DNA of 57,593 bases, filler included, from Dugesia japonica (lineage: Eukaryota), in the NCBI GenBank assembly GCA_001938525.1. It is 5 parts of 5 records of this genome, joined end to end, with 100 filler letters (N's around TTAATTAATTAA, not from the genome) between each part and the next. Parts side by side here need not be neighbours in the genome. Positions count along the whole stretch, not along the records: positions 1 to 8,844 come from MQRL01600199.1; positions 8,945 to 21,781 come from MQRL01593335.1; positions 21,882 to 31,449 come from MQRL01600176.1; positions 31,550 to 41,063 come from MQRL01360255.1; positions 41,164 to 57,593 come from MQRL01557826.1. The stretch is one strand, 5' to 3'. Within the stretch, counting starts at the first letter, position 1, and each line of letters begins with the position of its first letter. The notes below the pieces were generated by a model that was not told the origin of the DNA, ran no database searches, and worked only from the letters and a program-made list of their open reading frames with translations. A program made the translations under genes and the position numbers. This document shows, piece by piece, positions 1-57,593 of the stretch.

Positions 1-1090
1 ATTTTATCTTTAAAGTTTAGTATTTGAAATTAATGTATACAACAGACGACCAGTTTGGGGTGCATGGATAGAAATAGTCACACTAGAATCTATGAAAAAC
101 ATGCAAAATTTTATATAAGCAAATTACAAATTAAAACTTATTAAAATGATTTTCTAATTATAGTTAGAAATATGAATTTTAAGTTGCCACATTAAGTTAA
201 CATAATGTATCAAACATTTCTAGAAACTTGACACCATAAAATATGTTATAATGCAATGAAATATTTCTCAAAACCAAATTTATCAAAACTGCTTGCAAAT
301 TAAGAAAATGGTAAAAATTCAAAATTCAAAAACTGAAAATAAGTTGATGAAAAAATAAAATTAAATAAAAATTATTTTATATTTTGTGATATTTTAGGAA
401 TATTTTTTTATGGAAAATATAAATTCCTTTGGATAATATCATAGTAATTTTTATGGATTTTTAAAATGTTTTCTATTTTTCATGATGCCCTGCCTTCAAA
501 ATATCTAATATCTTCGAGTTTATTCTGAAGATTTAAAAATCAAATATATTATATTTAATTTATTTTTGTGCCAATTTAAATACTCAAAAAATAATTAACA
601 AAATTTGAAATTAAAATTTTAGAATCAATATTATTAGGTATTTGCTTTTAAAATATTTAAATTTTAATATTAAAATTTCTCTTAAATTTTATGTTGTTCT
701 ATTTTAAGTTTCATAATTGTATGTGTTTAATATAAAAATTTTTTTAACAAAATTAGTTTTTGAAATTTATTTTTAAGATAAATGTAATAAAAAAGAATTA
801 TTTGTTTAAACTAATTATTAAAGGTAGAAAATTGCAAAGGACATTTTTGAAGGTAAACGTACAGATAAAGTCAGAAGAATTTGAAAGAGTAGAATTGTTT
901 GAATTAATTAAATTTAGATTGGAAATTGTTGAAATTATTGATTTAATAAAATGACAAAAATAGCAATGGCTAATTAATACAAATACCAACTTCAAAAATA
1001 TTAAGTAAATAAAATATAGTGCAAACCAATTAATAATGCAACTACTACCACTTTCAAATTGTAAAAAAGTAGATTTTTAATAAATCAATA

Positions 1091-2219
1091 CGAGGGGGGG
1101 TCTGAAAAGTTTTTAGCTTAACCCATACAAAATATTTGAAAAAAAGAGAAAACCAGTATTTTTATTCAATGTATTCTCCCAAACAATTAATACACTTATT
1201 ACATCTTTTTCTAATGAAGCTATGCCTTCATAGTAGAAGTTCGCTGATTGGGCTTCGTAGTTTCGATGACATCACTGTTTGCTTCGAAATGCTTTCCTAT
1301 CAACATTTTCTTAAAATATAAAAACAAAAAATGATCGGACGGAGCCAAATCAGGAGAATAGACTGGATGTTCTAAAATTTGAAAACCAATATTTTGAATT
1401 GTATTCAATGTCTGTAAGGCGGTGTATGCAGGTGCATTGTCCTGAAAATATTGAATACCATTTCTTAAATTTCCAGGTCGTTTTTGTTTTAATTTTTCTT
1501 TAACTTTGACCAATAAATAATTTTTTAAAGATAGAATTTATCGTTGAGCCTTTTTCTAAAAAGTCCATCACTACAAAGCCTTTGCAATCCCAGAAAACAG
1601 TAGCTAAGACTTTTCCTACAGACTTTTGTCTTCGGAATTTTTTGGGTCGGAGCGATCCGGAATGCCTCCACTCCTTGAATTGTTGTTTGGTTTCAGGATC
1701 AAAGATATGCAACCAGGTTTCATCGACAGTTAGAATTTGATTAATAAATTTACTTTTATCCCTTGCAAAATGTGAAAGAATCAGCTTTGAACTCTGCACT
1801 CGTCTTTGGTTCTGATCAGAATTCAGGCATTTAGGGATCCATTTTGCAGAAAGCTTATTCATATCCAAATTTTCGTGAATGATTTTACCAACACGTCCTT
1901 TGCATAGCTTTAAGGTCTCAGCAATAATTCTGATTGAAATTCGACGATTTTCAAGAATCATTTCGTGTACTTTTTCAATATTCTCCTGAGTTGATGCAGA
2001 AATTGGTCGTCCGGACCTTGGCTCATCTTCGATGCTTGTTTTGCCTCTCTCAAATGATGATACCCAATTTTTCACTGTTGCATATGACGGGTATGTTTTT
2101 TTTAATATTCTGCTCATATCTACAAATATTTCTTTCGGGCTTAGGTCCTTTAAAAAAAGATATTTTATGACAGCCCGATATTCAACTTTTTCAAAAAATT
2201 TTAATTCATCCAAAGTCAT
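1091..2219 (-). mobile_element. Mariner (DD34D) transposon, irritans/Himar1-like, frameshifted; only the 3' TIR is visible
   Basis: ORFs 1500-2219 and 1220-1513 give KWIPK, TVDETW, KSVGKVLATVFWD, YFQDNAPAY and YSPDLAPSDHFLF. The C-terminus ...EKRCNKCINCLGEYIE* is in another frame ending ~1162. TA|CGAGGGGGGGTCTGAAAAGT at 1089-1110 is a mariner-type TIR. No matching 5' TIR found. Lies in an intron of the KDM3-like gene. Confidence 0.92.
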
Positions 2220-2400
2220 TTACTAAAACAAAAATTACTATTAATTAAATGATAAAAATATAATAATCGATTTATTAATGCTAAATAAAGAATGAATTTT
2301 GTATTTTAGTAATTATGTCAACGAATGGATCTAGTTTCTGATTAATAAAAATGCAAGAATTTTAATAAATAATTATTGATAAATTATCCGGAGATATCAT

Positions 2401-2445
2401 TAAATTTTCGAATTGCCTTTCGACAATTGCCTTCTTCGTCAAATC
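2401..2445 (-). ncRNA. Degenerate hammerhead-ribozyme-like motif (PLE-type)
   Basis: Minus strand reads TTGACGA-A-GAAGGCAATTGTC-GAAA-GGCAATTC-GAAA-ATTT. This is a core with C3>T and a stem II capped by GAAA, carrying an internal duplication. Stem I is not convincing. Confidence 0.35.
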
Positions 2446-2487
2446 ATTTTTAACAATAAATAATTATTTAGGAATTAATAATAATGT

Positions 2488-2638
2488 GATTTCATTAAAA
2501 TAAAGAAAAAGCTTCGATCAAAATAAAATGTATTTGTAATAAAGTTCAAATTTTCGACAATAGTCGAAATTTGAAATCTCAAATGCGATCAATGGTCAAG
2601 TCCAACAATTATTCTCACAATAATTGTAATTATAAAAC
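2488..2638 (+). mobile_element. Fold-back/hammerhead-derived short retroelement copy (truncated; fold-back at stem II)
   Basis: Shares AAAGCTTCGATCAAAAT and the tail CAATGGT.A.GTCCAACAATTATTCTC.CAATAATTGTAATT with four other copies. TSD TAATAATA(A/C)TGT at 2476-2487 and 2639-2650. Confidence 0.75.
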
Positions 2639-2697
2639 TAATAATACTGTATTTTTCTAAATTGAATAGATAGAATAAATTATAAAAATAAAATTAC

Positions 2698-3016
2698 CTG
2701 AAATATTTTAATATTATCTGGATTTTGAGCATTATGCAACCGAATGATCTTAAAATTGGATGACACATATATCCAAGAATAAAGAGTATTCGAATCTGAA
2801 TCTGAAGGCTTCAATGATGTTAATTCTTGATTTTGACTATTTGGATATTGAACATTTTCTGGATGATGTGGAGGACTAAGGACAGGTGGTGGTCTCAATG
2901 AACTACAATTAGATTTGATTTTATCATTAGATTCTGTTTGTGCAGAATTTTTATTTTCTCCGTTAACAACCTCCTTCAAAGCTAGATCAGCCAATAAATG
3001 CAGATCATTTTCACAA
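2698..3016 (-). CDS. KDM3: KDM3/JMJD1-family histone demethylase, internal exon (LHLLADLA motif and pre-JmjC segment)
   Basis: NDLHLLADLALKE and WIYVSSNFKIIRLHNAQNPDNIKIFQ resemble the KDM3 LHWLADLA and LLCLHDPSNKNNWKIF segments. Acceptor tttgtAG and donor GTaatt are phase-consistent with the upstream exon. The JmjC exons were not found and probably lie left of the window. Confidence 0.8.
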
Positions 3017-3631
3017 CTACAAAAGATAAAGTCACATGAAAATACTTTAAATCTAGAATACAATTAATATATATATTAATAAATATATAATATTTACCGC
3101 ATTTTCAAAAATATAATTCGTATTTAATGTATTTAAATTTGTTAAATTTTGAAAAATTTCTAGATGATCAACTTTAGTTATTTATATCAAACCATAATTA
3201 ATAATAACAAATAATTATAATTTTAGTCATTTATTTAATATTCGAATAATCCATTTAAAACTATCATTACCATACTCTTGGAATACGAGTAGAATTACAT
3301 AATTTTCAGAGATTTTTTTAGTAGAAATACAAATAGATTTCATATAAACTTTTGAATTTGTATTGAACTTTGTCCCATAACAAATTAATTTGACTTTACA
3401 AAAGAACTATATTAAGTATTTGTTCCAAAATTAATCAAAACCACAATGATTTATAATCAATAAATTTTAAGCATTAAAACTTTAATTTAATGATTAAATT
3501 TAAATTTAATCCATTCATTATTTTTATTTTAATATTGTAAAAATACACAAATAATTATTTGAGAATATTTTTGAAAGATTTGATAATATTCAAAAAAACA
3601 ACATAATTTGGATTTTCAATAAAAAGTTAAC

Positions 3632-3929
3632 CTCATCGAACTTGATTCAATAACAGGAAGAGAATCTGAAGATATTTGTTTTGATAATTTTGGTGATTTT
3701 TCACCTTTAGATTTCGATAAACAATTACACCTGAGTTTCAGATTAAACATTTTCGCTACAGTGTGCATTCGATTTCTCAGTTCACTTATGACTTTGATTG
3801 GTATCAATTCAACTTTTAGTAATTGATCGGGAATGTGTGGTTGGCGATTGGCAGTGCATACAGCCCACACATGATCGTTGCTATAAAGTCGATTTCTGCT
3901 AGCACCACGAGTATTTTGGTGAACGGCAT
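3632..3929 (-). CDS. KDM3: KDM3/JMJD1-family histone demethylase, internal exon
   Basis: WAVCTANRQPHIPDQLLKVELIP...MHTVAKMFNLKLRCNC matches the KDM3 pattern W..C..GQ.H.P..L..TQIIP...H......I...CPC. Acceptor ttcAG and donor GTtaac; phases 1 to 2 fit both neighbouring exons. Confidence 0.85.
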
Positions 3930-6510
3930 CTGAATGTTAAGTTGTATATAAGCATAAGATAAATGACACTATTTTTAAATTTAATTTCGTTTATATTATA
4001 AGATGTGTATAAAATAATAATTATTTCTTCGATTTATCAATCTTACTATTCACTACAAATATTTAATTTTAATATAATAAATCACAATAATAATTATTAA
4101 ATGAAATCGGTTTCTGAGAGAACTTTTATTGCGTTTCTTGTTGCTTCAGATAGTTCTTTAATTTTGACCATTTTGAAGATGATTTTATTGGTTTTTTTAC
4201 AGTTATATATTAAAATATTTTTAGTCGATAGGATGAATAAAAAATCAATGTAAAGATAAATTGCTTACTTTTTTTACTTCGATAATTAAAATGCATTACT
4301 TTTTGGAATTGATAATTTACTTAATGCGGTATAAACTCGTATAAAATTAATTTTCAAAATAATTTGTATTTTTATAGATACCTATCGTTGAGATTTACAT
4401 AAATATATAATTATATATGTACAGTTGTTTTCATTTCGTAATTTATAGACAAAATCCAAAATATGCAATACTTTTGTAATAACTGTAANNNNNNNNNNNN
4501 NNNNNNNNNNNNNNNNNGTAAATGGTATTTCTATTCATTTTTGTTTATAAATTTTCTTAGAAACAGTTTCAATTTTAATTTACTTTCAAAACAGAAAAGT
4601 ATTTAAGAGAAAAACGAAAAAAATGTATTATATTGAATGTGCTTTAGAAAATTTTTCATATTTTAATCAATATAATAACTGAAAAATTAATTTAATAGGT
4701 TAGATCTCATAAACAAAACAGTAAATAAAATTACATATACTAACAAAAAATTGAACTTAATTTTTCTATCAGTAAAAAACTGAAAATAATTAAGCGAATA
4801 AAAAATATAGAAAATTAAATAATTTAAGAATCCAATTATATTGAGTAAAAAATGTCGGTGGATACATTGTTCTGATAAAACTGTAAATAAAAAATTCATT
4901 GACATGATGTGAATCTAACTGGAATGCTTATAGAAATCAAAATTTTCTCAATTAAAGGGATAGGTAAATTTGTTTTACTTTTCAATGTAATGTGTAAATA
5001 ATATTTTTTTAAAAATGGATATTATTTTATTTTTAATAAAAAATTATCAATTGAAATTAAGAAGTCCCCAAATACTGTAGCTTTGTTTGATTACATGAAA
5101 TACACAAAAAATAAACTATGCAATTTGACAATCAATAAATAATAAGATTTGATAGATATCAAGTTAATAAATAAGTAAATTTCAAAGTTTATTATTTAAA
5201 ATTAATTGCCATTTAGCTTATGAAAATGCAGTGCCAGGTTGAAAAAATAAACATTTCCGGCATTTGTTAGATGAGTTTTGAGAACTCCTCGGATTATCAA
5301 CATCAAAATTCAACTCCATAAAATTTATTTCAAATAAAAAATTAAATGACATAATTATTTGTTTATTCAAACAAATTAAAACTTCATGCTCTAATTGAAA
5401 ACTATTTTTTAATAGATTTAAAATTTCAGATTGAATTCAAAACTCATTTAAAGATTTTTTTGAAAAAAAATAATTTCAAAATCAAATGAAAATTTTAATT
5501 CAAACTTCTATTCAAAATAATTATTTTAACTTCTTAATTAATTTGTGATTTTTAATTTTTTTAAAAAGATTTTTAAAGAAACAGTTTCCAATCAAAGCAC
5601 AAAAATTTCAACTCGCTTTTCAAAACATAAAAAATTATTTTACATTTGTTTTATAATCTTCACTTTTTTAAATTAAGTATTATAATAAATTGATGGCTTA
5701 ACAAAAAATCAAAATGAAAAAAAATTATTTTTTGGCCGCAATATTTTACAAAACAAAACAATAGATATGGAATTTTAACTTGGGAAACAAAAATTTATGA
5801 AAAATAGATTTCAAGCTTTTAATTATCACAATTAAATCATGAATATTTGAGGTGTGCAAATAACAATTGAGTGGATTTTGAGCTTGGTGTGTATAACACT
5901 GTCTGAATTTAAGTATTAACTAAGATCATAAAACTTTCTATAATATATTAAAGAAACTAATGGGACATTTTCATTTGGAATTACATTTTAATGAAACAAA
6001 GTAGATTGTTTAATTCTTTCGCACCTATTGGGATAATATATCCCAGAGAAAGTTTAAAGATACCTAATTTCACTTTAAAGTTAAAAATTTCTATTGGAAT
6101 TATATTGTTCCAGGATAATTGAAGAATATACAGGGGAAAAATTACTCAAACCCCATAAAATTTGCCATCACGCTACATTACCAGACTGAAGAATTTTAAG
6201 ATTCTTTAATTTTTTTGTAATTTCCTTTAATTTCGTAGTTTTTTTTATTGAATAAATCGAATTTCATGATTGCGCAATTTTACTTCCATGTTATAATCAT
6301 TAGACATAAAATTAAACGCTGCGTAAGCAAGGGATCACCCTTGTATAACGAGTTAAAGAAAATACTTAATTGTGACATTCACATTTAAAATTTCTATTTG
6401 TTAAAAGACGTATTGCATTTTTCTAGTCTTAGATATAAAAAAAACTCATAATTTGTAAAATTAATAAATATGATCAATTCAAAATTTATAATTATCAGAA
6501 AAAACCTTAC

Positions 6511-6939
6511 TATTTTTACTTCTTGCAAATGGAGCGATTGAATTATTGGTTTTTGGTGTCGATTCAATAACCTTTTCTTTAGCATCTTGGGGTATTGATT
6601 TATCCTGACGTTCGTTAAAGCAATCAACGCAAACTGAATAACCGCATTTTCGACAAGCCCAATGTGTGTTAAAAATACTAGTCTCACAAACATCACACAT
6701 TTCTCTTACTCCTTGAACTGGTCTTTTCCAAACTAATCCATTGAATTCCGGTTTGTTAGAATATTTAGATCCATTTACTACAAACGGTTTCTTTCTGTTT
6801 ACTAACTTGATATCGGTATCTTCGATTGCTTCGTAACAATCTTTAACAAACTGGTTTTCATTTTCAATAACTTGGCAAAATATTTCACTCAATGATTCAA
6901 TGATATACGAAGCTGTTGAAATTGAAAGATCTGAATTCA
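6511..6939 (-). CDS. KDM3: KDM3/JMJD1-family histone demethylase, zinc-finger exon
   Basis: WKRPVQGVREMCDVCETSIFNTHWACRKCGYSVCVDCF is the diagnostic KDM3 zinc finger. Acceptor tatcAG and donor GTaagg; exon is 429 nt, phase 1/1. Confidence 0.93.
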
Positions 6940-7057
6940 CTGATAAAAAAATTAAATAAATAAATATAGAATATAATTATTTTCTACATTAATATTATTT
7001 TTCAGGAGAAAATAATGAAAGGAAACTAATTTAAATCTTGAATCATGAAATATTTAA

Positions 7058-7058
<1 letters not shown>

Positions 7059-7121
<63 letters not shown>

Positions 7122-7220
7122 NNNNNNNNNNNNNNNNNNNNNNNNNNNNNNNNNNNNNNNNNNNNNNNNNNNNNNNNNNNNNNNNNNNNNATAATAATAA
7201 TAATAATGCTAATAATAATT
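7059..7220. repeat. (AAT)n microsatellite spanning an N gap
   Basis: Direct read of an AATAATAAT run on both sides of the Ns. Confidence 0.95.
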
Positions 7221-8444
7221 AAGTTAGTAAATATTTAAACAAAATCTATATAACAATAAAGATGTAAAACATTTAAAAAACTAAATATATTTATATTTAT
7301 ATTTATATGTTTTCATATTAACAACCAATAACCTAATGATATCTTCAATTCAAAAAATATTACTAATATAATGAAAATATATTTATTGTTCTTTAATGCA
7401 TATCCACTAAGAAGATTGACAAATTAAATATCATAATAATCGCGTCAATTACAAATATGACAAAATAAGAGTATTAATAAATTATACTAATTAAAACAGA
7501 ACTACTTTAACAGAATTGATAAAAGAAACCTTCTTCCCATGAATGCTACGATCAGTTGTTATTAAAAAGATAATAGAGAATTTTAGAAGAAAAAATATAT
7601 TATCGATAATCAAATTGCTAATAATTGTTTTACAGAATTTTAAAGATTTCTTTTTAACATGTCTGAATGTCCATTTAAAGCAGGACTCCCAAACGATCTC
7701 TTGGGCCAATTTTGTTAATCAACTGGCTGCAGTGATGTTATAACTGTGTAAAATTAAATGTAAACTTTAATACTTTGTAATACTGCGTAAAACTAAAATT
7801 AATTCAACGTACCTGTTTTAGTACATTTAGTAATTATTGAAAATTACGCTATTTTACATCAGAGTTAAGCTAATTAATTAGCTAAATGTTGATATATTTA
7901 TACTAGTCCTAGTGAAGTATTGCGGACCACATTTAAACACGACGAGGCCGCATGCCCCCCCTTCAAGATATACTATTTCTGAATAGTATAAGTTTTTAGA
8001 ATTAATTAAAATTTTGTATTTATTATGGTAAAATTCTGTTGTTTAAATATTGAAGAAATTTGGAAATGGATTTAAAAAACATTTTATCGATTTATTTTGA
8101 TTGGAATTATTTGTGTGATTTTATTTGATCGTTATCCAGAATTCATCAGAGCTTTGATTATTTATTTCATTGTAAACGTAATTTTTATATTGTTATTTGT
8201 ATATTTGTTAGGTAAATTATTAGTGTATTTAACCAACTGTTAAAGTTTTATAATAAATGTTTGACGAAAAAGAAGACGTTTTTAATAATGGGTATGTAAG
8301 CCCGCTCCCTAAAAAACTTCATTAATAAATAAGTATTAAATAAGAATTTTTACTTTTATTAAGAAATCTTAAATTATATTTATAACATAAATCCTATAAT
8401 AAATATCATAAAAATTATTAAAGAATTTTACCATGGGAACTGAA

Positions 8445-8680
8445 TTTTATAATTACAATTATTGTGAGAATAATTGTTGGACTTAACCATTGATCGCATT
8501 TGAGATTTCATTAAAATGAGAAAAAGCTTCGATCAAAATGAAATGTATTTGTAAAAAAGTTCAAATTTTCGACAATAGTCCTCTTCAGGAACATCTGGTT
8601 TTTGGTTCTATTGTCGAAAATTTGAACTTTTTTACAAATACATTTTATTTTGATCGAAGCGTTTTCTTTATTTTAATGAA
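8445..8680 (-). mobile_element. Fold-back short retroelement copy with minimal hammerhead
   Basis: Inverted repeat of about 80 bp with the family tail on the left. Probable TSD ATGGGAA(CT/AA)GAA at 8433-8444 and 8681-8692. Confidence 0.75.
8559..8592 (-). ncRNA. Minimal type I hammerhead ribozyme motif
   Basis: GTTC-CTGAAGA-G-GAC(TATT)GTC-GAAA-AT-TT-GAAC. Stem I GTTC/GAAC, stem II GAC/GTC, palindromic AATT stem III. Confidence 0.7.
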
Positions 8681-8844
8681 ATGGGAAAAGAAATTCTATT
8701 AATAAGCGTATTTTGCAAAAAATTTTTTATAAATTTGAGACAGCATAAATTAAAATATTCTTATTTGATAAAACGATCTAAAAATAGTTATTTGTTTACT
8801 GGCAAGTATCTAATGATGAATATCAAAGACAAAAAAAAATTACC

Positions 8845-8944
8845 NNNNNNNNNNNNNNNNNNNNNNNNNNNNNNNNNNNNNNNNNNNNTTAATTAATTAA
8901 NNNNNNNNNNNNNNNNNNNNNNNNNNNNNNNNNNNNNNNNNNNN
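8845..8944. other. Artificial scaffold linker N44-TTAATTAATTAA-N44 (also centred at 21826, 31494 and 41108)
   Basis: The same 12-mer, with stops in all six frames, sits inside a 100-bp N block four times. Confidence 0.95.
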
Positions 8945-9486
8945 TTAATAATAATAAAGAATATATTGAAAAAAAATAATTACATTAAAGCTGACAATAA
9001 AATCGAGTTTTAATAAAAAGTATATTTCGATAAGGTTGAGAAATTTTAAAAAATAAACAAAAAAGAAAAAACCAATTTTTGTATGTGAATATAATTTATA
9101 GTTTGAGCTATAGTTTCATTAATTATAGTTTTTAATTATAGTTATTAATAATATTTTATAAAACCTTTCGGAAATTTCATTATAAAAAAATAAATAACGA
9201 CCAATCAAATTGCAACATTTCTGGATCACTCAAATTACTGGATCACTTCGTCTGCGGAGAAAAAGTGATCCAGTGCTTACGTATCCATCTAGTTTAATCA
9301 TATCGTTTATAATTGTGTTTAAATCCAATAATGATCAATCAAGTTTTAATGTGGTTTATATCAGTTCTTTGTTTATATTGCACTCGTGTTGCAAGTATGA
9401 CTAATACTATATCTTATAAACAAATAATAATAGTAATATAAACAATGTATTAAATTATAATTAAATTAAAAGAGAGAAGTTAAGAA

Positions 9487-10095
9487 ATGATGCTGTTTAA
9501 CAAATTATTTGGTGCAAGCGGTAATGGAAAAAACTTTTTTGTATGCAAATTATTGAAATCAAAATTATTCAAATCCAAATTTAACAAAATATATTGGGAT
9601 AGAGATGCAGATGAGGAACATGAATTGACTCAATCAGAATTTTGTAATAAAATAATGAAAATTATGAAGGGATTTGATAAAAACTGGCTCAAGAGATTGA
9701 AACTAGGTGATGTGGTTGTTGTTGATGAACTATACCAGGAAGCTAATAAGAAAAAAGACTAACAATTTATTTACAAAATATCAAAGCACTGTGGCGTGAC
9801 TGCGATATTTATTACACAGAATCTTTTTCATCAAGGTGGATGCCATAGAATGCGTAATTTAAATGTATAATGCCTGGTTATATTTTAAAATCCGCGAAAT
9901 TAAACAGTTGTCGACTTTTTAACAAAGCAGGCGTATCCTAATAACAAACAATTTCTTATTGAGTCGTTCAATGATGCTAAAGTAATATCGCATGGATATC
10001 GTCTTCTCGACTTTACAGAAAAATGTAAAGATGTACTTAGAGTGAAAAATGATATTTTCAACTCAAATTGTAGTACTGTATATAAAAAATGGGTA
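9487..10095 (+). pseudogene. Polinton/Maverick (adintovirus-like) packaging ATPase, disrupted
   Basis: Walker A GASGNGKN and Walker B VVVVDE. After a frameshift: LFTKISKH..VTAIFITQNLFHQGG..R..NLN..LVIF.NPR..FLTKQAYP..FLIESFNDA..HGY.LLD, the characteristic Polinton ATPase motif series. Confidence 0.85.
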
Positions 10096-10469
10096 ATATA
10101 TTTATTTTATTACATGGCAAAATTTGAAACAGTTATAGTGATCAACAGAAAACCAGTCCAAAAGCTGATAAATCAAAACGTCCATGGTTGATGGCGCCAG
10201 CCATAATTGTTTTACAATTGTAAAACAAAAGCTGATAACCTGAAATTAGTTAAGGTGGCTAATTATAACCGTATGTTTGACAGAAAATTTTCTCTTCACT
10301 TTATTTCATTTTAAAAAGATGATTCAATTGAAATCATATCGTTTAAATATATGTATTTTAAAAACGCTAAACATTATTTTGAATTTGAAGATGAATTGTA
10401 CATAAATGATATACAATAATTAAATGAATATTTTTCTAAAAACATTTTAACACCATTTCAAACTTTTTT

Positions 10470-10990
10470 GTTAAAGGAAGGTTAACTATTTCGATTTTCA
10501 TTGGTAAACATTCGATGAAACTTTGACAAAAACACTTATTTTACAAAAATTATTTTCGAAATGGGCTTGATAATTATTTAATTCCTTTATTAGAGTATTT
10601 GGAAGCAAAACCCAGTAAAACGACATAATCCAATGTTCATTTATAAGTAGTATTGTTGAATCAATACGTATCAGAGATATAAGTGTTCCTTTTATTGAGA
10701 TTAAAGGAAGGTTAACTATTTCGATTTTCATTGGTAAACATTCGATGAAACTTTGACAAAAACACTTATTTTAAAAAAATTATTTTCGAAATGGGCTTGA
10801 TAATTATTTAATTCCTTTATTAGAGTATTTGGAAGCAAAACCCAGTAANNNNNNNNNNNNNNNNNNNNNNNNNNNNNNNNNNNNNNNNNNNNNNNNNNTC
10901 CAATGTTCATTTATAAGTAGTATTGTTGAATCAATACGTATCAGAGATATAAGTGTTCCTTTTATTGAGATTTACTATACTTTAAAGAAA
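10470..10990 (+). pseudogene. Probable Polinton minor capsid (penton) remnant, tandemly duplicated next to an N gap
   Basis: MFIY.SIVESIRIRDISVP resembles the minor capsid motif YVY.DI.E...VGD...PLLR. It lies between the ATPase and the MCP. The ~230 bp duplication may be an assembly artefact. Confidence 0.45.
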
Positions 10991-11329
10991 AACAGTATGG
11001 ATAAGGTTGGGTGCAAACTAATAGTTGATTTACGATTACTATCCTTAAACGTATTGGTTCATTTGGGATGTAAACTGATCAAGATGTACTATCTAACTAT
11101 GTAAAATTACTATCAACATTGAAATCTAATGCATTGAGTGAACTTGGTAATGTTATATCTTCCTTGCCTAGTAGAGTAACCATTATGATTCTTAAAGTAG
11201 CAAACGTGTTGCCATCAAGAATCACAAATAAGATACCTACTAAAATAAGTAATATGATAGCAAAGCAATACACTAGTAAAAAATGTAATAAATAAATCTC
11301 ATTGTGTATAAACAAACGAATTAGAGGAC

Positions 11330-11555
11330 GTGGACAACTATCTGAATATGATTTGTGGTAAAACTGAATTGTGTATTTTTGATCGACAATTTCCTCACGC
11401 TGTTATTAAATATGGAGCATTCAAAGATATTTTTCGAATGAATTCAAAATATGAATCGAAATATGATGTAGAGTTTTTCATCAATGTATCGCAAACTGAA
11501 TATCCGGATTTGAATGATTCGTCGTTATATGTACAAGTAAAAGAATTAACCTCAT
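11330..11555 (+). pseudogene. Polinton major capsid protein (double jelly-roll) N-terminal fragment
   Basis: KTELCIFD...VEFFINVSQTEYPDLNDSSLYVQVK matches the Polinton MCP N-terminus KSELDLF...IEF.I....EY.DL..S.LYV..K. Confidence 0.75.
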
Positions 11556-12240
11556 TTTTTAAAATATTTTAAAATTAAATAATGATGCACACAAAATAGA
11601 TAAGAAAATTAAAAGCGGGTAGCAACAAAAATAAGAAAATAGAGAAATATAAAAGAAAGTTAAAGTTTTGATAAAAACATAAATATGGTAGGTAGGATTA
11701 TATACACACATATAGATAAATAGTAGAAAAAAATACACACACAAAATATATAGAAGGGGCAGAAAAAATTGAATACATACAAAGTGATAAAATGTGATGT
11801 ACACACACGCATATAAAACGTGTTTATATTCAAAATTTTGACACAATTTTCTATAAAAAATCGAGAAAAAGCTATAAATTGCTCTAAGTTCTACAAACAA
11901 AGTTAATATTTTTTATAATTTTTATCTTTAGAAAATGAACAATATAAAATATTTAACTACGAAAATGAATATGAATGCTCCAGTTCCTGTTACTGTTCGT
12001 TAAAATAACCTTTAGTTTTTATTAATTTTATGATAGTCCAACGCACAAGAATTTTTGCGCGAATTGGCTGCATAAAGGCGATTTTCATAGTATATGGTGA
12101 AATACTATGCACAATCGTTTTATGAGAAAAAGTAGTATATATGTCCTGTTTGTAGATCAATAAGAATAGGGTCATATATAAATTTTTATAAATTAGATGT
12201 GGATTTTACAGCTTCATTTACAGTGAATAAGGAAAAATGA

Positions 12241-13867
12241 TTGAAAAGAATATTAGATAGCGAGATAGATGGTCCACCAGCAAAGAAAATCAAACACGAA
12301 TGTATTGTAATAGACAAACCTGAAGATAATGAAGAAATGATGATTGATCTTGGGTTGGTTAATGATAAAGTCAAAAACTGGTTTGATTTTAAAATCACAG
12401 ACAAATTAAATGAAGAAGATATTATAATGCAAAATCTTTTTAAAAATAAAGAACAAGTTGTTGGCTATCTCAATGATGAAATGAATGAAGATGACAAAAT
12501 TTTATAAAGTTTTATCGAAGAAGAAGATGTATATATTGCAAATGATGATTCAGAAAATGAAGTAGTTATTGAAACAGATTTGTATCGCTGTCAGAGATTA
12601 ATGAAAATAGATGTATCAAAATGGATTTTAAATAAAATTTTGTTATCGGATTCAATAGTCACTCAGTTGTAGGAAAATATAGAAGAAATGAAACAAATCA
12701 AAATCCAATTTGGTATAAATGTTGAATTTATGAAAGATGAAGAAACAAAAACTTACAGATTATCTAATTATACTGTCTCTCTCTCAGAATCATTTTTAGA
12801 AGATGGAATAAAACAATTGAATAAGAAGATAGTTAATGAAAGAAGCAAAATGGGTTTTAGTTGGATATTAAGCCATATACTAGAAATAAATTTTAAAATA
12901 ACAAAAGTAGTAGAAATTAGCAGCAAATTGGGAAAGAAGAAAGTTATTGTTAACGTTAAAATAAGAACAATATACAGTATTCAAATACCATATTCTGGCT
13001 ATTCTTATATAAAAACAAGTANNNNNNNNNNNNNNNNNNNNNNNNNNNNNNNNNNNNNNNNNNNNNNNNNNAAGCCATATACTAGAAATAAATTTTAAAA
13101 TAACAAAAGTAGTAGAAATTAGCAGCAAATTGGGAAAGAAGAAAGCTATTGTTAACGTTCAAATAAGAACAATATACAGTATTCAAATACCATATTCTGG
13201 CTATTCTTATATAAAAACAAGTAGGAGAATGAAACAGATATTGAGCTACAAAAACATAAAGAATACATGTTCGAATTATTGTTTGATAAATGAGATATGT
13301 CAATAAAGCTTGCGAATATACCTGAGTTCGAGAGTCAAAATCCTGCTTATTCTATCTATGTCAATACCATAGAACTCTCATACTGTGGAAGTTGAAGATA
13401 ATGTTGTTATGAAACATTTAAATTTAGACATTATTCATCAATCGAAAGTGAAAGATGGTCAGAAAATCATTATGTTATTATTAGAAAATGGTAGAAAATT
13501 TTATTAAACGTTAGAATTTAAACGTATTGATGTATAGATATAAAAGATGGTGTTAAAATTCAATCAATTTGGTGCAAAACTTGTTTTAATGGTTTCTGGG
13601 ATAATATTGCCTATGAAAAAGAAACAGCTTTTAGACACATACAATTACATCACAAATTATTCTCTTTACAGCAAAAGAATAAACTCCGTCATCGGAAAAT
13701 TCAAATATGAGAGTAAAAGAAAGAAATATCAGGAGGGGATATTTTTGAGGTCGAAATTTTATAGCCTACTTAGCAAGAAGGAATCAAAAAAGGCTAAGAG
13801 CATATCATTGAAGAATACCCAAATCCCTCATCAGTTATACATTTTTATTTTCAGTAGAGCAATTTAG
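12241..13867 (+). pseudogene. Polinton protein-primed DNA polymerase B remnant (internally deleted)
   Basis: N-terminal KIQFGINVEFMK...GFSWILSHILEINFKI...KKVIVNVK. C-terminal VIGKFKYE...EGIFLRSKFYSL...KKAKSI, compare pPolB KKVIGKFKDE...EF..LRSK.YS...KKAKG. Confidence 0.75.
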
Positions 13868-15350
13868 AATAACATAAAAAAATCATCAGCTTTAAAGTAT
13901 TAAGAATAAAAAAGACAGCTCTTTTTTCCCCTCATAAATCGCTGGAGACAATCAATACAACTCTATCATGCTAAATCCAATTCAACATACCTTAAAGTAA
14001 TAAATTTATTTTCTTGATAATATTTAAATATTCCTATTCAGACNNNNNNNNNNNNNNNNNNNNNNNNNNNNNNNNNNNNNNNNNNNNNNNNNNNNNNNNN
14101 NNNNNNNNNNNNNNNNNNNNNNNNNNNNNNNNNNNNNNNNNNNNNNNNNNNNNNNNNNNNNNNNNNNNNNNNNNNNNNNNNNNNNNNNNNNNNNNNNNNA
14201 GTAAACAAAGTATGCACAAATAGAAAAAAGACAATGCACCACGACTACAATTTAACAAAAAGTATGAGTCATAGTTATACATTACCAGTGAAATATAAAC
14301 AAAGAACTGTTATAAACAAAATTAAAACTTAAAACTTGATTAATTACGTATTTATAAACAATTATAAACAACATTATNGATCACTTATCTTCATCTCTTC
14401 AAATTAATCATAAAAATAACTAATCTAAATCTAAGTAATTATTTAATAGTAGATGATGTTCAAAGAAATGATGTAAAAATAGTTGAAATAGATGATTTGA
14501 TCGAGAAAGAGATGAACGATACTCAACTAAATGATGTCATTATTGATGAAGTAATGTCTGATACTATTAAAAATAATGATATTATTGATGATAAAATGAT
14601 TGATACGCAGTCCAATAAGAAAATAAATGGTAAAAAATGACTTATAAAGACAAATTGATTGGATTTTTATGTGTGTAATAAAAATCATGTGTATATTTTA
14701 AATAAAATGTTCTCATAATTTCTTTTTGTATGTTATTTTTAAATAGTTATTTCAATTGAAATGCACAGATCTCGTTAAAATTCGTTAAAAANNNNNNNNN
14801 NNNNNNNNNNNNNNNNNNNNNNNNNNNNNNNNNNNNNNNNNNNNNNNNNNNNNNNNNNNNNNNNNNNNNNNNNNNNNNNNNNNNNNNNNNNNNNNNNNNN
14901 NNNNNNNNNNNNNNNNNNNNNNNNNNNNNNNNNNNNNNNNNNNNNNNNNNNNNNNNNNNNNNNNNNNNNNNNNNNNNNNNNNNNNNNNNNNNNNNNNNNN
15001 NNNNNNNNNNNNNNNNNNNNNNNNNNNNNNNNNNNNNNNNNTCAACCCTGACTACAAAGATGACTTAAATTACATAGATATCAATACATATGGATTGTGT
15101 GTGTGTTTTCTTTCATAAATTTTAATTAAATATTACATGTGTAATACAAATGCATGTTAACATTTTTCATAATCTTTTTAAAATAAATTTTATCTAATTA
15201 TAATTTATAAGTAGATTATTTATTCATTTTATATCTCCCTATCAATTCGTTAAACTGATTTCACAATATGATATATGTATTAATCATCTCATTACCATTC
15301 CAACAATATCTAGTGTGATCAGAAAATATGATTTTAAATGTGCTTTGACC

Positions 15351-17840
15351 CAGGGCTAGGGAGCTGGAGCACGAGCCGGAGTCAGGAGCCATGAAGCTGG
15401 GTGATTTTGATCATTTGGAGATGGAGCCGAAGCCAGGAGCTAAATCAATATTACTCCGGCTCATCAGTCCCGTTCGCTACACAAAACTGTTATAATATAC
15501 TTTAACGTTTAAAACGACATATGTATTTTTAAGAACTTTTGTATTTCGAATTTTTTCTTCGATTTTTTTCTTAAATTGGTTTTATGGAATTTACTTTACT
15601 GCGGACAATAACAAAAACAATTGCAATTTACTAGAAGAATTTAGTAGGACTTGATTAGTGATAGTGAGTTTAAAAAACAAAAAGAACATTTAACCTGATT
15701 AGATTTCAAACTGAGAATATCCAAAATCAAGTTTTGCTATTTTGCTATAAACGTTCAATTTTTAGATGATAATAATTTATTAACTGTACGTACGTTAGCA
15801 GTAAGAGACACAAAAGCGCAGCATACAATTGAGTTTACACGGGAATTAGTTGAAAAAGTTCTAAAGAAATTTAAAATTAGTAAGAAACGCGTCTTAACGA
15901 TTGTAACAGATAATGTAACAACATGATAAGCACAATAGAGAAACTAAACGCAAATTACACTGAAGATGGTATTGAGGAACAGAGTGACATTTCTCTAATT
16001 GCCGGTATAGAAAGTAGTGACACTAACTTTAGTGACAGTGAAAGTTTATCAAATGAATTAGAACATGTTATGATGAAAAGTATAACCTATTGTTTAACTA
16101 TAGATCACATGCGGTGCGTACATACATTACAGCTTGCCGTTCGTGATGGATTGACAGAAAAATATGCACATGCTTTAATATTAAAGTTACGTCACATTGT
16201 AATTGTTGCAAGAACATCTAAAATTAATGCAATATTAAAGCGTCGAGCAGGAAAATTTTTAATAATAGACCAAGAAACCAGATTGGGTAGTATTTACCTA
16301 ATGATTCAGCGTCTGCTTGAATTGAAAGACATTCTAACTGATATGGCTCATCCAAATATAACTCTAATGGAAGAACAATGGATTAAAGTAACGGAACTTG
16401 AATTAGTTCTCCGTCTCCCCTACTTAGTTACCAAGAGATTGCAAGCTACGGATTTGACCCCTGGCACATTTTATAAAGAATGGAAAACGATTTTTTTTAA
16501 ATTTTCGCAAAATGGGAGTTCCATTGCAAAACCAATTCAAATATCTCTGCAAAATAGGGAGATAAAACTGCTTGACAACTGTGAGCAGTTTTGGAAAGCA
16601 AGTTGAAATTTGTGTGATTGGTGATCTTATTTTTAAAATTTTCTGTCTAAAANNGAGATTAAATTATTGATGAAAAATTTAAATAAACAAATATTAGTTT
16701 AAGGATAAATTAAAATTATTGAATAATAAAGTTTAATTTTTTAAGAAATAAAAGTTTTAATTTTTAAATTTTAGAAAAGAAGATCACCAATTAAAACACA
16801 TGAATTTAATTTGTTTGTTTAACAATTAATGTTGGTTATAGTTTTGATTTTAATAAAGTATTGTTATGAATTCGGATTTTGATATTGATAATACGACGAG
16901 CTTTACAAACCCAACTAACAATAACAAAGTAATATTGGCAGCAATATACGTTGACCCAATGTACCGCATTACTTTAAGCGAGGAACAACTTTAAAAAGAA
17001 AAAGTGGCGTTAATTAATAATACAGTTAGGATGGAACGAGAAGATATGACATTAGATGTATATGTAGATCAGCAATATGAATCACCCATTACAATAGCGA
17101 GTCAGATTTCAATAAATTCCGCTTCTGAATATGAAACTGATAATGAGATTACAGCTTTTGAAAAGAGCCTTGATGTTGAACAAGCTAAACGACACCGAAC
17201 TGATAAAGAAAATGAATATATGGCTGTATTTCCAATATCTAAATTTAAACATGACTTCTGTAGTGCTTTGAATGAGGTAGAAAAAATAGATCGATCATCT
17301 AAAATAAAAGTAATAGAGGCTTTACCGCGTTACCTAAAAATAATTAAAAAAGTAGCTTATGCGGTAACTGCATTACCAACAACCCAAGTTAGTGTGTAGC
17401 ATTTATTTTCTGCCCTTTGCATTATACGTTCAGACCTTCGAGCATCGATGAAGGATGACTTGACTGAAGCTATATTGTTCTTAAGAACGAATTCATCTTG
17501 AATTTTGATCGTACATTGCTATTATGATATTATATCAATATTTTTATAAATATACTTTTTTAATATTTATATGTAAAAATACTAAATGTGAAAATTTTCT
17601 TTAAATGAATACATTTGTGAAATACTTAATTCTTATAAATTTAACCAGTTAAGTGCGTTTGAAGTATATATACGTTAAAATCTAAGTTTGTTTAATTTGT
17701 TTAAGATTTTTAGGAAAAATAAAAAAAAGCCCATAATTCAAATTGTATCATAGGAGCCGGAGCTACAACTTTCACTTGAAAAATTAGCTCCGGAGACGGA
17801 CTTGGAGCTAAGCCAATATTACTCCGCCTCCCCAGCCCTA
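15351..17840 (+). mobile_element. hAT DNA transposon with disrupted transposase
   Basis: Termini CAGGGCTAGGGAG and (rc) TAGGGCTGGGGAG with GGAGC(C/T)GGA subterminal repeats. Transposase motifs IVTDNVTNM, HMRC.HTLQLAV, DQETRLGSIYLMIQRLL and the dimerisation domain PTTQVSV*HLFS...EAILFLRTN. The 8-bp flanks (CTTTGACC/CATGAAAC) match poorly. Confidence 0.88.
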
Positions 17841-19183
17841 CATGAAACTATTAAAATAATAATTAATAAAATACTTCATATTTTTGCTTTGATCAATGGA
17901 TTTATAATGAATCATTAATCTTTCACGTAAAATATCAACCAAGTCTACTTTTTTCTATACTTTAGCTATTCTCTTGGTAACTGAATATTTAATATCGATA
18001 TACTCCACCATACTATCTTTAATTTATCAATATTCATTGTCAATAAGTAGAACTATTTAATTTTTGTTTATAAGATTTAATATCAGTTAATCATACACAC
18101 ATACATAACTATTTTCATGACATCCAAGGGTCAAAGGTAATACAAAATGTAATTAATCATACATATTGCATAATATAAACCATTGTAAATCAAGTATACA
18201 CATAAATAGTTACTATATAAACCAAGTCGATATACAATATTTCATTAATAAAAATGAAAGAATCAAAAGATATTGCAACAACCATTGGTTTCAAATCTAA
18301 GAAGACCTACTTCAGCAAGCCAATCACCCATTTCTTTCAAGTAACACTCTTTTTCATCATTAAAATTATTATGTTTTCATTTAGGAACAAGTAAATGTAC
18401 TCAAATCGAAATATAGCTTGCAGTTAACAAATATTTGCCAGGTTGATCAAACGGCTATTATTGATATTCTATCAAAATATGATAATACCATGTCAATAAA
18501 AGATAGTGCTTTCATTGATTCAAATAAAATAATCATCAGCAAATATGTGATCAAAGTGGATATACTAGGATACAAGAAAATAGGTAATGTTACAAAAACT
18601 ATTTGGGAGTTGAAAAAGGCAGAAATACGCATGCAACAAGTTATCTTTACCAAAGACAATGTTATGACAATTGTAATTGATTCTGAAATACCTCGAGAGT
18701 TATACCGATTTAAGATTAATTTCTTTTTAAAGCCGATTATTTATGCATTTCAAGTAAAATTTGTAACTATTATTACTGTTATTATTATAATTTAGGGATC
18801 GGTTAAACTAAAAAGATGTCCATTCAGCATGCAAATATTGGAAATCAGTTCAGAAAATCAAGAATTGATAATATGTTAAAAATAGATGATGCGCCATTTA
18901 TAAATGATCATGAATCGGATGAAAATAGCTGTACAAAGAAATAAAGTACTTGGTAGCTGTAATATTCAAANTATTCAAACGATATGACAATATAATTAGC
19001 CCTGTTTGAAAGATAAAAACTGTTCAAGATTTGTATTAATAAATGTTTTAAACCTTATTTTGTTTTCATTTAGTTATATACTATTTTGTATATTTTATTA
19101 ATGGTTTAAATAAAAACACAATCACAATTAACAGGATTTATTAAATATCACATTATTTGTTGTTTTCATACATTTGTATTGCA

Positions 19184-19440
19184 CTAGCTTTGTATTTTCT
19201 CGATTAAAATGTTCAAATCTGACATTATATTATAAACTTGCTTTTCATAATATAAATTTTTGAGACCAAGTATTACAACCTTTCCACTAGCAAATACATT
19301 AACACATGTAGGATTATATTTTAAAGGTCGCAATGCTAGAAATAATTCGGGTTCATACATACACTTGGTTATTCTTGCTAATTAAAAAATTAACTGATTG
19401 TCAAATTGACTACAATCAATCACTAATCCTCATCAAATGT
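19184..19440 (-). pseudogene. Divergent TATA-binding-protein-like ORF (C-terminal TBP repeat), intronless, 5' part frameshifted
   Basis: 19360-19184 translates as MYEPELFLALRPLKYNPTCVNVFASGKVVILGLKNLYYEKQVYNIMSDLNILIEKIQS*. YEPELF and F.SGKVV.LG are TBP signatures. At 58 aa it falls below the ORF-track cutoff. Confidence 0.75.
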
Positions 19441-19689
19441 TCATCTATAGTAATATTGTTGAACATATAATTGTTAGCAATGTTAATGTTCATTTGTTAA
19501 AATCTGTATGGTTGGAGAATTATGAAGATGATCAAGAAGCTCAGATAATAATCAAGAATGGAATGTTTAGTCAATATCGAATGACATAATTTGAATGAGC
19601 AGAATTCAGACAATTTGGAAAGTATGTATTTCAATAAAATAAATGATATAAACCAAATTAATTACATATTTAATATATTTAATTAATTA

Positions 19690-21781
19690 TTTTCTGAATT
19701 TAATACTATATCACTCCCCCCGTCAGATGGAGGAGCATTTAAAATAATGGCTGGACGAATTTTGTCTGTGGAAATTTGCTCTGCTTGTCCTTGTTGCATT
19801 TCTTCAATAATTTTCACATCTTCATTTCTCCAAGTTACCAGATATTGACCTACGTATACTGGGTGTAGTGGTCTTCTTAATTCGAGTTTTGATCCATACA
19901 AATTTACATTTATCAATTCCTTGTGGCATGAACGTTTTCGTGACTCCATGTGATCTGAGACAGCTGTTTCGAAATTCTGTTGGAACAACTGTTTGTCCGT
20001 CAGAGCATGATGGTACAACTAGGAAATCCAATACCGGGATACCAGGATACCGAAAACCGGGATACCAGTCAATTCTTTACGGTATTAAATACCGGCATTT
20101 CAGTATTTCAATCTTTACTTTTTTAAACAACTTTTTTATTAATATTTTTATCATTTATCTACTTTTCTCAATGATTGATTAATTAACATTTGTAACTTAC
20201 AAATTTTTTGTGTGATTTCTTTTGTGAAAATTTTTAATAAGCACAACTTTGGTAAGTTTATTTAAATTAAATTTAAATATTAAAATTTTTATTAGTCATA
20301 TAATTTTAATTTGTATTTTCAATAATCTAATTTAGCCCATGGAAAGTCCGAGTATGAAGTTTGTTCATCATTCAAAAAGCAGAGATGAAAGTTCGGTCTG
20401 GATTATCTTTCTCAAAGAAGAAAAAGGAGGTTACGCGAAATGTAAGAAATATACAAATATTATAAAAACTCGAGGTGGCTCGAATAGCGGCCTCCATACA
20501 CATTAAAAGATCAAACATGAAGTAATATCATGAAAACGAGTTGCTGCTAAACCTGTAGTTGGATCTAGTTCAAAATCTGATAAGCCTTTTACAAAAATTA
20601 CAAAATACTTTAGAAATAACAAGGACGACTCACTAGCAGCGATCCTAGCTAAAATAATAGGACGTGATGGGCTTCCATTCAAAATCTTTATAACATACGA
20701 TGATCTTCGAAAATCACTGAAAGCTTTAAATTTAAGTGATAAACCTCCAAAATTAGCCACCACCATACAGAAAATCGTCATTAATTATAGCGAAACCAGT
20801 CGTCAATTAGTAAGTACTGAAATTTGGATTGTAAATTAAAAGGATAGGGGTTTAGTTTAGTTAAGGGGTTTAAATTTAATTATTATTTCAAAATTTTTAT
20901 TGAAATATATTTTAATGAATTGTGATTTTTAAGTTCCTTATGTTTAGTTTAATTAGTATTTTAATGAATTATTTTTATTAATTTATATTGCAAAATAAAT
21001 AAATGTAAATTTTTATACATTACCAATAAAAATATGAATAATTTTTGAAAAAAGTGTGATTCAATTAATTTCTTTGAATCCCGGTTTTAATACCGGTATA
21101 CGGGTATTATAACTCTTTAATACCGAAATACCGGTATTGATTTTTCGTCCGGGATTGGATTCCCTAGGTACAACAATATCACCTGGTAAACGGAAATGCG
21201 TCCCAAAGATTTTTTGGCATGGTGATAACTCTGAATCTTCACATACCGCGTTACGGATTCCTAACATTGTTAATGAAAGATTTTCTAACCAACTACGTCC
21301 AGCATTAATTCCTTGAGTACACAGAGCATTCTTTAGAGACCTGTGAAATCTTTCTATTTTTCCATTGCACTATGGGTCGTATGGTGTTGTATGCTTATGT
21401 TCAATTCTAAAATTATTGCAGAAATAGTTAAATTTTTCAGAAATATATTGTCTATCATTGACGCTTACTTTTTTCTCTGGTACTCCGAAGCGATATATCC
21501 ATTCTTTAGTTAAGGCTTTAAGCACGGATTTGGATGAAATTTCATTCAGAGCCACTACCTCTGTCCATGAAGTATCACGATCAATCATTGTTAGTATAAA
21601 CTTTTTGTTTTGAATGATTGGTAACCAACCAAATACCTTGAATTTTCATGGATTCGGAATAGATCCTAACGGTGCTTTTGTGTGTCTAGTAATTCTATTA
21701 GCTTGACATATCTGACAAAATCTGCACCATTTACGAATTTGGGATTTCATACCTGGCCAAACATAATGACTTGTTAGTAAT
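19690..21781 (-). mobile_element. Ty3/gypsy LTR retrotransposon integrase and 3' end, interrupted by a hAT element
   Basis: YVWPGMKSQIRKWCRFCQICQ, LTMIDRDTSW, WIYRFGVP, HTTPYDP.CNGKIERFHRSLK, LGIRNA, RRPLHPVYVGQYLV. Polypurine tract GACGGGGGGAG followed by TG near 19713. Confidence 0.9.
20020..21166 (+). mobile_element. Internally deleted hAT element with BED zinc finger and perfect 8-bp TSD
   Basis: TIRs TAGGAAATCCAATACCGG and (rc) TAGGGAATCCAATCCCGG. TSD GGTACAAC at 20012-20019 and 21167-21174. ATACCG subterminal repeats. Remnant SVWIIF...AKCKKY...KTRGGSNSGLHTH*KIKH and DGLPF. Confidence 0.93.
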
Positions 21782-21881
21782 NNNNNNNNNNNNNNNNNNN
21801 NNNNNNNNNNNNNNNNNNNNNNNNNTTAATTAATTAANNNNNNNNNNNNNNNNNNNNNNNNNNNNNNNNNNNNNNNNNNNN

Positions 21882-22562
21882 AATTAAAACTTTGTATTCG
21901 TTATTAACTGGGATCCATAAATTTGCAAGTTACGAATTTTATTAGGATTATTATTAATTTAACAATCATTTATTCTTTTGCTATATTCCAAAATTATTCC
22001 ATCAAAAAGTAAAATTTAAATAATCCTGTTTTCATTTCAATAAATATTTAATATTCATATTTATTCATTTAAATATTATTATTGATGATTGCTACACATT
22101 ATTTGTTTTAATTATCATCTCGTTCTAGCCCAACATAAGCATTAATGAAACGTAACTATTAATTAATAAATTTATCTATTTGAAGTGTGAGATGTCATTC
22201 ACTTGTTTAAATTTTCAACATTTGGTGGAATTTTTTTTGGTGGAAATCGACGTCAAATTCAATCTATTTCTTTGTTTCATCTTGTTTAAAGTGACTGTTG
22301 AAAATCCGCTATTGCATAAATAATTGTAAGAAAATGAAAGATTGATTTAAAATGCTTTGTCAATTAAAACTTTGTATTCGTTATTAACTGGGATCCATAA
22401 ATTTGCAAGTTACGAATTTTATTAGGATTATTATTAATTTAACAATCATTTATTCTTTTGCTATATTCCAAAATTATTCCATCAAAAAGTAAAATTTAAA
22501 TAATCCTGTTTTCATTTCAATAAATATTTAATATTCATATTTATTCATTTAAATATTATTAT
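21882..22562. repeat. ~200 bp direct repeat with 480 bp period at a contig start
   Basis: 21882-22082 is essentially identical to 22362-22562 and abuts a linker. Confidence 0.85.
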
Positions 22563-23110
22563 TTAATTATTATTTATATTTTTAATGTCACGATTGAAGA
22601 AAGATCAGCTAATAAATTTTCTTTAATTATAGATAGGGCATTCCTTTTATTTGTGAAATTGAATGGATTATTACTGAAAATATTCCTCAAATTTGATTGA
22701 AAAATTTTTTCAATGATTAACTAAAATTATAATTAAATTAGTGCAATTGTAATGTTCGTTTTTCTTTTCAGCTTCAATCAGTTGATTTGTTAAGCCGTTG
22801 AACTTTATGAAATGTTTGTTTTTAATCCTCTAGATCCATAAAATATGCAAACATCATATGTGAACAGCATAAAGTATCTTTTCTTTTGTCCTTCTATTTT
22901 TTATAACTATCAAACATTGTTTTCTATGTTTCTTGTATTGACAAGTTCAGCTCATTCAACCGTTGAAAAATATCTGCAATATAATTTCATGATATACTCT
23001 ATTTATTTGAAGAACGGAACTAGATCACAAATACAGTTATTTCATCTCTTCATTCATATATTCTCTTTGATATTATTCTGCTGTAATCATTTCGCAGTCT
23101 TTCGTGCTTT

Positions 23111-23450
23111 TGTTGGGATCCATAAAAACTAAAATCATAAACATACTGTAAAATATTTAAAATCACAAAATATGCGTACACACAAGACACACCAAATACA
23201 AAAAACAGCCTTAAGCCATAATGGATGGTGGACAATGTGCGATCCAACCGTAACTACAGTATCTCGAAGATCCAACAACTAAGACTATATTTCTCCAAAT
23301 ATTTGATTTTTGTAACTTATTTATTCTCAAATGTGAGCAGAACTGTGCTTTCAGACTATCTTTGTTATTATGTGAATGTTTAACATTTATTTCTATACAT
23401 CCTTATTTGAATGTAAATAATTCCATTATATTAATAATTAATTAATTTTA
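23111..23450 (+). repeat. LTR-like segment (TGTTGG start, AC-rich then T-rich); similar segments near 40541, 40866, 52493 and 56213
   Basis: Shared TGTT(G/T) start and compositional architecture; this copy is followed by a gag remnant. Termini and TSDs not resolved. Confidence 0.35.
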
Positions 23451-23559
23451 ATAATTAATAATTACCATTATATTTGAAAGGTTTTGCCTTGAAGGCATAA
23501 AACATATTGGAAATATCCCTGATAAATAGGATGAATTGGTTTAAAAATTGAAAGAAACG

Positions 23560-24200
23560 ATCGTAATACCTAAGGAACTAGAGAGAATTCACATTCAGAA
23601 ATTTAGAGATAGAATTTAAAGCAAAGATGAAACAGTAGGAGAATATATGTATGAATTAACGGAACTATTTTTAAAGCATTTGGAAATGGTGATCATATTG
23701 AAAGAATATTGGAGAATCAATTTTTAAATGGTGTTTATACATATATAAGATTTACTTTAGCAACTGTGGATTATCAAAACGCGAATGGATTAATGAGTAA
23801 AGCGAGGAGGATAGAACTCAAATACAGAAACTAACGAAGGAGCGTCAAATCAATATTAATATTAAATCAATGATAATGATAAAACTAAAACAATAGTGAG
23901 AGGAACAGATGAATGGAACGATATGAAAAAAGCTTATTCAGATTGTCAAAATAACAGAATAGATAAAAACCCGATTAGATGCGTAAGTCAAAACAATGAA
24001 CCAAATTCCAATTTTAGTAGAAATAATAAAAGAGGATTTATTCCTAGAAGGGGAATAACAATAATAACCGTGATTTGAAACGAAATAATACTTTTAGACA
24101 AATTAATAATAATGGGCAAATCTTATGTTAAAAGTGTGGAAAATACCAACGTATTGCAAGGAAATGTTAGAACCAAAGTTTCAGTCCAAGAGATAATTCA
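23560..24200 (+). pseudogene. Retrotransposon gag remnant
   Basis: FRDRI*SKDETVGEYMYEL..L...AF...QFLNG and a decayed knuckle C*KCGKYQRIARKC. Confidence 0.6.
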
Positions 24201-25919
24201 GAAAATAGTGTTTCATTCAATTCAGGCACAAAAGAAATGAATTCAATAGAAGTTATCACAAATAGTGATTTTGAAGATCTAGAAGCAGAATTACAAGAAA
24301 TAAAAGTAAAATATGATAGATTAAAAGAATGAAAAGAGAAATCAGGAAACAACTATTTCGATATTTTTGAAATAGAAATGAACGATAATACTGAAGCAAC
24401 ATAAACAGTTGCTGATATTAAAGCATATTTCAGACAGCAAAAATTGTTAGTAGAGAATGTGAAAAATGAAATAAATAAATCAACCACAAACGAATTAAGA
24501 TTGGTACAATATTTAAAAGATTTAAATGATTATAGAATGGATTACAGAGAGTTTAGAGCTGTTATAACATTTCTGATTAACTTGATATGGAAGAAAATCA
24601 AACATTAATAAATACAATAATTAAGAAATAAAAAGTAACATTTCTTCAAAATGACAAGAGCTGCCAAGAGCCTTTTCCTGTATAAGTAATGCCGAAACAA
24701 GATTGTAATTTAAAACTTTTTGACGTTCGGTGGAATTGTTGGTAGAGCTTTATTGACTTTCAGCTGCAAACCAGTAAGTGTTACATTAACTGACAACAAA
24801 AAAGGCACAAATGAATTGCCAAACATACACAAAGGAGTGTAAGTCTATTTACTGCCTGTTACAAGATTTTGGAAGATAAACATTTTACAGATAAACCTAA
24901 AGAGATTGGAATAATACTGGATAATACGGTAATACTGGATCTCTTATACAAAGTTAATGACGATATATGAATTACTATGTCAGATAGAAAATCTTCTCAA
25001 AAAGCATTAGTATTAGAAATGGCATCACTGGATATAAAAATGGAATTCCACATTTTTATGATAAGAAAAACAATGGGATTTACTCAAAAGAATACAAAGG
25101 AAAAAACAAAGAAACATGTCTTATTTCTTATCACCAGAGAAAGAATACTATCGATAATGATAAATAAAATTGCAAAAGGTAGCAAGGGGGTGAATTAAAT
25201 TTTGAATAACTCTTAAACAAAGATCATTTCAAACGATCTATACAAGGACTTGTTGAAAAATTCCTTGGAGGGATGCTATGGTTTGGTAATATATTTTCGT
25301 GTATTATTGGGTTTTACTACTTATTCGTTTTAATAAAAATAGTCGGCCATCAGATATTATCGCTAAAACAGCTTCATGCGATTCAAACTTATTTGGAAAC
25401 TAGCTTTATGCTTTTTTCCTTTTATAGCCTAGCATATGATAGTTAAAAACCATAATAGAAGAATTATCAATCTAGATAAACATGATTAAAGAATCATCTG
25501 TTTCTATAAATTGATCAGAAGATAATTTGAACGAAACAGAAAGAAAAACAAAATGATAGTCAATACAAACTAAATTCATGCTAACTACAATCGTCAAATT
25601 ATCAGAAAAATCAAAGTCTATATTAACCGGTAAAACAAGGCTTTGAGCGCATCAATCAAAATACCACACAAACGAATCAAAAGGAACCATTAACAACATA
25701 AATAATAGTTAAAAACACTGAAAACAAAGATTTCGGTAGGTCTTTTATTTCAATCTTCATAAAAAATCAAGTAATAATGGTATTATTTTATGGTATTAAG
25801 GGCACAAGCTTTTATTATTCGCGCAATATTCCTATACAGTATTCTTTGAAATTTTAGCAAATAAACCATATTGTGAAACTAAAGGGAAGATACCACCGCA
25901 AGACGAAATTCTAAAGACA

Positions 25920-26030
25920 GAAGCGTGTTTTGCTGTGGAAAAACTAGTCATAGAAGAATGAATTGCCTATTTAAAGGGAAATACCTAATTTGTGGAAAGG
26001 AAGGTCATAGTTCTCGACATTGTTTATTAA
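25920..26030 (+). pseudogene. Gag zinc-knuckle (CCHC x2) remnant
   Basis: CFCCGKTSHRRMNC...ICGKEGHSSRHC. Confidence 0.6.
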
Positions 26031-26129
26031 TTCGAGTAAAAGATATCCAAATTTGGATTTTTCGTTACAACATTATCTTCATTTTCCATCGCACGAGTGT
26101 TCTATGATTGCATATTAATAGTCCTGAAT

Positions 26130-26480
26130 TATTGTTTAAACTAATACTGTTCTGATTGCATTAATTTGAATTTCTCTTTTAAATACTCCATAGACAAATG
26201 TCGATGCAGTCAAAGCCTTTGCAAACTTTATACTTAATCTCATATTTACTTGTTGTGATAATTGGCTTTGGTGTATATTAAAATCCGCAACAAGCACAAA
26301 TATAAATGGTTTTGAATTCTTCAATTCATATTCCTGTCAATATATACCATATTTGTAACAACATATTGTATATATGCTGTACTATAATTATCGTTTTCCA
26401 GATTTTGAGTATATATTTCTCGATAATCATTGTTTTTTGAAAGGTAAATGAAAGTAGCATTTAAATGAAATGACTACTAT
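26130..26480 (-). pseudogene. Non-LTR (LINE) AP-endonuclease remnant
   Basis: FVLVADFNIH resembles the APE I..GDFN motif. Otherwise degraded. Confidence 0.4.
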
Positions 26481-27039
26481 ATTGAAATCACCTTTATATA
26501 AATTTTCATTTTGAAATGTTACCAGCAGAAAGTTAGGCAAACGACGATCACCAAAGATTTTCTCGATATAAAACAAAGAACTATCTTTACTATTTGCAAA
26601 CTTAACAGTTTCTTTCGAAAAATCTAATTTTGTTTACTTAATTCTCTTTGATGCCGCGAAATACTGAGTGTTCAACACATACACGTCTAACCATTAGTCT
26701 TGATTTCAACAATACATGTTTAGGTTTATCATTCGGAAATTCCAGTCACATTTTATGGTTTTCTCTCTTTAATTGAATATGTGCATTATGACACCCCTCA
26801 AAATACCTTTACAAATTAAAATTTTATAAAAAATAAAATCTTATATTTATATTAAAGTATACTTAAAATTATTAATTTATTTTTAAACTTAACTTTAACA
26901 AAAAAATTGTTTAAAATCAATTAAATTGACAAATTGTAAGCAATTCCACGAAGATAATGAATATGATCTGTATTTTCGTATATTGAAATGAGAATACAAA
27001 GACATCAATGTAGATGCATGTATTTGTTTTAGATGCTCC

Positions 27040-27540
27040 TACCTGCTTGAAAACGAGCAAATAAATAACAACATCAAAAGATACCATAAATTCAATACTA
27101 CTAATAACTTCAGAATTAGAAATTAAATTACAAAAACCAAAGTTATCCTTGCATTCATTTTTGGTGTCAATCAAAGGTTTAATTTTCTTATCTAAAATCT
27201 TAGCAAGATAAGCAATCTCAATCTTTAATTGAATTATATATTTAAAAATGATCAGGTCTCTAATGAATTTAGAAAAATCATACAACTTGGCTGGCTATGA
27301 ACTAACCACCTTAAGAACCATTCAGGGTGAATAAGTTTATCACTAATTAATTTTTTAAATAAAGCATTCATATATCAACTTTCTTCGTCGTTGATAGATG
27401 ACAATTGACCATTTTTACGAAATTTATTAATTTTACAAAATTACGGTCCTTTAAAAACATCTTATACTTAAAGTGACATAAGAAGANTGGGCAGCACCTT
27501 TTTATGACAGCACTTTAGTTTTTATTATTCAAGGAAGCGG
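27040..27540 (-). pseudogene. Penelope-like element RT remnant
   Basis: PAKLYDFSK, YLAKILDKKIKPL, KDNFGF, EFMVSFDV. Confidence 0.7.
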
Positions 27541-28939
27541 TAGAATTACCCAGATAAATTTTATTCCGATACCGGTTTGATAATTATTTAAAAATAATAG
27601 TCTCTTATTTTTTTCCAAACAATAGAAAAATGCACAGCATTAAATAATTTTTCCTAACATTATGTAAATATTTATATCCTCGCTATATATTTTTTTATAT
27701 ATACATTCTTTCTACACTACTGTCTACTTTACTTATATAATCATTCAAAATTACTCTTGTCAATTTTACAAATTTTAATACCTTTAAAAATTAAAATTTT
27801 TAAAAAATAAAATCTTAATAAGATAAGATTTTTTAAAATATTAAAATTAACTGTTACTTTGTTTAAAGTTTTTGTTTGAATATTCATTTGTTTCAAATTT
27901 CCAAAATTGCAAGTAATATTTCCACAGTCAAATTTAGTCAAATAATAATTAGAAAATGACTCAATTTTAGACTGATATTGAAATTTATCGATCATTTTCT
28001 TATTACCAAATTAAGGTCAAAGTTTTGAATTGAATAAAGCATTAATGAAATTCAACATATTTTGACAAAATTTTCTTTTAAAATAAGATAAAAAAAATTA
28101 ATTTTAAATATGAAGGACCATTTCAAGTAATTAGATATATTTAAAGACGGAATAAAACAACGAAGAAGGGGACAGCGACTCAAAGAAATGAAGTTATGGT
28201 GTATTATTGATGATAATAATTATATTGTTTAATTGATTTGTTTTGATATTAATAAACTTTACTACTCAGCGTATTGTTTTATTGATTAAATCTGATATAA
28301 AAGAACTAAGTTGCTTCAAAATTTAGTACTTTATTATTAATCCATTTGTTAACTAAATTAAATAGTTGTTTGGTTTCACGTTGATGTTCTGATTTGGTTT
28401 CGTGGTGATTTTAATACGAGAATTTTTTAAACAATTTTATCTAAATATTTGAATTTTTATGAAAATAGTAGACGTGAAATTAGTTATATATTTTTAGGGT
28501 CGTTATCCCTCTTTCACCAAAATTAGTACAAATGTGTTTCCAGGGCAGCGTGATCTACTTATTAAGAGATATAATTACTTATTGCCAATTTTTTGTAAAC
28601 TATTAAAATGAATTACTAAGATAAGTCAAAATAATTAAATCTTTTTTCAATTAAATTTCAAATGTTACAATTTATCAATATTTAAAATGCAAAATAATAA
28701 CAGGAAATTTTTCTGGTATGTTAAATAATATTTCTCAATTAAAGCATTAGTGTCAACAAGTTTTTATTTTAAATAGTTGATAAAATATCAAAAAAAAGAT
28801 TTAAAAATAAAGGACAAAATATTTCGGATTTCTAGTTCTAAATTAATTGAAATTTGAGATTACTTTTGTGATTGTAAATAATTTCTAACATTTTTCTGTT
28901 AGTAATTTTGTAGTGAAATATTTGAAAATAAATGTTTTT

Positions 28940-30382
28940 TTAATATTCTTCATCAATAGTTGTATCTTGAAATTGTTGATATTCACTAATCAAATCATTT
29001 AAATTTGATTCAGCCTCAGTAAATTCCATCTCATCCATGCCTTCTCCAGTATACCAATGTAAAAATGCTTTTCTTCTATACATAGCAGCGTATTGCTCAG
29101 CAATTCTTTTAAAGATCTCTTGTATCGCGGTGTTGTTACCAATAAAAGTTACTGCCATTTTCATTCCTCTTGGAGGAATATCGCATACTGCTGTTTTAAC
29201 ATTGCTTGGTATCCATTCAACAAAATATGCGCTATTTTTGTTTTGTACATTTAACATTTCTTCGTCGACCTCCTTTACTGACAATCTTCCTCTAAACATT
29301 GCAGCAACAGTAAGATATTTACCATGTCTTGGATCGCATGCTGCCATAAGATTCTTACAGTCAAACATTTGTTGAGTAAGATCATGGACTGAATACGTTC
29401 TATATGGTTGAGAATGACGACTTGTTAAAGGCGCAAATCCAGGTACGAAAAAATGTAATCGAGGAAAAGGAATGAGATTTGTTCCTAATTTTCTCAAGTC
29501 TGCATTCAGTTGCCCTGGAAATCTTAAACATGTAGTAACACCCGACATTGTTGCACTAACTAAATGATTTAAATCCCCATAAGTTGGATTACTCAGTTTC
29601 AATGTTCTAAAACAAATATCATAAAGAGCTTCATTATCAATTGTAAAAGTTTCATCTGCCATTTCAACCAGTTGATGTATGGCTAATGTGGCATTATAAG
29701 GCTCAACTACAACATCCGATACCTATTGACATTAAATCAATTTAAAAATTAATTATTATAATTTATACTTTTGGAGATGGATATGTCGAAAAAGTACACA
29801 CAATCCTATCAGGAAATTCTTCTCGAATTTTGCTTAATAAGAGCGTTCCCATTCCTGAACCAGTGCCACCTCCAAGTGAATGTACAACTTGAAATCCTTG
29901 TAGGCATTCACAAGCTTCAGATTCTTTTCTAACTAATTCAAGAACAGAATCAATTAATTCAGCTCCATCTGTATAATGTCCTTTGGCCCAATTGTTACCA
30001 GCTCCAGTGTGTCCATATGCAAAGTTATCCGGGCGAAACAAACTTCCATAAGGTCCACATTTAACTGAATCCATTGTGCTTGGTTCTAAATCTGTTAAGA
30101 TTGTTCTTGGTACCAAGCGACCACCTTATTTAAAATTTGTGATTATAATATTAAACTGTAACAGGAGTACCAGTTGCTTCATTATAATACACATTGATTC
30201 TTTCTAATTGTAGATCACTGTCTCCTTTATAAAATCCATCAACACTTAAACCATGCTCATCTGAAATTACTTCCCAAAACTAAACTTTAAATATAATTCA
30301 AATTTTTCAATTTCACAAAATAAACCTTAGCCCCCATTTGATTCCCACATTGGCCGACTTGAATGTATACAATTTCACGCAT
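28940..30382 (-). CDS. TUBB: Beta-tubulin, divergent isotype, 434 aa; exons 30382-30326, 30279-30171, 30124-29769, 29722-28940
   Basis: [59 protein letters not shown]. Three GT-AG introns give a continuous 1305-nt frame. Confidence 0.98.
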
Positions 30383-31214
30383 ATTTGTAAAAATTTGGAT
30401 ACTTTGTGGTTGCTAAGATTATAATTTTACAAATTGATAATTTTAAACTTTTGAAATTAAAATCGATCCATGAATATTATTTCAAAATATTTATAGAAAA
30501 TTAATTTTCTATGTGAAGTAATTAACAGTAGTTTTAAATGAAACTTCGTTTTTAGTAAAATTCGCTATAATAACAGTAAAATATCAATAATTGATATTCA
30601 ACTGTAAATTAAAACGTAAATTAAACTGGTAAATCTAAATAGTTCAAGAAATCACTAATTTATATATATACACACAACTGAATAAATGTGTTTTCAGTTA
30701 ATTAATTTTTTAAAATTTATATTAATACTAAAGCCAATACACAAATTTTAAAGATAGAAACCTACAGAACTTGGAAAGAGAAGAAAGATAGCAGCACATC
30801 GAATCACCCGCCCCCCGACGAAGTGTTTTACAAATTAAAGCATTTTGATTGCGTAAAAATCAATTCTATATTTGGAGCGAGTTTGGAAATTTTTCTACGC
30901 CGAAAGAAAATGGTCTTCTTAATAAAGTAAACTTTTCTTAACGTGGTTTTATATCTTGGAAGCATTTGTTGGGGTCCCACGTGAGTCGGATGATAATAGT
31001 GGTGGCTGGGGAAAAAACAGCCCTCAGGGGAACCCTTTCAAGAATTTAACCTAACGCCCCTAGGTTAGGTATTCAGTTTATGGTGGTTGACCCCTCGCTT
31101 AATGGGAGGTGCACGCCCACAAACCTTTGTAGTCGGGTTCATTACTTTCCCTATTATTAATAAGTTATTTAAAAGAATATGATGTTAACCATGCCCATTT
31201 TATTTTATAAAACA

Positions 31215-31449
31215 ATTACAACAAATCCAAAGCTCCTGGATCTAACCATTGATTTGGATCCGTTACCGTAAAATTAAAGGTGTCGTTGTCGTCCCATTGG
31301 ACTCAAGTTGGATTGCCAATCTGGCGGGAAAGGTCAGCTATGTATTGCTTTAGGAAATCTATTTTCCTTTGCAATAGTTGTTTAGTTTCAGTTTCCAGGG
31401 CCTTGGTTTGGGCTGCTAAATCACTCTGTTTCTTTACTATGTTATCAAG
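31215..31449 (-). pseudogene. 3' end of a coiled-coil ORF of the same style as the 31.5-40.4 kb array
   Basis: LDNIVKKQSDLAAQTKALETETKQLLQRKIDFLKQYIADLSRQ...; one internal stop, followed by AATAAA. Cut by the linker. Confidence 0.4.
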
Positions 31450-31549
31450 NNNNNNNNNNNNNNNNNNNNNNNNNNNNNNNNNNNNNNNNNNNNTTAATTA
31501 ATTAANNNNNNNNNNNNNNNNNNNNNNNNNNNNNNNNNNNNNNNNNNNN

Positions 31550-33543
31550 TTAGAAGATGCCACCGCATTCTACACCGTCTCCTTCTAGAAAGACACCTGA
31601 AACGTAAAGCTGACAGAGCGATAATTATTTATTTAACGCCACGTTACAGTATAGTCTTGCTAATTACTCAAGAAAAATTATCAACAGTCGGGTAAAGAAA
31701 CTACGAGGAAAGAATGGTATGAAAATCAGGAAAATAAAATCAAACCATGAGTGTTGGGTACATCGATTCAATTAAAGCATCGTCAAGAATATTCATGATG
31801 ACCACTAGTAAACGCGCTAAGATTTATCTTAGAAAATCAGCAAACAACTGAGATTAAAAACACGGAAATTGCAGAAAGGAGAATCATGGGCGCCAGAAGT
31901 GAAGAAATCGCCAATTAATCAACTATGGCAAGGTAATGGATCATTCTTGGAAATAAAGAGAATGAAACAAAATTATCAATCACTACAAGCTCTCTATCTA
32001 AAAAGAACTTTAACAGAAGAGTGTGTAAAAGAGAAAGACGCAAAATTATCGGAAACAAATGTGACGGACGAATTAAAGAAGGGAAATCTAAAGTAAAACA
32101 ATTTGAAATATGGACGATTCAATATGAAAGGACTAATCTCACAAAATGAATGGAGACCGTTATGTCAATCGTGTCTAATAGGTGTTCAAAGGGTTACGAC
32201 AAATAATCAGAAGTATTGGGCCTTCAATAATCAAGTGACATCACAAAATAGGGCGAGGCGGAGTCAATGCCACGTGAAAAATGCAAAGAATGGGAGCTCA
32301 CCAGATGTCCAGTCACCAAAGACAATATCATGAATTTATGCGATAAATGTTATCGGAGTATGGAGAGAGAGACATGAAACGATCACTAATACAAGTTGAA
32401 AGTAGAAGACAATGGTTAATCAAAACTGGCGTATGGGAACGTTCGAATTGTATTAGTTGTGTCAATGCAAAGGTGAACATAGAGTTGTCAGTGTTAGAAG
32501 CGGTGTTTAAAGATTTATGTTTGGAGTGTGGAATCGATATTCATGGTCAATTAAAGGATGCGGTAAATGTGCTGTATGAAGCAAAAAAATGGATAAAGTT
32601 AATACAAGCCATGAATGTTAAAGGAGAATTCGTGTCACCAACAGAACAAAAGAGACGATGGAAGGAGACCAAGCGTTGGATGCAAGGAATCGACGAGGAC
32701 GTCGATTCTATGAAAGGGGGGAGTGATTTGAACGAACTACTAATCGAAGCAAGCTTTATGAGAATATATCAACAACTATCTAATAAAAAGCAACTAATCA
32801 AAGAGATGTAAGACGGTAATAGAGTTTTCGGCGATTTATCAAAACGAAACGTACAAGTAACAGTATCAGATGAGACTAAGCAAAGTCTGAAAGCTATGTG
32901 GGAAGACCACATAGTGTCAGGAGGAACATGAACCGGAAACGAATGATACAGAATACAAAGCAAAGTCAGCCAAAAAGATGGCGGAAGTGGTACAATTTAT
33001 AAAAGAAAACGATGGGTAAGGGGACCCTGACGTGGAACAATTGAAAAGGTTGGTACGGCTAGCGCCAACACAAGAACAAGTTTTGGAAAAGTTGGAGAAA
33101 ATAAAACAAGCAGGAAGCACTACGACAGATGAATCTGAGAAAACGACAATAAGAATTGAAACAGCGAGGGTAACGTCAAATGTGCTAAATAAACCACAAG
33201 AGGATTTTATTGATCAATTGATGCGAAAGTTGGTAAGGACCGGTTCACGAAGGAAATTTCTTGCACAAGTCAGGTTGAAGCATGAGGTGACAACAAAGCA
33301 GAGCAAAAAGGAAAATGAAGGGAATTGGTCAGCAGGACTCAGTGGTGGAGTAGTGGGCGTCATTACGATAATCATGATGATGAAATGAGGACAGTATCCG
33401 AGACTGCGATTAGAACCGGAATTAAGAGAATTGACAGCGAAATATTTGCATCTGCCAAGAGAGTTGGTGCGATCGGGAGTTCCAAAGGGAGGAACTGAGT
33501 CGTTGTGGAGTTATTAAAGGGAATAGTGGGAGTGAAGTTCTAA
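31550..33543 (+). pseudogene. Long degraded ORF, possibly the C-terminal half of a non-LTR-type RT protein (thumb, Cys-rich region) with a long extension
   Basis: Coding-like, co-oriented fragments joined by frameshifts and stops: VLGTSI....W..LVNALRFIL (compare RT YLG..I...W..L), KYGRFNMKGL (compare K.GGL.L..L), and CISC...C..C. The catalytic core is not seen because it is cut by the linker. Confidence 0.4.
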
Positions 33544-33713
33544 ATAAGTTACCTGAAATGTAACAGTAAGGTACAAAATTTAGTTTTTGAGTAGCTCGAA
33601 ATGTAAAGTAGGGAATAGTTGATTAAATTGAAATTAAAGTATCGAGTAGTTGGATAAATTTGATTTTGATATGGATCACTATAGCGTTTATCATAGTATT
33701 TATTTAGTAAAGA

Positions 33714-34229
33714 ATGGAACATAAACAGATGACAATGAATGGACAACTAACAGTAAATGTGGATCTAGACGACGTCGACAGAACAATTATGGAAGAACCG
33801 GCACAAAATTATATCCAGATGCTTAATCAACCTTTAAATCCTTATTTTACAATGGAGAACTTGTGTGACGAACCCTGCAGAAGCGTAATGAGTAATTCAG
33901 ATGTACTAAATGAACAATTACAACAAACCCGGCAATTAAATGCAACCCTTGTGGAGAACCAAAATTTTAATGTGATTCAGATACACCGATTGATTAAAAT
34001 AGAGGAGAAACAGAGACGACAGATTACCGAGAATCAGAATTTTTACCTACAAACCTTGAGTGGAACTAACAAAATAGTAGAGGATCTGAGACATCAAGTG
34101 GGAGAGCTACAAGCCTATAATGCAGAGCTTATTTTATCCCAAATTAATCGACTACCGAGCGTATCCGCCATCCTGAACACTATCGAGACGAGTGAGAGGG
34201 TGTGGTACGGAGAAGAGAGTAATCTATGA
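33714..34229 (+). CDS. Hypothetical coiled-coil protein (171 aa), cargo of a putative giant element
   Basis: Intact intronless ORF with Q/N/L heptad-like composition; AATAAA downstream near 34309. Confidence 0.6.
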   Translation: MEHKQMTMNGQLTVNVDLDDVDRTIMEEPAQNYIQMLNQPLNPYFTMENLCDEPCRSVMSNSDVLNEQLQQTRQLNATLVENQNFNVIQIHRLIKIEEKQRRQITENQNFYLQTLSGTNKIVEDLRHQVGELQAYNAELILSQINRLPSVSAILNTIETSERVWYGEESNL

Positions 34230-34420
34230 CAATGGATGCCAAGATGTAGAGTACTGTAAATTATGTGTTAAATAGTAACTGCATTAATATGCAAAAAAAT
34301 TTTTAAAAAATAAAACTTGTATTATAAAAATCAAAAACAGTAAAAGTATAATAAAAGTAGATCGACAATTATATTTAGTTAATCAATGCGTAATTAGAAA
34401 AATTCCAATTTGTATAAAGA

Positions 34421-34926
34421 ATGTCTGAAGATTTTCAAAGATTGTGGAGAAGACGATAATGATGGAGAAGTCAAGTTTAGATCAGAAATCAATCACAGAA
34501 TTACAACAAATTAATTAGAGGATCAAGCATGATAATGTATCATTTCGAGGAAATATTTGGTTATCAAAATGCTATCTTGAGAATAGTGGGAGTACTGACG
34601 ATGCAAAAAGTAAATAAAGATAATAAATAGCGGAATGCATGTTATTGGAATATCAGCGAGCGATGGTGGGAAATGTTCAATTTTTCAATGAGGTTCAGAA
34701 GTCAGTCGACAAGATGAAAGAGTTTGAGGACACGGTGTCATTAATATGCAAAACAAAAATGGAAAAGATGATGAGGTGCGGAGAATGTGAGGTTGAAGCA
34801 GTCTCGGTATTAAATTTACCTTGTGGAAATGTAGCAGTTTGTCAGAAGTGTCATCAGAGAAACGAGTTCAAACGATGTATAGTGCGTAAATGACCCATTG
34901 AGGAGTGGCATGTGGTGTACCTATGA
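34421..34926 (+). pseudogene. Coiled-coil plus C-terminal RING (IAP/MDM2-like) E3 ligase, decayed
   Basis: 34777-34926 reads CGEC-x7-NLPCGN-VAVCQKC-x8-CIVRK*PIEEWHVVYL*. H>N, C>R and the stop are each single-base changes from a terminal RING-HC. Confidence 0.75.
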
Positions 34927-35106
34927 GTGTGACACCCAGTAAATTGTAAATAAACTTAAACTACAAAATACAATACAGTAAAAGTAACAAAGGAAACCAC
35001 ACTAACAATTTGTAAATATCAGATTCAATTAAAATTTGGTTAAGCAGTAAATTTTATAATCAGTACTCCCAATGTCTTAATGTGTAAATATTTAATATTA
35101 TGGTTT

Positions 35107-35758
35107 ACGTGGATTTCCATTAAGAAAATGGCATTCCGAAGTTCAAGTAGTAGGTCTCGACAGGGAGGAGCAATCAAACGATACTGCGAAAATAGTGATC
35201 AAACCTATTCAATGAATGAATCTATAAAGACTTGTGAGGTCAAGGAGAAAAGGAGTACAAAGGCGCCTAGAGACGAGATAGAGCCATCTGAGCTGAGAAA
35301 CGTTGAATTGAAAAATCCATCAACGGAAATGGAATCACGAGTAATGCGATGTAATGTACGAATTCAAAGAGAGAGTGAGCCAATAAATGATATGGTTAGA
35401 ACTTTTTGTAAAAACTTGCGCTGAAAGAGAGGAGGTGATACTAAAACTGCAACGAGAGCTAAATGACGTCCTTTAGCGACCAACAAAGCAAATCAAAGAA
35501 TTAGAAACCGAAATTAAATGGCAACAGAAGAAAATCAAAATGCTAGAGAAAACTATTGAACGTAATAATGAAGCTCGTATTACAAATCAACAAGCGCAAC
35601 AAGAGACAATGAATCAGATGCAAGAAGATAATGAGCGACTGTTGAGAGAAAGCTTAGTATGGAAATTGGAGAAAGAACAGAACACGATAGACATTCAAAA
35701 TCTAGAAAACACATTGAAACATCTTCATGATGAAAATGCGAGGAAGTCCCAATCCTAG
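35107..35758 (+). pseudogene. Coiled-coil protein, frameshifted
   Basis: ORFs 35080-35424 and 35540-35758 are linked through EVILKLQRELNDVL*..QIKELETEIKWQQKKIKMLEK. Confidence 0.55.
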
Positions 35759-37550
35759 CAGTGATTCCCCCTCAACAAGTCAATTTGACGAAGGTAGAAC
35801 AAACAATTTACACTTACAAAACCAATGGGCAACCAAATTAGTCAAGTCGACCAAAGAGCGAATCAGAGAAGGAAGGATCAAGTGAAATCTTCCCGCCAAT
35901 CCACCAATACAAGTCAATCCAACCAATGGCCATATTCAGCATCTGAAGAAGATTTATTCTGGGGTCTCTAACCCAGTAGTTTCGGGCAGTTCTATGCTGT
36001 GTATAAACTATGTAAATATCATTCGAACTTATGTGTGAAAACTATTTATCTTTGTGTCTATGGCAATTATTATCACCAGATATTCTGACAGTTCTATGAT
36101 GTCCATTTTGTCGTTTCATGTGTATTCTATGCTGCTAATCAATCCCGAATCAATCCAGCTATCTTCGAGCCGAAGGTGTCCTCCAACCCAAATCTGTCGT
36201 CGAAAAGAAGATCCAGCTAAGTAAACTTTATGATTGTATAGTGATCCTATGGTGAGATGATTTTGATATTATTATTGATTGAAGTGATCAGGTTCTTTAT
36301 AATGACAATTATGATTTAAACATTTAATATAAATTGATCTAGTGGTATAATTGAATTGGAGTGCAAATCTGCATGTGTATTCAATATATGATATGTTTAT
36401 ATTTGATTGAAATATTGTAGTTTCAATTTTATTATTTTTTCTTCTTATTTCTATCTGTGTTTGTTTTATGACCTATCAGAGTCTTGCTTGAGGGAACTTT
36501 CTGACTAGAGTATGAATGATAATCGAGCTCTCATAGACCCAGTTTTCGTTAAAGGAGTGTTATAGAACTGAGAAAATTGGCAGCCAAGGTTAACAAAGGA
36601 ATTTAATGAGAAATTTCGGGGTGGAATTTTTTCGAGGCCCCCAGTATTTTGTTGGGCTAGAAATCAATGGAATTGATAAATAATCAAAATGAGATTTCCT
36701 GAAAAGAATAACGGCGAAATAAGAAAATAAATGATGAACGTGAACTGAACCAGAAAATGTGGTCAAGAAAATTATTATTATTATAATTATTATGGCGTAT
36801 TTGAAAATACCGAAAAATGAAAATCAGGCGTAGAAGACCCAATTTCGGTGGTACAAAAATGAAAAATATATGTACCGAAAGGCAAAGATTAGTAGAATAA
36901 CAAAAATAAAATACAATACTATAATAATTTATTAACAAAAGATCTCTACGATCTGTTTTATTTATTATAATAATGGATATTATCCATTTAATATTAATTA
37001 ATTTGGTACAGTCATCATTCCTTGTCTAGCTGATGAAAAATAAAACGAAAATCATCATTAGACCAGCTGAATCATTTCCTGCTAGACAAGGTCTTTCCCT
37101 CAGTAACAATCTGAGGTCACACAAGGTGACTGATGTCGAAGAAGTCAGTTCCGAGTTGGTGTGCGAGAAAATGTCGGTCGGATAGAAAATGACGAGCAGC
37201 CTCGATTTTAAAATTGGTGCTGTCCAGTCAGAGGAAACGAATCGCAAAAACCAGATCCTGATTGGCAAACTAATGAATCGTTTCAAGTTGGGGTGTAAAC
37301 GAGGAATAAAACTCGTTTGCAGTGGAAAATCAGTAAGAAGTTAAAATCAAATTTTAATTCTTTTGCAATTATTCATACCACATTTTATTTAAACCAATTT
37401 CTACAGTTATACCTTTAGTCAACCATTATTGGAAACGGCAAATTTATCAAAAGTAATTAAATTTTATTCTTACCATTATTCACTGTTATAAAATCATCTT
37501 TTATATGTAAACGACGAGTGCCCTGATTCGAGGTTGTGTTCCCGGAAAGT

Positions 37551-37725
37551 TCAGAATATAATTATGAAAATTCGTGAATAGCAAATATCAATCGGCTAAT
37601 CCATATGAGAATTGAGAAAAAAGAAACAGAATGATCATCAGAATATAATTATGAAAATTTGTGAAAGGCAACTATCTATCGGATAATCAATATGAGATCT
37701 GCTAAAAAGAAACAGAATGTCCATC
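37551..37725. repeat. Diverged tandem duplication, 87-bp unit
   Basis: TCAGAATATAATTATGAAAATT...AAAGAAACAGAATG begins at 37551 and again at 37638. Confidence 0.85.
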
Positions 37726-38378
37726 CAGAGTTATGGGGAGATTAGAATAATCCGGAACTGAATAAAGACAGTGGTGGTGAAATGTTATAGTTATCGGAAA
37801 TCGAGTGTCGAGTAAAACGGTATAGTCGTGTGGGAGCTCGGTGACTAAATAAAGTGTATAAAAAATTTGTTCGTTGTTCTATCTCGTCTAATTTTTTCCT
37901 TTTTAAGTTTTTTTTAATTCGTTGTTCCACGTTATTAATATAATTTTTATTACCTGTCGTTATTTAATTTTTTCTCATAAGGTGTAAATTACCAAATATT
38001 GTTGATTACTTTTATGTCCATTAATTTTTCTTAAATTATTGAACATCGTTATAATTGAGAGTTTCTAAATTGTCATCTAATCATTAATAGTTAAAGACGC
38101 ATATTTTTTGTTTATAACTTAATAGTCGGATCATTAGTTCGTTCTCCTAACATGAACAATTTAAGTGCAGTTGATTGATAATAGGGACATCTTCTGAGAA
38201 TTCCAGAAGATGGTGAACGAGAAAAGATGGTGGTATCCAGCTGACATCTTCCATGGTTCAATCTCTAGGAATGGGGACGAAAAAAACGTTGCATTAATAA
38301 AGATTTAATTTGTTTCGTAAGCTTTGAATTTCATCTATTGTTGTTATTAAAATTTTGATAAATTTATTTAACAGAATC

Positions 38379-38717
38379 ATGATCGAGTACTATCAACCGC
38401 ACATTCCGCTAGTCCTAACAAATGACGGAGACGAGGGAACCTTCTGGGTTCCGTGGAGGAACACATTGGAGCTACTAAATGAGCAACGTACCGAATATGA
38501 GACAGAAAAAACTGAATTGCTTCATAAAGGTGGACAGTTGGTGGTGAAGTTTCAGTGTGCAAAGCAACAGTTGGTCGCTACCCAGAGAAAGCTACAATTA
38601 TGCCAGCAGGACAATGAGTGGCTCAGACAAGGAATAGAGGTCATCAAGGGGAGTGCTGCCCGATTGGTAACGCAACAAGTGACGAGTCGGATGCAGTTGG
38701 ACCAACTCGAGGATTAG
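38379..38717 (+). CDS. Hypothetical coiled-coil protein (112 aa)
   Basis: Intact ORF MIEYYQP...LELLNEQRTEYETEK...QQLVATQRKLQLCQQDNEWLRQ. A TTTAACAG acceptor lies just upstream and AATAAA near 38792. Confidence 0.55.
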   Translation: MIEYYQPHIPLVLTNDGDEGTFWVPWRNTLELLNEQRTEYETEKTELLHKGGQLVVKFQCAKQQLVATQRKLQLCQQDNEWLRQGIEVIKGSAARLVTQQVTSRMQLDQLED

Positions 38718-39109
38718 ATCCTGTGTCGCAGGGTCGGAAAGTTATCAAGATCCAATTATTTTAAAAGTTGATTCGCTGGCTGGAACTAATGAATAAATGA
38801 TTGTATATATTGGAATTGTGTTTGGTTATTTTGCTTATGAGAAATTAGATTCTGGTGATATGTATGTCACAATGTGGTCAAAACCTTTTCTTTTATGTCT
38901 GCAGAGGCAATCTTAGGTTTAAATGTGTTGGTTTGATCATTGTTTTCATTCTGTGTAACAGTACAAATATGGAACAAAAATTTAGTCCAGTAGTTATTAA
39001 ATCATATTAGTTCTTGGATAGCCAATTAAATTCCTATTAGTTGTTTCATTTAATTAATTATGTTCACAGTTTTGTTAAATATTATTGTAATTTATTTTCA
39101 TCTAAAATT

Positions 39110-39358
39110 TTAGTGAACAAATCAAATGATGCAAAAGTGTCGAGGGGATGGAACCACCGCGCAGCAAAGATGAAAAGAGAAACGAAAAGAGTAGAGAAAT
39201 GAAATTCTGAGGCCATATATAACCAGATTAAAGAAAAGGAGTTGTCCGTTCAGTACGCGAATAGGTTAATAGCAGACATCATCAAAACATATGCCGACCG
39301 GGAGAGTTCGATGTTTGTTTCGTTAAGAACACTATGGCTGAATTACCGTGTGCCATAG
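39110..39358 (+). pseudogene. Coiled-coil gene remnant with ADIIKTYADR motif (homolog at 45.5-45.8 kb)
   Basis: QIKEKELSVQYANRLIADIIKTYADRESSMF. Confidence 0.6.
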
Positions 39359-40114
39359 CCATCAAACGAAGCCATAGAGCAGACCATCGATTGGGACGCC
39401 GATTAATGGATGTTAAATATGAATCAATAAATATTAGTGGCTGTGGATGTGGTGTTTTGGTTTTCTTGGGATTTTATTTGTTGAAGGGGAATTATCACAA
39501 TAAATTTTTACTGAGCATAAAGAGGATTGTTGCTGTCTGGGTTCAGGTATTCAGTAGATAAGACGCGATACCGCAAAATCGCGCTGAACCTGTGGGAAAG
39601 AGGGGCACGTCACAGAGGAGATGCTACAAGCCATAATCAGTAGTTAATGAAAAATACTTCACTAGCGATGGCAAAGGAGTCATAATTATTCCATGAATTA
39701 AATTACGGTAAAGATGTCAATGGCACACTTTCATAAGCGTAGTGGTAATTCTGGCATGCTTAATTTTTCTAACTACCTCTACCACTGGCAATTTAACGTT
39801 GAAAGCAAGGATTAAGGGATGTTGTAATTTCTGGGGATATTACTGGCAGTGACAGAGTTATTATTATATTTATAGCAAAATGGTTGACGTGTTTATCGAC
39901 ATTACGCCTAACTGTAAATAACACTAATGGTAACAGTAAGACGAACCCAGGTTTAAATATGATAAAATTAATCAACAGCTATGATTCGCTATCCAATTCC
40001 TAACACTCATTGTTTGAGTAGCGGTTTAAAATTGTCTCTCGTGATTAAATCAGCGGGTTGCTATTGACTTTATCTCCATCACTTACTAATTATCGATTCA
40101 GTAATATTTATCAT

Positions 40115-40371
40115 ATGAATTTAGATTCATTTGAACAGCTAGTGGCGAGTATTATTGATGAATTTACTGCTCAGTCACAAAACCAAACACAAGTACCCCC
40201 TGAGCTGACCAACTTTATATCTATGATTTTATGTCAGTGTAGACTATTTCCGCTTTATATCGATGGATTATTCAGAGCAACTGTAAGTAAAAATCACTGA
40301 GTGGTTTTACTGGGTCCTAGTGATGAAAACGGGTTGGTAGTCGTCAGCAAGTGGGATCGGCATGATCACTA
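40115..40371 (+). pseudogene. Hypothetical protein, last ORF of the array (one internal stop)
   Basis: MNLDSFEQLVASIIDEF...; AATAAA near 40425. Confidence 0.35.
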
Positions 40372-43199
40372 AGTGCAAATGGATTGGGAACAACTAGAAA
40401 TTAATAGTGTTTTCTGGAATGATAAATAAACAATTTGTGCATTGTAGACTGTTGTGATAATGTTTTTTTATTTAATTTGTGTGTAAGTATTATATGTATA
40501 TACATACATCCATGTATTACATAGATATAATTTCTATAATTGTTGGGGAAACACAAACACCAACTACTAATTAAAACATCAACAAAAAACACAATACAAG
40601 CACAAACAAACCACAACAATCAGAACAAAATCCAGCTAAAGATCAACGCAACCATTCAACATCCAGAAAACCGGCAACTTCTGAATTATTTGAACTTTGT
40701 TGAATTCGTTATCAAACTTTTGTGATTTGAATTTTTGTGAAATTAACTTTAACTATTCGGACTTTTGTGATCGATTTTGACAATTTGTAGATATCATCAA
40801 TAATTATTTATTTTTAAATTTTTCGATGTACTAAATAATTATTGATTTTAAAATTTTCGATATACTGTTGAAGTCTGAATACATCCAACACATAGCAAAG
40901 TACATACATAACATAGCATGCAGGGAAAAACATAACATAACAACAACTTCAAATCAATATCTACAACAAGTTCGAATCAACACCTGAACTTAAATCATTT
41001 AGAGATTATTAAAATAATTAATGAAGCACTTACTAAACTCCAATTAACACTTAGTTAACTTTANNNNNNNNNNNNNNNNNNNNNNNNNNNNNNNNNNNNN
41101 NNNNNNNTTAATTAATTAANNNNNNNNNNNNNNNNNNNNNNNNNNNNNNNNNNNNNNNNNNNNGATGCAATTACATCACAGATTAAGATATCAAATTACC
41201 GATAATCGCACTAATTACGTAAAGGGGGCGGGGGGGTCACTGAATGTGTGCTGGCTATGACTGCTACTATCTATCTACTGTATTTAAATGTTTGTAATAG
41301 TTTAAATTTAAGTTCCTCAATGTTGTTATCAATTTCAATAATAGGAGAATTATAAGTTGGTATCGTGCGTCTGAATGNNNNNNNNNNNNNNNNNNNNNNN
41401 NNNNNNNNNNNNNNNNNNNNNNNNNNNNNNNNNNNNNNNNNNNNNNNNNNNNNNNNNNNNNNNNNNNNNNNNNNNNNNNNNNNNNNNNNNNNNNNNNNNN
41501 NNNNNNNNNNNNNNNNNNNNNNNNNNNNNNNNNNNNNNNNNNNNNNNNNNNNNNNNNNNNNNNNTTCAGTAATGAGTAGTAATACTACCATCAACCACAA
41601 AATTAATATAATTAAAGGTGAAAGAATTCAAGATGAGAATACAGATGAATCATCGTAAATAATGCGAAATTATTTTTGTAGATGAGAAGGTGGTTAAAAC
41701 ACATTATGAAAAGTTTGAATAATTAAATTTAGATGAAATAATTAATTGGAATATAAAATATTTTACACATGAGATATATAGAGGTTACAAACAGTTTTGA
41801 GAGTTATTTTAAAATTTTAAAGGATTCGTTCCCAAACTCTCTGTTAATAGCAAAAATTAAAAAGTTGATGTACGATCAATGGAATTTAGATGTGGCTTAG
41901 TAATTTGAAATCATTCTTGAATTTTATTTGGTGAAACATTTTTTTGAAGGTTATTTGTAAAAGTTAACTTTGAGTGTTTTCAAATATTCTTTGTCGATGT
42001 AATTATTTTTAAAGATTTTTGTAAAAATCAATTTGCATGTAAGCGTTTTATTGTAGGACGTAATTTTCAGATTTTGAGAAGACATGTTTGAAAACTATTT
42101 GTGTTGAGAAATAAAGTTTATTCAGTTTGATCTGATTCAATTCAATCTTAGTAATTATTATTTATTTGGATTATTGAACTCAGTCAGATATTTAATTGTG
42201 TCCAACTTGAATAGATCTCAAGTGTCGTGACAACTTTAATTTTATGTTTAATTGATGTTTTAATTTTATGCATTATAAAAATTGATAAAAATGAATTAAC
42301 TGTTAAAAAAAAATATTTTAATTTCATATAAAACTTTTTAAAAATAAAATTAGTTTAATAATGTAATATGTAAATTCTTATTTAGAAAATAAAAAAATTA
42401 TTAATTTTCATTGAATAAAAGTTATAAAGTAAAAATCATAAAAAATATAATATATAAAAAATTTAAACGACAATAAAATAAATATTACCAATAATATCTA
42501 AAAATCATTAAAAAAATCCATATATGTTTAGAATTGATTTAATTCAAGGATTTATAATATTAAAAAATACAAAAAACATTAGCAATTTTTCTATAAAAAT
42601 TAATGAACACCATTTCATAAAATATTTATTTACTGCAAGTAATTTCGACGGAATAAAATCGTCACCAGGCAATTATTGATTATTAAAACAAACTATTTAT
42701 AAATTTTAAATGATTATATACTTTCATTTATGAAATCTTAAGAAATAATCAATAAAATAATTTTAAGAGCGATGTTGAATCTATCAACTGAACACTAATT
42801 TTTAAAATTTAATGCACTTATCGACAAAGCTTCACATATCCCTCTCTCACAATAATTGATTAATTGAATTAAATAAATATTTTATGAAATGGCGTTCATT
42901 TATTTTTATATATAATATTTTAATCAATATTCTCCTCGTTTAATAATAAATAATCAATAATTGGACTATAATCACATTAATTTAGTTACTGGTTATTTAT
43001 AATCATAAGAGTTAAATTGATTAAATATTTATTATGAATAATGAGCTTAATTGAAAAATATTCAATTATTTCGTTTTTTTAAAAACTTACTTCCACTAAA
43101 ATCACGCTTCACCAACGCCATAATAAGAATTGATTCACTTTTTATGAGATAACATTCTTTACATTTAATTATTCTTTTATAATCCTCATTTGACAATTT

Positions 43200-44910
43200 T
43201 TATCTTTTAAAACTACTTCTTTGTTTTCAATGTTTTCTGAATCTTAATTGCACTTTCTACAAAAAACATTTTTTCATATATGTCACTGGGAAATGGTTTT
43301 CATATATAACTGAGTAATTAATAATTCACCAGGTTTCCTTTAGATTAAGGTGTCCAGAAAATGAATCTAAAAGTCGATTGACGTCTCTAAAGTGAATTTG
43401 ATGTTATCATTAATACTATTGGCTCGTTCTACAATATTTTCTAAAGGAGAGTTAGTAACCAAGAAAATATCTTTTAGAATAAAAGCTTCGATCAAAATTT
43501 TTGTTTTTTTTAATGATACTTGATAACAATTCGATATCGAATTGCTATCAAATATCAATAAAAAACAAAAATTTTGATTGAAGTTTTTATTTAAATGAAT
43601 TCTGTAAAACAATCAATGGTTATGTCCAACAATTATTCTCGCAATAATTGCAATTGTAAAAGAAAATATCGTCTATATATATATGAATCATAGATGTATC
43701 TTCTTCTCAGCTTTGAGAACAATTTTATTTTCAATGAAGTTCATTAAAATTATCGCTAAAATGGGAGACAAATTGTTACCCATTGATAGATAACTTTTTT
43801 GTTTTAAAAGTTGTTCATCCATAAAATGCTGTCAGAGAATAGACAAAAACTGATAAGAGATTTGAAATCACTTTTAGTGATTTCAGGAATATCTGTACGT
43901 GTTTATCTTTCAAAGAAATCACTTGCAATATCGATAACATTTTCCGGTCCTTCAAAGGGAATTGATCCATAAAGATTTGCTACATCTAATGAACCAAATC
44001 GATCATCGTTGTTCCAGTCATAATTCTTAATTCGTTCAACAAACTCATAACTATTTTTAAAATGTGCTGGAAGAAAGCTTAACNNNNNNNNNNNNNNNNN
44101 NNNNNNNNNNNNNNNNNNNNNNNNNNNNNNNNNNNNNNNNNNNNNNNNNNNNNNNNNNNNNNNNNNNNNNNNNNNNNNNGATGAAACTGGTTCATGACAT
44201 TTAACTGCTGAAAATAAAGATTTTATTCGGTCTTCATATTTCTCTGCAATTTTAATTAAATCTTTATTAAATTTACTCTCTTCAGTAATTGGCAGTCTTT
44301 TATGGATGATAATCTCATAATTATTCAGATGTTGAGAGAAGAAATCCTTGTATGTCTGTTCAGGCAAAGCTATCAATTTATTTGTTTTGTCTGTTGGACT
44401 GATGATGATTGATTTCAAATTCTTTATTTCTTTAATAATTTTGTTTTCAATATTTTTAAATTTAATATTCTTATTATATTTGTAAGTTTCCTGAGTAAAT
44501 CTATATTGTTATCAATTTCTGTACTAAGATAATTGTACGTTGGTATTACCCTTCTGAATGATTGTTTATACTTCGACTTTTATGAAAAAATTGACGAATT
44601 ATCTGGTGTTTCAAATGTTGTATTTTCTAGTCGGTGTAATTGGTATTTGAGACTGTAAATGGAATCTTCAATCATTGCAATCTTCAATCATTGCAATCAT
44701 TGCAAATTGGAAGAGTCAGAGTCTCCTGAATTAACGGGGATATAGCTTGGTCTTTTATTTAACAATTCAATTTGTCTGTCAGTAAATGTATATGTTGTTA
44801 AATTTTGGAAAGGAAGAACAGTTATATTGTTTGTAACATCTGAGTGAAAATTTATTTTCATTTTGATTTTCTCTTCTGTTTTCGTTTTCTCAGCAAGTAG
44901 AGTTTTCAAT
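43200..44910 (-). mobile_element. Penelope-like element RT, degraded
   Basis: IIISPTDKTNKL, FKNSYEFVERI, FGSLDVANLYGSIP, MGNNLSPILA, YIDD|IF (split by an insertion), NSINDNIKFTLE. Confidence 0.88.
43472..43659 (+). mobile_element. Fold-back short retroelement inserted into the PLE RT active-site motif
   Basis: Perfect 11-bp TSD AAGAAAATATC at 43461-43471 and 43660-43670. The palindrome is centred on CAATTCGATATCGAATTG, and the family tail is present. Confidence 0.85.
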
Positions 44911-45505
44911 TTCTTTTGTTTGTTGAGATCATTAATGTTTTAAATTTTTCATATATTTCTTCATTTTCATTTTATAGAGAAAATGGAAGTGGTTTATTTT
45001 TTATCAAATAATTAAGTTCACAATAGAGTCTTTTATGAAGAAGCGTTATCCATTGAAAGCTTTGACACTTAGAAAGTTCTTCGGATTGATGACATTGAAA
45101 AGTATTCTTGAATTTTTTGTAGTTCTAAAACCAAATGGTATTAATTCTAGTCTTTTATATTCTTTTAAGTTTGATATGATTTTTAATTTTCTAGATTTTC
45201 ATCGCATTGAATAAATCAAAAAGTCCAAAAAGAAGCGTTACCGACAGTATTCATTTGACTATCTGTCATATGGATTTGACAAAGGTCTTAATTATGAAGC
45301 CGTCAAACACTTTTAAATTTTATGCACTCAGACATAAAAGATAAGCCACTGGTTTATTTTATTATTCTGCATAAGCAATTCGAAGAACGACAAACAATTA
45401 TCAACATTTTTCAAAATTGAGTTGTTGTTAATCTTATTAAGAAATTTAAAAACATAATAATATTCATGAAATTTAGTTACAAAATTAGTTACATAATACA
45501 TTGAT

Positions 45506-45810
45506 ATGCAACTCCAGCTAAATACTTATTTCCATTCAGTGTTGACTTTAAAGATCCCATCATTAGATACCTCTATAACTGATCTACGTAAACAATGGTG
45601 CACCTTGCACAAAAAGCTTTAATTGAAGCTTGCAGATCTGAGTCAGAAGAATACCAAACTACGTGAACAAAACAAAAGTTTAAAGGAAAGAAACTTGACC
45701 CAGTCTCAATCGAGCCAAATGATGGCTGATATAATAAAAACTTACGCGGACAGAAAGAGTATGTACTGAGAGCTAGGACTCTTGGAATCACGACACCATC
45801 ATGGTGAGGA
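45506..45810 (+). pseudogene. Coiled-coil gene remnant homologous to 39110-39358
   Basis: MQLQLN...DLRKQWCTLHKKL*LKLADLSQKNTKLREQNKSLKERNLTQSQSSQMMADIIKTYADRKSMY*. Confidence 0.6.
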
Positions 45811-46014
45811 ACAAAAACAATGTGATAACAATCGAAGATGTCTCATAGGTAAAAGTTTGAAATATATAAATAAAACTTTAGTTGTGTATGTGGTTTCAAG
45901 AGAATGTGACAATGAGCAATAAGAAAATAAAAAGGTCAAGTTAATAGAAAGATGGAACTGTAGAAAAAATTCATTCTCATTATTTTCATANTTGATATTT
46001 CATAAATTGATATA

Positions 46015-46253
46015 CATTAACTACTCTCGATTTCTAGAAAATGGCGGCTTTTAGAGTAAACAATAATAAAATTTATTTAAAAATCCAGTAAAAAATTTAT
46101 TTCTTTATTATAAAAATGGCGGTTATTAGAGTTTGGCGGATAAAAGAGTTCGTGGATAAAAGAGTTCGTGGATAAGAGAGTTGGCGGATAAGAGAGTTGG
46201 CGAATAAGAGAGTTGGTGGATAAGAGAGATGGCGAATAAGAGAGTAGTTACTG
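46015..46253. mobile_element. pogo/Tigger-type MITE with expanded 16-bp subterminal tandem array
   Basis: TIRs CATTAACTACTCTC and (rc) CAGTAACTACTCTC, TA on the left. About 7 copies of GAGTTGGCGGATAAGA at ~46129-46245. Confidence 0.75.
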
Positions 46254-46312
46254 TTATAAATAAATAAAAACAAAACATTTCCTAAAATGTATTATTAAAA
46301 TGTGTTCAGAAA

Positions 46313-49300
46313 TTAAGATTTTTCATATAATAAAATATATGGGCAAATATTACATTTGAAATCAAAGAAGGACACTTGATCATCATTTATTAAATACCAA
46401 TTATTCTTCCGTTTCCTGTAAGTCACATAATGACCTCCGGAAATATTTCCCATGTGATGGATAATTGCTGTCAATTTATAGTGAACATTCACAACTTCTC
46501 TTAAAACCAAAATATTAATTAAATATTTAAATAATATTAAATAATATTTTAATGAAGAAATTCATTAATTTCCTAAAATTTACATTTTAGAATTCTCATT
46601 ATTATAACATTTCGCACCAAATCGGAGATCTTCCTCATATTGAATATGATATTCCGGTTTGATCATTTCTTCTTTCTCACTGCTCCACTTATTAGCTTGT
46701 ATATGTAAAAGCAATAAATTTGGTGGCTGCCCCAAAAACAGTATATTCGATGATTTTTTAGGATCATCATCAATTATTGTCGGAGCAAAATGTTGATATA
46801 TTAGATAATTTAATGTAACTCCAGGAGATTCTTGAAATTTGTAAATTAATCCGANACAATTACAGAAATCTATCACTTTTGTATTCTCCAGATAAACCGA
46901 TTGATAAACCAAGATGAAACTGTGATTTACTGGGGATATTAATTCCAGAAAATGTATGCATCATTTCCATTATCAAAGGCATCGAATTCTAAATAAATTT
47001 CATCAAAAATAACTTAACACGCAATTTAATTAAATATTTATTCAATACAACAAGTTTCGACAGTATATATATCTGTCATCTTCAGGCAAAAATAAAAATA
47101 TAAATTTAACATGGGACTCTCTCTCTCTCTCTCTTCTTCTTATTCGAAGTCACGTACAAATATTTAAACTTTTATGTCTTCGCTAAAGAAATGAATTGTA
47201 GAAAAATTAAATTACGAAACGAATAATTAAATTGTTCTGAACTTGAATAATAATTTAAATGTTAAAAAGGTTATTAAAGATCTGGATAAATCTAATATTA
47301 TCGATAAAATATGTTGTGTTGTAAATATGTCTTACTCCGAGGGCTTTAAATATTTACAAAACGATTTGCTAAAATATTCAGTAAATCTCTCAAAATTTTA
47401 AACTGTCTCTCTCTGACTTTTAAAATAATAAATGTATTCAGCAAGAAGTCTAACACTCATTATGGATTGATTTATAATCTTATTTATAAATCTGAGTGTA
47501 AGGGGTGTATTGCTACATACATAGGAGAGACGTCTCATCTGTAAAAGGATTCAGGAACATATCGCAATCAAAGTGTAGAACATAATAGTCCGTGCTAATT
47601 AATTGAATCTCCAGAATCAATACAAATTCGACAAATCACAACCTTTAATCATAGTAAAATATTCCTAAATCTTTGGTATCTGATTTTAAAATTTTGGAAA
47701 GTCGTAAGTATAGTATCATTTTTGTATTGATAATTTGTTTTTGATTTGCAGTGCGTGTATTTAAGATGTTTATTGCTTGGTTTTTTAAAATTTATTTAAA
47801 TTAAAAATTTAATTGTTTTCTTTTGAAATACCCTGTAAAAGGTATGTATATTTTTTATAGTTATTTAATTTTCAAAATTTTTATTTAGAACAAACTTCGC
47901 TTTTTAGAAATAAAAATAACTTCAAAGAAAAAATTCTAGAGTATTCAGCAATCCAGGGCAGGATTAATATGAAATTAAAAAAAATTAATTTCCTTTAAAT
48001 TCTCAAGAAGTGTACCATGTTATCTCTTGTATTGTTATTAGCATGATTTTCAATATTTTTTAAAACATTAGCTTTCAATTTTTAAATTTGAAAGATTTTT
48101 AGATTTAGAGTAAACTGAATGGAGTGAATTATTTAAGTATTAATTATTATCCATTATATTAAAATTGTGATTTTATTATAAAGTTAACTTTTTAATTTTC
48201 AGAAATTTTGTTTATTTAAAAATCCGTTTATGCAGTTATGTTAACATTTGCATTTTGAATTTACTATTATTAATACAGTTGGAAATCACTTGTAATAATT
48301 TTTATTGTAATCAAATAATTAACTTATATTAGCAAAATTTGATTTTTATTGTGATCAACATGGAATGTTAAACATTGTAGTTCTAAATTTTCGATTTAAT
48401 GAATTTGTGTATCGCTAATTTAGATATCGCTAACATACTCACAAAATAAAAACTATTTATTGCTAACAGACGGGGCTCATCCTAATGAGTAGACTATACA
48501 TTGAATTGTGACAAAGCACTGTATTTGGGCGCCTTTTACTTTCGATTTAAATAATTAAATATTTTCGATTTCTCCATGCATACGGTATTTTAAAACACTT
48601 TTTTACCAAAACAATATTTTTGGTTAAACATTTGTGGAAATTTTTTAAACTTACATATTGAAAAAGGTTAAACCCATTTTTTAGTAAAAAAGTATTCAAA
48701 TTCAAAAAAAATTCAAAGCCATCTTTAAGTTGTAAATGTATTAAACTTTTTAGACATATTAAGTTAAATATTTTCCATCTCTTTAAAAGATGATTTGAAT
48801 AAAAATATATTAAAAGAAATTTCAATTTTGGTTTAAAAAAATGGAATTTTAAAAATCCAGGAGCAGAAAATTGAACTATAAATTCAAAAGTTGCAGGGTC
48901 AGTTAAATAAATATTTGTAAAAAGTAAGAAAACACAACTTGAAACAGAAAAAAACAAGAAAATGAAGTAAGCACTTTGAATAAAGAAAATAATGGTGAAC
49001 AACGGCCTTTCGTGTTAACACTGTCAGTTACTAATTCCATCCAAAAAATCCAGCCTTCAAATCAACATTAATTACTTCAGAGCGAAATATTAAGCCTCAG
49101 AGCCTTCAATATCAGTTTCTACAATTGATGTAACCAATTTCAACTCAAATGATCCTGTAAATTGGCGTGATCTAATTAATAGTAAATTTCGCAAAATCAT
49201 CGTTGAATAAGGATCTCAACAAATTAAACGAAATAAATAGTGGTTTAAGTTATCATTATTATCAGCAAAAACTACCAAACCGTAATATCATGTCAAGATC

Positions 49301-51540
49301 ATGACTTGTATATTCGATATCTAGAAATTATGTATTTTTTTTTATAGAAATTATTTAAAAATGATTGACATCAAGTAATGGCTATACAGAAAAGTAGACC
49401 GGCTACTTATTTTCTCTCAAAAAAGTAAACTGGGAGTGAACGTGTTAATTATTGATTTGAATGCTATGATTAGAATTATGGATACCATAGCAACAGTCGC
49501 TCTGGAAATGCTGCAAAACATACACAGTCTGAGATTGAATATAGGCTTACCTATTATACAGAACAAATGACTCATATTTTGAAATTTATTGATAATAATA
49601 TAAGTTCTGCGAGTTTTGAACTTTTTGCTACATTTTCATGTAAATAAATTATATAATTTACTCCTCTGATAAATTTTAAAGTTTTTTGTTTTGTACGATT
49701 TATTTATATTAGTTTAAAAAATGTAATTAATAGTTAGTGAATTGAACCTTAATAATGTTGAAAAGTTAAAATAATTATTGAAAGTTTTTACTTTATTTGA
49801 ATTTTTATGATTCTTTATGTCTTTATAAATAGCGTTTAATATGGCCGACAATAAATCGTAAGAATCCTAGATTAAAAATAAGAAATCGATATTAAATTTA
49901 ATTATTAAGCTACTTGTTGTGCAACTTTTTGCCAACCAACCTTTCTGATTAAAGATTCAAGTTTCTTTGAATTTTCATTAATTTTCGAATTTGGATCATT
50001 AACACCTGATTATCGATTTTATTATTGATTCTTTAAAAGAATTTGAATAAAAATTTTTAATAAATAAATAATAAAAGTAGAAAAATAAAAATGGAAATTA
50101 TAATAAATAAATTTTTGTATAAAATTAAAATAATTTAAACAATTAAAATAAAATTTATTTACTTAAATATTTTATGGTAATTCATTAAAATAAAAGCTTC
50201 GATCAAAATGTTTTTTTTTATCATAATCCTAATTTTCGACTTTGTCTTCGTCAGGAATTCCCGAAAGTCAATTCCTGGCGAAGACAAAGTCGAAAATTAG
50301 GATTATTATCAAAAACAAAACAAATGTTGATGGGAGCTTTTATTTTATTGATTTCTGAAAAACAATCAATGGTTACGTTCAACAATTATTCTCGCAATAA
50401 TTTTAATTATAAAATTTTATGATAAATTTAAAATATTTTTGAAATTGAAACAAGGCGTCCAGAATTAATCAATAGGAAGGCATTGTGTTTTACCATGACA
50501 ACGTCAGACCACATGTGTCTTTATTGAATCTGCATAATTTGAGGAATCTTGATTGGAAGTTTTGTTGCATCCTCCGTATAGTCATGATATTGCACCGTCA
50601 GACTATCATTTGTTTTATTCATTGCAGAACTCACTTAATGATGCAAAATTGAATTCAAAAGATGACTATGAAAAGCGCTTATCTCGATTATTCATCGAAA
50701 AATTTTAGAAGTTCTACATTGACGGAATTCTAACTTTACCAAAAAATTATTCATATGTACTTTAATAAAGTTTTGAAATTGACTTCATATTTTTAAATTT
50801 TCATATTCACAAAATAATTTTAGACAACCCACTATAAAAATTAAAGTATAAATAAATAAAATTTATTTAAAATAAAAGATTCGATCAATAAAAAATTTTT
50901 TAGATTGATTTGATATTTCGACTTTGTCTTCGTCAGGAATTGACTTTTTCCTGACTAAGACAAAGTGAAAATATCGAATAAATCTCAAAAAAAAAATTTG
51001 ATCGAAGCTTTTATTTTAAATNAATTCTAAAAAACGATCAATGGTTACGTCCAACAATTATTCTCGCAATAATTCTATTTGTAATTGTAAAAATAAATTT
51101 ACATTTATATTAAAATTTCGCACAAAAATTTTTAATTTTTTTTATTAGCTATAAAGGAATTGAATTACGATGCATCATTTTAAACAAGAGTTATAGTATT
51201 AATAATTTTAAATATTACTATTAAGAAGATCAATGAGACTGTCCAATTTAGGATAAGAATTTTTCAAATCATATTTCAAGTTATCAAGTTGTTTTATAAA
51301 TGTATCATTGGATGCCAATAATTGGATAATTGAATTCATATAGCATTCTGCGGAACGATTATTCAATCCGGTAATTTCCTTGAGTGTTTCGGAGTTATTT
51401 TTTGTATCTCCATTAAAAATAAACTTTCCCAACTGCTTTATAATTTCATACAATCGATTTCTCAATCGCCTTATAAAATGATATAATAAATAGAGCAACT
51501 CTCTGGCCAAACCAAATAAAAATCTAAATATCCACAATAG
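46313..51540 (-). CDS. Ubiquitin-specific protease (peptidase C19), USP30-like; exons ~51540(or further 5')-51219, 46988-46584, 46499-46313; apparent 1-nt frameshift near 46955
   Basis: Hydrophobic N-terminus, Cys box GLNNRSAECYMNSIIQLL, PPNLLLLHIQANKWS, His box YKLTAIIHHMGNISGGHYVTYRK, WYLINDDQV, PYILLYE. Splice phases fit. Start codon not resolved. Confidence 0.8.
47045..47090 (-). ncRNA. Hammerhead motif in an inverted PLE pseudo-LTR
   Basis: CTGAAGA-T-GACAG(ATATATATA)CTGTC-GAAAC-TT-GT, with a 5-bp stem II, next to a PLE endonuclease remnant. Confidence 0.65.
47200..47710 (+). pseudogene. Penelope-like GIY-YIG endonuclease remnant
   Basis: NLIYKSECKGCIATYIGETSHL.KRIQEH. Confidence 0.8.
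49100..49350 (+). pseudogene. hAT (Tip100/ZMYM-type, TTF zinc finger region) transposase remnant
   Basis: NDPVNWRDLINSKFRKIIVE*GSQQ...YYQQKLPN...SRS*LVYS..RNYVFF. Confidence 0.55.
50181..50413 (+). mobile_element. Fold-back short retroelement with two inverted hammerhead motifs
   Basis: Minus-strand hammerhead 50225-50259: AATTC-CTGACGA-A-GAC(AAA)GTC-GAAA-AT-TA-GGATT. Plus-strand copy at 50270-50304. TSD ATTTTATG(G/A)TAA at 50169-50180 and 50414-50425. Confidence 0.82.
50445..50835 (+). mobile_element. Mariner 3' remnant (mellifera-like)
   Basis: RPELINRK.IVFYHDNVRPH, HPPYSHDIAPSDYHLFYSLQN. TIR-like end TAGACAACCCACTA|TA. Confidence 0.85.
50866..51090 (+). mobile_element. Fold-back short retroelement with two inverted hammerhead motifs
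   Basis: Minus arm ATTC-CTGACGA-A-GAC(AAA)GTC-GAAA-TA-TC; plus arm ...GAAAATATC-GAAT. Family tail present. Approximate TSD AAATAAA(A)TTTA. Confidence 0.78.
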
Positions 51541-51672
51541 AGCTGCAATAAAACAGATATAATTAATAATGTGATTGTAAAATACTAAAAAAGAAAATAT
51601 ATTCTCACAATAGGATCACTGATAAAATGATCTCTATCATTTTTGTAGTAATAATACTAATGTTTTATTATA

Positions 51673-52151
51673 CAGAGTGTTAATTAAACATGTGGCAAAA
51701 ATTTGAGGAATTATTCCTTGCCTTATTTTTTAAATAATTATATAGTAACATTTTTTTCTAGGTCATCTCGTTTCAAAGATACACACATTTAAAGATTTTA
51801 AAAACACAAANNNNNNNNNNNNNNNNNNNNNNNNNNNNNNNNNNNNNNNNNNNNNNNNNNNNNNNNNNNNNNNNNNNNNNNNNNNNNNNNNNNNNNNNNN
51901 NNNNNNNNNNNNNNNNNNNNNNNNNNNNNNNNNNNNNNNNNNNNNNNNNNNNNNNNNNNNNNNNNNNNNNNNNNNCATCAAAAAAATTATTTTAAAAGAT
52001 ATGAGAAAAAAAATCAAAAAAATCATTTGAAAAGATATAATGATAAAAATAATAAAAAAATCATTTTGAAAAGATTTAATGATATATTTATATGTATAAA
52101 CATCGAAGGAATAATCCCTTAAATTTTTGCCCATGTTTAACTAACACCCTG
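51673..52151. mobile_element. Tc1/mariner-type MITE
   Basis: ~47-bp TIRs CAG(A/G)GTGTTA.TTAAACATG.GGCAAAAATTT.AGG.ATTATTCCTT flanked by TA. Confidence 0.88.
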
Positions 52152-52989
52152 TATAGTACATATCCATAGTGGCCAAACTGCGGCTCTTCTGTGTATTCAA
52201 TGCCACTCTAGACAAAGCCAATGACATTTATTGGTCTGGCAAAAATTTAGTTTAAAAATTTTAATTAAAAAATACAACCCTTCGCCTACAAGAGTTACGA
52301 TTGTATTCGTTTTAATACCATGTATTTTTTGTTTATAAAATACGCGTAGATTTTTATACTAAATATTATTAAACAATTAAAACATTTATCTAATTGAATA
52401 GCTATTTTTCTGTACTAAGTATATTGGAAATATTCGGTATGTATATAAAGATTATAGAGTGTATAAACCCTTTCACCCCTATTGGGACAATATGTTTAGG
52501 AAAGCAGACACTAAGATTTAACATATAACAAACATACATTCATACAATAATACATAAAAAACAATCAACATAGAACATAACAAAGATCAACCAAAGAACA
52601 ATCAGAAGCCAAACAGAGTGATCAACTCAACAGAAGTATCCAAACAATTCAAATTTTAAAATTTATTAACTTACATTGATTTGAATTTTATCAACTTATA
52701 TTGAATTGACTGATCGAATTCCGTGTATAAATTTTTATTTTTGATTTTGTTGATGTATTTTAATATTTTTTTTCGATGTATTTATAAAATAATATATATG
52801 AATTTATCAGTATTCACAAAAATATTTACACTGAGATTATCAATTTTAATTTGGAATATCATCTCCGAAAATTTTATGTAATTTGTTGATTTGGTTAGTT
52901 TACGTGATTTATTATATGTAAAAATTTTTATTAATAATTATGAATACTAAAATATTTATTATAAATGTTAAAATCATAGCGCAATTCCA

Positions 52990-54130
52990 AAATTGGTTAA
53001 ATTTCCTAAGTAGCCTGGAGATGAGTATCGAATATCGAATGGGGGAACTACACAGTAATGCAGACATGGTGTCAAGACCAGAATGCGAGACTTGTGTACA
53101 ATGCCAAACCCAACACGAAGAAGCTAAACTAGAGAAACCTAGAACGCGGAGGCTGAATGTAGTAGAGAAGGACCTGGATAGCGAGACATAAGGAATGCCA
53201 GAGAAAGAAGACGAGGTGGCCATTTAGAAGACGCGTAGACTACTCACACACGTGGGTCCGGAAAAGGTGTTCCAATATATGAAAGAATCTAAAGAATCAA
53301 CTAAAGAATCTGAAGACAAAGATCAGACAAATTATAAGCACATGCCAGGTGTGTCAGAAACATAAAGTCTTGACTGTAAAAACCAAAGAAGAAACAGCGA
53401 AAGTACAAACCACAGAGCTCTTCACAGATATATATGTAGACCTATGCGGCCTATTCAAGGAGACGACGAGACAGATGAAGTATATTCTCGGAATAATAGA
53501 CCAATGTAGTAAGTACATGGTTTTGGTAGCAAACCGCTAGCAAGATGAGAACACAATCCAGAAAGTTATTTTGCATAATTAGCTACTCAAGTTTGGTTGC
53601 CCAATGCAAATTCACGTGGACTGTGGACAGTCTTTCGAATTGAAGGTAATGGACGAATTTTCCAAGAGATGGAACGTAGAATTATGTTTATCGAGACCGT
53701 ACCATCATAATACGAATGGGAAAATCGTGAGACAGTTCATGACAGTACGGGATTTGCTAAATGCAACATTAAAATACAGAAAGAGTACAGATCGGGCTGA
53801 ATTACTGCCAGAAATATAATTTGCATTGAATTCGATGTGGCAAAAATCTATAAATACCAGTCCAGCGGAATTTATCTTTGGAAAAAAATAGCAAGCGAAA
53901 ACTGGAACCAACAAGTAGCAGAGAAGACGGCACCAAAGACGACAACCAAAAGAACCCTCGAAGATGGAGAGGAAGTGTTAGTAAGGACCGAAAACAGGAA
54001 CGTTTTGAGGGGCCTTACCAGATAGTAAAAAAAGTACACGATCGAAGATACTTATTGAAGAGAGATGACGGGAGACAAATAGAAAGAAATGTGGAAAAGT
54101 TAAAGAAATTTTTTCGAAGGGGTTATGAGA
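52990..54130 (+). mobile_element. Ty3/gypsy pol remnant (end of RNase H, integrase, GPY/F)
   Basis: IEYRMGELHSNADMVSR, THVGPEK, CQVCQKHK, DIYVDLCG, IIDQCSKY, PYHHNTNGKI, RFEGPYQIVK. Purine tract at ~54116 followed by TG. Confidence 0.9.
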
Positions 54131-54689
54131 TATTATATAAATTGAAAATCAGAATTAAAATAAATGATATTAAATTAATGTTTAATATCGTTATTTCAAT
54201 ATTCAGTTTTTCAGATTAGTTATAATTTTGAATTAATAAATTTGAGGATTTGTCTTCGGATTTTAATCAAGTTAACAATCACTATATCTACAAATAAGTA
54301 TCAACTGGATTTCATCTTAAAATAAACTATAGAACTCACGTAAAATAGTTGATTTGCCTTTGCGAAATCCTAAAGGCATCTCAACAAATACGTCCCTGAA
54401 ACTTTCATCATGATCCTACTGGGATATTTTCAAAGCAATTTGCGGTGTTAGAGTTTATTTTCAGTGTTTCATTGTTCTAGGATATTCAGAAGCGCCACGA
54501 TTACAAAAATGAGAATATTTCAAATTTAGGTCAATATTAACCAGTTCCAATANATAAATTTAGCTTAGTGTCATCAGCGGAAAGTCAGTGCGAAAGGGTT
54601 AAGTGAATGTGATGGATTGAATATCGGTTTTAATGATAAGTGAAAATGAATCTAAATTTATTATCATCAAAATATTTCACGAGGGAAAA

Positions 54690-54970
54690 TTTTAATGATT
54701 TTAGATCCTTCCGAGAATTGTAGAACCAAACCTTTTATTAATCCATTCTTATATCGATCTTCACAAAATCTTTTAGGAGTATTATAAAGTCCTGTCTGTT
54801 GGTTTTTCATAATATTATAGTTGCAACACTGTCTACACACAAGAACATCTTCATCAAAATCTGAAATTGACTATAGAAGTTGAAAAAGAAGGTAAACTAC
54901 CATTCTCAGATGTTCTTGTTTGTAGACAGGGCTGCAACTATAATACTTCACTTTATAAAAAACCAACATA
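54690..54970. pseudogene. PLE RT C-terminal fragments in inverted arrangement
   Basis: Plus strand LTIEVEKEGKLPFSDVLVCRQGCNYNTSLYKKPT. An inverted copy of GATGTTCTTGT.TGTAGACAG..TGCAACTATAA lies at ~54815-54850. Confidence 0.7.
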
Positions 54971-56029
54971 TAAATTTTTAATAAAAAATAAATATTTTCT
55001 TAGTTATATAATACAACATAAATATCTAAAATCATTATTTAATTATTACATTTCATAATAGATTAATCGATCCACTATACATTTTATTATTTTTAGATTA
55101 TTGATTCATTATATATTGATTATTCATAATAATAATACTTTTACCCACCATATACAGGAAAAAAAATAATAATCAAACATATATAGACAATCTTCATCAA
55201 AGTCTAAATTACAAAATACTTTCAACTGAAAATAAATAAAAATGATAAATATTTTAAATACCTTTTAAAAGCTTGATGATTATTACAAATAAAGAATTAA
55301 GCAAAATGTTAGGAAATTAATATTTAAGCATATTAATTATTGAAACAAAATAAAAATATCAAATAATCACAAATAAAGTTATCAGTATTGGTTAACACAC
55401 ATGCAATGTAGTTGAATTTTCATTGGTGTTAAAATTAATCACGAAAAACCATAATTAAAGTGGTACTTGATGTAAACACAACATGTAAAAATTGATTCAT
55501 TTATAATTTATAATACTTGAAAATCAATTGATTATATACTTAGGTATAATTAATGAAGTATAACAGGCATATATATTTTAAAGCATATTGATTAAAAAAT
55601 ATATTTCCACTGTATTATGAACATCAATGATTGCCACTGCTTATCAATATTAATATATTTTATTAATATCATTCGTAGAAATAATTATAATCTTTTTATT
55701 TGATTTTTATTAATATAATAAGTAGATCTGGCACACGTATTTTCAATATTTTGTTATTGCAATACCATCGTTTGTTTTCCCATTGTATTCTATTATTCAA
55801 TAGTGTAAATATTTGCTAATAAATTTTACTTTAATTGAGAAATAATGAGTGTCAAGAAATTAAAAAAACCTATTGATTACAAAAGAAGAGATTGAAAAAA
55901 GGGAANNNNNNNNNNNNNNNNNNNNNNNNNNNNNNNNNNNNNNNNNNNNNNNNNNNNNNNTATTACTACTAAAGATAAAATTTGGGAAGGGAATATTGTT
56001 GTCATGAGCGCGGGTGTCAGAATCATGAA

Positions 56030-56200
56030 TTATTGCAGTGATCATGAATTGATCTATTTTTCTACGTGCTAAAAACAGTTTCATTTCTTTTGCACGATGT
56101 GTACTATCAGAATCCTATATAATTAGTACTTTTAATTTACTACGTAGAACCAGAGGAAACATTCGTTCGATCCATTTTCGAAGAATAGACTGTGGCCCCC
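56030..56200 (-). pseudogene. pogo/Tigger DDE_1 transposase remnant
   Basis: ILRKWIERMF...KVLII*DSDSTHRAKEMKLFL...IDQFMI. Confidence 0.55.
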
Positions 56201-57593
56201 AAGCTCTCTCATTGTTGGGATCTGAAAATAAGCATTACATACACTATATTACAAACATCATACACTCAAACTCATCATTCGAAACCCCACAAAACATTCG
56301 ATTAACATCTGATAAGAGCTTCAGTATCCAACATTCGACAATATCCATTCAAATCAACATTCTATGTCCAATTCAGAATACCATTTTATTTGTGATAAAA
56401 CATTTATTTTATTAAACAGTTTATTTTATTAATTCGGATAGTTGAACAATTTTTATTTATTTTATCATATGTGTAAATAAACAATCATTTTTATTTTAGT
56501 TTAGGATCATGCTCTATTTGACCTTATTAATATTTGGAAAATTTTCTCTATGTAAATAATATTAGAAAATTTTATATTTAACTGGATAGACAGTTTTCTT
56601 TTAAAATAATTGATTTGTTGGTGTGCGGATTATTTTTTCTGGAAAATTCTCTCACCCCCTAATAATTTTATGTAAATAATTGGTAATAAATGATTGATTT
56701 ATTGTGTGCAAAATGATATTGCATGGTTTGGTGTGTTTAAGAAAATCAGTATAAATTCTGATCGTTTTTAGTTATTTGTTAGACAAAAAGCTATCAGTTA
56801 GCATCCAACTTCTCTGGGCGGCATCGTTAACTTGATATAAAATAAGCTAATAAGGTTTTAGTGTTACAGTCATATTGTGTTATACACCGATAATTAAAGT
56901 ATTCTAAAGGTGATTGTTTTTTTTATATAAGGAAAAGCAAATACATATTACTCTATTTCTAATTTTCGAATAGCGATTTATTTTATATAGTACAGTAAAG
57001 ATTCAGAAAAAGAAACTACTTTGAAACAAAATTTGAAAAAAAGTTTCATTTTCTGTAAAAATTTTCTTTTTGTAAATTTGGTGTACAATTTCGGTCAATG
57101 TAGTCAAGATCTTACATTTGTCCTGAATTGTTAGTTTTGTTTTCTTTTACTCATAGTGGACCTAACAAACGCTATTTTTGAATATCTTTGATTAAAGTGT
57201 TTAAAATTAAATTACAAAGTACTTATTATATATGTAGCTTCCTTAACAGTAAAAAACCTCTTGTATAATAAATTTGATATAATTCAAAAGTTATTTAAAA
57301 TTTAGCAATATAAACGTTAGGATATAATATAATAAAAAACAAATATTTTCGAAGGTTCCTTTTCTTGAAGCAATTTCAATTACGTCTGAACAAAAGTTCC
57401 TTCTTACGTTAATTAATTTTTTGAAAAGTTTCTTTTTGCGAAGTTGTTTTATTTGAATCTCTACTGTATTTATATTGACATCAACACCCATATATATAAT
57501 AGTTAAAACAGACGAACCATAAAAATTACTTTGTTGCGAAGATATACCTAACAAATTTGGTGCCGCGAACCTGGAATCAAAATAATAAAAAGT

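Follow-up and report, generated by a model that had tools for sequence, protein, structure and literature searches.

What produced the short fold-back sequences in this stretch of the Dugesia japonica genome, and why do some of them carry a hammerhead ribozyme at the centre? The window (the whole stretch of DNA that was analysed, 57,593 nucleotides from five records joined end to end) had been annotated as containing five copies of a non-coding family, built around minimal hammerheads and driven in trans by a Penelope-like element (PLE). The tie to PLEs, which was then an inference, is now shown by the tail of the copies. We propose a different origin for the copies themselves.

Five copies and their layout

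All five copies are real by blastn and nhmmer, at the positions first reported. Neither method found a sixth full member in the window (the next nhmmer match has E = 0.8). A pattern for the tail has 5 matches in the window and 0 in 100 shuffles. Within the window, the density is 5 copies per 57.6 kb. We also found a 54-bp insertion that the initial annotation had missed. The insertions and their target-site duplications (TSDs) are:

2488..2638, plus strand: copy 1; inverted arm of 78 nt, tail of 60 nt, start codon at 2592; TSD 2476-2487 / 2639-2650 (11/12 matching)
8445..8680, minus strand: copy 2; inverted arm of 73 nt and sense arm of 163 nt, start codon at 8490; TSD 8681-8692 / 8433-8444 (10/12)
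43472..43659, plus strand: copy 3; start codon at 43616; exact 11-bp TSD 43461-43471 / 43660-43670 (11/11)
50181..50413, plus strand: copy 4; hammerhead spanned by both arms, start codon at 50369; TSD 50169-50180 / 50414-50425 (11/12)
50866..51089, plus strand: copy 5; hammerhead spanned by both arms, start codon at 51041; weak TSD 50854-50865 / 51090-51101 (10/12)
10172..10225, minus strand: 54-bp insertion; exact 13-bp TSD 10159-10171 / 10226-10238

The 11-12 bp TSDs that had been reported are thus real, with 10/12 or 11/12 matching in four copies and 11/11 in copy 3. Among 20,000 random position pairs that were allowed the identical slide of +-2, at least 10/12 matched in 0.73% and at least 11/12 in 0.13%.

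Each copy consists of an inverted pLTR (pseudo-LTR), a direct pLTR, and a tail that holds the start of an open reading frame (ORF), without the ORF itself. This agrees with the shared long inverted repeat plus tail of the earlier description, except that copy 1 has lost most of its right arm to a deletion of ~66 nt. In all five copies, the inverted repeat ends 60-69 nt short of one terminus. These 60-69 nt are the tail, which had been described as ~65 nt and unpaired; it holds a stem-loop of 7-9 bp. Copies 1 and 2 are 96-97% identical. The 54-bp insertion lacks a hammerhead, and it has the same layout, one register downstream: its junction is a perfect 16-bp palindrome, which is followed by a 38-nt tail that encodes residues 16-32 of the protein P0001 (described below).

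The outer ends are fixed across the copies, and the inner junction is different in each (five junctions in five copies, a small sample). Relative to the ribozyme's predicted cleavage site, the junctions lie at -3 to -45, and all are within the ribozyme or just upstream of it. For instance, the junction of copy 1 falls in hammerhead stem II, and that of copy 3 is the stem III palindrome, 3 nt off the predicted cleavage site. In copy 5, the inverted arm has a longer upstream reach than its tail-side partner, and the upstream sequence at the centre of this copy is present in inverted orientation. The centres of copies 2 and 4 are unpaired over 10-35 nt and have no priming hairpin. The sense arms cover only 124-163 nt, which has P = 0.02 or less under exponential truncation (a post hoc test). 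The two arms of a copy are 96, 83, 85, or 75% identical to each other, versus 58-82% between copies if the pair of copies 1 and 2 is excluded; within-copy identity equals or tops nearly all of the between-copy values outside of that pair.

The tail and a Penelope-like protein

Although the copies had been called non-coding, their tail is the start of a PLE reading frame, with 14 of 18 residues identical to residues 1-18 of P0001. P0001 is an intact Penelope-like protein with a reverse transcriptase (RT) and, at the C-terminus, a GIY-YIG, and we retrieved it via a decayed RT fragment, independently of the tail. Using tblastn, P0001 matches all five tails (E = 2.5e-4 to 0.62). The five best six-frame scores range from 81 to 47, while 40 shuffles gave nothing above 41; among the 275 19-mers tested, only the N-terminal one scores high on the elements. 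A search for N-terminal fragments gave one protein, which begins downstream of the tail region. Scans of prokaryotic genomes gave 13 pattern matches, of which 0 were confirmed, and 0 tail matches. The initial annotation had called for an autonomous PLE with the same pLTR: P0001 matches as a protein, which is the only form in which it is known, and any hammerhead ahead of its start codon would be putative.

P0001 shares a C-terminal GIY-YIG with the Hydra and Nematis clades of PLEs, and it has the DKT motif and the CxCx5C linker that are features of the Hydra clade. P0001 keeps the CCHH motif (its endonuclease has CxxC and two His), which the Hydra clade lacks, so we rejected membership in that clade. 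Also, the target sites here are not (TA)n, unlike those of the Hydra clade. The RT motifs of P0001 look Nematis-like in a by-eye comparison with rows of a supplementary alignment.

The decayed RT fragment is the host of copy 3:

43277..45256, minus strand: decayed Penelope-like ORF, from the N-terminus to the RT thumb, 45-60% identical to P0001

This remnant contains stops, frameshifts, and an N gap, and it lacks GIY-YIG and a detectable pLTR. Pfam gave no match for the window's RT fragment alone. Copy 3 interrupts the remnant directly after the YIDD motif. The best gap-free fit of the remnant to P0001 (77/116 identical) drops 201 nt, which correspond to the copy 3 element, one 11-bp TSD, and a 2-nt TA slip. 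We considered the remnant as the parent of the copies, which is unproven: there is no match to the pLTR or the tail at either end, and the orientation is opposite. We also considered whether the remnant could be a Naiad, with an N-terminal GIY-YIG, and abandoned this reading because the endonuclease of P0001 is C-terminal.

A minimal hammerhead at the centre

Hammerhead cores had been noticed in three hairpin centres. The minimal motif is real, but it is intact in only two of the five arms that reach the core:

8559..8592, minus strand: copy 2, intact minimal type I hammerhead motif, in the same sense as the tail
50225..50259, minus strand: copy 4, inverted arm, intact minimal motif with a 5-bp stem I and A17
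50270..50304, plus strand: copy 4, tail-side arm, core A6 changed to G
50908..50940, minus strand: copy 5, inverted arm, core intact, ATAT stem III and C17, first stem I pair broken
50948..50979, plus strand: copy 5, tail-side arm, mutated in the core and in stem II, with an intact stem I

The motif in copy 2 has a 4-bp stem I, a 3-bp stem II, an AATT stem III, and U17, and the start codon lies 72 nt downstream. Across the family, the hammerhead is sense to the ORF and lies 65-77 nt upstream of the start codon. The intact core of copy 4 is in the inverted arm, on the strand opposite to the tail, while the hammerhead of copy 5 is intact only if both arms are combined. The CUGANGA half is absent from copies 1 and 3. 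The core boxes, the extra nucleotide after A9, G10.1-C11.1, the palindromic 15.2-16.2, and a helix I of 4-5 bp are all present, with two of the five arms intact.

A descriptor of the minimal hammerhead, which we composed after the motifs had been seen, has two matches in the window, both in the family, versus an average of 0.005 in 200 dinucleotide shuffles. Covariance models from Rfam, which had been proposed as a check, gave no hammerhead match in the window or in two sub-regions; the matches there were to generic hairpin families and below threshold. The covariation that had been reported is thin: stem I shows a single clear double change (G-C versus A-U) and stem III another (AU versus UA), based on five related rows from three copies, and the score was matched in 2 of 500 shuffles.

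A transcript of a whole copy would fold as a near-perfect hairpin (-60 to -95 kcal/mol, computed), and the ribozyme is buried in this fold-back by a computed 29-49 kcal/mol. With the other arm removed, folding of the monomer hammerhead still carries a computed cost of 3-7 kcal/mol. The sense arm of copy 2 has no unusual stability (z = -0.7). The ribozyme probably belongs to the parent RNA, where it would be a weak cutter that is assisted by a dimer or by protein.

A side observation concerns the UGA of the core, which might be the stop codon of the ORF. In copies 4 and 5, the frame before the core reads PKVNS/EKVNS, which resembles the P-x-I-N with which relatives end. The frame of copy 2 does not agree with this, and the motif is too short to count.

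Origin of the copies and comparison with known systems

We propose, with a probability of about 0.7, that the copies are ORF-less and dead on arrival, and that they arose by internal priming at two sites on the mRNA of a parent PLE. An endonuclease-bearing PLE would insert a stub made from its own RNA. The template would hold, in the order and with the homology seen in the copies, the hammerhead, an AT-rich leader of ~70 nt, the start codon, and the first ~15 codons. As the TSDs suggest, GIY-YIG would nick the two target strands 11-13 nt apart. By analogy with in vitro work on PAc (see below), each free 3' end would prime reverse transcription at its own internal site; relative to the start codon, the ends seen in the copies place these putative sites near +44 to +49 and near -13 to -20. 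Both cDNAs would run toward the 5' end of the RNA and terminate within the ribozyme or a little upstream of it, probably because the transcript starts or had been cleaved at that point. Joining of the cDNAs tip to tip, at palindromes or microhomologies, would give a head-to-head inverted repeat, whose one-sided tail equals the distance from one start site to the other. The ribozyme would be locked in the hairpin of the insertion, which would be dead on arrival.

Several observations count against this explanation. Only one of the 162 proteins that we fetched matches the tail, and the differences in the first 11 codons (0/3/1 by codon position) show no synonymous bias. Copy 1 may have arisen by deletion from a unit like copy 2, and the tail exceeds the 30-40 bp that are usually reported. 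Four of the five copies retain sequence upstream of the cleavage site, so cleavage cannot be the general stop. Also, deletions at the hairpin tips after insertion could yield both the differing junctions and the asymmetry of copy 5. The sample is small (n = 5).

We are doubtful of a more ambitious version, in which the ribozyme region is a programmed stop-and-join point where the two cDNAs end and anneal through its palindromes, and the stubs are the main product of transposition. In this version, the cDNAs would be primed from the two target ends on a fixed ladder of internal sites at about -16, +46, and +87 from the start codon, of which the 54-bp insertion would have used the latter two, and the template might be two RNAs that a dimeric hammerhead holds together. 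If it is true, then hairpin transcripts from the stubs would supply, as a built-in feature, silencing RNA that acts on the parent.

It seems quite unlikely that the copies are a non-autonomous fold-back family, as first proposed, with a founder stub that, once transcribed, the PLE protein re-inserts in trans via the start sites in the tail. Such a family would account for the high local density, the uniform size, and the near identity of copies 1 and 2; in trans, pLTRs by themselves can mobilise the DNA that they flank (PMC3846280), and retrozymes are PLE-derived non-autonomous elements (10.64898/2026.07.22.740005). But no inner junction is common to the copies, the arms within a copy are at least as alike as nearly all arms from different copies, and the ribozyme would be locked in the hairpin of the transcript. 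Therefore, separate truncated insertions from the parent mRNA fit better than a self-copying unit, although with five copies a non-autonomous unit that became mobile secondarily keeps a small probability. Furthermore, each stub stops at the start site, without the ORF stretch downstream of it that PAc requires for binding (the first 172 nt).

Another improbable origin is self-priming, which was proposed earlier for such junctions (PMC3846280): a single cDNA would fold back at the ribozyme hairpin or palindrome, copy itself, and be resolved ~62 nt short of its start. The junction of copy 1 is exactly the stem II hairpin, and those of copy 3 and the 54-bp insertion are perfect palindromes, as expected from self-priming. 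However, the extra central bases of copy 5 are inverted, which a self-copied tail-side cDNA cannot yield, and the unpaired centres of copies 2 and 4 offer no priming hairpin. Self-priming would also require an additional cut to give the inverted arm its fixed outer end; two start sites account for that end directly.

Mutator-like elements have TSDs of 9-11 bp, and DINE-1-like elements have a 3' stem-loop. As far as we know, Helentron-type elements make no TSD and insert into TT. A DNA-mobilised element of these kinds (a Mutator/Foldback-type MITE or a Helentron-type element) with captured PLE sequence would share the long inverted repeat, the approximate TSD length, or the stem-loop, but is largely refuted: TSDs are present and vary from 11 to 13 bp, the inverted repeat does not reach both termini, the pattern of TT insertion without a TSD is not seen, and all parts map to the 5' region of a PLE. 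The earlier view that the copies are RNA-mobilised, are tied to PLEs, carry a minimal type I hammerhead of the PLE kind, and are not MITEs was right.

The stub layout is already described for PLEs; here it comes without the ORF. In Adineta vaga, inverted-pLTR insertions of endonuclease-bearing PLEs (Pen2a/Pen3a) have an inverted, truncated pLTR, a direct pLTR, a one-sided tail with the first 22 codons, an 8-10 bp TSD, and palindromes at the junction (PMC3846280; scheme in PMC8557442). The layout, the presence of a TSD, and the palindromic junctions are the same here, but there is no ORF, the tail measures 60-69 nt (versus 30-40), the TSD measures 11-13 bp (versus 8-10), and the junctions are confined to the ribozyme region. 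In the open-licence literature, we found no ORF-less inverted-pLTR stubs as a named class beyond a remark in PMC4209133. Stubs of this sort are best annotated as ends of Penelope-like elements, and neither as a "new ribozyme retroelement" nor as a "MITE," both of which would be false.

The minimal hammerheads of metazoan PLEs (PMC4209133) share CUGANGA plus the extra nucleotide, G10.1-C11.1, and the 4-5 bp helix I, and they likewise have no helix III beyond the palindrome. Helix II is 3 bp here, versus 7-8 bp in Schistosoma; short helices II are present in tables of PLEs too (PMC8557442 file S2). Paired minimal hammerheads have been reported ~100-700 bp apart on opposite strands, and scattered motifs were tied to truncated PLEs (PMC4209133). 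In this family, ~10 nt separate the two motifs, which pair together. Non-LTR retrozymes (PMC7229834; 10.64898/2026.07.22.740005) are also short, AT-rich, and PLE-related, with type I hammerheads and long TSDs. They are direct tandem repeats with mostly canonical ribozymes, whereas the copies in this family are single head-to-head units with minimal, buried ribozymes, and none is a direct tandem repeat with a hammerhead per unit.

For Poseidon PAc of Anolis, both strands are cut and extended, two internal RT start sites bracket the tail, and the ribozyme is dispensable for insertion (PMC11167929). The copies share with PAc the 3' ends inside the start of the ORF, in or adjoining an A/C-rich stem-loop, as well as two fixed ends that bracket the tail and AT-rich targets. 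The start sites are at about -16 and +46 here, versus near +111-118 and one tail length away for PAc, and the ribozyme lies ~70 nt upstream of the ATG, versus across the ATG in PAc. The stubs offer a natural readout of how PLEs build inverted pLTRs and tails and of what the hammerhead is for. If the clustering of junctions holds across thousands of copies, then the genome records the RT start sites and the effective 5' end of the RNA, and would therefore provide an in vivo test of the two-site priming model from PAc.

Five fold-back copies and their setting

The five copies of the initial annotation were each recovered by BLASTN, by an all-arm profile, and by a tail pattern, and none of these searches found a further full copy in the window. 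The family is a real feature. Its copies and two related features are:

2488-2638 (+): copy 1
8445-8680 (-): copy 2
43472-43659 (+): copy 3
50181-50413 (+): copy 4
50866-51089 (+): copy 5
10172-10225 (-): short Penelope-like element (PLE) ORF-start insertion, 54 bp, with an exact 13-bp target-site duplication (TSD)
43277-45256 (-): decayed Penelope-like ORF related to the protein P0001 and at most a possible parent of the copies

A long inverted repeat with a one-sided tail, described for all copies, is present in 4/5 (copies 2-5), but the right arm of copy 1 is missing ~66 nt. The claimed TSDs hold up: copies 1-5 score 11/12, 10/12, 11/11, 11/12, and 10/12, versus 0.73% of 20,000 random pairs with at least 10/12.

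The window is AT-rich (20-38% GC), eukaryotic, and interrupted by assembly gaps; it contains an animal-type beta-tubulin gene and numerous transposon remnants. The beta-tubulin (28940-30125, -) is divergent, with an intron of ~40 nt; other host pieces encode a ubiquitin hydrolase (51208-51615, -) and a zinc-finger exon (6394-6976, -). The intervals 1220-2219 (-), 50450-50760 (+), 15914-17399 (+), and 21061-21645 (-) include mariner remnants, one of which separates copies 4 and 5, as well as a remnant judged hAT-like by eye and a fragment of an integrase. There is a tandem array of a 16-nt unit at 46117-46244. Inverted-repeat elements at 42578-42924 (66-nt arms, 83%) and 51694-52131 (63-nt arms, 73%, around a gap) do not match the fold-back family and are possibly MITEs. 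The gap spacers with a central palindrome (8845-8944, 21782-21881, 31450-31549, 41064-41163) and the near-exact duplications adjoining gaps (10471-10972, 12870-13223, 21882-22563) are assembly artefacts.

Homology to a Penelope-like element

Six-frame translation places copy 3 inside a decayed minus-strand reverse transcriptase (RT) gene, directly past the YIDD motif. A 59-residue piece of this gene retrieved one protein, P0001 (843 amino acids; 80% identity over the piece), which is an intact Penelope-like ORF with RT and C-terminal GIY-YIG domains. The best gap-free fit to P0001 across copy 3 (77/116 identical) removes 201 nt, accounted for by the element itself (188 nt), a single 11-bp TSD, and a TA slip of 2 nt. 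This fit serves as an empty site, so the ends and the TSD of copy 3 are fixed.

The family had been called non-coding, but its tails encode the start of P0001. All five match P0001 in tblastn (E = 2.5e-4, 7e-4, 0.001, 0.008, and 0.62), and the tail of copy 1 is identical to its start at 14/18 positions. For this start, the top five six-frame scores across the window were 81-47, whereas 40 shuffles peaked at 41; among 275 19-mers of P0001 tested on the elements, the first alone scores high. An ATG is present in 5/5 copies and aligns with the MV starts of three other relatives. Invariant columns number 33/37 in the ORF-start region and 30/56 in the leader. Given the tail homology and the conserved ATG, the order of the sense (tail-side) arm is hammerhead, leader (65-77 nt), start codon, and ~15 codons. 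By sequence comparison, we identify the sense arm as a putative PLE pseudo-LTR (pLTR) plus tail. Against this reading, P0001 was the sole match to the tails among 162 fetched proteins, no synonymous bias was found in the tails' ORF-start differences, and P0001 is known here from protein alone.

The 54-bp insertion consists of a 16-bp palindrome and then 38 nt. It encodes P0001 residues 16-32 (11/17 identical), and its inverted end lies at the codon at which the five copies terminate. It has the family layout shifted one register downstream, with the usual tail length.

Other PLE pieces include an RT scrap at 54777-54965 (+), which overlaps a 38-bp inverted repeat (54813-54850 / 54908-54945) and around which no TSD was found; a GIY-YIG scrap (47395-47592, +); and a weak RT scrap (26917-27294, -). 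P0001-related pieces at 41274-41375 (-) and 41575-41637 (+), in opposite orientations across an N gap, are possibly another head-to-head PLE insertion.

The hammerhead core

A minimal-hammerhead descriptor matched twice in the window, both times within the family (mean 0.005 in 200 shuffles). Three copies do reach the core, as annotated, through five arms, but only two of these arms are intact (tail-side in copy 2, inverted in copy 4). The tail-side arm of copy 4 has core A6 changed to G, and both arms of copy 5 are damaged, at different places. The claimed stem covariation is partly borne out: across five related rows, 90% of cells are paired, with a clear optimum at zero slide, and the covariation score was equalled in 2/500 shuffles, but only two double changes are convincing. 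The suggested comparison with Rfam gave no hammerhead match for the family motifs, which is expected because they are without helix III.

Whole-element folding of copies 2-5 predicts hairpins of -60 to -95 kcal/mol; imposing the hammerhead fold on the whole element would cost 29-49 kcal/mol, compared with 3-7 kcal/mol for one arm on its own. In copies 4 and 5, but not in copy 2, a frame terminating at the core UGA (50260-50276, 50938-50950) looks like the C-terminal end seen in related PLE proteins, which weakly hints that the ORF stop codon may lie within the core.

Proposed insertion from PLE mRNA and known systems

We propose, with a probability of roughly 0.7, that the copies are ORF-less insertions made from a parent PLE mRNA by an endonuclease-bearing (EN+) PLE, primed at two internal sites, with the cDNAs joined near the ribozyme. 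From the observed homology, part order, ends, and TSDs, we infer the nicking, priming, cDNA stop, and joining. The PLE would nick the two target strands 11-13 nt apart, each target end would prime reverse transcription at its own internal RNA site, and the two cDNAs would extend to the RNA 5' end, close to the ribozyme, and be joined tip to tip. The copies' 3' ends lie 44-49 nt past the ATG (tails of 60, 62, 62, 61, and 69 nt in copies 1-5), and the outer end of the inverted arm is 13-20 nt short of it. Bases upstream of the predicted cleavage site are kept in four copies, which therefore came from uncleaved RNA; copy 3 may derive from cleaved RNA.

The initial annotation favored a mobile non-autonomous family driven in trans. 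We consider a secondarily mobile unit of this kind unlikely and prefer insertion from PLE mRNA. Copies 1 and 2 are 96-97% identical between arms, an exception to the 58-82% seen between copies (96, 83, 85, and 75% within copies). Inner ends are distinct in every copy and fall between 3 and 45 nt upstream of the predicted cleavage site: in stem II (copy 1), at the stem III palindrome (copy 3), or just upstream of the core (copies 2, 4, and 5). Self-priming of a single cDNA seems slightly less probable still. The extra central bases of copy 5 are the reverse complement of copy 4 bases upstream of the core; this inverted orientation implies that its inverted arm extended past its tail-side arm. 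A DNA transposon is very improbable.

Sense-arm spans are 124-163 nt (copy 1 hand-corrected for its deletion); as five exponential draws, such tightness has P = 0.02 if the fitted scale is used and at most 0.001 at longer scales (post hoc). These are few copies (n = 5), and part of the junction pattern could also arise from later hairpin-tip deletions. That the ribozyme region is a programmed stop-and-join point of integration is a speculative idea. In the open-licence literature we found neither ORF-less stubs with ribozyme-clustered junctions nor a possible three-start-site ladder described; we base both on six insertions in one window.

Published PLE systems offer comparisons. The protein of PAc, a Poseidon-type PLE of Anolis, cuts and extends both strands, two internal start sites flank the genomic tail, 5'-shortened templates give shorter products, and ribozyme cleavage is dispensable (PMC11167929). 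In Drosophila Penelope, the transcription start lies 46 bp before an intron (PMC2377424) whose end is the start of the hammerhead (PMC4209133), a precedent for transcripts that begin just upstream of the ribozyme. PMC3846280 describes inverted and direct pLTRs together with a tail that covers the opening 22 codons; it also reports solo pLTRs, TSDs of 8-10 bp, and palindromes at the junctions. PMC4209133 defines the minimal hammerhead (dimer activity weak, monomers none) and ties opposite-strand hammerhead pairs to truncated PLEs. By the clade motifs of PMC8557442, which also sets out the general PLE scheme, P0001 shares DKT and CxCx5C with the Hydra clade but retains CCHH; its RT looks Nematis-like by eye. 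Retrozymes are direct tandems (PMC7229834; 10.64898/2026.07.22.740005), and by their defining features the copies are neither retrozymes nor MITEs, in line with the "MITE-looking but RNA-mobilised" of the initial annotation. Inverted pLTRs and 3' extensions are normal PLE features (PMC8969392). Every component of the copies is already known, and the copies work like, and belong to, PLE inverted-pLTR insertions.

Follow-up and report, generated by a model that had tools for sequence, protein, structure and literature searches.

Closest described systems

Among the dugesiid giant gypsy-like LTR elements (Burro/GYPSM1), Burro has been described as present in thousands of copies and as carrying tandem repeats and accessory ORFs together with motifs of the RING, BIR and Smc types, with an internal region of up to 25 kb and with the RING, BIR and Smc motifs lying mostly within one polyprotein of 4,873 aa (PMC6431247). 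In Dugesia japonica, the available text of the same paper reports it as decayed fragments with stops and frameshifts (PMC6431247). The Terminons of bdelloid rotifers are also giant retroelements, and some of their several accessory ORFs are coiled-coil (PMC6431247). In LTR elements, additional ORFs typically form spliced units of their own (PMC5408684); such units, likewise coiled-coil, are found in the bdelloid LTR retrotransposons with ORF3 (PMC5408684) and in plant Ogre. SL trans-splicing, in turn, occurs in planarians (PMC10899757).

The block studied here (31550-40430) lies in a window of 57,593 nucleotides of D. japonica DNA, the window being the whole stretch that was analysed. A preliminary description had read the block as the accessory region of a giant retroelement or endogenous virus. 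Its assignment to a giant mobile element is upheld by the repetition of the block and by the conserved order of its first three ORFs, whereas the kind of element is a matter of probability, and we lean towards a decayed, truncated accessory-gene region of a Burro-like giant gypsy-type LTR retroelement. The likeness to Burro/GYPSM1, a comparison by description only and limited to the portion of that description available, comprises high copy number, accessory ORFs, a RING, coiled coils, apoptosis-related domains and tandem repeats; indeed, the very high copy number, a Burro trait, is found in the block. In contrast to Burro, no polyprotein or LTR and no match to gag, env, capsid, MATH, BIR, BCL2 or ankyrin was found in the contig, and the block holds small genes, six or seven of them, that have polyA signals of their own, an arrangement that does not feature in the available part of the Burro description (PMC6431247). 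The bdelloid ORF3 elements and Ogre, as far as the texts at hand describe them, carry one or two extra ORFs, versus six or seven in a row here.

An array of co-oriented genes in a GC-richer block

Positions 31550-41063 form a single contig with a non-biological spacer on each side (31450-31549, consisting of N44, a 12-nt stop linker and N44, at the left edge; 41064-41163 at the right edge; neither with a strand), so that the contig edges differ from the element ends. ORF A does run from 31550, where the array had been said to begin, but this position is the spacer edge and not the true start. GC content is 0.355 in 31550-40430 versus 0.265 in the remainder of the window, in agreement with the GC-richer block described before. 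On the plus strand, 9 frames run for 85 aa or more without a stop, against 0.9 +/- 0.9 (maximum 4) in 300 local shuffles, and the 4 such frames on the minus strand are at chance level. An ORF or remnant was present at all seven plus-strand sites proposed in the preliminary description. The array of co-oriented genes is thus real. The AT-rich spacers also held, with GC of 0.18-0.27 between A and B, B and C, C and D, and E and F; nevertheless, the short-spacer layout fails at 36.0-38.3 kb, where 2.4 kb lack a convincing coding frame. Three-base periodicity reached significance in B, D2 and E and in the final part of A that was tested. No LTR pair, TIR or long direct or inverted repeat was found inside the contig and no tRNA in the block, for which Rfam returned one chance match (E 2).

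Most of the ORFs had been called lightly decayed; only B (171 aa) and, in E, the main frame of 112 aa are fully open, and A changes frame several times. The present copy is dead, truncated and decayed, and the locus itself is therefore of limited value.

All ORFs described below are on the plus strand. The remnant of ORF A (31550-33543) is open on its 5' side and is interrupted by many stops and several shifts of frame. Its CxxC pairs at 32163, 32339, 32449 and 32518 appear zinc-finger-like, and a weak EF-hand-like stretch near 33000-33150 (E 0.015-0.016, with no Pfam support) may be taken as a lead only. At first sight 32150-32374 invites a reading as reverse transcriptase (RT), which was rejected because it had no match and a second overlapping frame has fewer stops. 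The RT-like ORF of the preliminary description is not supported, what is seen in ORF A being the CxxC pairs: no RT, RNase H or integrase was found in Pfam (six frames), among PDB sequences or among 1.84 billion representatives (one frame).

ORF B (33714-34229) is open, encodes 171 aa with a predicted helix of 91 residues, has an AG 3 nt 5' of its ATG and is followed by AATAAA at 34309 and 34350. When B was compared with its relatives, 10 of the 14 listed differences fell at third codon positions (P 0.004), the listing across pieces covering 40 of some 660 differences and 40 of some 705. This bias was detected in one of the nine pieces tested, the others having 2-7 sites each and no bias. As judged from these substitutions, B shows signs of protein-level selection among relatives.

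The remnant of ORF C (34421-34926; AATAAA at 34949) contains stops and frame changes and ends in an IAP-type RING. The RING noted earlier is real though weak, matching Pfam zf-C3HC4_3 at E 0.00023, below the cut-off, and the cIAP RING (BIRC2/BIRC3) at E 0.003. Unlike cIAP, ORF C has no BIR domain and totals about 170 aa, and in this copy residues other than Cys or His occupy some of the zinc-ligand positions.

ORF D (35128-35971) is a broken remnant with a clear coiled coil near 35490-35570; it had been placed at 35107 and is indeed there, but its ATG is at 35128. ORF E (38379-38797) is open for 112 aa up to 38717, encodes a coiled coil and has AATAAA at 38792 with a GU-rich tract. The remnant of ORF F (39110-39431), with three in-frame stops and AATAAA at 39426 plus a GU-rich tract, was found where an ORF had been reported, though with no ATG at its left edge. 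The remnant of ORF G (40115-40430) has two stops, AATAAA at 40425 and a GU-rich tract; since, at 80% likeness, 39818-40453 acts like single-copy DNA, its membership of the array is uncertain. On a crude score, the coiled coil is clear for D (heptad z 3.0) and E (z 2.3) and likely for B, that is, for three of the seven products and not for most of them as had been stated.

Copy number and gene order

Contigs matching the block numbered 5,699, 4,837, 4,826 and 752 in runs X1, X2, X5 and X11, respectively, and were mostly less than 95% alike. The summed depth of three segments, which is not a copy number, was approximately 3,400-12,500 times that of 39818-40453 in X1, X2 and X5, and depth was very uneven (about 20 to 27,000 in X1). 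Given these thousands of diverged contigs and this depth, the block is a high-copy repeat and not host genes; single-copy host genes are excluded for A-F by the thousands of diverged contigs in X1, X2 and X5 and by the 752 in X11.

Some diverged contigs cover the spacer between A and B and reach into B (33567-34047), others cross from the end of B over the spacer into C (34117-34445), and joints were found at 34043>34401 (three runs) and 33269>34748 (one run). The order A-B-C is therefore conserved in copies from elsewhere. A-D would be linked to E-G in other copies by the joints 36794>38349 (three runs) and 36478>38363, which have only 22-23 letters on one side.

Non-coding segments and RNA signals

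The segment 36956-37330 (plus strand), of very high depth, is likely non-coding and folds better than shuffles (z -3.08 on the plus strand vs -1.24 on the minus strand), making it a candidate RNA cis-element. A tandem repeat at 37551-37719 (no strand assigned; two 87-nt units, 85% alike) has low depth in other copies. The segment 39500-39817, also unstranded and non-coding, has very high depth and no special fold, and the RNA reads on it have a common core (39558-39595) with varying flanks.

AATAAA follows five of the seven ORF ends, those of B, C, E, F and G, and is missing after A and D; the background is 0.27-0.33 per window of 122 nt. This is in line with the earlier report of this signal after several stops. 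Of the 22 AATAAA in the block, E, F and G end in the three that are richest in downstream TG/GT (1 in 1540). Upstream of E, a candidate internal promoter with a TATA-like box at 37857 and one or more putative 5' leader exons for E and F (37857-38287, plus strand) precede a candidate GT-AG intron of 87 nt (38288-38374, plus strand), which ends 4 nt 5' of the ATG of E. This intron is skipped in one contig of run X8 (joint 38286>38376), and the joints 37948>38169 and 38281>38855 were found in one contig each of the same run. Run X8 was taken as RNA by guess, and the splice joints may be genomic deletions; the splice-like joints are 2 nt and 7 nt away from GT/AG pairs, and GT-AG is a poor fit for 4 or 5 of the 9 listed joints. 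The ORFs had been described as intronless, but a 5' exon may be spliced to E.

In four of five ORFs an AG lies no more than 8 nt 5' of the ATG, versus a background of 0.34, an excess that is weak because the starts were chosen afterwards. As to SL trans-splicing, no leader-like loose end at a start codon was found among the rows listed, which speaks neither for nor against it. Raw RNA reads on the block numbered 552, 96 and 82, one read being at least 99% alike, and no polyA or start pile-up occurred among them. In the favoured reading, each cargo gene is likely spliced and polyadenylated separately.

Alternative explanations

Polintons and endogenous DNA viruses are recognised by polymerase B, integrase, capsid, packaging ATPase and TIRs, IAP-type RING genes are common as viral cargo, and thousand-fold repetition is more typical of retroelements. 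We consider it unlikely, yet the best of the alternatives, that the block belongs to another kind of giant element or to an endogenous DNA virus, either Polinton-like or of an undescribed type, whose genes would be ordinary Pol II units with their own polyA sites. Separate polyA signals and the TATA-like box fit such a DNA-replicating element better than they fit a single genomic RNA, and its RING would be usual viral cargo. The array proteins, moreover, are orphans with almost no matches in the searched databases. None of the seven was found by exact look-up in a protein collection, and a word-seeded search found no homologue of B (lengths 94-300), the middle of A (lengths 341-2000, a range that a 5,000-aa polyprotein exceeds) or the RING piece. 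HMMER against the 1.84 billion representatives gave no match for one reading frame of 31937-35536, which covers parts of A, C and D only and excludes B, the RING, and the middle and tail of A. Metagenome contigs contained no match for B or for A at 33020-33385, PHROGs gave two matches only (E 0.03-0.08), the best PDB match of G had E 0.11, and a single-sequence model of the middle of A was uninformative (pLDDT 40). Against the same element, the contig has no match to polymerase B, integrase, capsid or packaging ATPase, viral contigs contain no relative of B, the middle of A or E, a BFVD viral fold search with B gave no match at E 0.001, and the repetition is more typical of a retroelement. About as probable is the more unusual reading of an undescribed giant mobile element or endogenous virus, unrelated to Burro and amplified to thousands of copies, whose orphan cargo genes, an IAP-type ubiquitin ligase among them, would be expressed in the manner of an adenovirus late unit, with shared leader exons, alternative acceptors and a polyA site for each gene.

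Somewhat less probable again is a composite of at least two unrelated or nested repeats: a left one with A-D and 36.3-37.3 kb, a right one with the promoter, E and F, then G as a unique part, and another repeat beyond 40.5 kb. Consistent with this, depth drops in two places, 37592-37909 (20-40) and 39818-40453 (about 5), many contigs (30, 20 and 23) diverge from the window at 37321, and a paralogue of F at 45506-45916 stands without the other ORFs. However, strand and design are common to all ORFs, and the two joints with short anchors connect left and right.

An origin from a giant retroelement of the Penelope type, Terminon-like and with its coiled-coil ORFs in one orientation, is improbable. 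Coiled-coil accessory ORFs are known from Terminons in the available description (PMC6431247), and the block has a match to the hammerhead-core pattern at 37030-37050, but Rfam gave no hammerhead and the predicted fold of the motif is a plain hairpin. Neither a hammerhead ribozyme nor a telomeric repeat array, both Terminon traits, was found in the contig examined, nor any match to Athena RT or any other RT, GIY-YIG, GDSL, DEDDy or Rep. Finally, a cluster of host genes or pseudogenes is very improbable, since the host-like polyA and splice signals and the single-copy G are set against very high repetition, largely refuting for A-F, a GC3 of 0.33-0.55 in the array ORFs versus 0.21 in the neighbouring tubulin gene, and the lack of host-type homologues in our searches. 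The tubulin gene, for which animal tubulins rank first, has two 46-nt introns.

A model for a proposed Burro-like element

If the block derives from a Burro-like retroelement, its gag-pol and LTRs would lie outside the contig; as the internal region of Burro reaches 25 kb, a Gag-PR-RT-RH-IN polyprotein could do so. The element would be spread by its own reverse transcriptase and integrase, with the cargo riding along. In working copies, each cargo gene may be expressed as its own subgenomic mRNA, with a leader spliced to the AG just 5' of the start codon and a 3' end at its own AATAAA, and one donor (38288) might serve alternative acceptors at E and F. A genomic RNA of the same sense would be shortened at so many internal polyA sites, so the full-length RNA would presumably be read from the other strand or depend on regulated read-through. 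The products, with their coiled coils, IAP-type RING ligase and putative zinc fingers, may act on host ubiquitin/apoptosis pathways or in particle assembly.

Accessory genes of giant planarian retroelements are barely described in the portions of the literature examined. If the block is Burro-like, it would represent a retroelement with six or seven separately processed genes, raising the question of how its full-length genomic RNA survives past many internal polyA sites. If it is not Burro, it would stand for a large uncharacterised share of the genome's repeats. ORF B and the RING gene are candidate element proteins acting on host ubiquitin/apoptosis pathways, an idea raised without experiments for giant-element proteins in the available text of PMC6431247.

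Composition and coding capacity of the ORF array

The window is AT-rich eukaryotic DNA whose contigs are joined by four artificial 100-nt spacers with stops in all frames, starting at 8845, 21782, 31450 and 41064. Because two of these (31450-31549 and 41064-41163) bound the contig carrying the ORF array (31550-40430), the array is confined to a single contig of 9.5 kb whose left edge was set by the assembly; linkage across the spacers may not be real. Beyond the left spacer lie a divergent beta-tubulin gene interrupted by two 46-nt introns (28940-30260, minus strand), for which animal tubulins ranked first, and, between this gene and the spacer, a GC-richer stretch (0.37-0.40; 30750-31449) in which a Pfam scan of three plus frames gave no match. 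The host could plausibly be a planarian. At the right end, 40541-41063 is moderately repeated (depth 100-360 in sequencing run X1), begins with TGTTGG, is CA-rich, is similar in style to 52520-52760, and appears LTR-like as judged by eye only.

The GC content of the block was 0.355, compared with 0.265 in the remainder of the window. Nine stop-free plus-strand frames of at least 85 aa were found, against 0.9 ± 0.9 (maximum 4) in 300 local shuffles, whereas the minus strand remained at chance (4 seen versus 4.5 expected), confirming the GC-richer block of co-oriented ORFs proposed in the preliminary description. Three-base periodicity reached significance in the last of the tested parts of ORF A (31550-33543), ORF B (33714-34229), the second part of ORF D (35128-35971) and ORF E (38379-38797), marginal in the middle of A, ORF F (39110-39431) and ORF G (40115-40430), and absent from every spacer tested in the block. 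The light decay attributed to the array applies to A, C (34421-34926), D, F and G, which are interrupted by stops, with frame changes in A, C and D, but not to B, wholly open over 171 aa, or to E, open over 112 aa.

Similarly, the AATAAA signals reported after the stops are present 3' of B, C, E, F and G (background 0.27-0.33 per window), but not after A or D. When the 22 plus-strand AATAAA motifs of the block were ranked by downstream TG/GT, the three highest-ranking lay where E, F and G end (chance 1 in 1540, with a score picked after looking at the data). From their sequence, these AATAAA and GU-rich ends are convincing candidate polyA sites; the ends of B and C have no GU-rich tract. The plus strand of segment 37000-37330, of high depth, folds better than 100 out of 100 shuffles (z -3.08), with no such excess on the minus strand (z -1.24); a 150-nt scan gave three consecutive negative windows there, and two windows elsewhere were equally low.

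Encoded proteins

The predicted RING was recovered at the C-terminal end of ORF C (a sub-threshold Pfam zf-C3HC4_3 match at E 0.00023; cIAP1/2 RING, E 0.003-0.014). Coiled coils, previously ascribed to most products, were supported by a crude heptad score over 12 block pieces, significant for D at z 3.0 and for E at z 2.3; one is likely in B, predicted to fold as a single 91-residue helix with high pLDDT. In contrast, the reverse transcriptase (RT)-like ORF did not hold up: it had no match in Pfam (six frames, X at stops; single pieces) or PDB sequences, and HMMER against 1.84 billion representatives gave no RT match for the frame with the RT-looking stretch, although a decayed RT could escape these searches. 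ORF A contains instead CxxC pairs (32163, 32339, 32449 and 32518) and weakly resembles an EF-hand (E 0.015). Block proteins had no relatives in the protein, viral and metagenome collections searched; since these searches require close matches and the collections may lack the host's repeats, "orphan" here stands for not found.

Repetition and gene order across copies

A search of sequencing runs listed 11 carriers of the sequence, in five studies of two organisms, and 8 of the 24 listed runs were aligned to the block. In four runs, 5,699, 4,837, 4,826 and 752 contig records aligned to it, most of them less than 95% alike. Summed depth in X1 reached 15,000-27,000 at 33140-34411, 23,000 at 36956-37273 and 19,000 at 39500-39817, and was about 5 at 39818-40453; across X1, X2 and X5 the ratio of high segments to the latter was 3,400-12,500, depth not being equivalent to copy number. 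Block A-F is a high-copy repeat, and the single-copy case envisaged earlier survives only for the region of G, which behaves as unique.

Diverged contigs cross the A-B spacer into B and others run from the end of B into C, and three runs have joints connecting B with C, one run a joint connecting A with the RING region; the A-B-C order is thus a family trait. No C-to-D bridge was present among the pieces listed, and the left-to-right gene link depends on joints having 22-23 letters on one side. In the next contig, an AT-richer paralogue of F (45506-45916, plus strand; 47% identity over 36 aa) shows a strong coiled coil, two stops and an AATAAA near 45867, with no other ORFs alongside and a 16-nt tandem repeat array directly downstream (46117-46244).

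Selection and expression

Of 40 listed differences (617 further), 14 fell in ORF B, 10 of them at third positions (P 0.004), and no such bias was found in the other eight pieces (2-7 sites each). Raw RNA reads on the block (552, 96 and 82) derive from diverged relatives: one was at least 99% alike and many fit partially, with no pile-up of read starts or ends on the block. In run X8, consisting of contigs whose RNA origin is a guess, one contig omits 38287-38375, its edges 1-2 nt from GT 38288 and AG 38374, the latter four bases 5' of the ORF E ATG. In a second, the 38288-donor region runs on directly to 38855, which lies 7 nt after an AG located 3' of the E polyA signal, and a third omits 37949-38168, close to GT and AG; a TATA-like box lies at 37857. 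Because four or five of the nine joints listed fit splice sites poorly, and 119 further DNA joints exist, these data are a hint, not proof, of splicing at E and F.

Other repeats and genes in the window

Hammerhead-core patterns with a plausible short stem II occur on the minus strand at 8567-8588, 47055-47085, 50234-50254 and 50916-50936, three of the four falling within a dispersed family of repeats that have inverted arms; they are likely Penelope-type terminal repeats. An open frame at 43903-44508 (minus) carries what we take by eye to be an RT-like motif, probably Penelope-like; a Pfam scan of part of the frame gave no match. A decayed gypsy-like pol end (53000-54130, plus), integrase-like by eye and with a Tf2-type SH3 (E 0.0086), shares the purine and GC bias of the block; comparison of the two found no similarity. 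Also present are a Mariner transposase (1500-2219, minus; Pfam E 4e-11), a hAT-like transposase remnant recognized by eye, with no Pfam match (15914-17399, plus), a ubiquitin hydrolase exon (51208-51615, minus; Pfam UCH) and a zinc-finger exon similar to a KDM3-type gene (6479-6976, minus).

Nature of the element

Burro elements, as described in PMC6431247, exceed 30 kb, have thousands of copies, accessory ORFs and tandem repeats, encode RING, Smc, MATH, BIR, BCL2 and ankyrin motifs, and persist in Dugesia japonica as decaying fragments. The block works like a Burro cargo region and may belong to such an element; the contig gave no LTR pair and no polyprotein match. Word searches of the open-access literature found no account of planarian elements with arrays of accessory genes that are each polyadenylated on their own; Burro ORF maps in Grohme et al. 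2018 or in the supplements and figures of PMC6431247 may already show the array. The comparison also drew on PMC11410931, PMC6884822, PMC13309565, PMC10899757, PMC8557442 and PMC5408684.

We lean towards a giant LTR retroelement, with the block as its cargo region. A different giant DNA element, or a virus, is a considerably less probable source, and a composite of repeats slightly less probable again. A Terminon-like element, whose hallmarks were not found in the contig, is improbable, and host genes are very improbable, contig depth excluding single-copy ones for A-F.

Of the giant-element accessory region first proposed, the multi-gene cargo stands; the RT-like ORF is not supported and the class is unproven. 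The block is a real, decayed fragment of a giant repeat of high copy number whose cargo of several genes is unusual, and it probably represents a variant of an element type already described. In the favoured LTR retroelement, gag-pol lying outside the contig would copy the cargo region, and each cargo gene would yield its own spliced, polyadenylated mRNA, a model with partial support at E and F. Because internal polyA sites predict one or the other, genomic RNA would be either antisense to the array or produced by controlled read-through.

Follow-up and report, generated by a model that had tools for sequence, protein, structure and literature searches.

Planarians carry decayed giant multidomain gypsy elements (PMC6431247). 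As that review describes them, the Burro elements are characterized by lengths of more than 30 kb, by paired long LTRs, and by a Gag-PR-RT-RH-IN core within a polyprotein of ~4,900 to 5,100 residues, accompanied by accessory AIR1, Smc, MATH, BIR, ankyrin, BCL2-like, SUMO-like, and env domains; that accessory genes of giant retroelements meddle with ubiquitin and apoptosis systems is raised there as an untested possibility. The same review assigns coiled-coil ORFs and hammerheads to the Terminons, giant Penelope-like elements of bdelloids. Some LTR elements have additional ORFs behind pol that are expressed through splicing, and coiled coils in retroelement ORFs have been linked to dimerization and RNP assembly (PMC5408684). 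The accessory genes of giant retroelements are mostly unannotated.

Here, we describe two dead copies (A and B) of an undescribed family of small coiled-coil genes in a stretch of Dugesia japonica DNA of 57,593 nucleotides (the window). Our best explanation, to which we give a probability of roughly 0.55, is that they are broken copies of an accessory gene that a large gypsy-like LTR element carried in its 3' region and whose product was a coiled-coil adaptor with a possible SUMO-binding tail; as part of that same explanation, copies A and B would represent two long-diverged subfamilies of one small unnamed gene. That the gene is cargo of a mobile element is very likely, and an element of the LTR type is reasonably probable.

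The repeat block that holds copy A resembles Burro/GYPSM1 in being a large, high-copy, AT-rich animal repeat with accessory ORFs and with RING-like and coiled-coil content, in the decay of its copies through stops and frameshifts, and in its themes of ubiquitin and apoptosis regulation (PMC6431247). In contrast to Burro/GYPSM1, this 9.5-kb block has yielded none of the defining domains and no demonstrated 5-kb LTR, and that review names for Burro neither a small coiled-coil ORF with the motif described below nor accessory genes that are built like exons and end in poly(A) signals of their own. We read the block as the 3' end of a large LTR element in how it works and do not file it as Burro. 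The ORF3s of the bdelloid Vesta and TelKA elements are accessory ORFs behind pol, described as separate units with spliced transcripts, and some of them contain coiled coils (PMC5408684). However, those ORF3s encode either env-like proteins that have transmembrane segments or enzymes of the GDSL or DEDDy type, whereas the family gene encodes 90 to 110 residues with no transmembrane segment or enzyme fold and seemingly has its own poly(A) signal. With the Terminons (PMC6431247), the block shares many co-oriented ORFs, coiled-coil ORFs, and one decayed hammerhead-like fold; it differs from them in that no Athena-type RT and no telomere-like tandem array were found in or beside it, in that no Rfam hammerhead was detected, and in the presence of a polypurine-tract-like run.

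A conserved decapeptide and its protein family

The preliminary description of this DNA reported that the decapeptide ADIIKTYADR is encoded twice with eight of 10 codons synonymously different. Translation of the plus strand bears this out, all nine base differences being synonymous, and none of 30 composition-matched order-3 Markov null windows contained a shared 10-mer pair with at least five changed codons. In the window itself, 402 pairs of shared six-frame 10-mers lie more than 100 bp apart, and at least five codons differ in this pair only. The upstream stretches also read as quoted (IKEKELS in copy A and LKERNLT in copy B), and both pieces are indeed absent from the list of ORFs of 80 residues, because their stop-free stretches extend over only 51 and 48 residues. 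Identical 100-base spacers starting at 8845, 21782, 31450, and 41064 cut the window into blocks; since the last of these separates the two copies, their closeness of 6.4 kb carries no information.

Homology reaches beyond the 10 residues. In a self-search of the window, copies A and B align directly over 25 amino acids at 52% identity, and a search with copy A returned an unbroken protein of 112 residues, P0003 (E 3e-21; one match among one candidate). P0003 spans copy A end to end (E 2e-29) and aligns without gaps to 62 residues of copy B (E 2e-8). A profile search (two matches among 571 candidates) added P0004, and the profile of these two proteins, run against 1.84 billion proteins, gave six matches: both queries, three new members, P0005 to P0007 (E 2e-18 to 3e-9), and P0008. 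The last, a 1557-residue PAS/histidine kinase without the motif, is a spurious coiled-coil match and was dropped before all family counts given here. Applied to 1137 stop-free pieces of the window, the same profile picked copies A and B alone (Table 1).

The five unbroken proteins (83 to 112 residues), which are unnamed singletons on contigs of 508 to 1894 bp, stack without gaps on copies A and B. Over a 34-residue core, identity among the seven sequences ranges from 32 to 79%; copy A groups with P0003 (79%), and copy B is distant from all others (32 to 44%). Six residues, D70, K73, Y75, A76, D77, and R78, are invariant in all seven.

This family has no counterpart in the collections searched. 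None of the six matches in 1.84 billion proteins is named or annotated, no Pfam family is reached at the curated cutoff (best E, 0.0096), and the PDB holds no significant match (best E, 0.15). Matches in the Atlas are generic helices only, and PHROGs, scanned with two members, gave one weak match of unknown function. For bZIP, DivIVA, CENP-U, SCOC, and other coiled-coil families, neither the curated cutoff nor a significant match to a solved member was reached; a suspected likeness to NEMO-type ubiquitin-binding coiled coils found no support among the Pfam matches. Relatives were absent from the viral contigs, JGI metagenomes, and prokaryote genomes searched. When the literature was searched in full text, no paper contained any of three forms of the motif; Grohme 2018 and its supplements may already map the ORF. 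Thus, of the two doubts attached to the pair at the outset, a match confined to the 10-mer gave way to five further homologs with longer alignments, and membership in a known host gene family found no match at curated cutoffs.

Selection, protein architecture, and proposed function

The 25 aligned codons of copies A and B are identical at 15, 20, and six of the first, second, and third positions, respectively; first and second positions together are conserved at 35 of 50. The resulting contrast (pS 1.06, pN 0.31; Fisher p 2e-4 over 25 codons) is inflated because high identity was the reason for choosing the stretch; taken alone, the 19 codons that precede the decapeptide show a trend only (pS 0.82, pN 0.53, p 0.15). 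Within the decapeptide, two of 10 codons are identical where 4.3 would be expected at saturation; the change of eight codons therefore indicates saturation and nothing stronger. The invariance of six residues across seven sequences is better evidence for selection than the codon contrast. Purifying selection, as proposed in the preliminary description, thus agrees with saturated third positions and conserved first and second positions, but this selection is historical, because both copies now carry stops and frame changes. Along the path homologous to its relatives, copy A has two frame changes, both in its first third, and three internal stops (at 39171 and 39192, in the relatives' frame there, and at 39356); copy B has a stop at 45620 and loses its frame just after the decapeptide. 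The core would have been under selection while the element lineages transposed, and inserted copies would afterwards decay neutrally.

The predicted structure of P0003, computed from a three-row alignment, is one helix (residues 16 to 105) with disordered ends (mean pLDDT 78, pTM 0.42). Hydrophobic residues occupy 84% of heptad d positions and 55% of a positions, against 21 to 33% at b, c, f, and g. In that register, Y75 is the sole core position among the six invariant residues; since the other five lie outside the core, we infer a partner-binding face and not mere packing. In the model, a parallel coiled coil with an exposed D-x-x-K-x-Y-A-D-R face that binds a partner is somewhat favored. 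The N-terminal part is basic in all five unbroken members (net charge +4 to +6), and each of the five ends in an acidic tail, [TV][VI][DE]LD, a pattern that occurs once in the 115,182 six-frame residues of the window. These tails are net negative, and the tail in the predicted structure has a pLDDT <50; in copy A, the fourth tail residue is W. No Gag, env, or transmembrane feature was found in the family protein.

SUMO binding involves a VIDLT core with acidic flanks, and tandem motifs gain avidity (PMC3901395). Like the SUMO interaction motifs of PIAS1 and RNF4 described there, the family tail, which is predicted to be disordered, has a short hydrophobic-D-L core flanked by acidic residues. 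Unlike those, its core is [TV][VI][DE]LD and not VIDLT, and each chain has a single motif and lacks a RING; apart from the last position, three of five members (those with D at the third position) match the SUMO core, and the other two have E at the third position. On a dimer, two tails could supply avidity. The accessory gene in the 3' region of the element would give a coiled-coil adaptor of 90 to 110 residues in which a conserved patch for binding is joined to an acidic tail. That such an adaptor was dimeric and acted on host regulatory proteins is about an even bet; that its tail bound SUMO, and that the element thereby engaged or blunted the silencing or ubiquitin pathways of its host, is suggested by the motif but doubtful.

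The family of seven is small and expressible and has a defined conserved surface and tail, and its motif provides a sequence marker for element subfamilies that have diverged too far to be aligned as DNA. Should the tail bind SUMO, the protein would be a candidate for a counter-silencing factor encoded by an animal transposon; should it not, an ordinary dead cargo gene remains.

Exon-like build and surroundings of the copies

Table 1. Positions and evidence for the two copies and the features around them.
Feature	Position	Strand	Evidence
Spacer-bounded block, decayed element	31550..41063	+	GC-richer, purine-skewed, many broken ORFs
C3HC4_3 (IAP-type) RING-finger-like end of broken ORF	34771..34902	+	Pfam PF13920, E 6.6e-4, 19.9 bits
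Neighboring unbroken 113-codon frame, same build	38374..38717	+	Acceptor-like start, GC-rich, AATAAA at 38792 and G/T tract
Copy A, broken coding exon	39114..39406	+	E 3.4e-22 to two-protein profile
Decapeptide of copy A, conserved family core	39272..39301	+	Translation, null windows, seven-sequence alignment
Polyadenylation-like signal of copy A (putative): AATAAA and G/T-rich tract	39426..39471	+	G+T rank
Polypurine-tract-like run	39594..39605	+	Sole purine run of at least 11 nt ending in GGGG in the window, either strand
Scaffold spacer between copies A and B	41064..41163	.	N run, TTAATTAATTAA, N run; 100 bases
High-copy repeat piece directly upstream of copy B	45230..45416	+	Up to 47 contigs of run X1
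Copy B, broken coding exon	45540..45769	+	E 1.9e-8 to two-protein profile; low copy in run X1
Decapeptide of copy B	45725..45754	+	Translation, null windows, seven-sequence alignment
Weaker polyadenylation-like signal of copy B (putative)	45869..45914	+	Rank 14 of 190 AATAAA sites by G+T share

Both copies are built like exons. Each follows an acceptor-like AG (39112-39113 for copy A and 45538-45539 for copy B), and their T-rich AG|TG starts rank in the top 0.8% (copy A) and 2.3% (copy B) of the AG sites of the block by a rough acceptor score devised after the sites had been seen. GC content is 26 to 27% ahead of these sites and 43% (copy A) and 37% (copy B) behind them. The AG|TG of copy B lies 63 codons ahead of the invariant D; the corresponding distances are, counted from the first residue of the protein, 60 residues in P0007, 61 in P0006, and 63 in P0005, and 64 from the matching V in P0003, so that the AG|TG falls where unbroken members begin, and copy A has 54 codons in this interval, against 60 to 64 in the other members. 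At the other end, copy A has a terminal stop (39404-39406), and the frame of copy B ends at 45767, four residues past the decapeptide, with a family-like RTL triplet in a different frame at 45775-45783. Ranked by the G+T share behind the 190 plus-strand AATAAA sites of the window, the signal of copy A is the highest, and those of the frames at 38374 and 40101 are second and fifth. The first of these frames was considered as a distant paralog and rejected (E 0.55; hhalign probability, 0.2%).

Candidate splice donors are weak (six for copy A and two for copy B), and no RNA junction crosses the predicted introns in runs X14 and X17 (copy A) or X13, X14, and X15 (copy B). That the gene was expressed as a terminal exon, joined by splicing in the middle of its first codon and served by a poly(A) site of its own, stands at even odds. 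Flatworms have spliced leaders ending in AUG; such a leader was rejected as the source of the start codon here, a stop following within two codons at both acceptors. Shared DNA ahead of the two copies was likewise rejected (reached in one of 300 shuffles, yet 24 of 321 window stretches score as high), and the match behind them is weak (none of 300 shuffles reached it, whereas 11 of 514 stretches of the window did).

The block around copy A behaves as a dispersed, high-copy repeat, as LTR retrotransposons do. The contigs that match it at 85% identity number 5069 in run X1 and 4247 in run X3, mostly at less than 95% (in run X1, 372 contigs at 99% or more and 3650 under 95%), and the summed depth in the bin of copy A is 1168, against 5 to 6 in single-copy bins, although this depth is not a copy number. 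Depth falls to the single-copy level over 39802-40435, which may belong to the LTR or to flanking DNA. The RING match falls below the PF13920 cutoff of 27 bits. About 190 bp behind the stop of copy A, in a bin whose coverage ranks with the deepest in the block, lies the purine run, which resembles the polypurine tract of LTR elements; a candidate 3' LTR would start ~2 nt behind it, at 39608, and an inverted end match occurs at 39847-39854 (two mismatches in eight).

No second LTR, LTR pair, or target duplication was seen in the window, and gag, protease, RT, RNase H, and integrase were absent from the six frames of 31550-41060. The block stops at the spacer before 31550 and may hold just the 3' part of an element. 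In the block, whose frames are heavily broken, there was no match to BIR, ankyrin, MATH, BCL2, or env domains; inspection by eye had suggested a BCL2-like domain at 33200-33712, for which Pfam and PDB gave no support. The longest ORF of the block (33711-34226) has no longer relative among 413 candidates, and the Atlas was uninformative. No tRNA was found.

The setting of copy B is different. In run X1, it is low copy, represented by its own locus (809 bp, eight differences, depth 11) and two relatives. The repeat piece directly upstream resembles the DNA upstream of copy A no more than background does, no purine tract lies behind the copy, and its tail is also lost. The earlier claim of functional cargo of an old, diversified element family is supported overall, its "element family" part being drawn from the surroundings of copy A only.

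Transcription and alternative explanations

The strand of runs X14 and X15 was set by reads of a minus-strand host protease gene. Sense depth on the decapeptide bin was 1.1 in X14 and 0 in X17 for copy A and 2.4 in X14 and 0 in X13 and X15 for copy B. Reads 99% alike were found in none of the RNA runs, host gene included, and the few sense reads on these bins probably come from relatives. They give weak evidence for the transcription of some relative and none for that of copies A and B themselves. No RNA dataset is recorded as containing 38200-40400.

The gene could instead be cargo of a large non-LTR element, such as a Terminon-like Penelope element, a multigene DNA transposon, or an endogenous DNA virus, which we consider unlikely. 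Introns and separate poly(A) sites would then need no special explanation, whereas the genomic RNA of an LTR element would be truncated by sense-strand poly(A) sites within it, which counts against the LTR reading. The several GC-rich frames with acceptor-like starts and AATAAA signals followed by G/T tracts (ranks 1, 2, and 5 of 190), the block without RT or integrase, and the decayed hammerhead-like fold at 37020-37089 point the same way, Terminons combining coiled-coil ORFs with hammerheads (PMC6431247). Against it stand the single polypurine-tract-like run located where expected, the failure of any Rfam hammerhead to appear at E values up to 5, and the lack of transposase, capsid, or polymerase matches, together with viral contigs that hold no relative. 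A lineage-specific host gene family for small coiled-coil proteins, with some copies dispersed among repeats or picked up by them, would account for the low copy number of copy B, the exon-like build, the similar length of the unbroken relatives, and the few sense reads; it is made improbable by the position of copy A among the broken ORFs of a high-copy repeat, by the breakage of both copies, by the six matches in 1.84 billion proteins, none annotated or named, and by an exon RNA depth of 0 to 2.4, compared with ~146 to 184 at the peak of the neighboring host gene.

The same gene in the same element might also have encoded a structural or RNA-binding protein, active in particle assembly or as an RNP scaffold. 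The basic N-terminal part of all five unbroken members would suit this role, as would the tie between retroelement coiled coils and dimerization and RNP assembly (PMC5408684). Given a protein devoid of Gag, env, or transmembrane features, and a short conserved acidic-hydrophobic tail that seems better suited to a linear binding motif, we hold such a role to be quite improbable. A chance match, or the convergence of two unrelated coiled coils, is scarcely credible: coiled coils do yield spurious matches, as P0008, one of the six library matches, illustrates, but the empty null windows, the E values of both copies to a third protein, and six invariant columns in seven sequences speak against it. 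Within our preferred reading, an accessory gene of an LTR element, a more elaborate variant would have a giant animal element carry, in a row before the polypurine tract, several alternative terminal exons, each supplied with a poly(A) site; a dimeric adaptor with SUMO-binding tails, encoded by one of them, would act in trans with the RING protein of the element as a split SUMO-targeted ubiquitin ligase directed against host silencing factors. This variant is very improbable.

The window as a whole is animal DNA, rich in AT and in repeats, in which host genes with introns occur. Its AT content (PMC11410931 gives >70% A/T for comparison), its repeat load, and a short AT-rich intron suggest a planarian host.

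Reads and RNA folds in the repeat

On the decayed high-copy element that holds copy A, one of two broken exons of a coiled-coil gene, reads of the stranded RNA run X14 differed in orientation from bin to bin. Antisense reads exceeded sense reads in bins 36632-37582 and 39485-39801, and sense reads were about twice as many as antisense reads over 33145-35680; the X14 reads on all three are of low depth and come entirely from relatives. The element also carries a decayed hammerhead-like fold, for which an Rfam search returned no match and whose bin is among the deepest covered of the repeat. Two hairpins (~37220-37285 and 39525-39600) are like this fold or one another (0/200 and 2/200 shuffles).

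A third exon-like frame and a small repeat

Since the third exon-like frame has single-copy depth, it may lie outside the element. The small repeat with a tandem array is likely a polymorphic insertion, because one contig of run X1, whose contigs were aligned to the window, skips it.

Relics and genes

The broken RT relic, labeled Penelope-like by us from its motif, had no match in Pfam. The P-loop frames hint at the remains of a packaging ATPase of Polinton-like type, and a further relic (15699-17396, plus strand) is presumably hAT-like. We liken the Cys-rich finger to that of KDM3-type JmjC demethylases. The ubiquitin-specific protease gene is expressed, and splicing of its intron 46500-46583 was seen in three RNA runs out of three.

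Features located in the window
Feature	Position	Strand	Basis
Mariner transposase relic	1223-2219	-	Pfam
Short palindromic MITE-like repeats, one family	2489-2637, 8443-8682, 43474-43661, 50185-51086		Sequence
Exons with Cys-rich finger	2683-6976	-	Weak zinc-finger matches only
Broken frames with P-loop (GASGNGK)	9484-14000	+	Sequence
TBP-like fragment amid repeat relics	19187-19381	-	Pfam PF00352, above cut-off
Gypsy integrase relic, first of two	21064-21750	-	Pfam
Beta-tubulin-like gene, divergent, two open frames	28943-30125	-	Sequence
Type I hammerhead-like fold, decayed	37020-37089	+	10-bp outer stem; cores CTGATGA and GAAA
Third frame: acceptor-like start (AG site ahead), AATAAA + G/T tract (polyadenylation-like)	40101-40300 and 40425	+	Sequence features
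Broken RT relic, between copies A and B	43370-45227 and ~41316-41375	-	Motif
Small repeat with 16-bp tandem array	46014-46258		Skipped by one X1 contig
Host ubiquitin-specific protease gene	46313-51615	-	Pfam UCH
Gypsy integrase relic, second of two	52922-54216	+	Pfam
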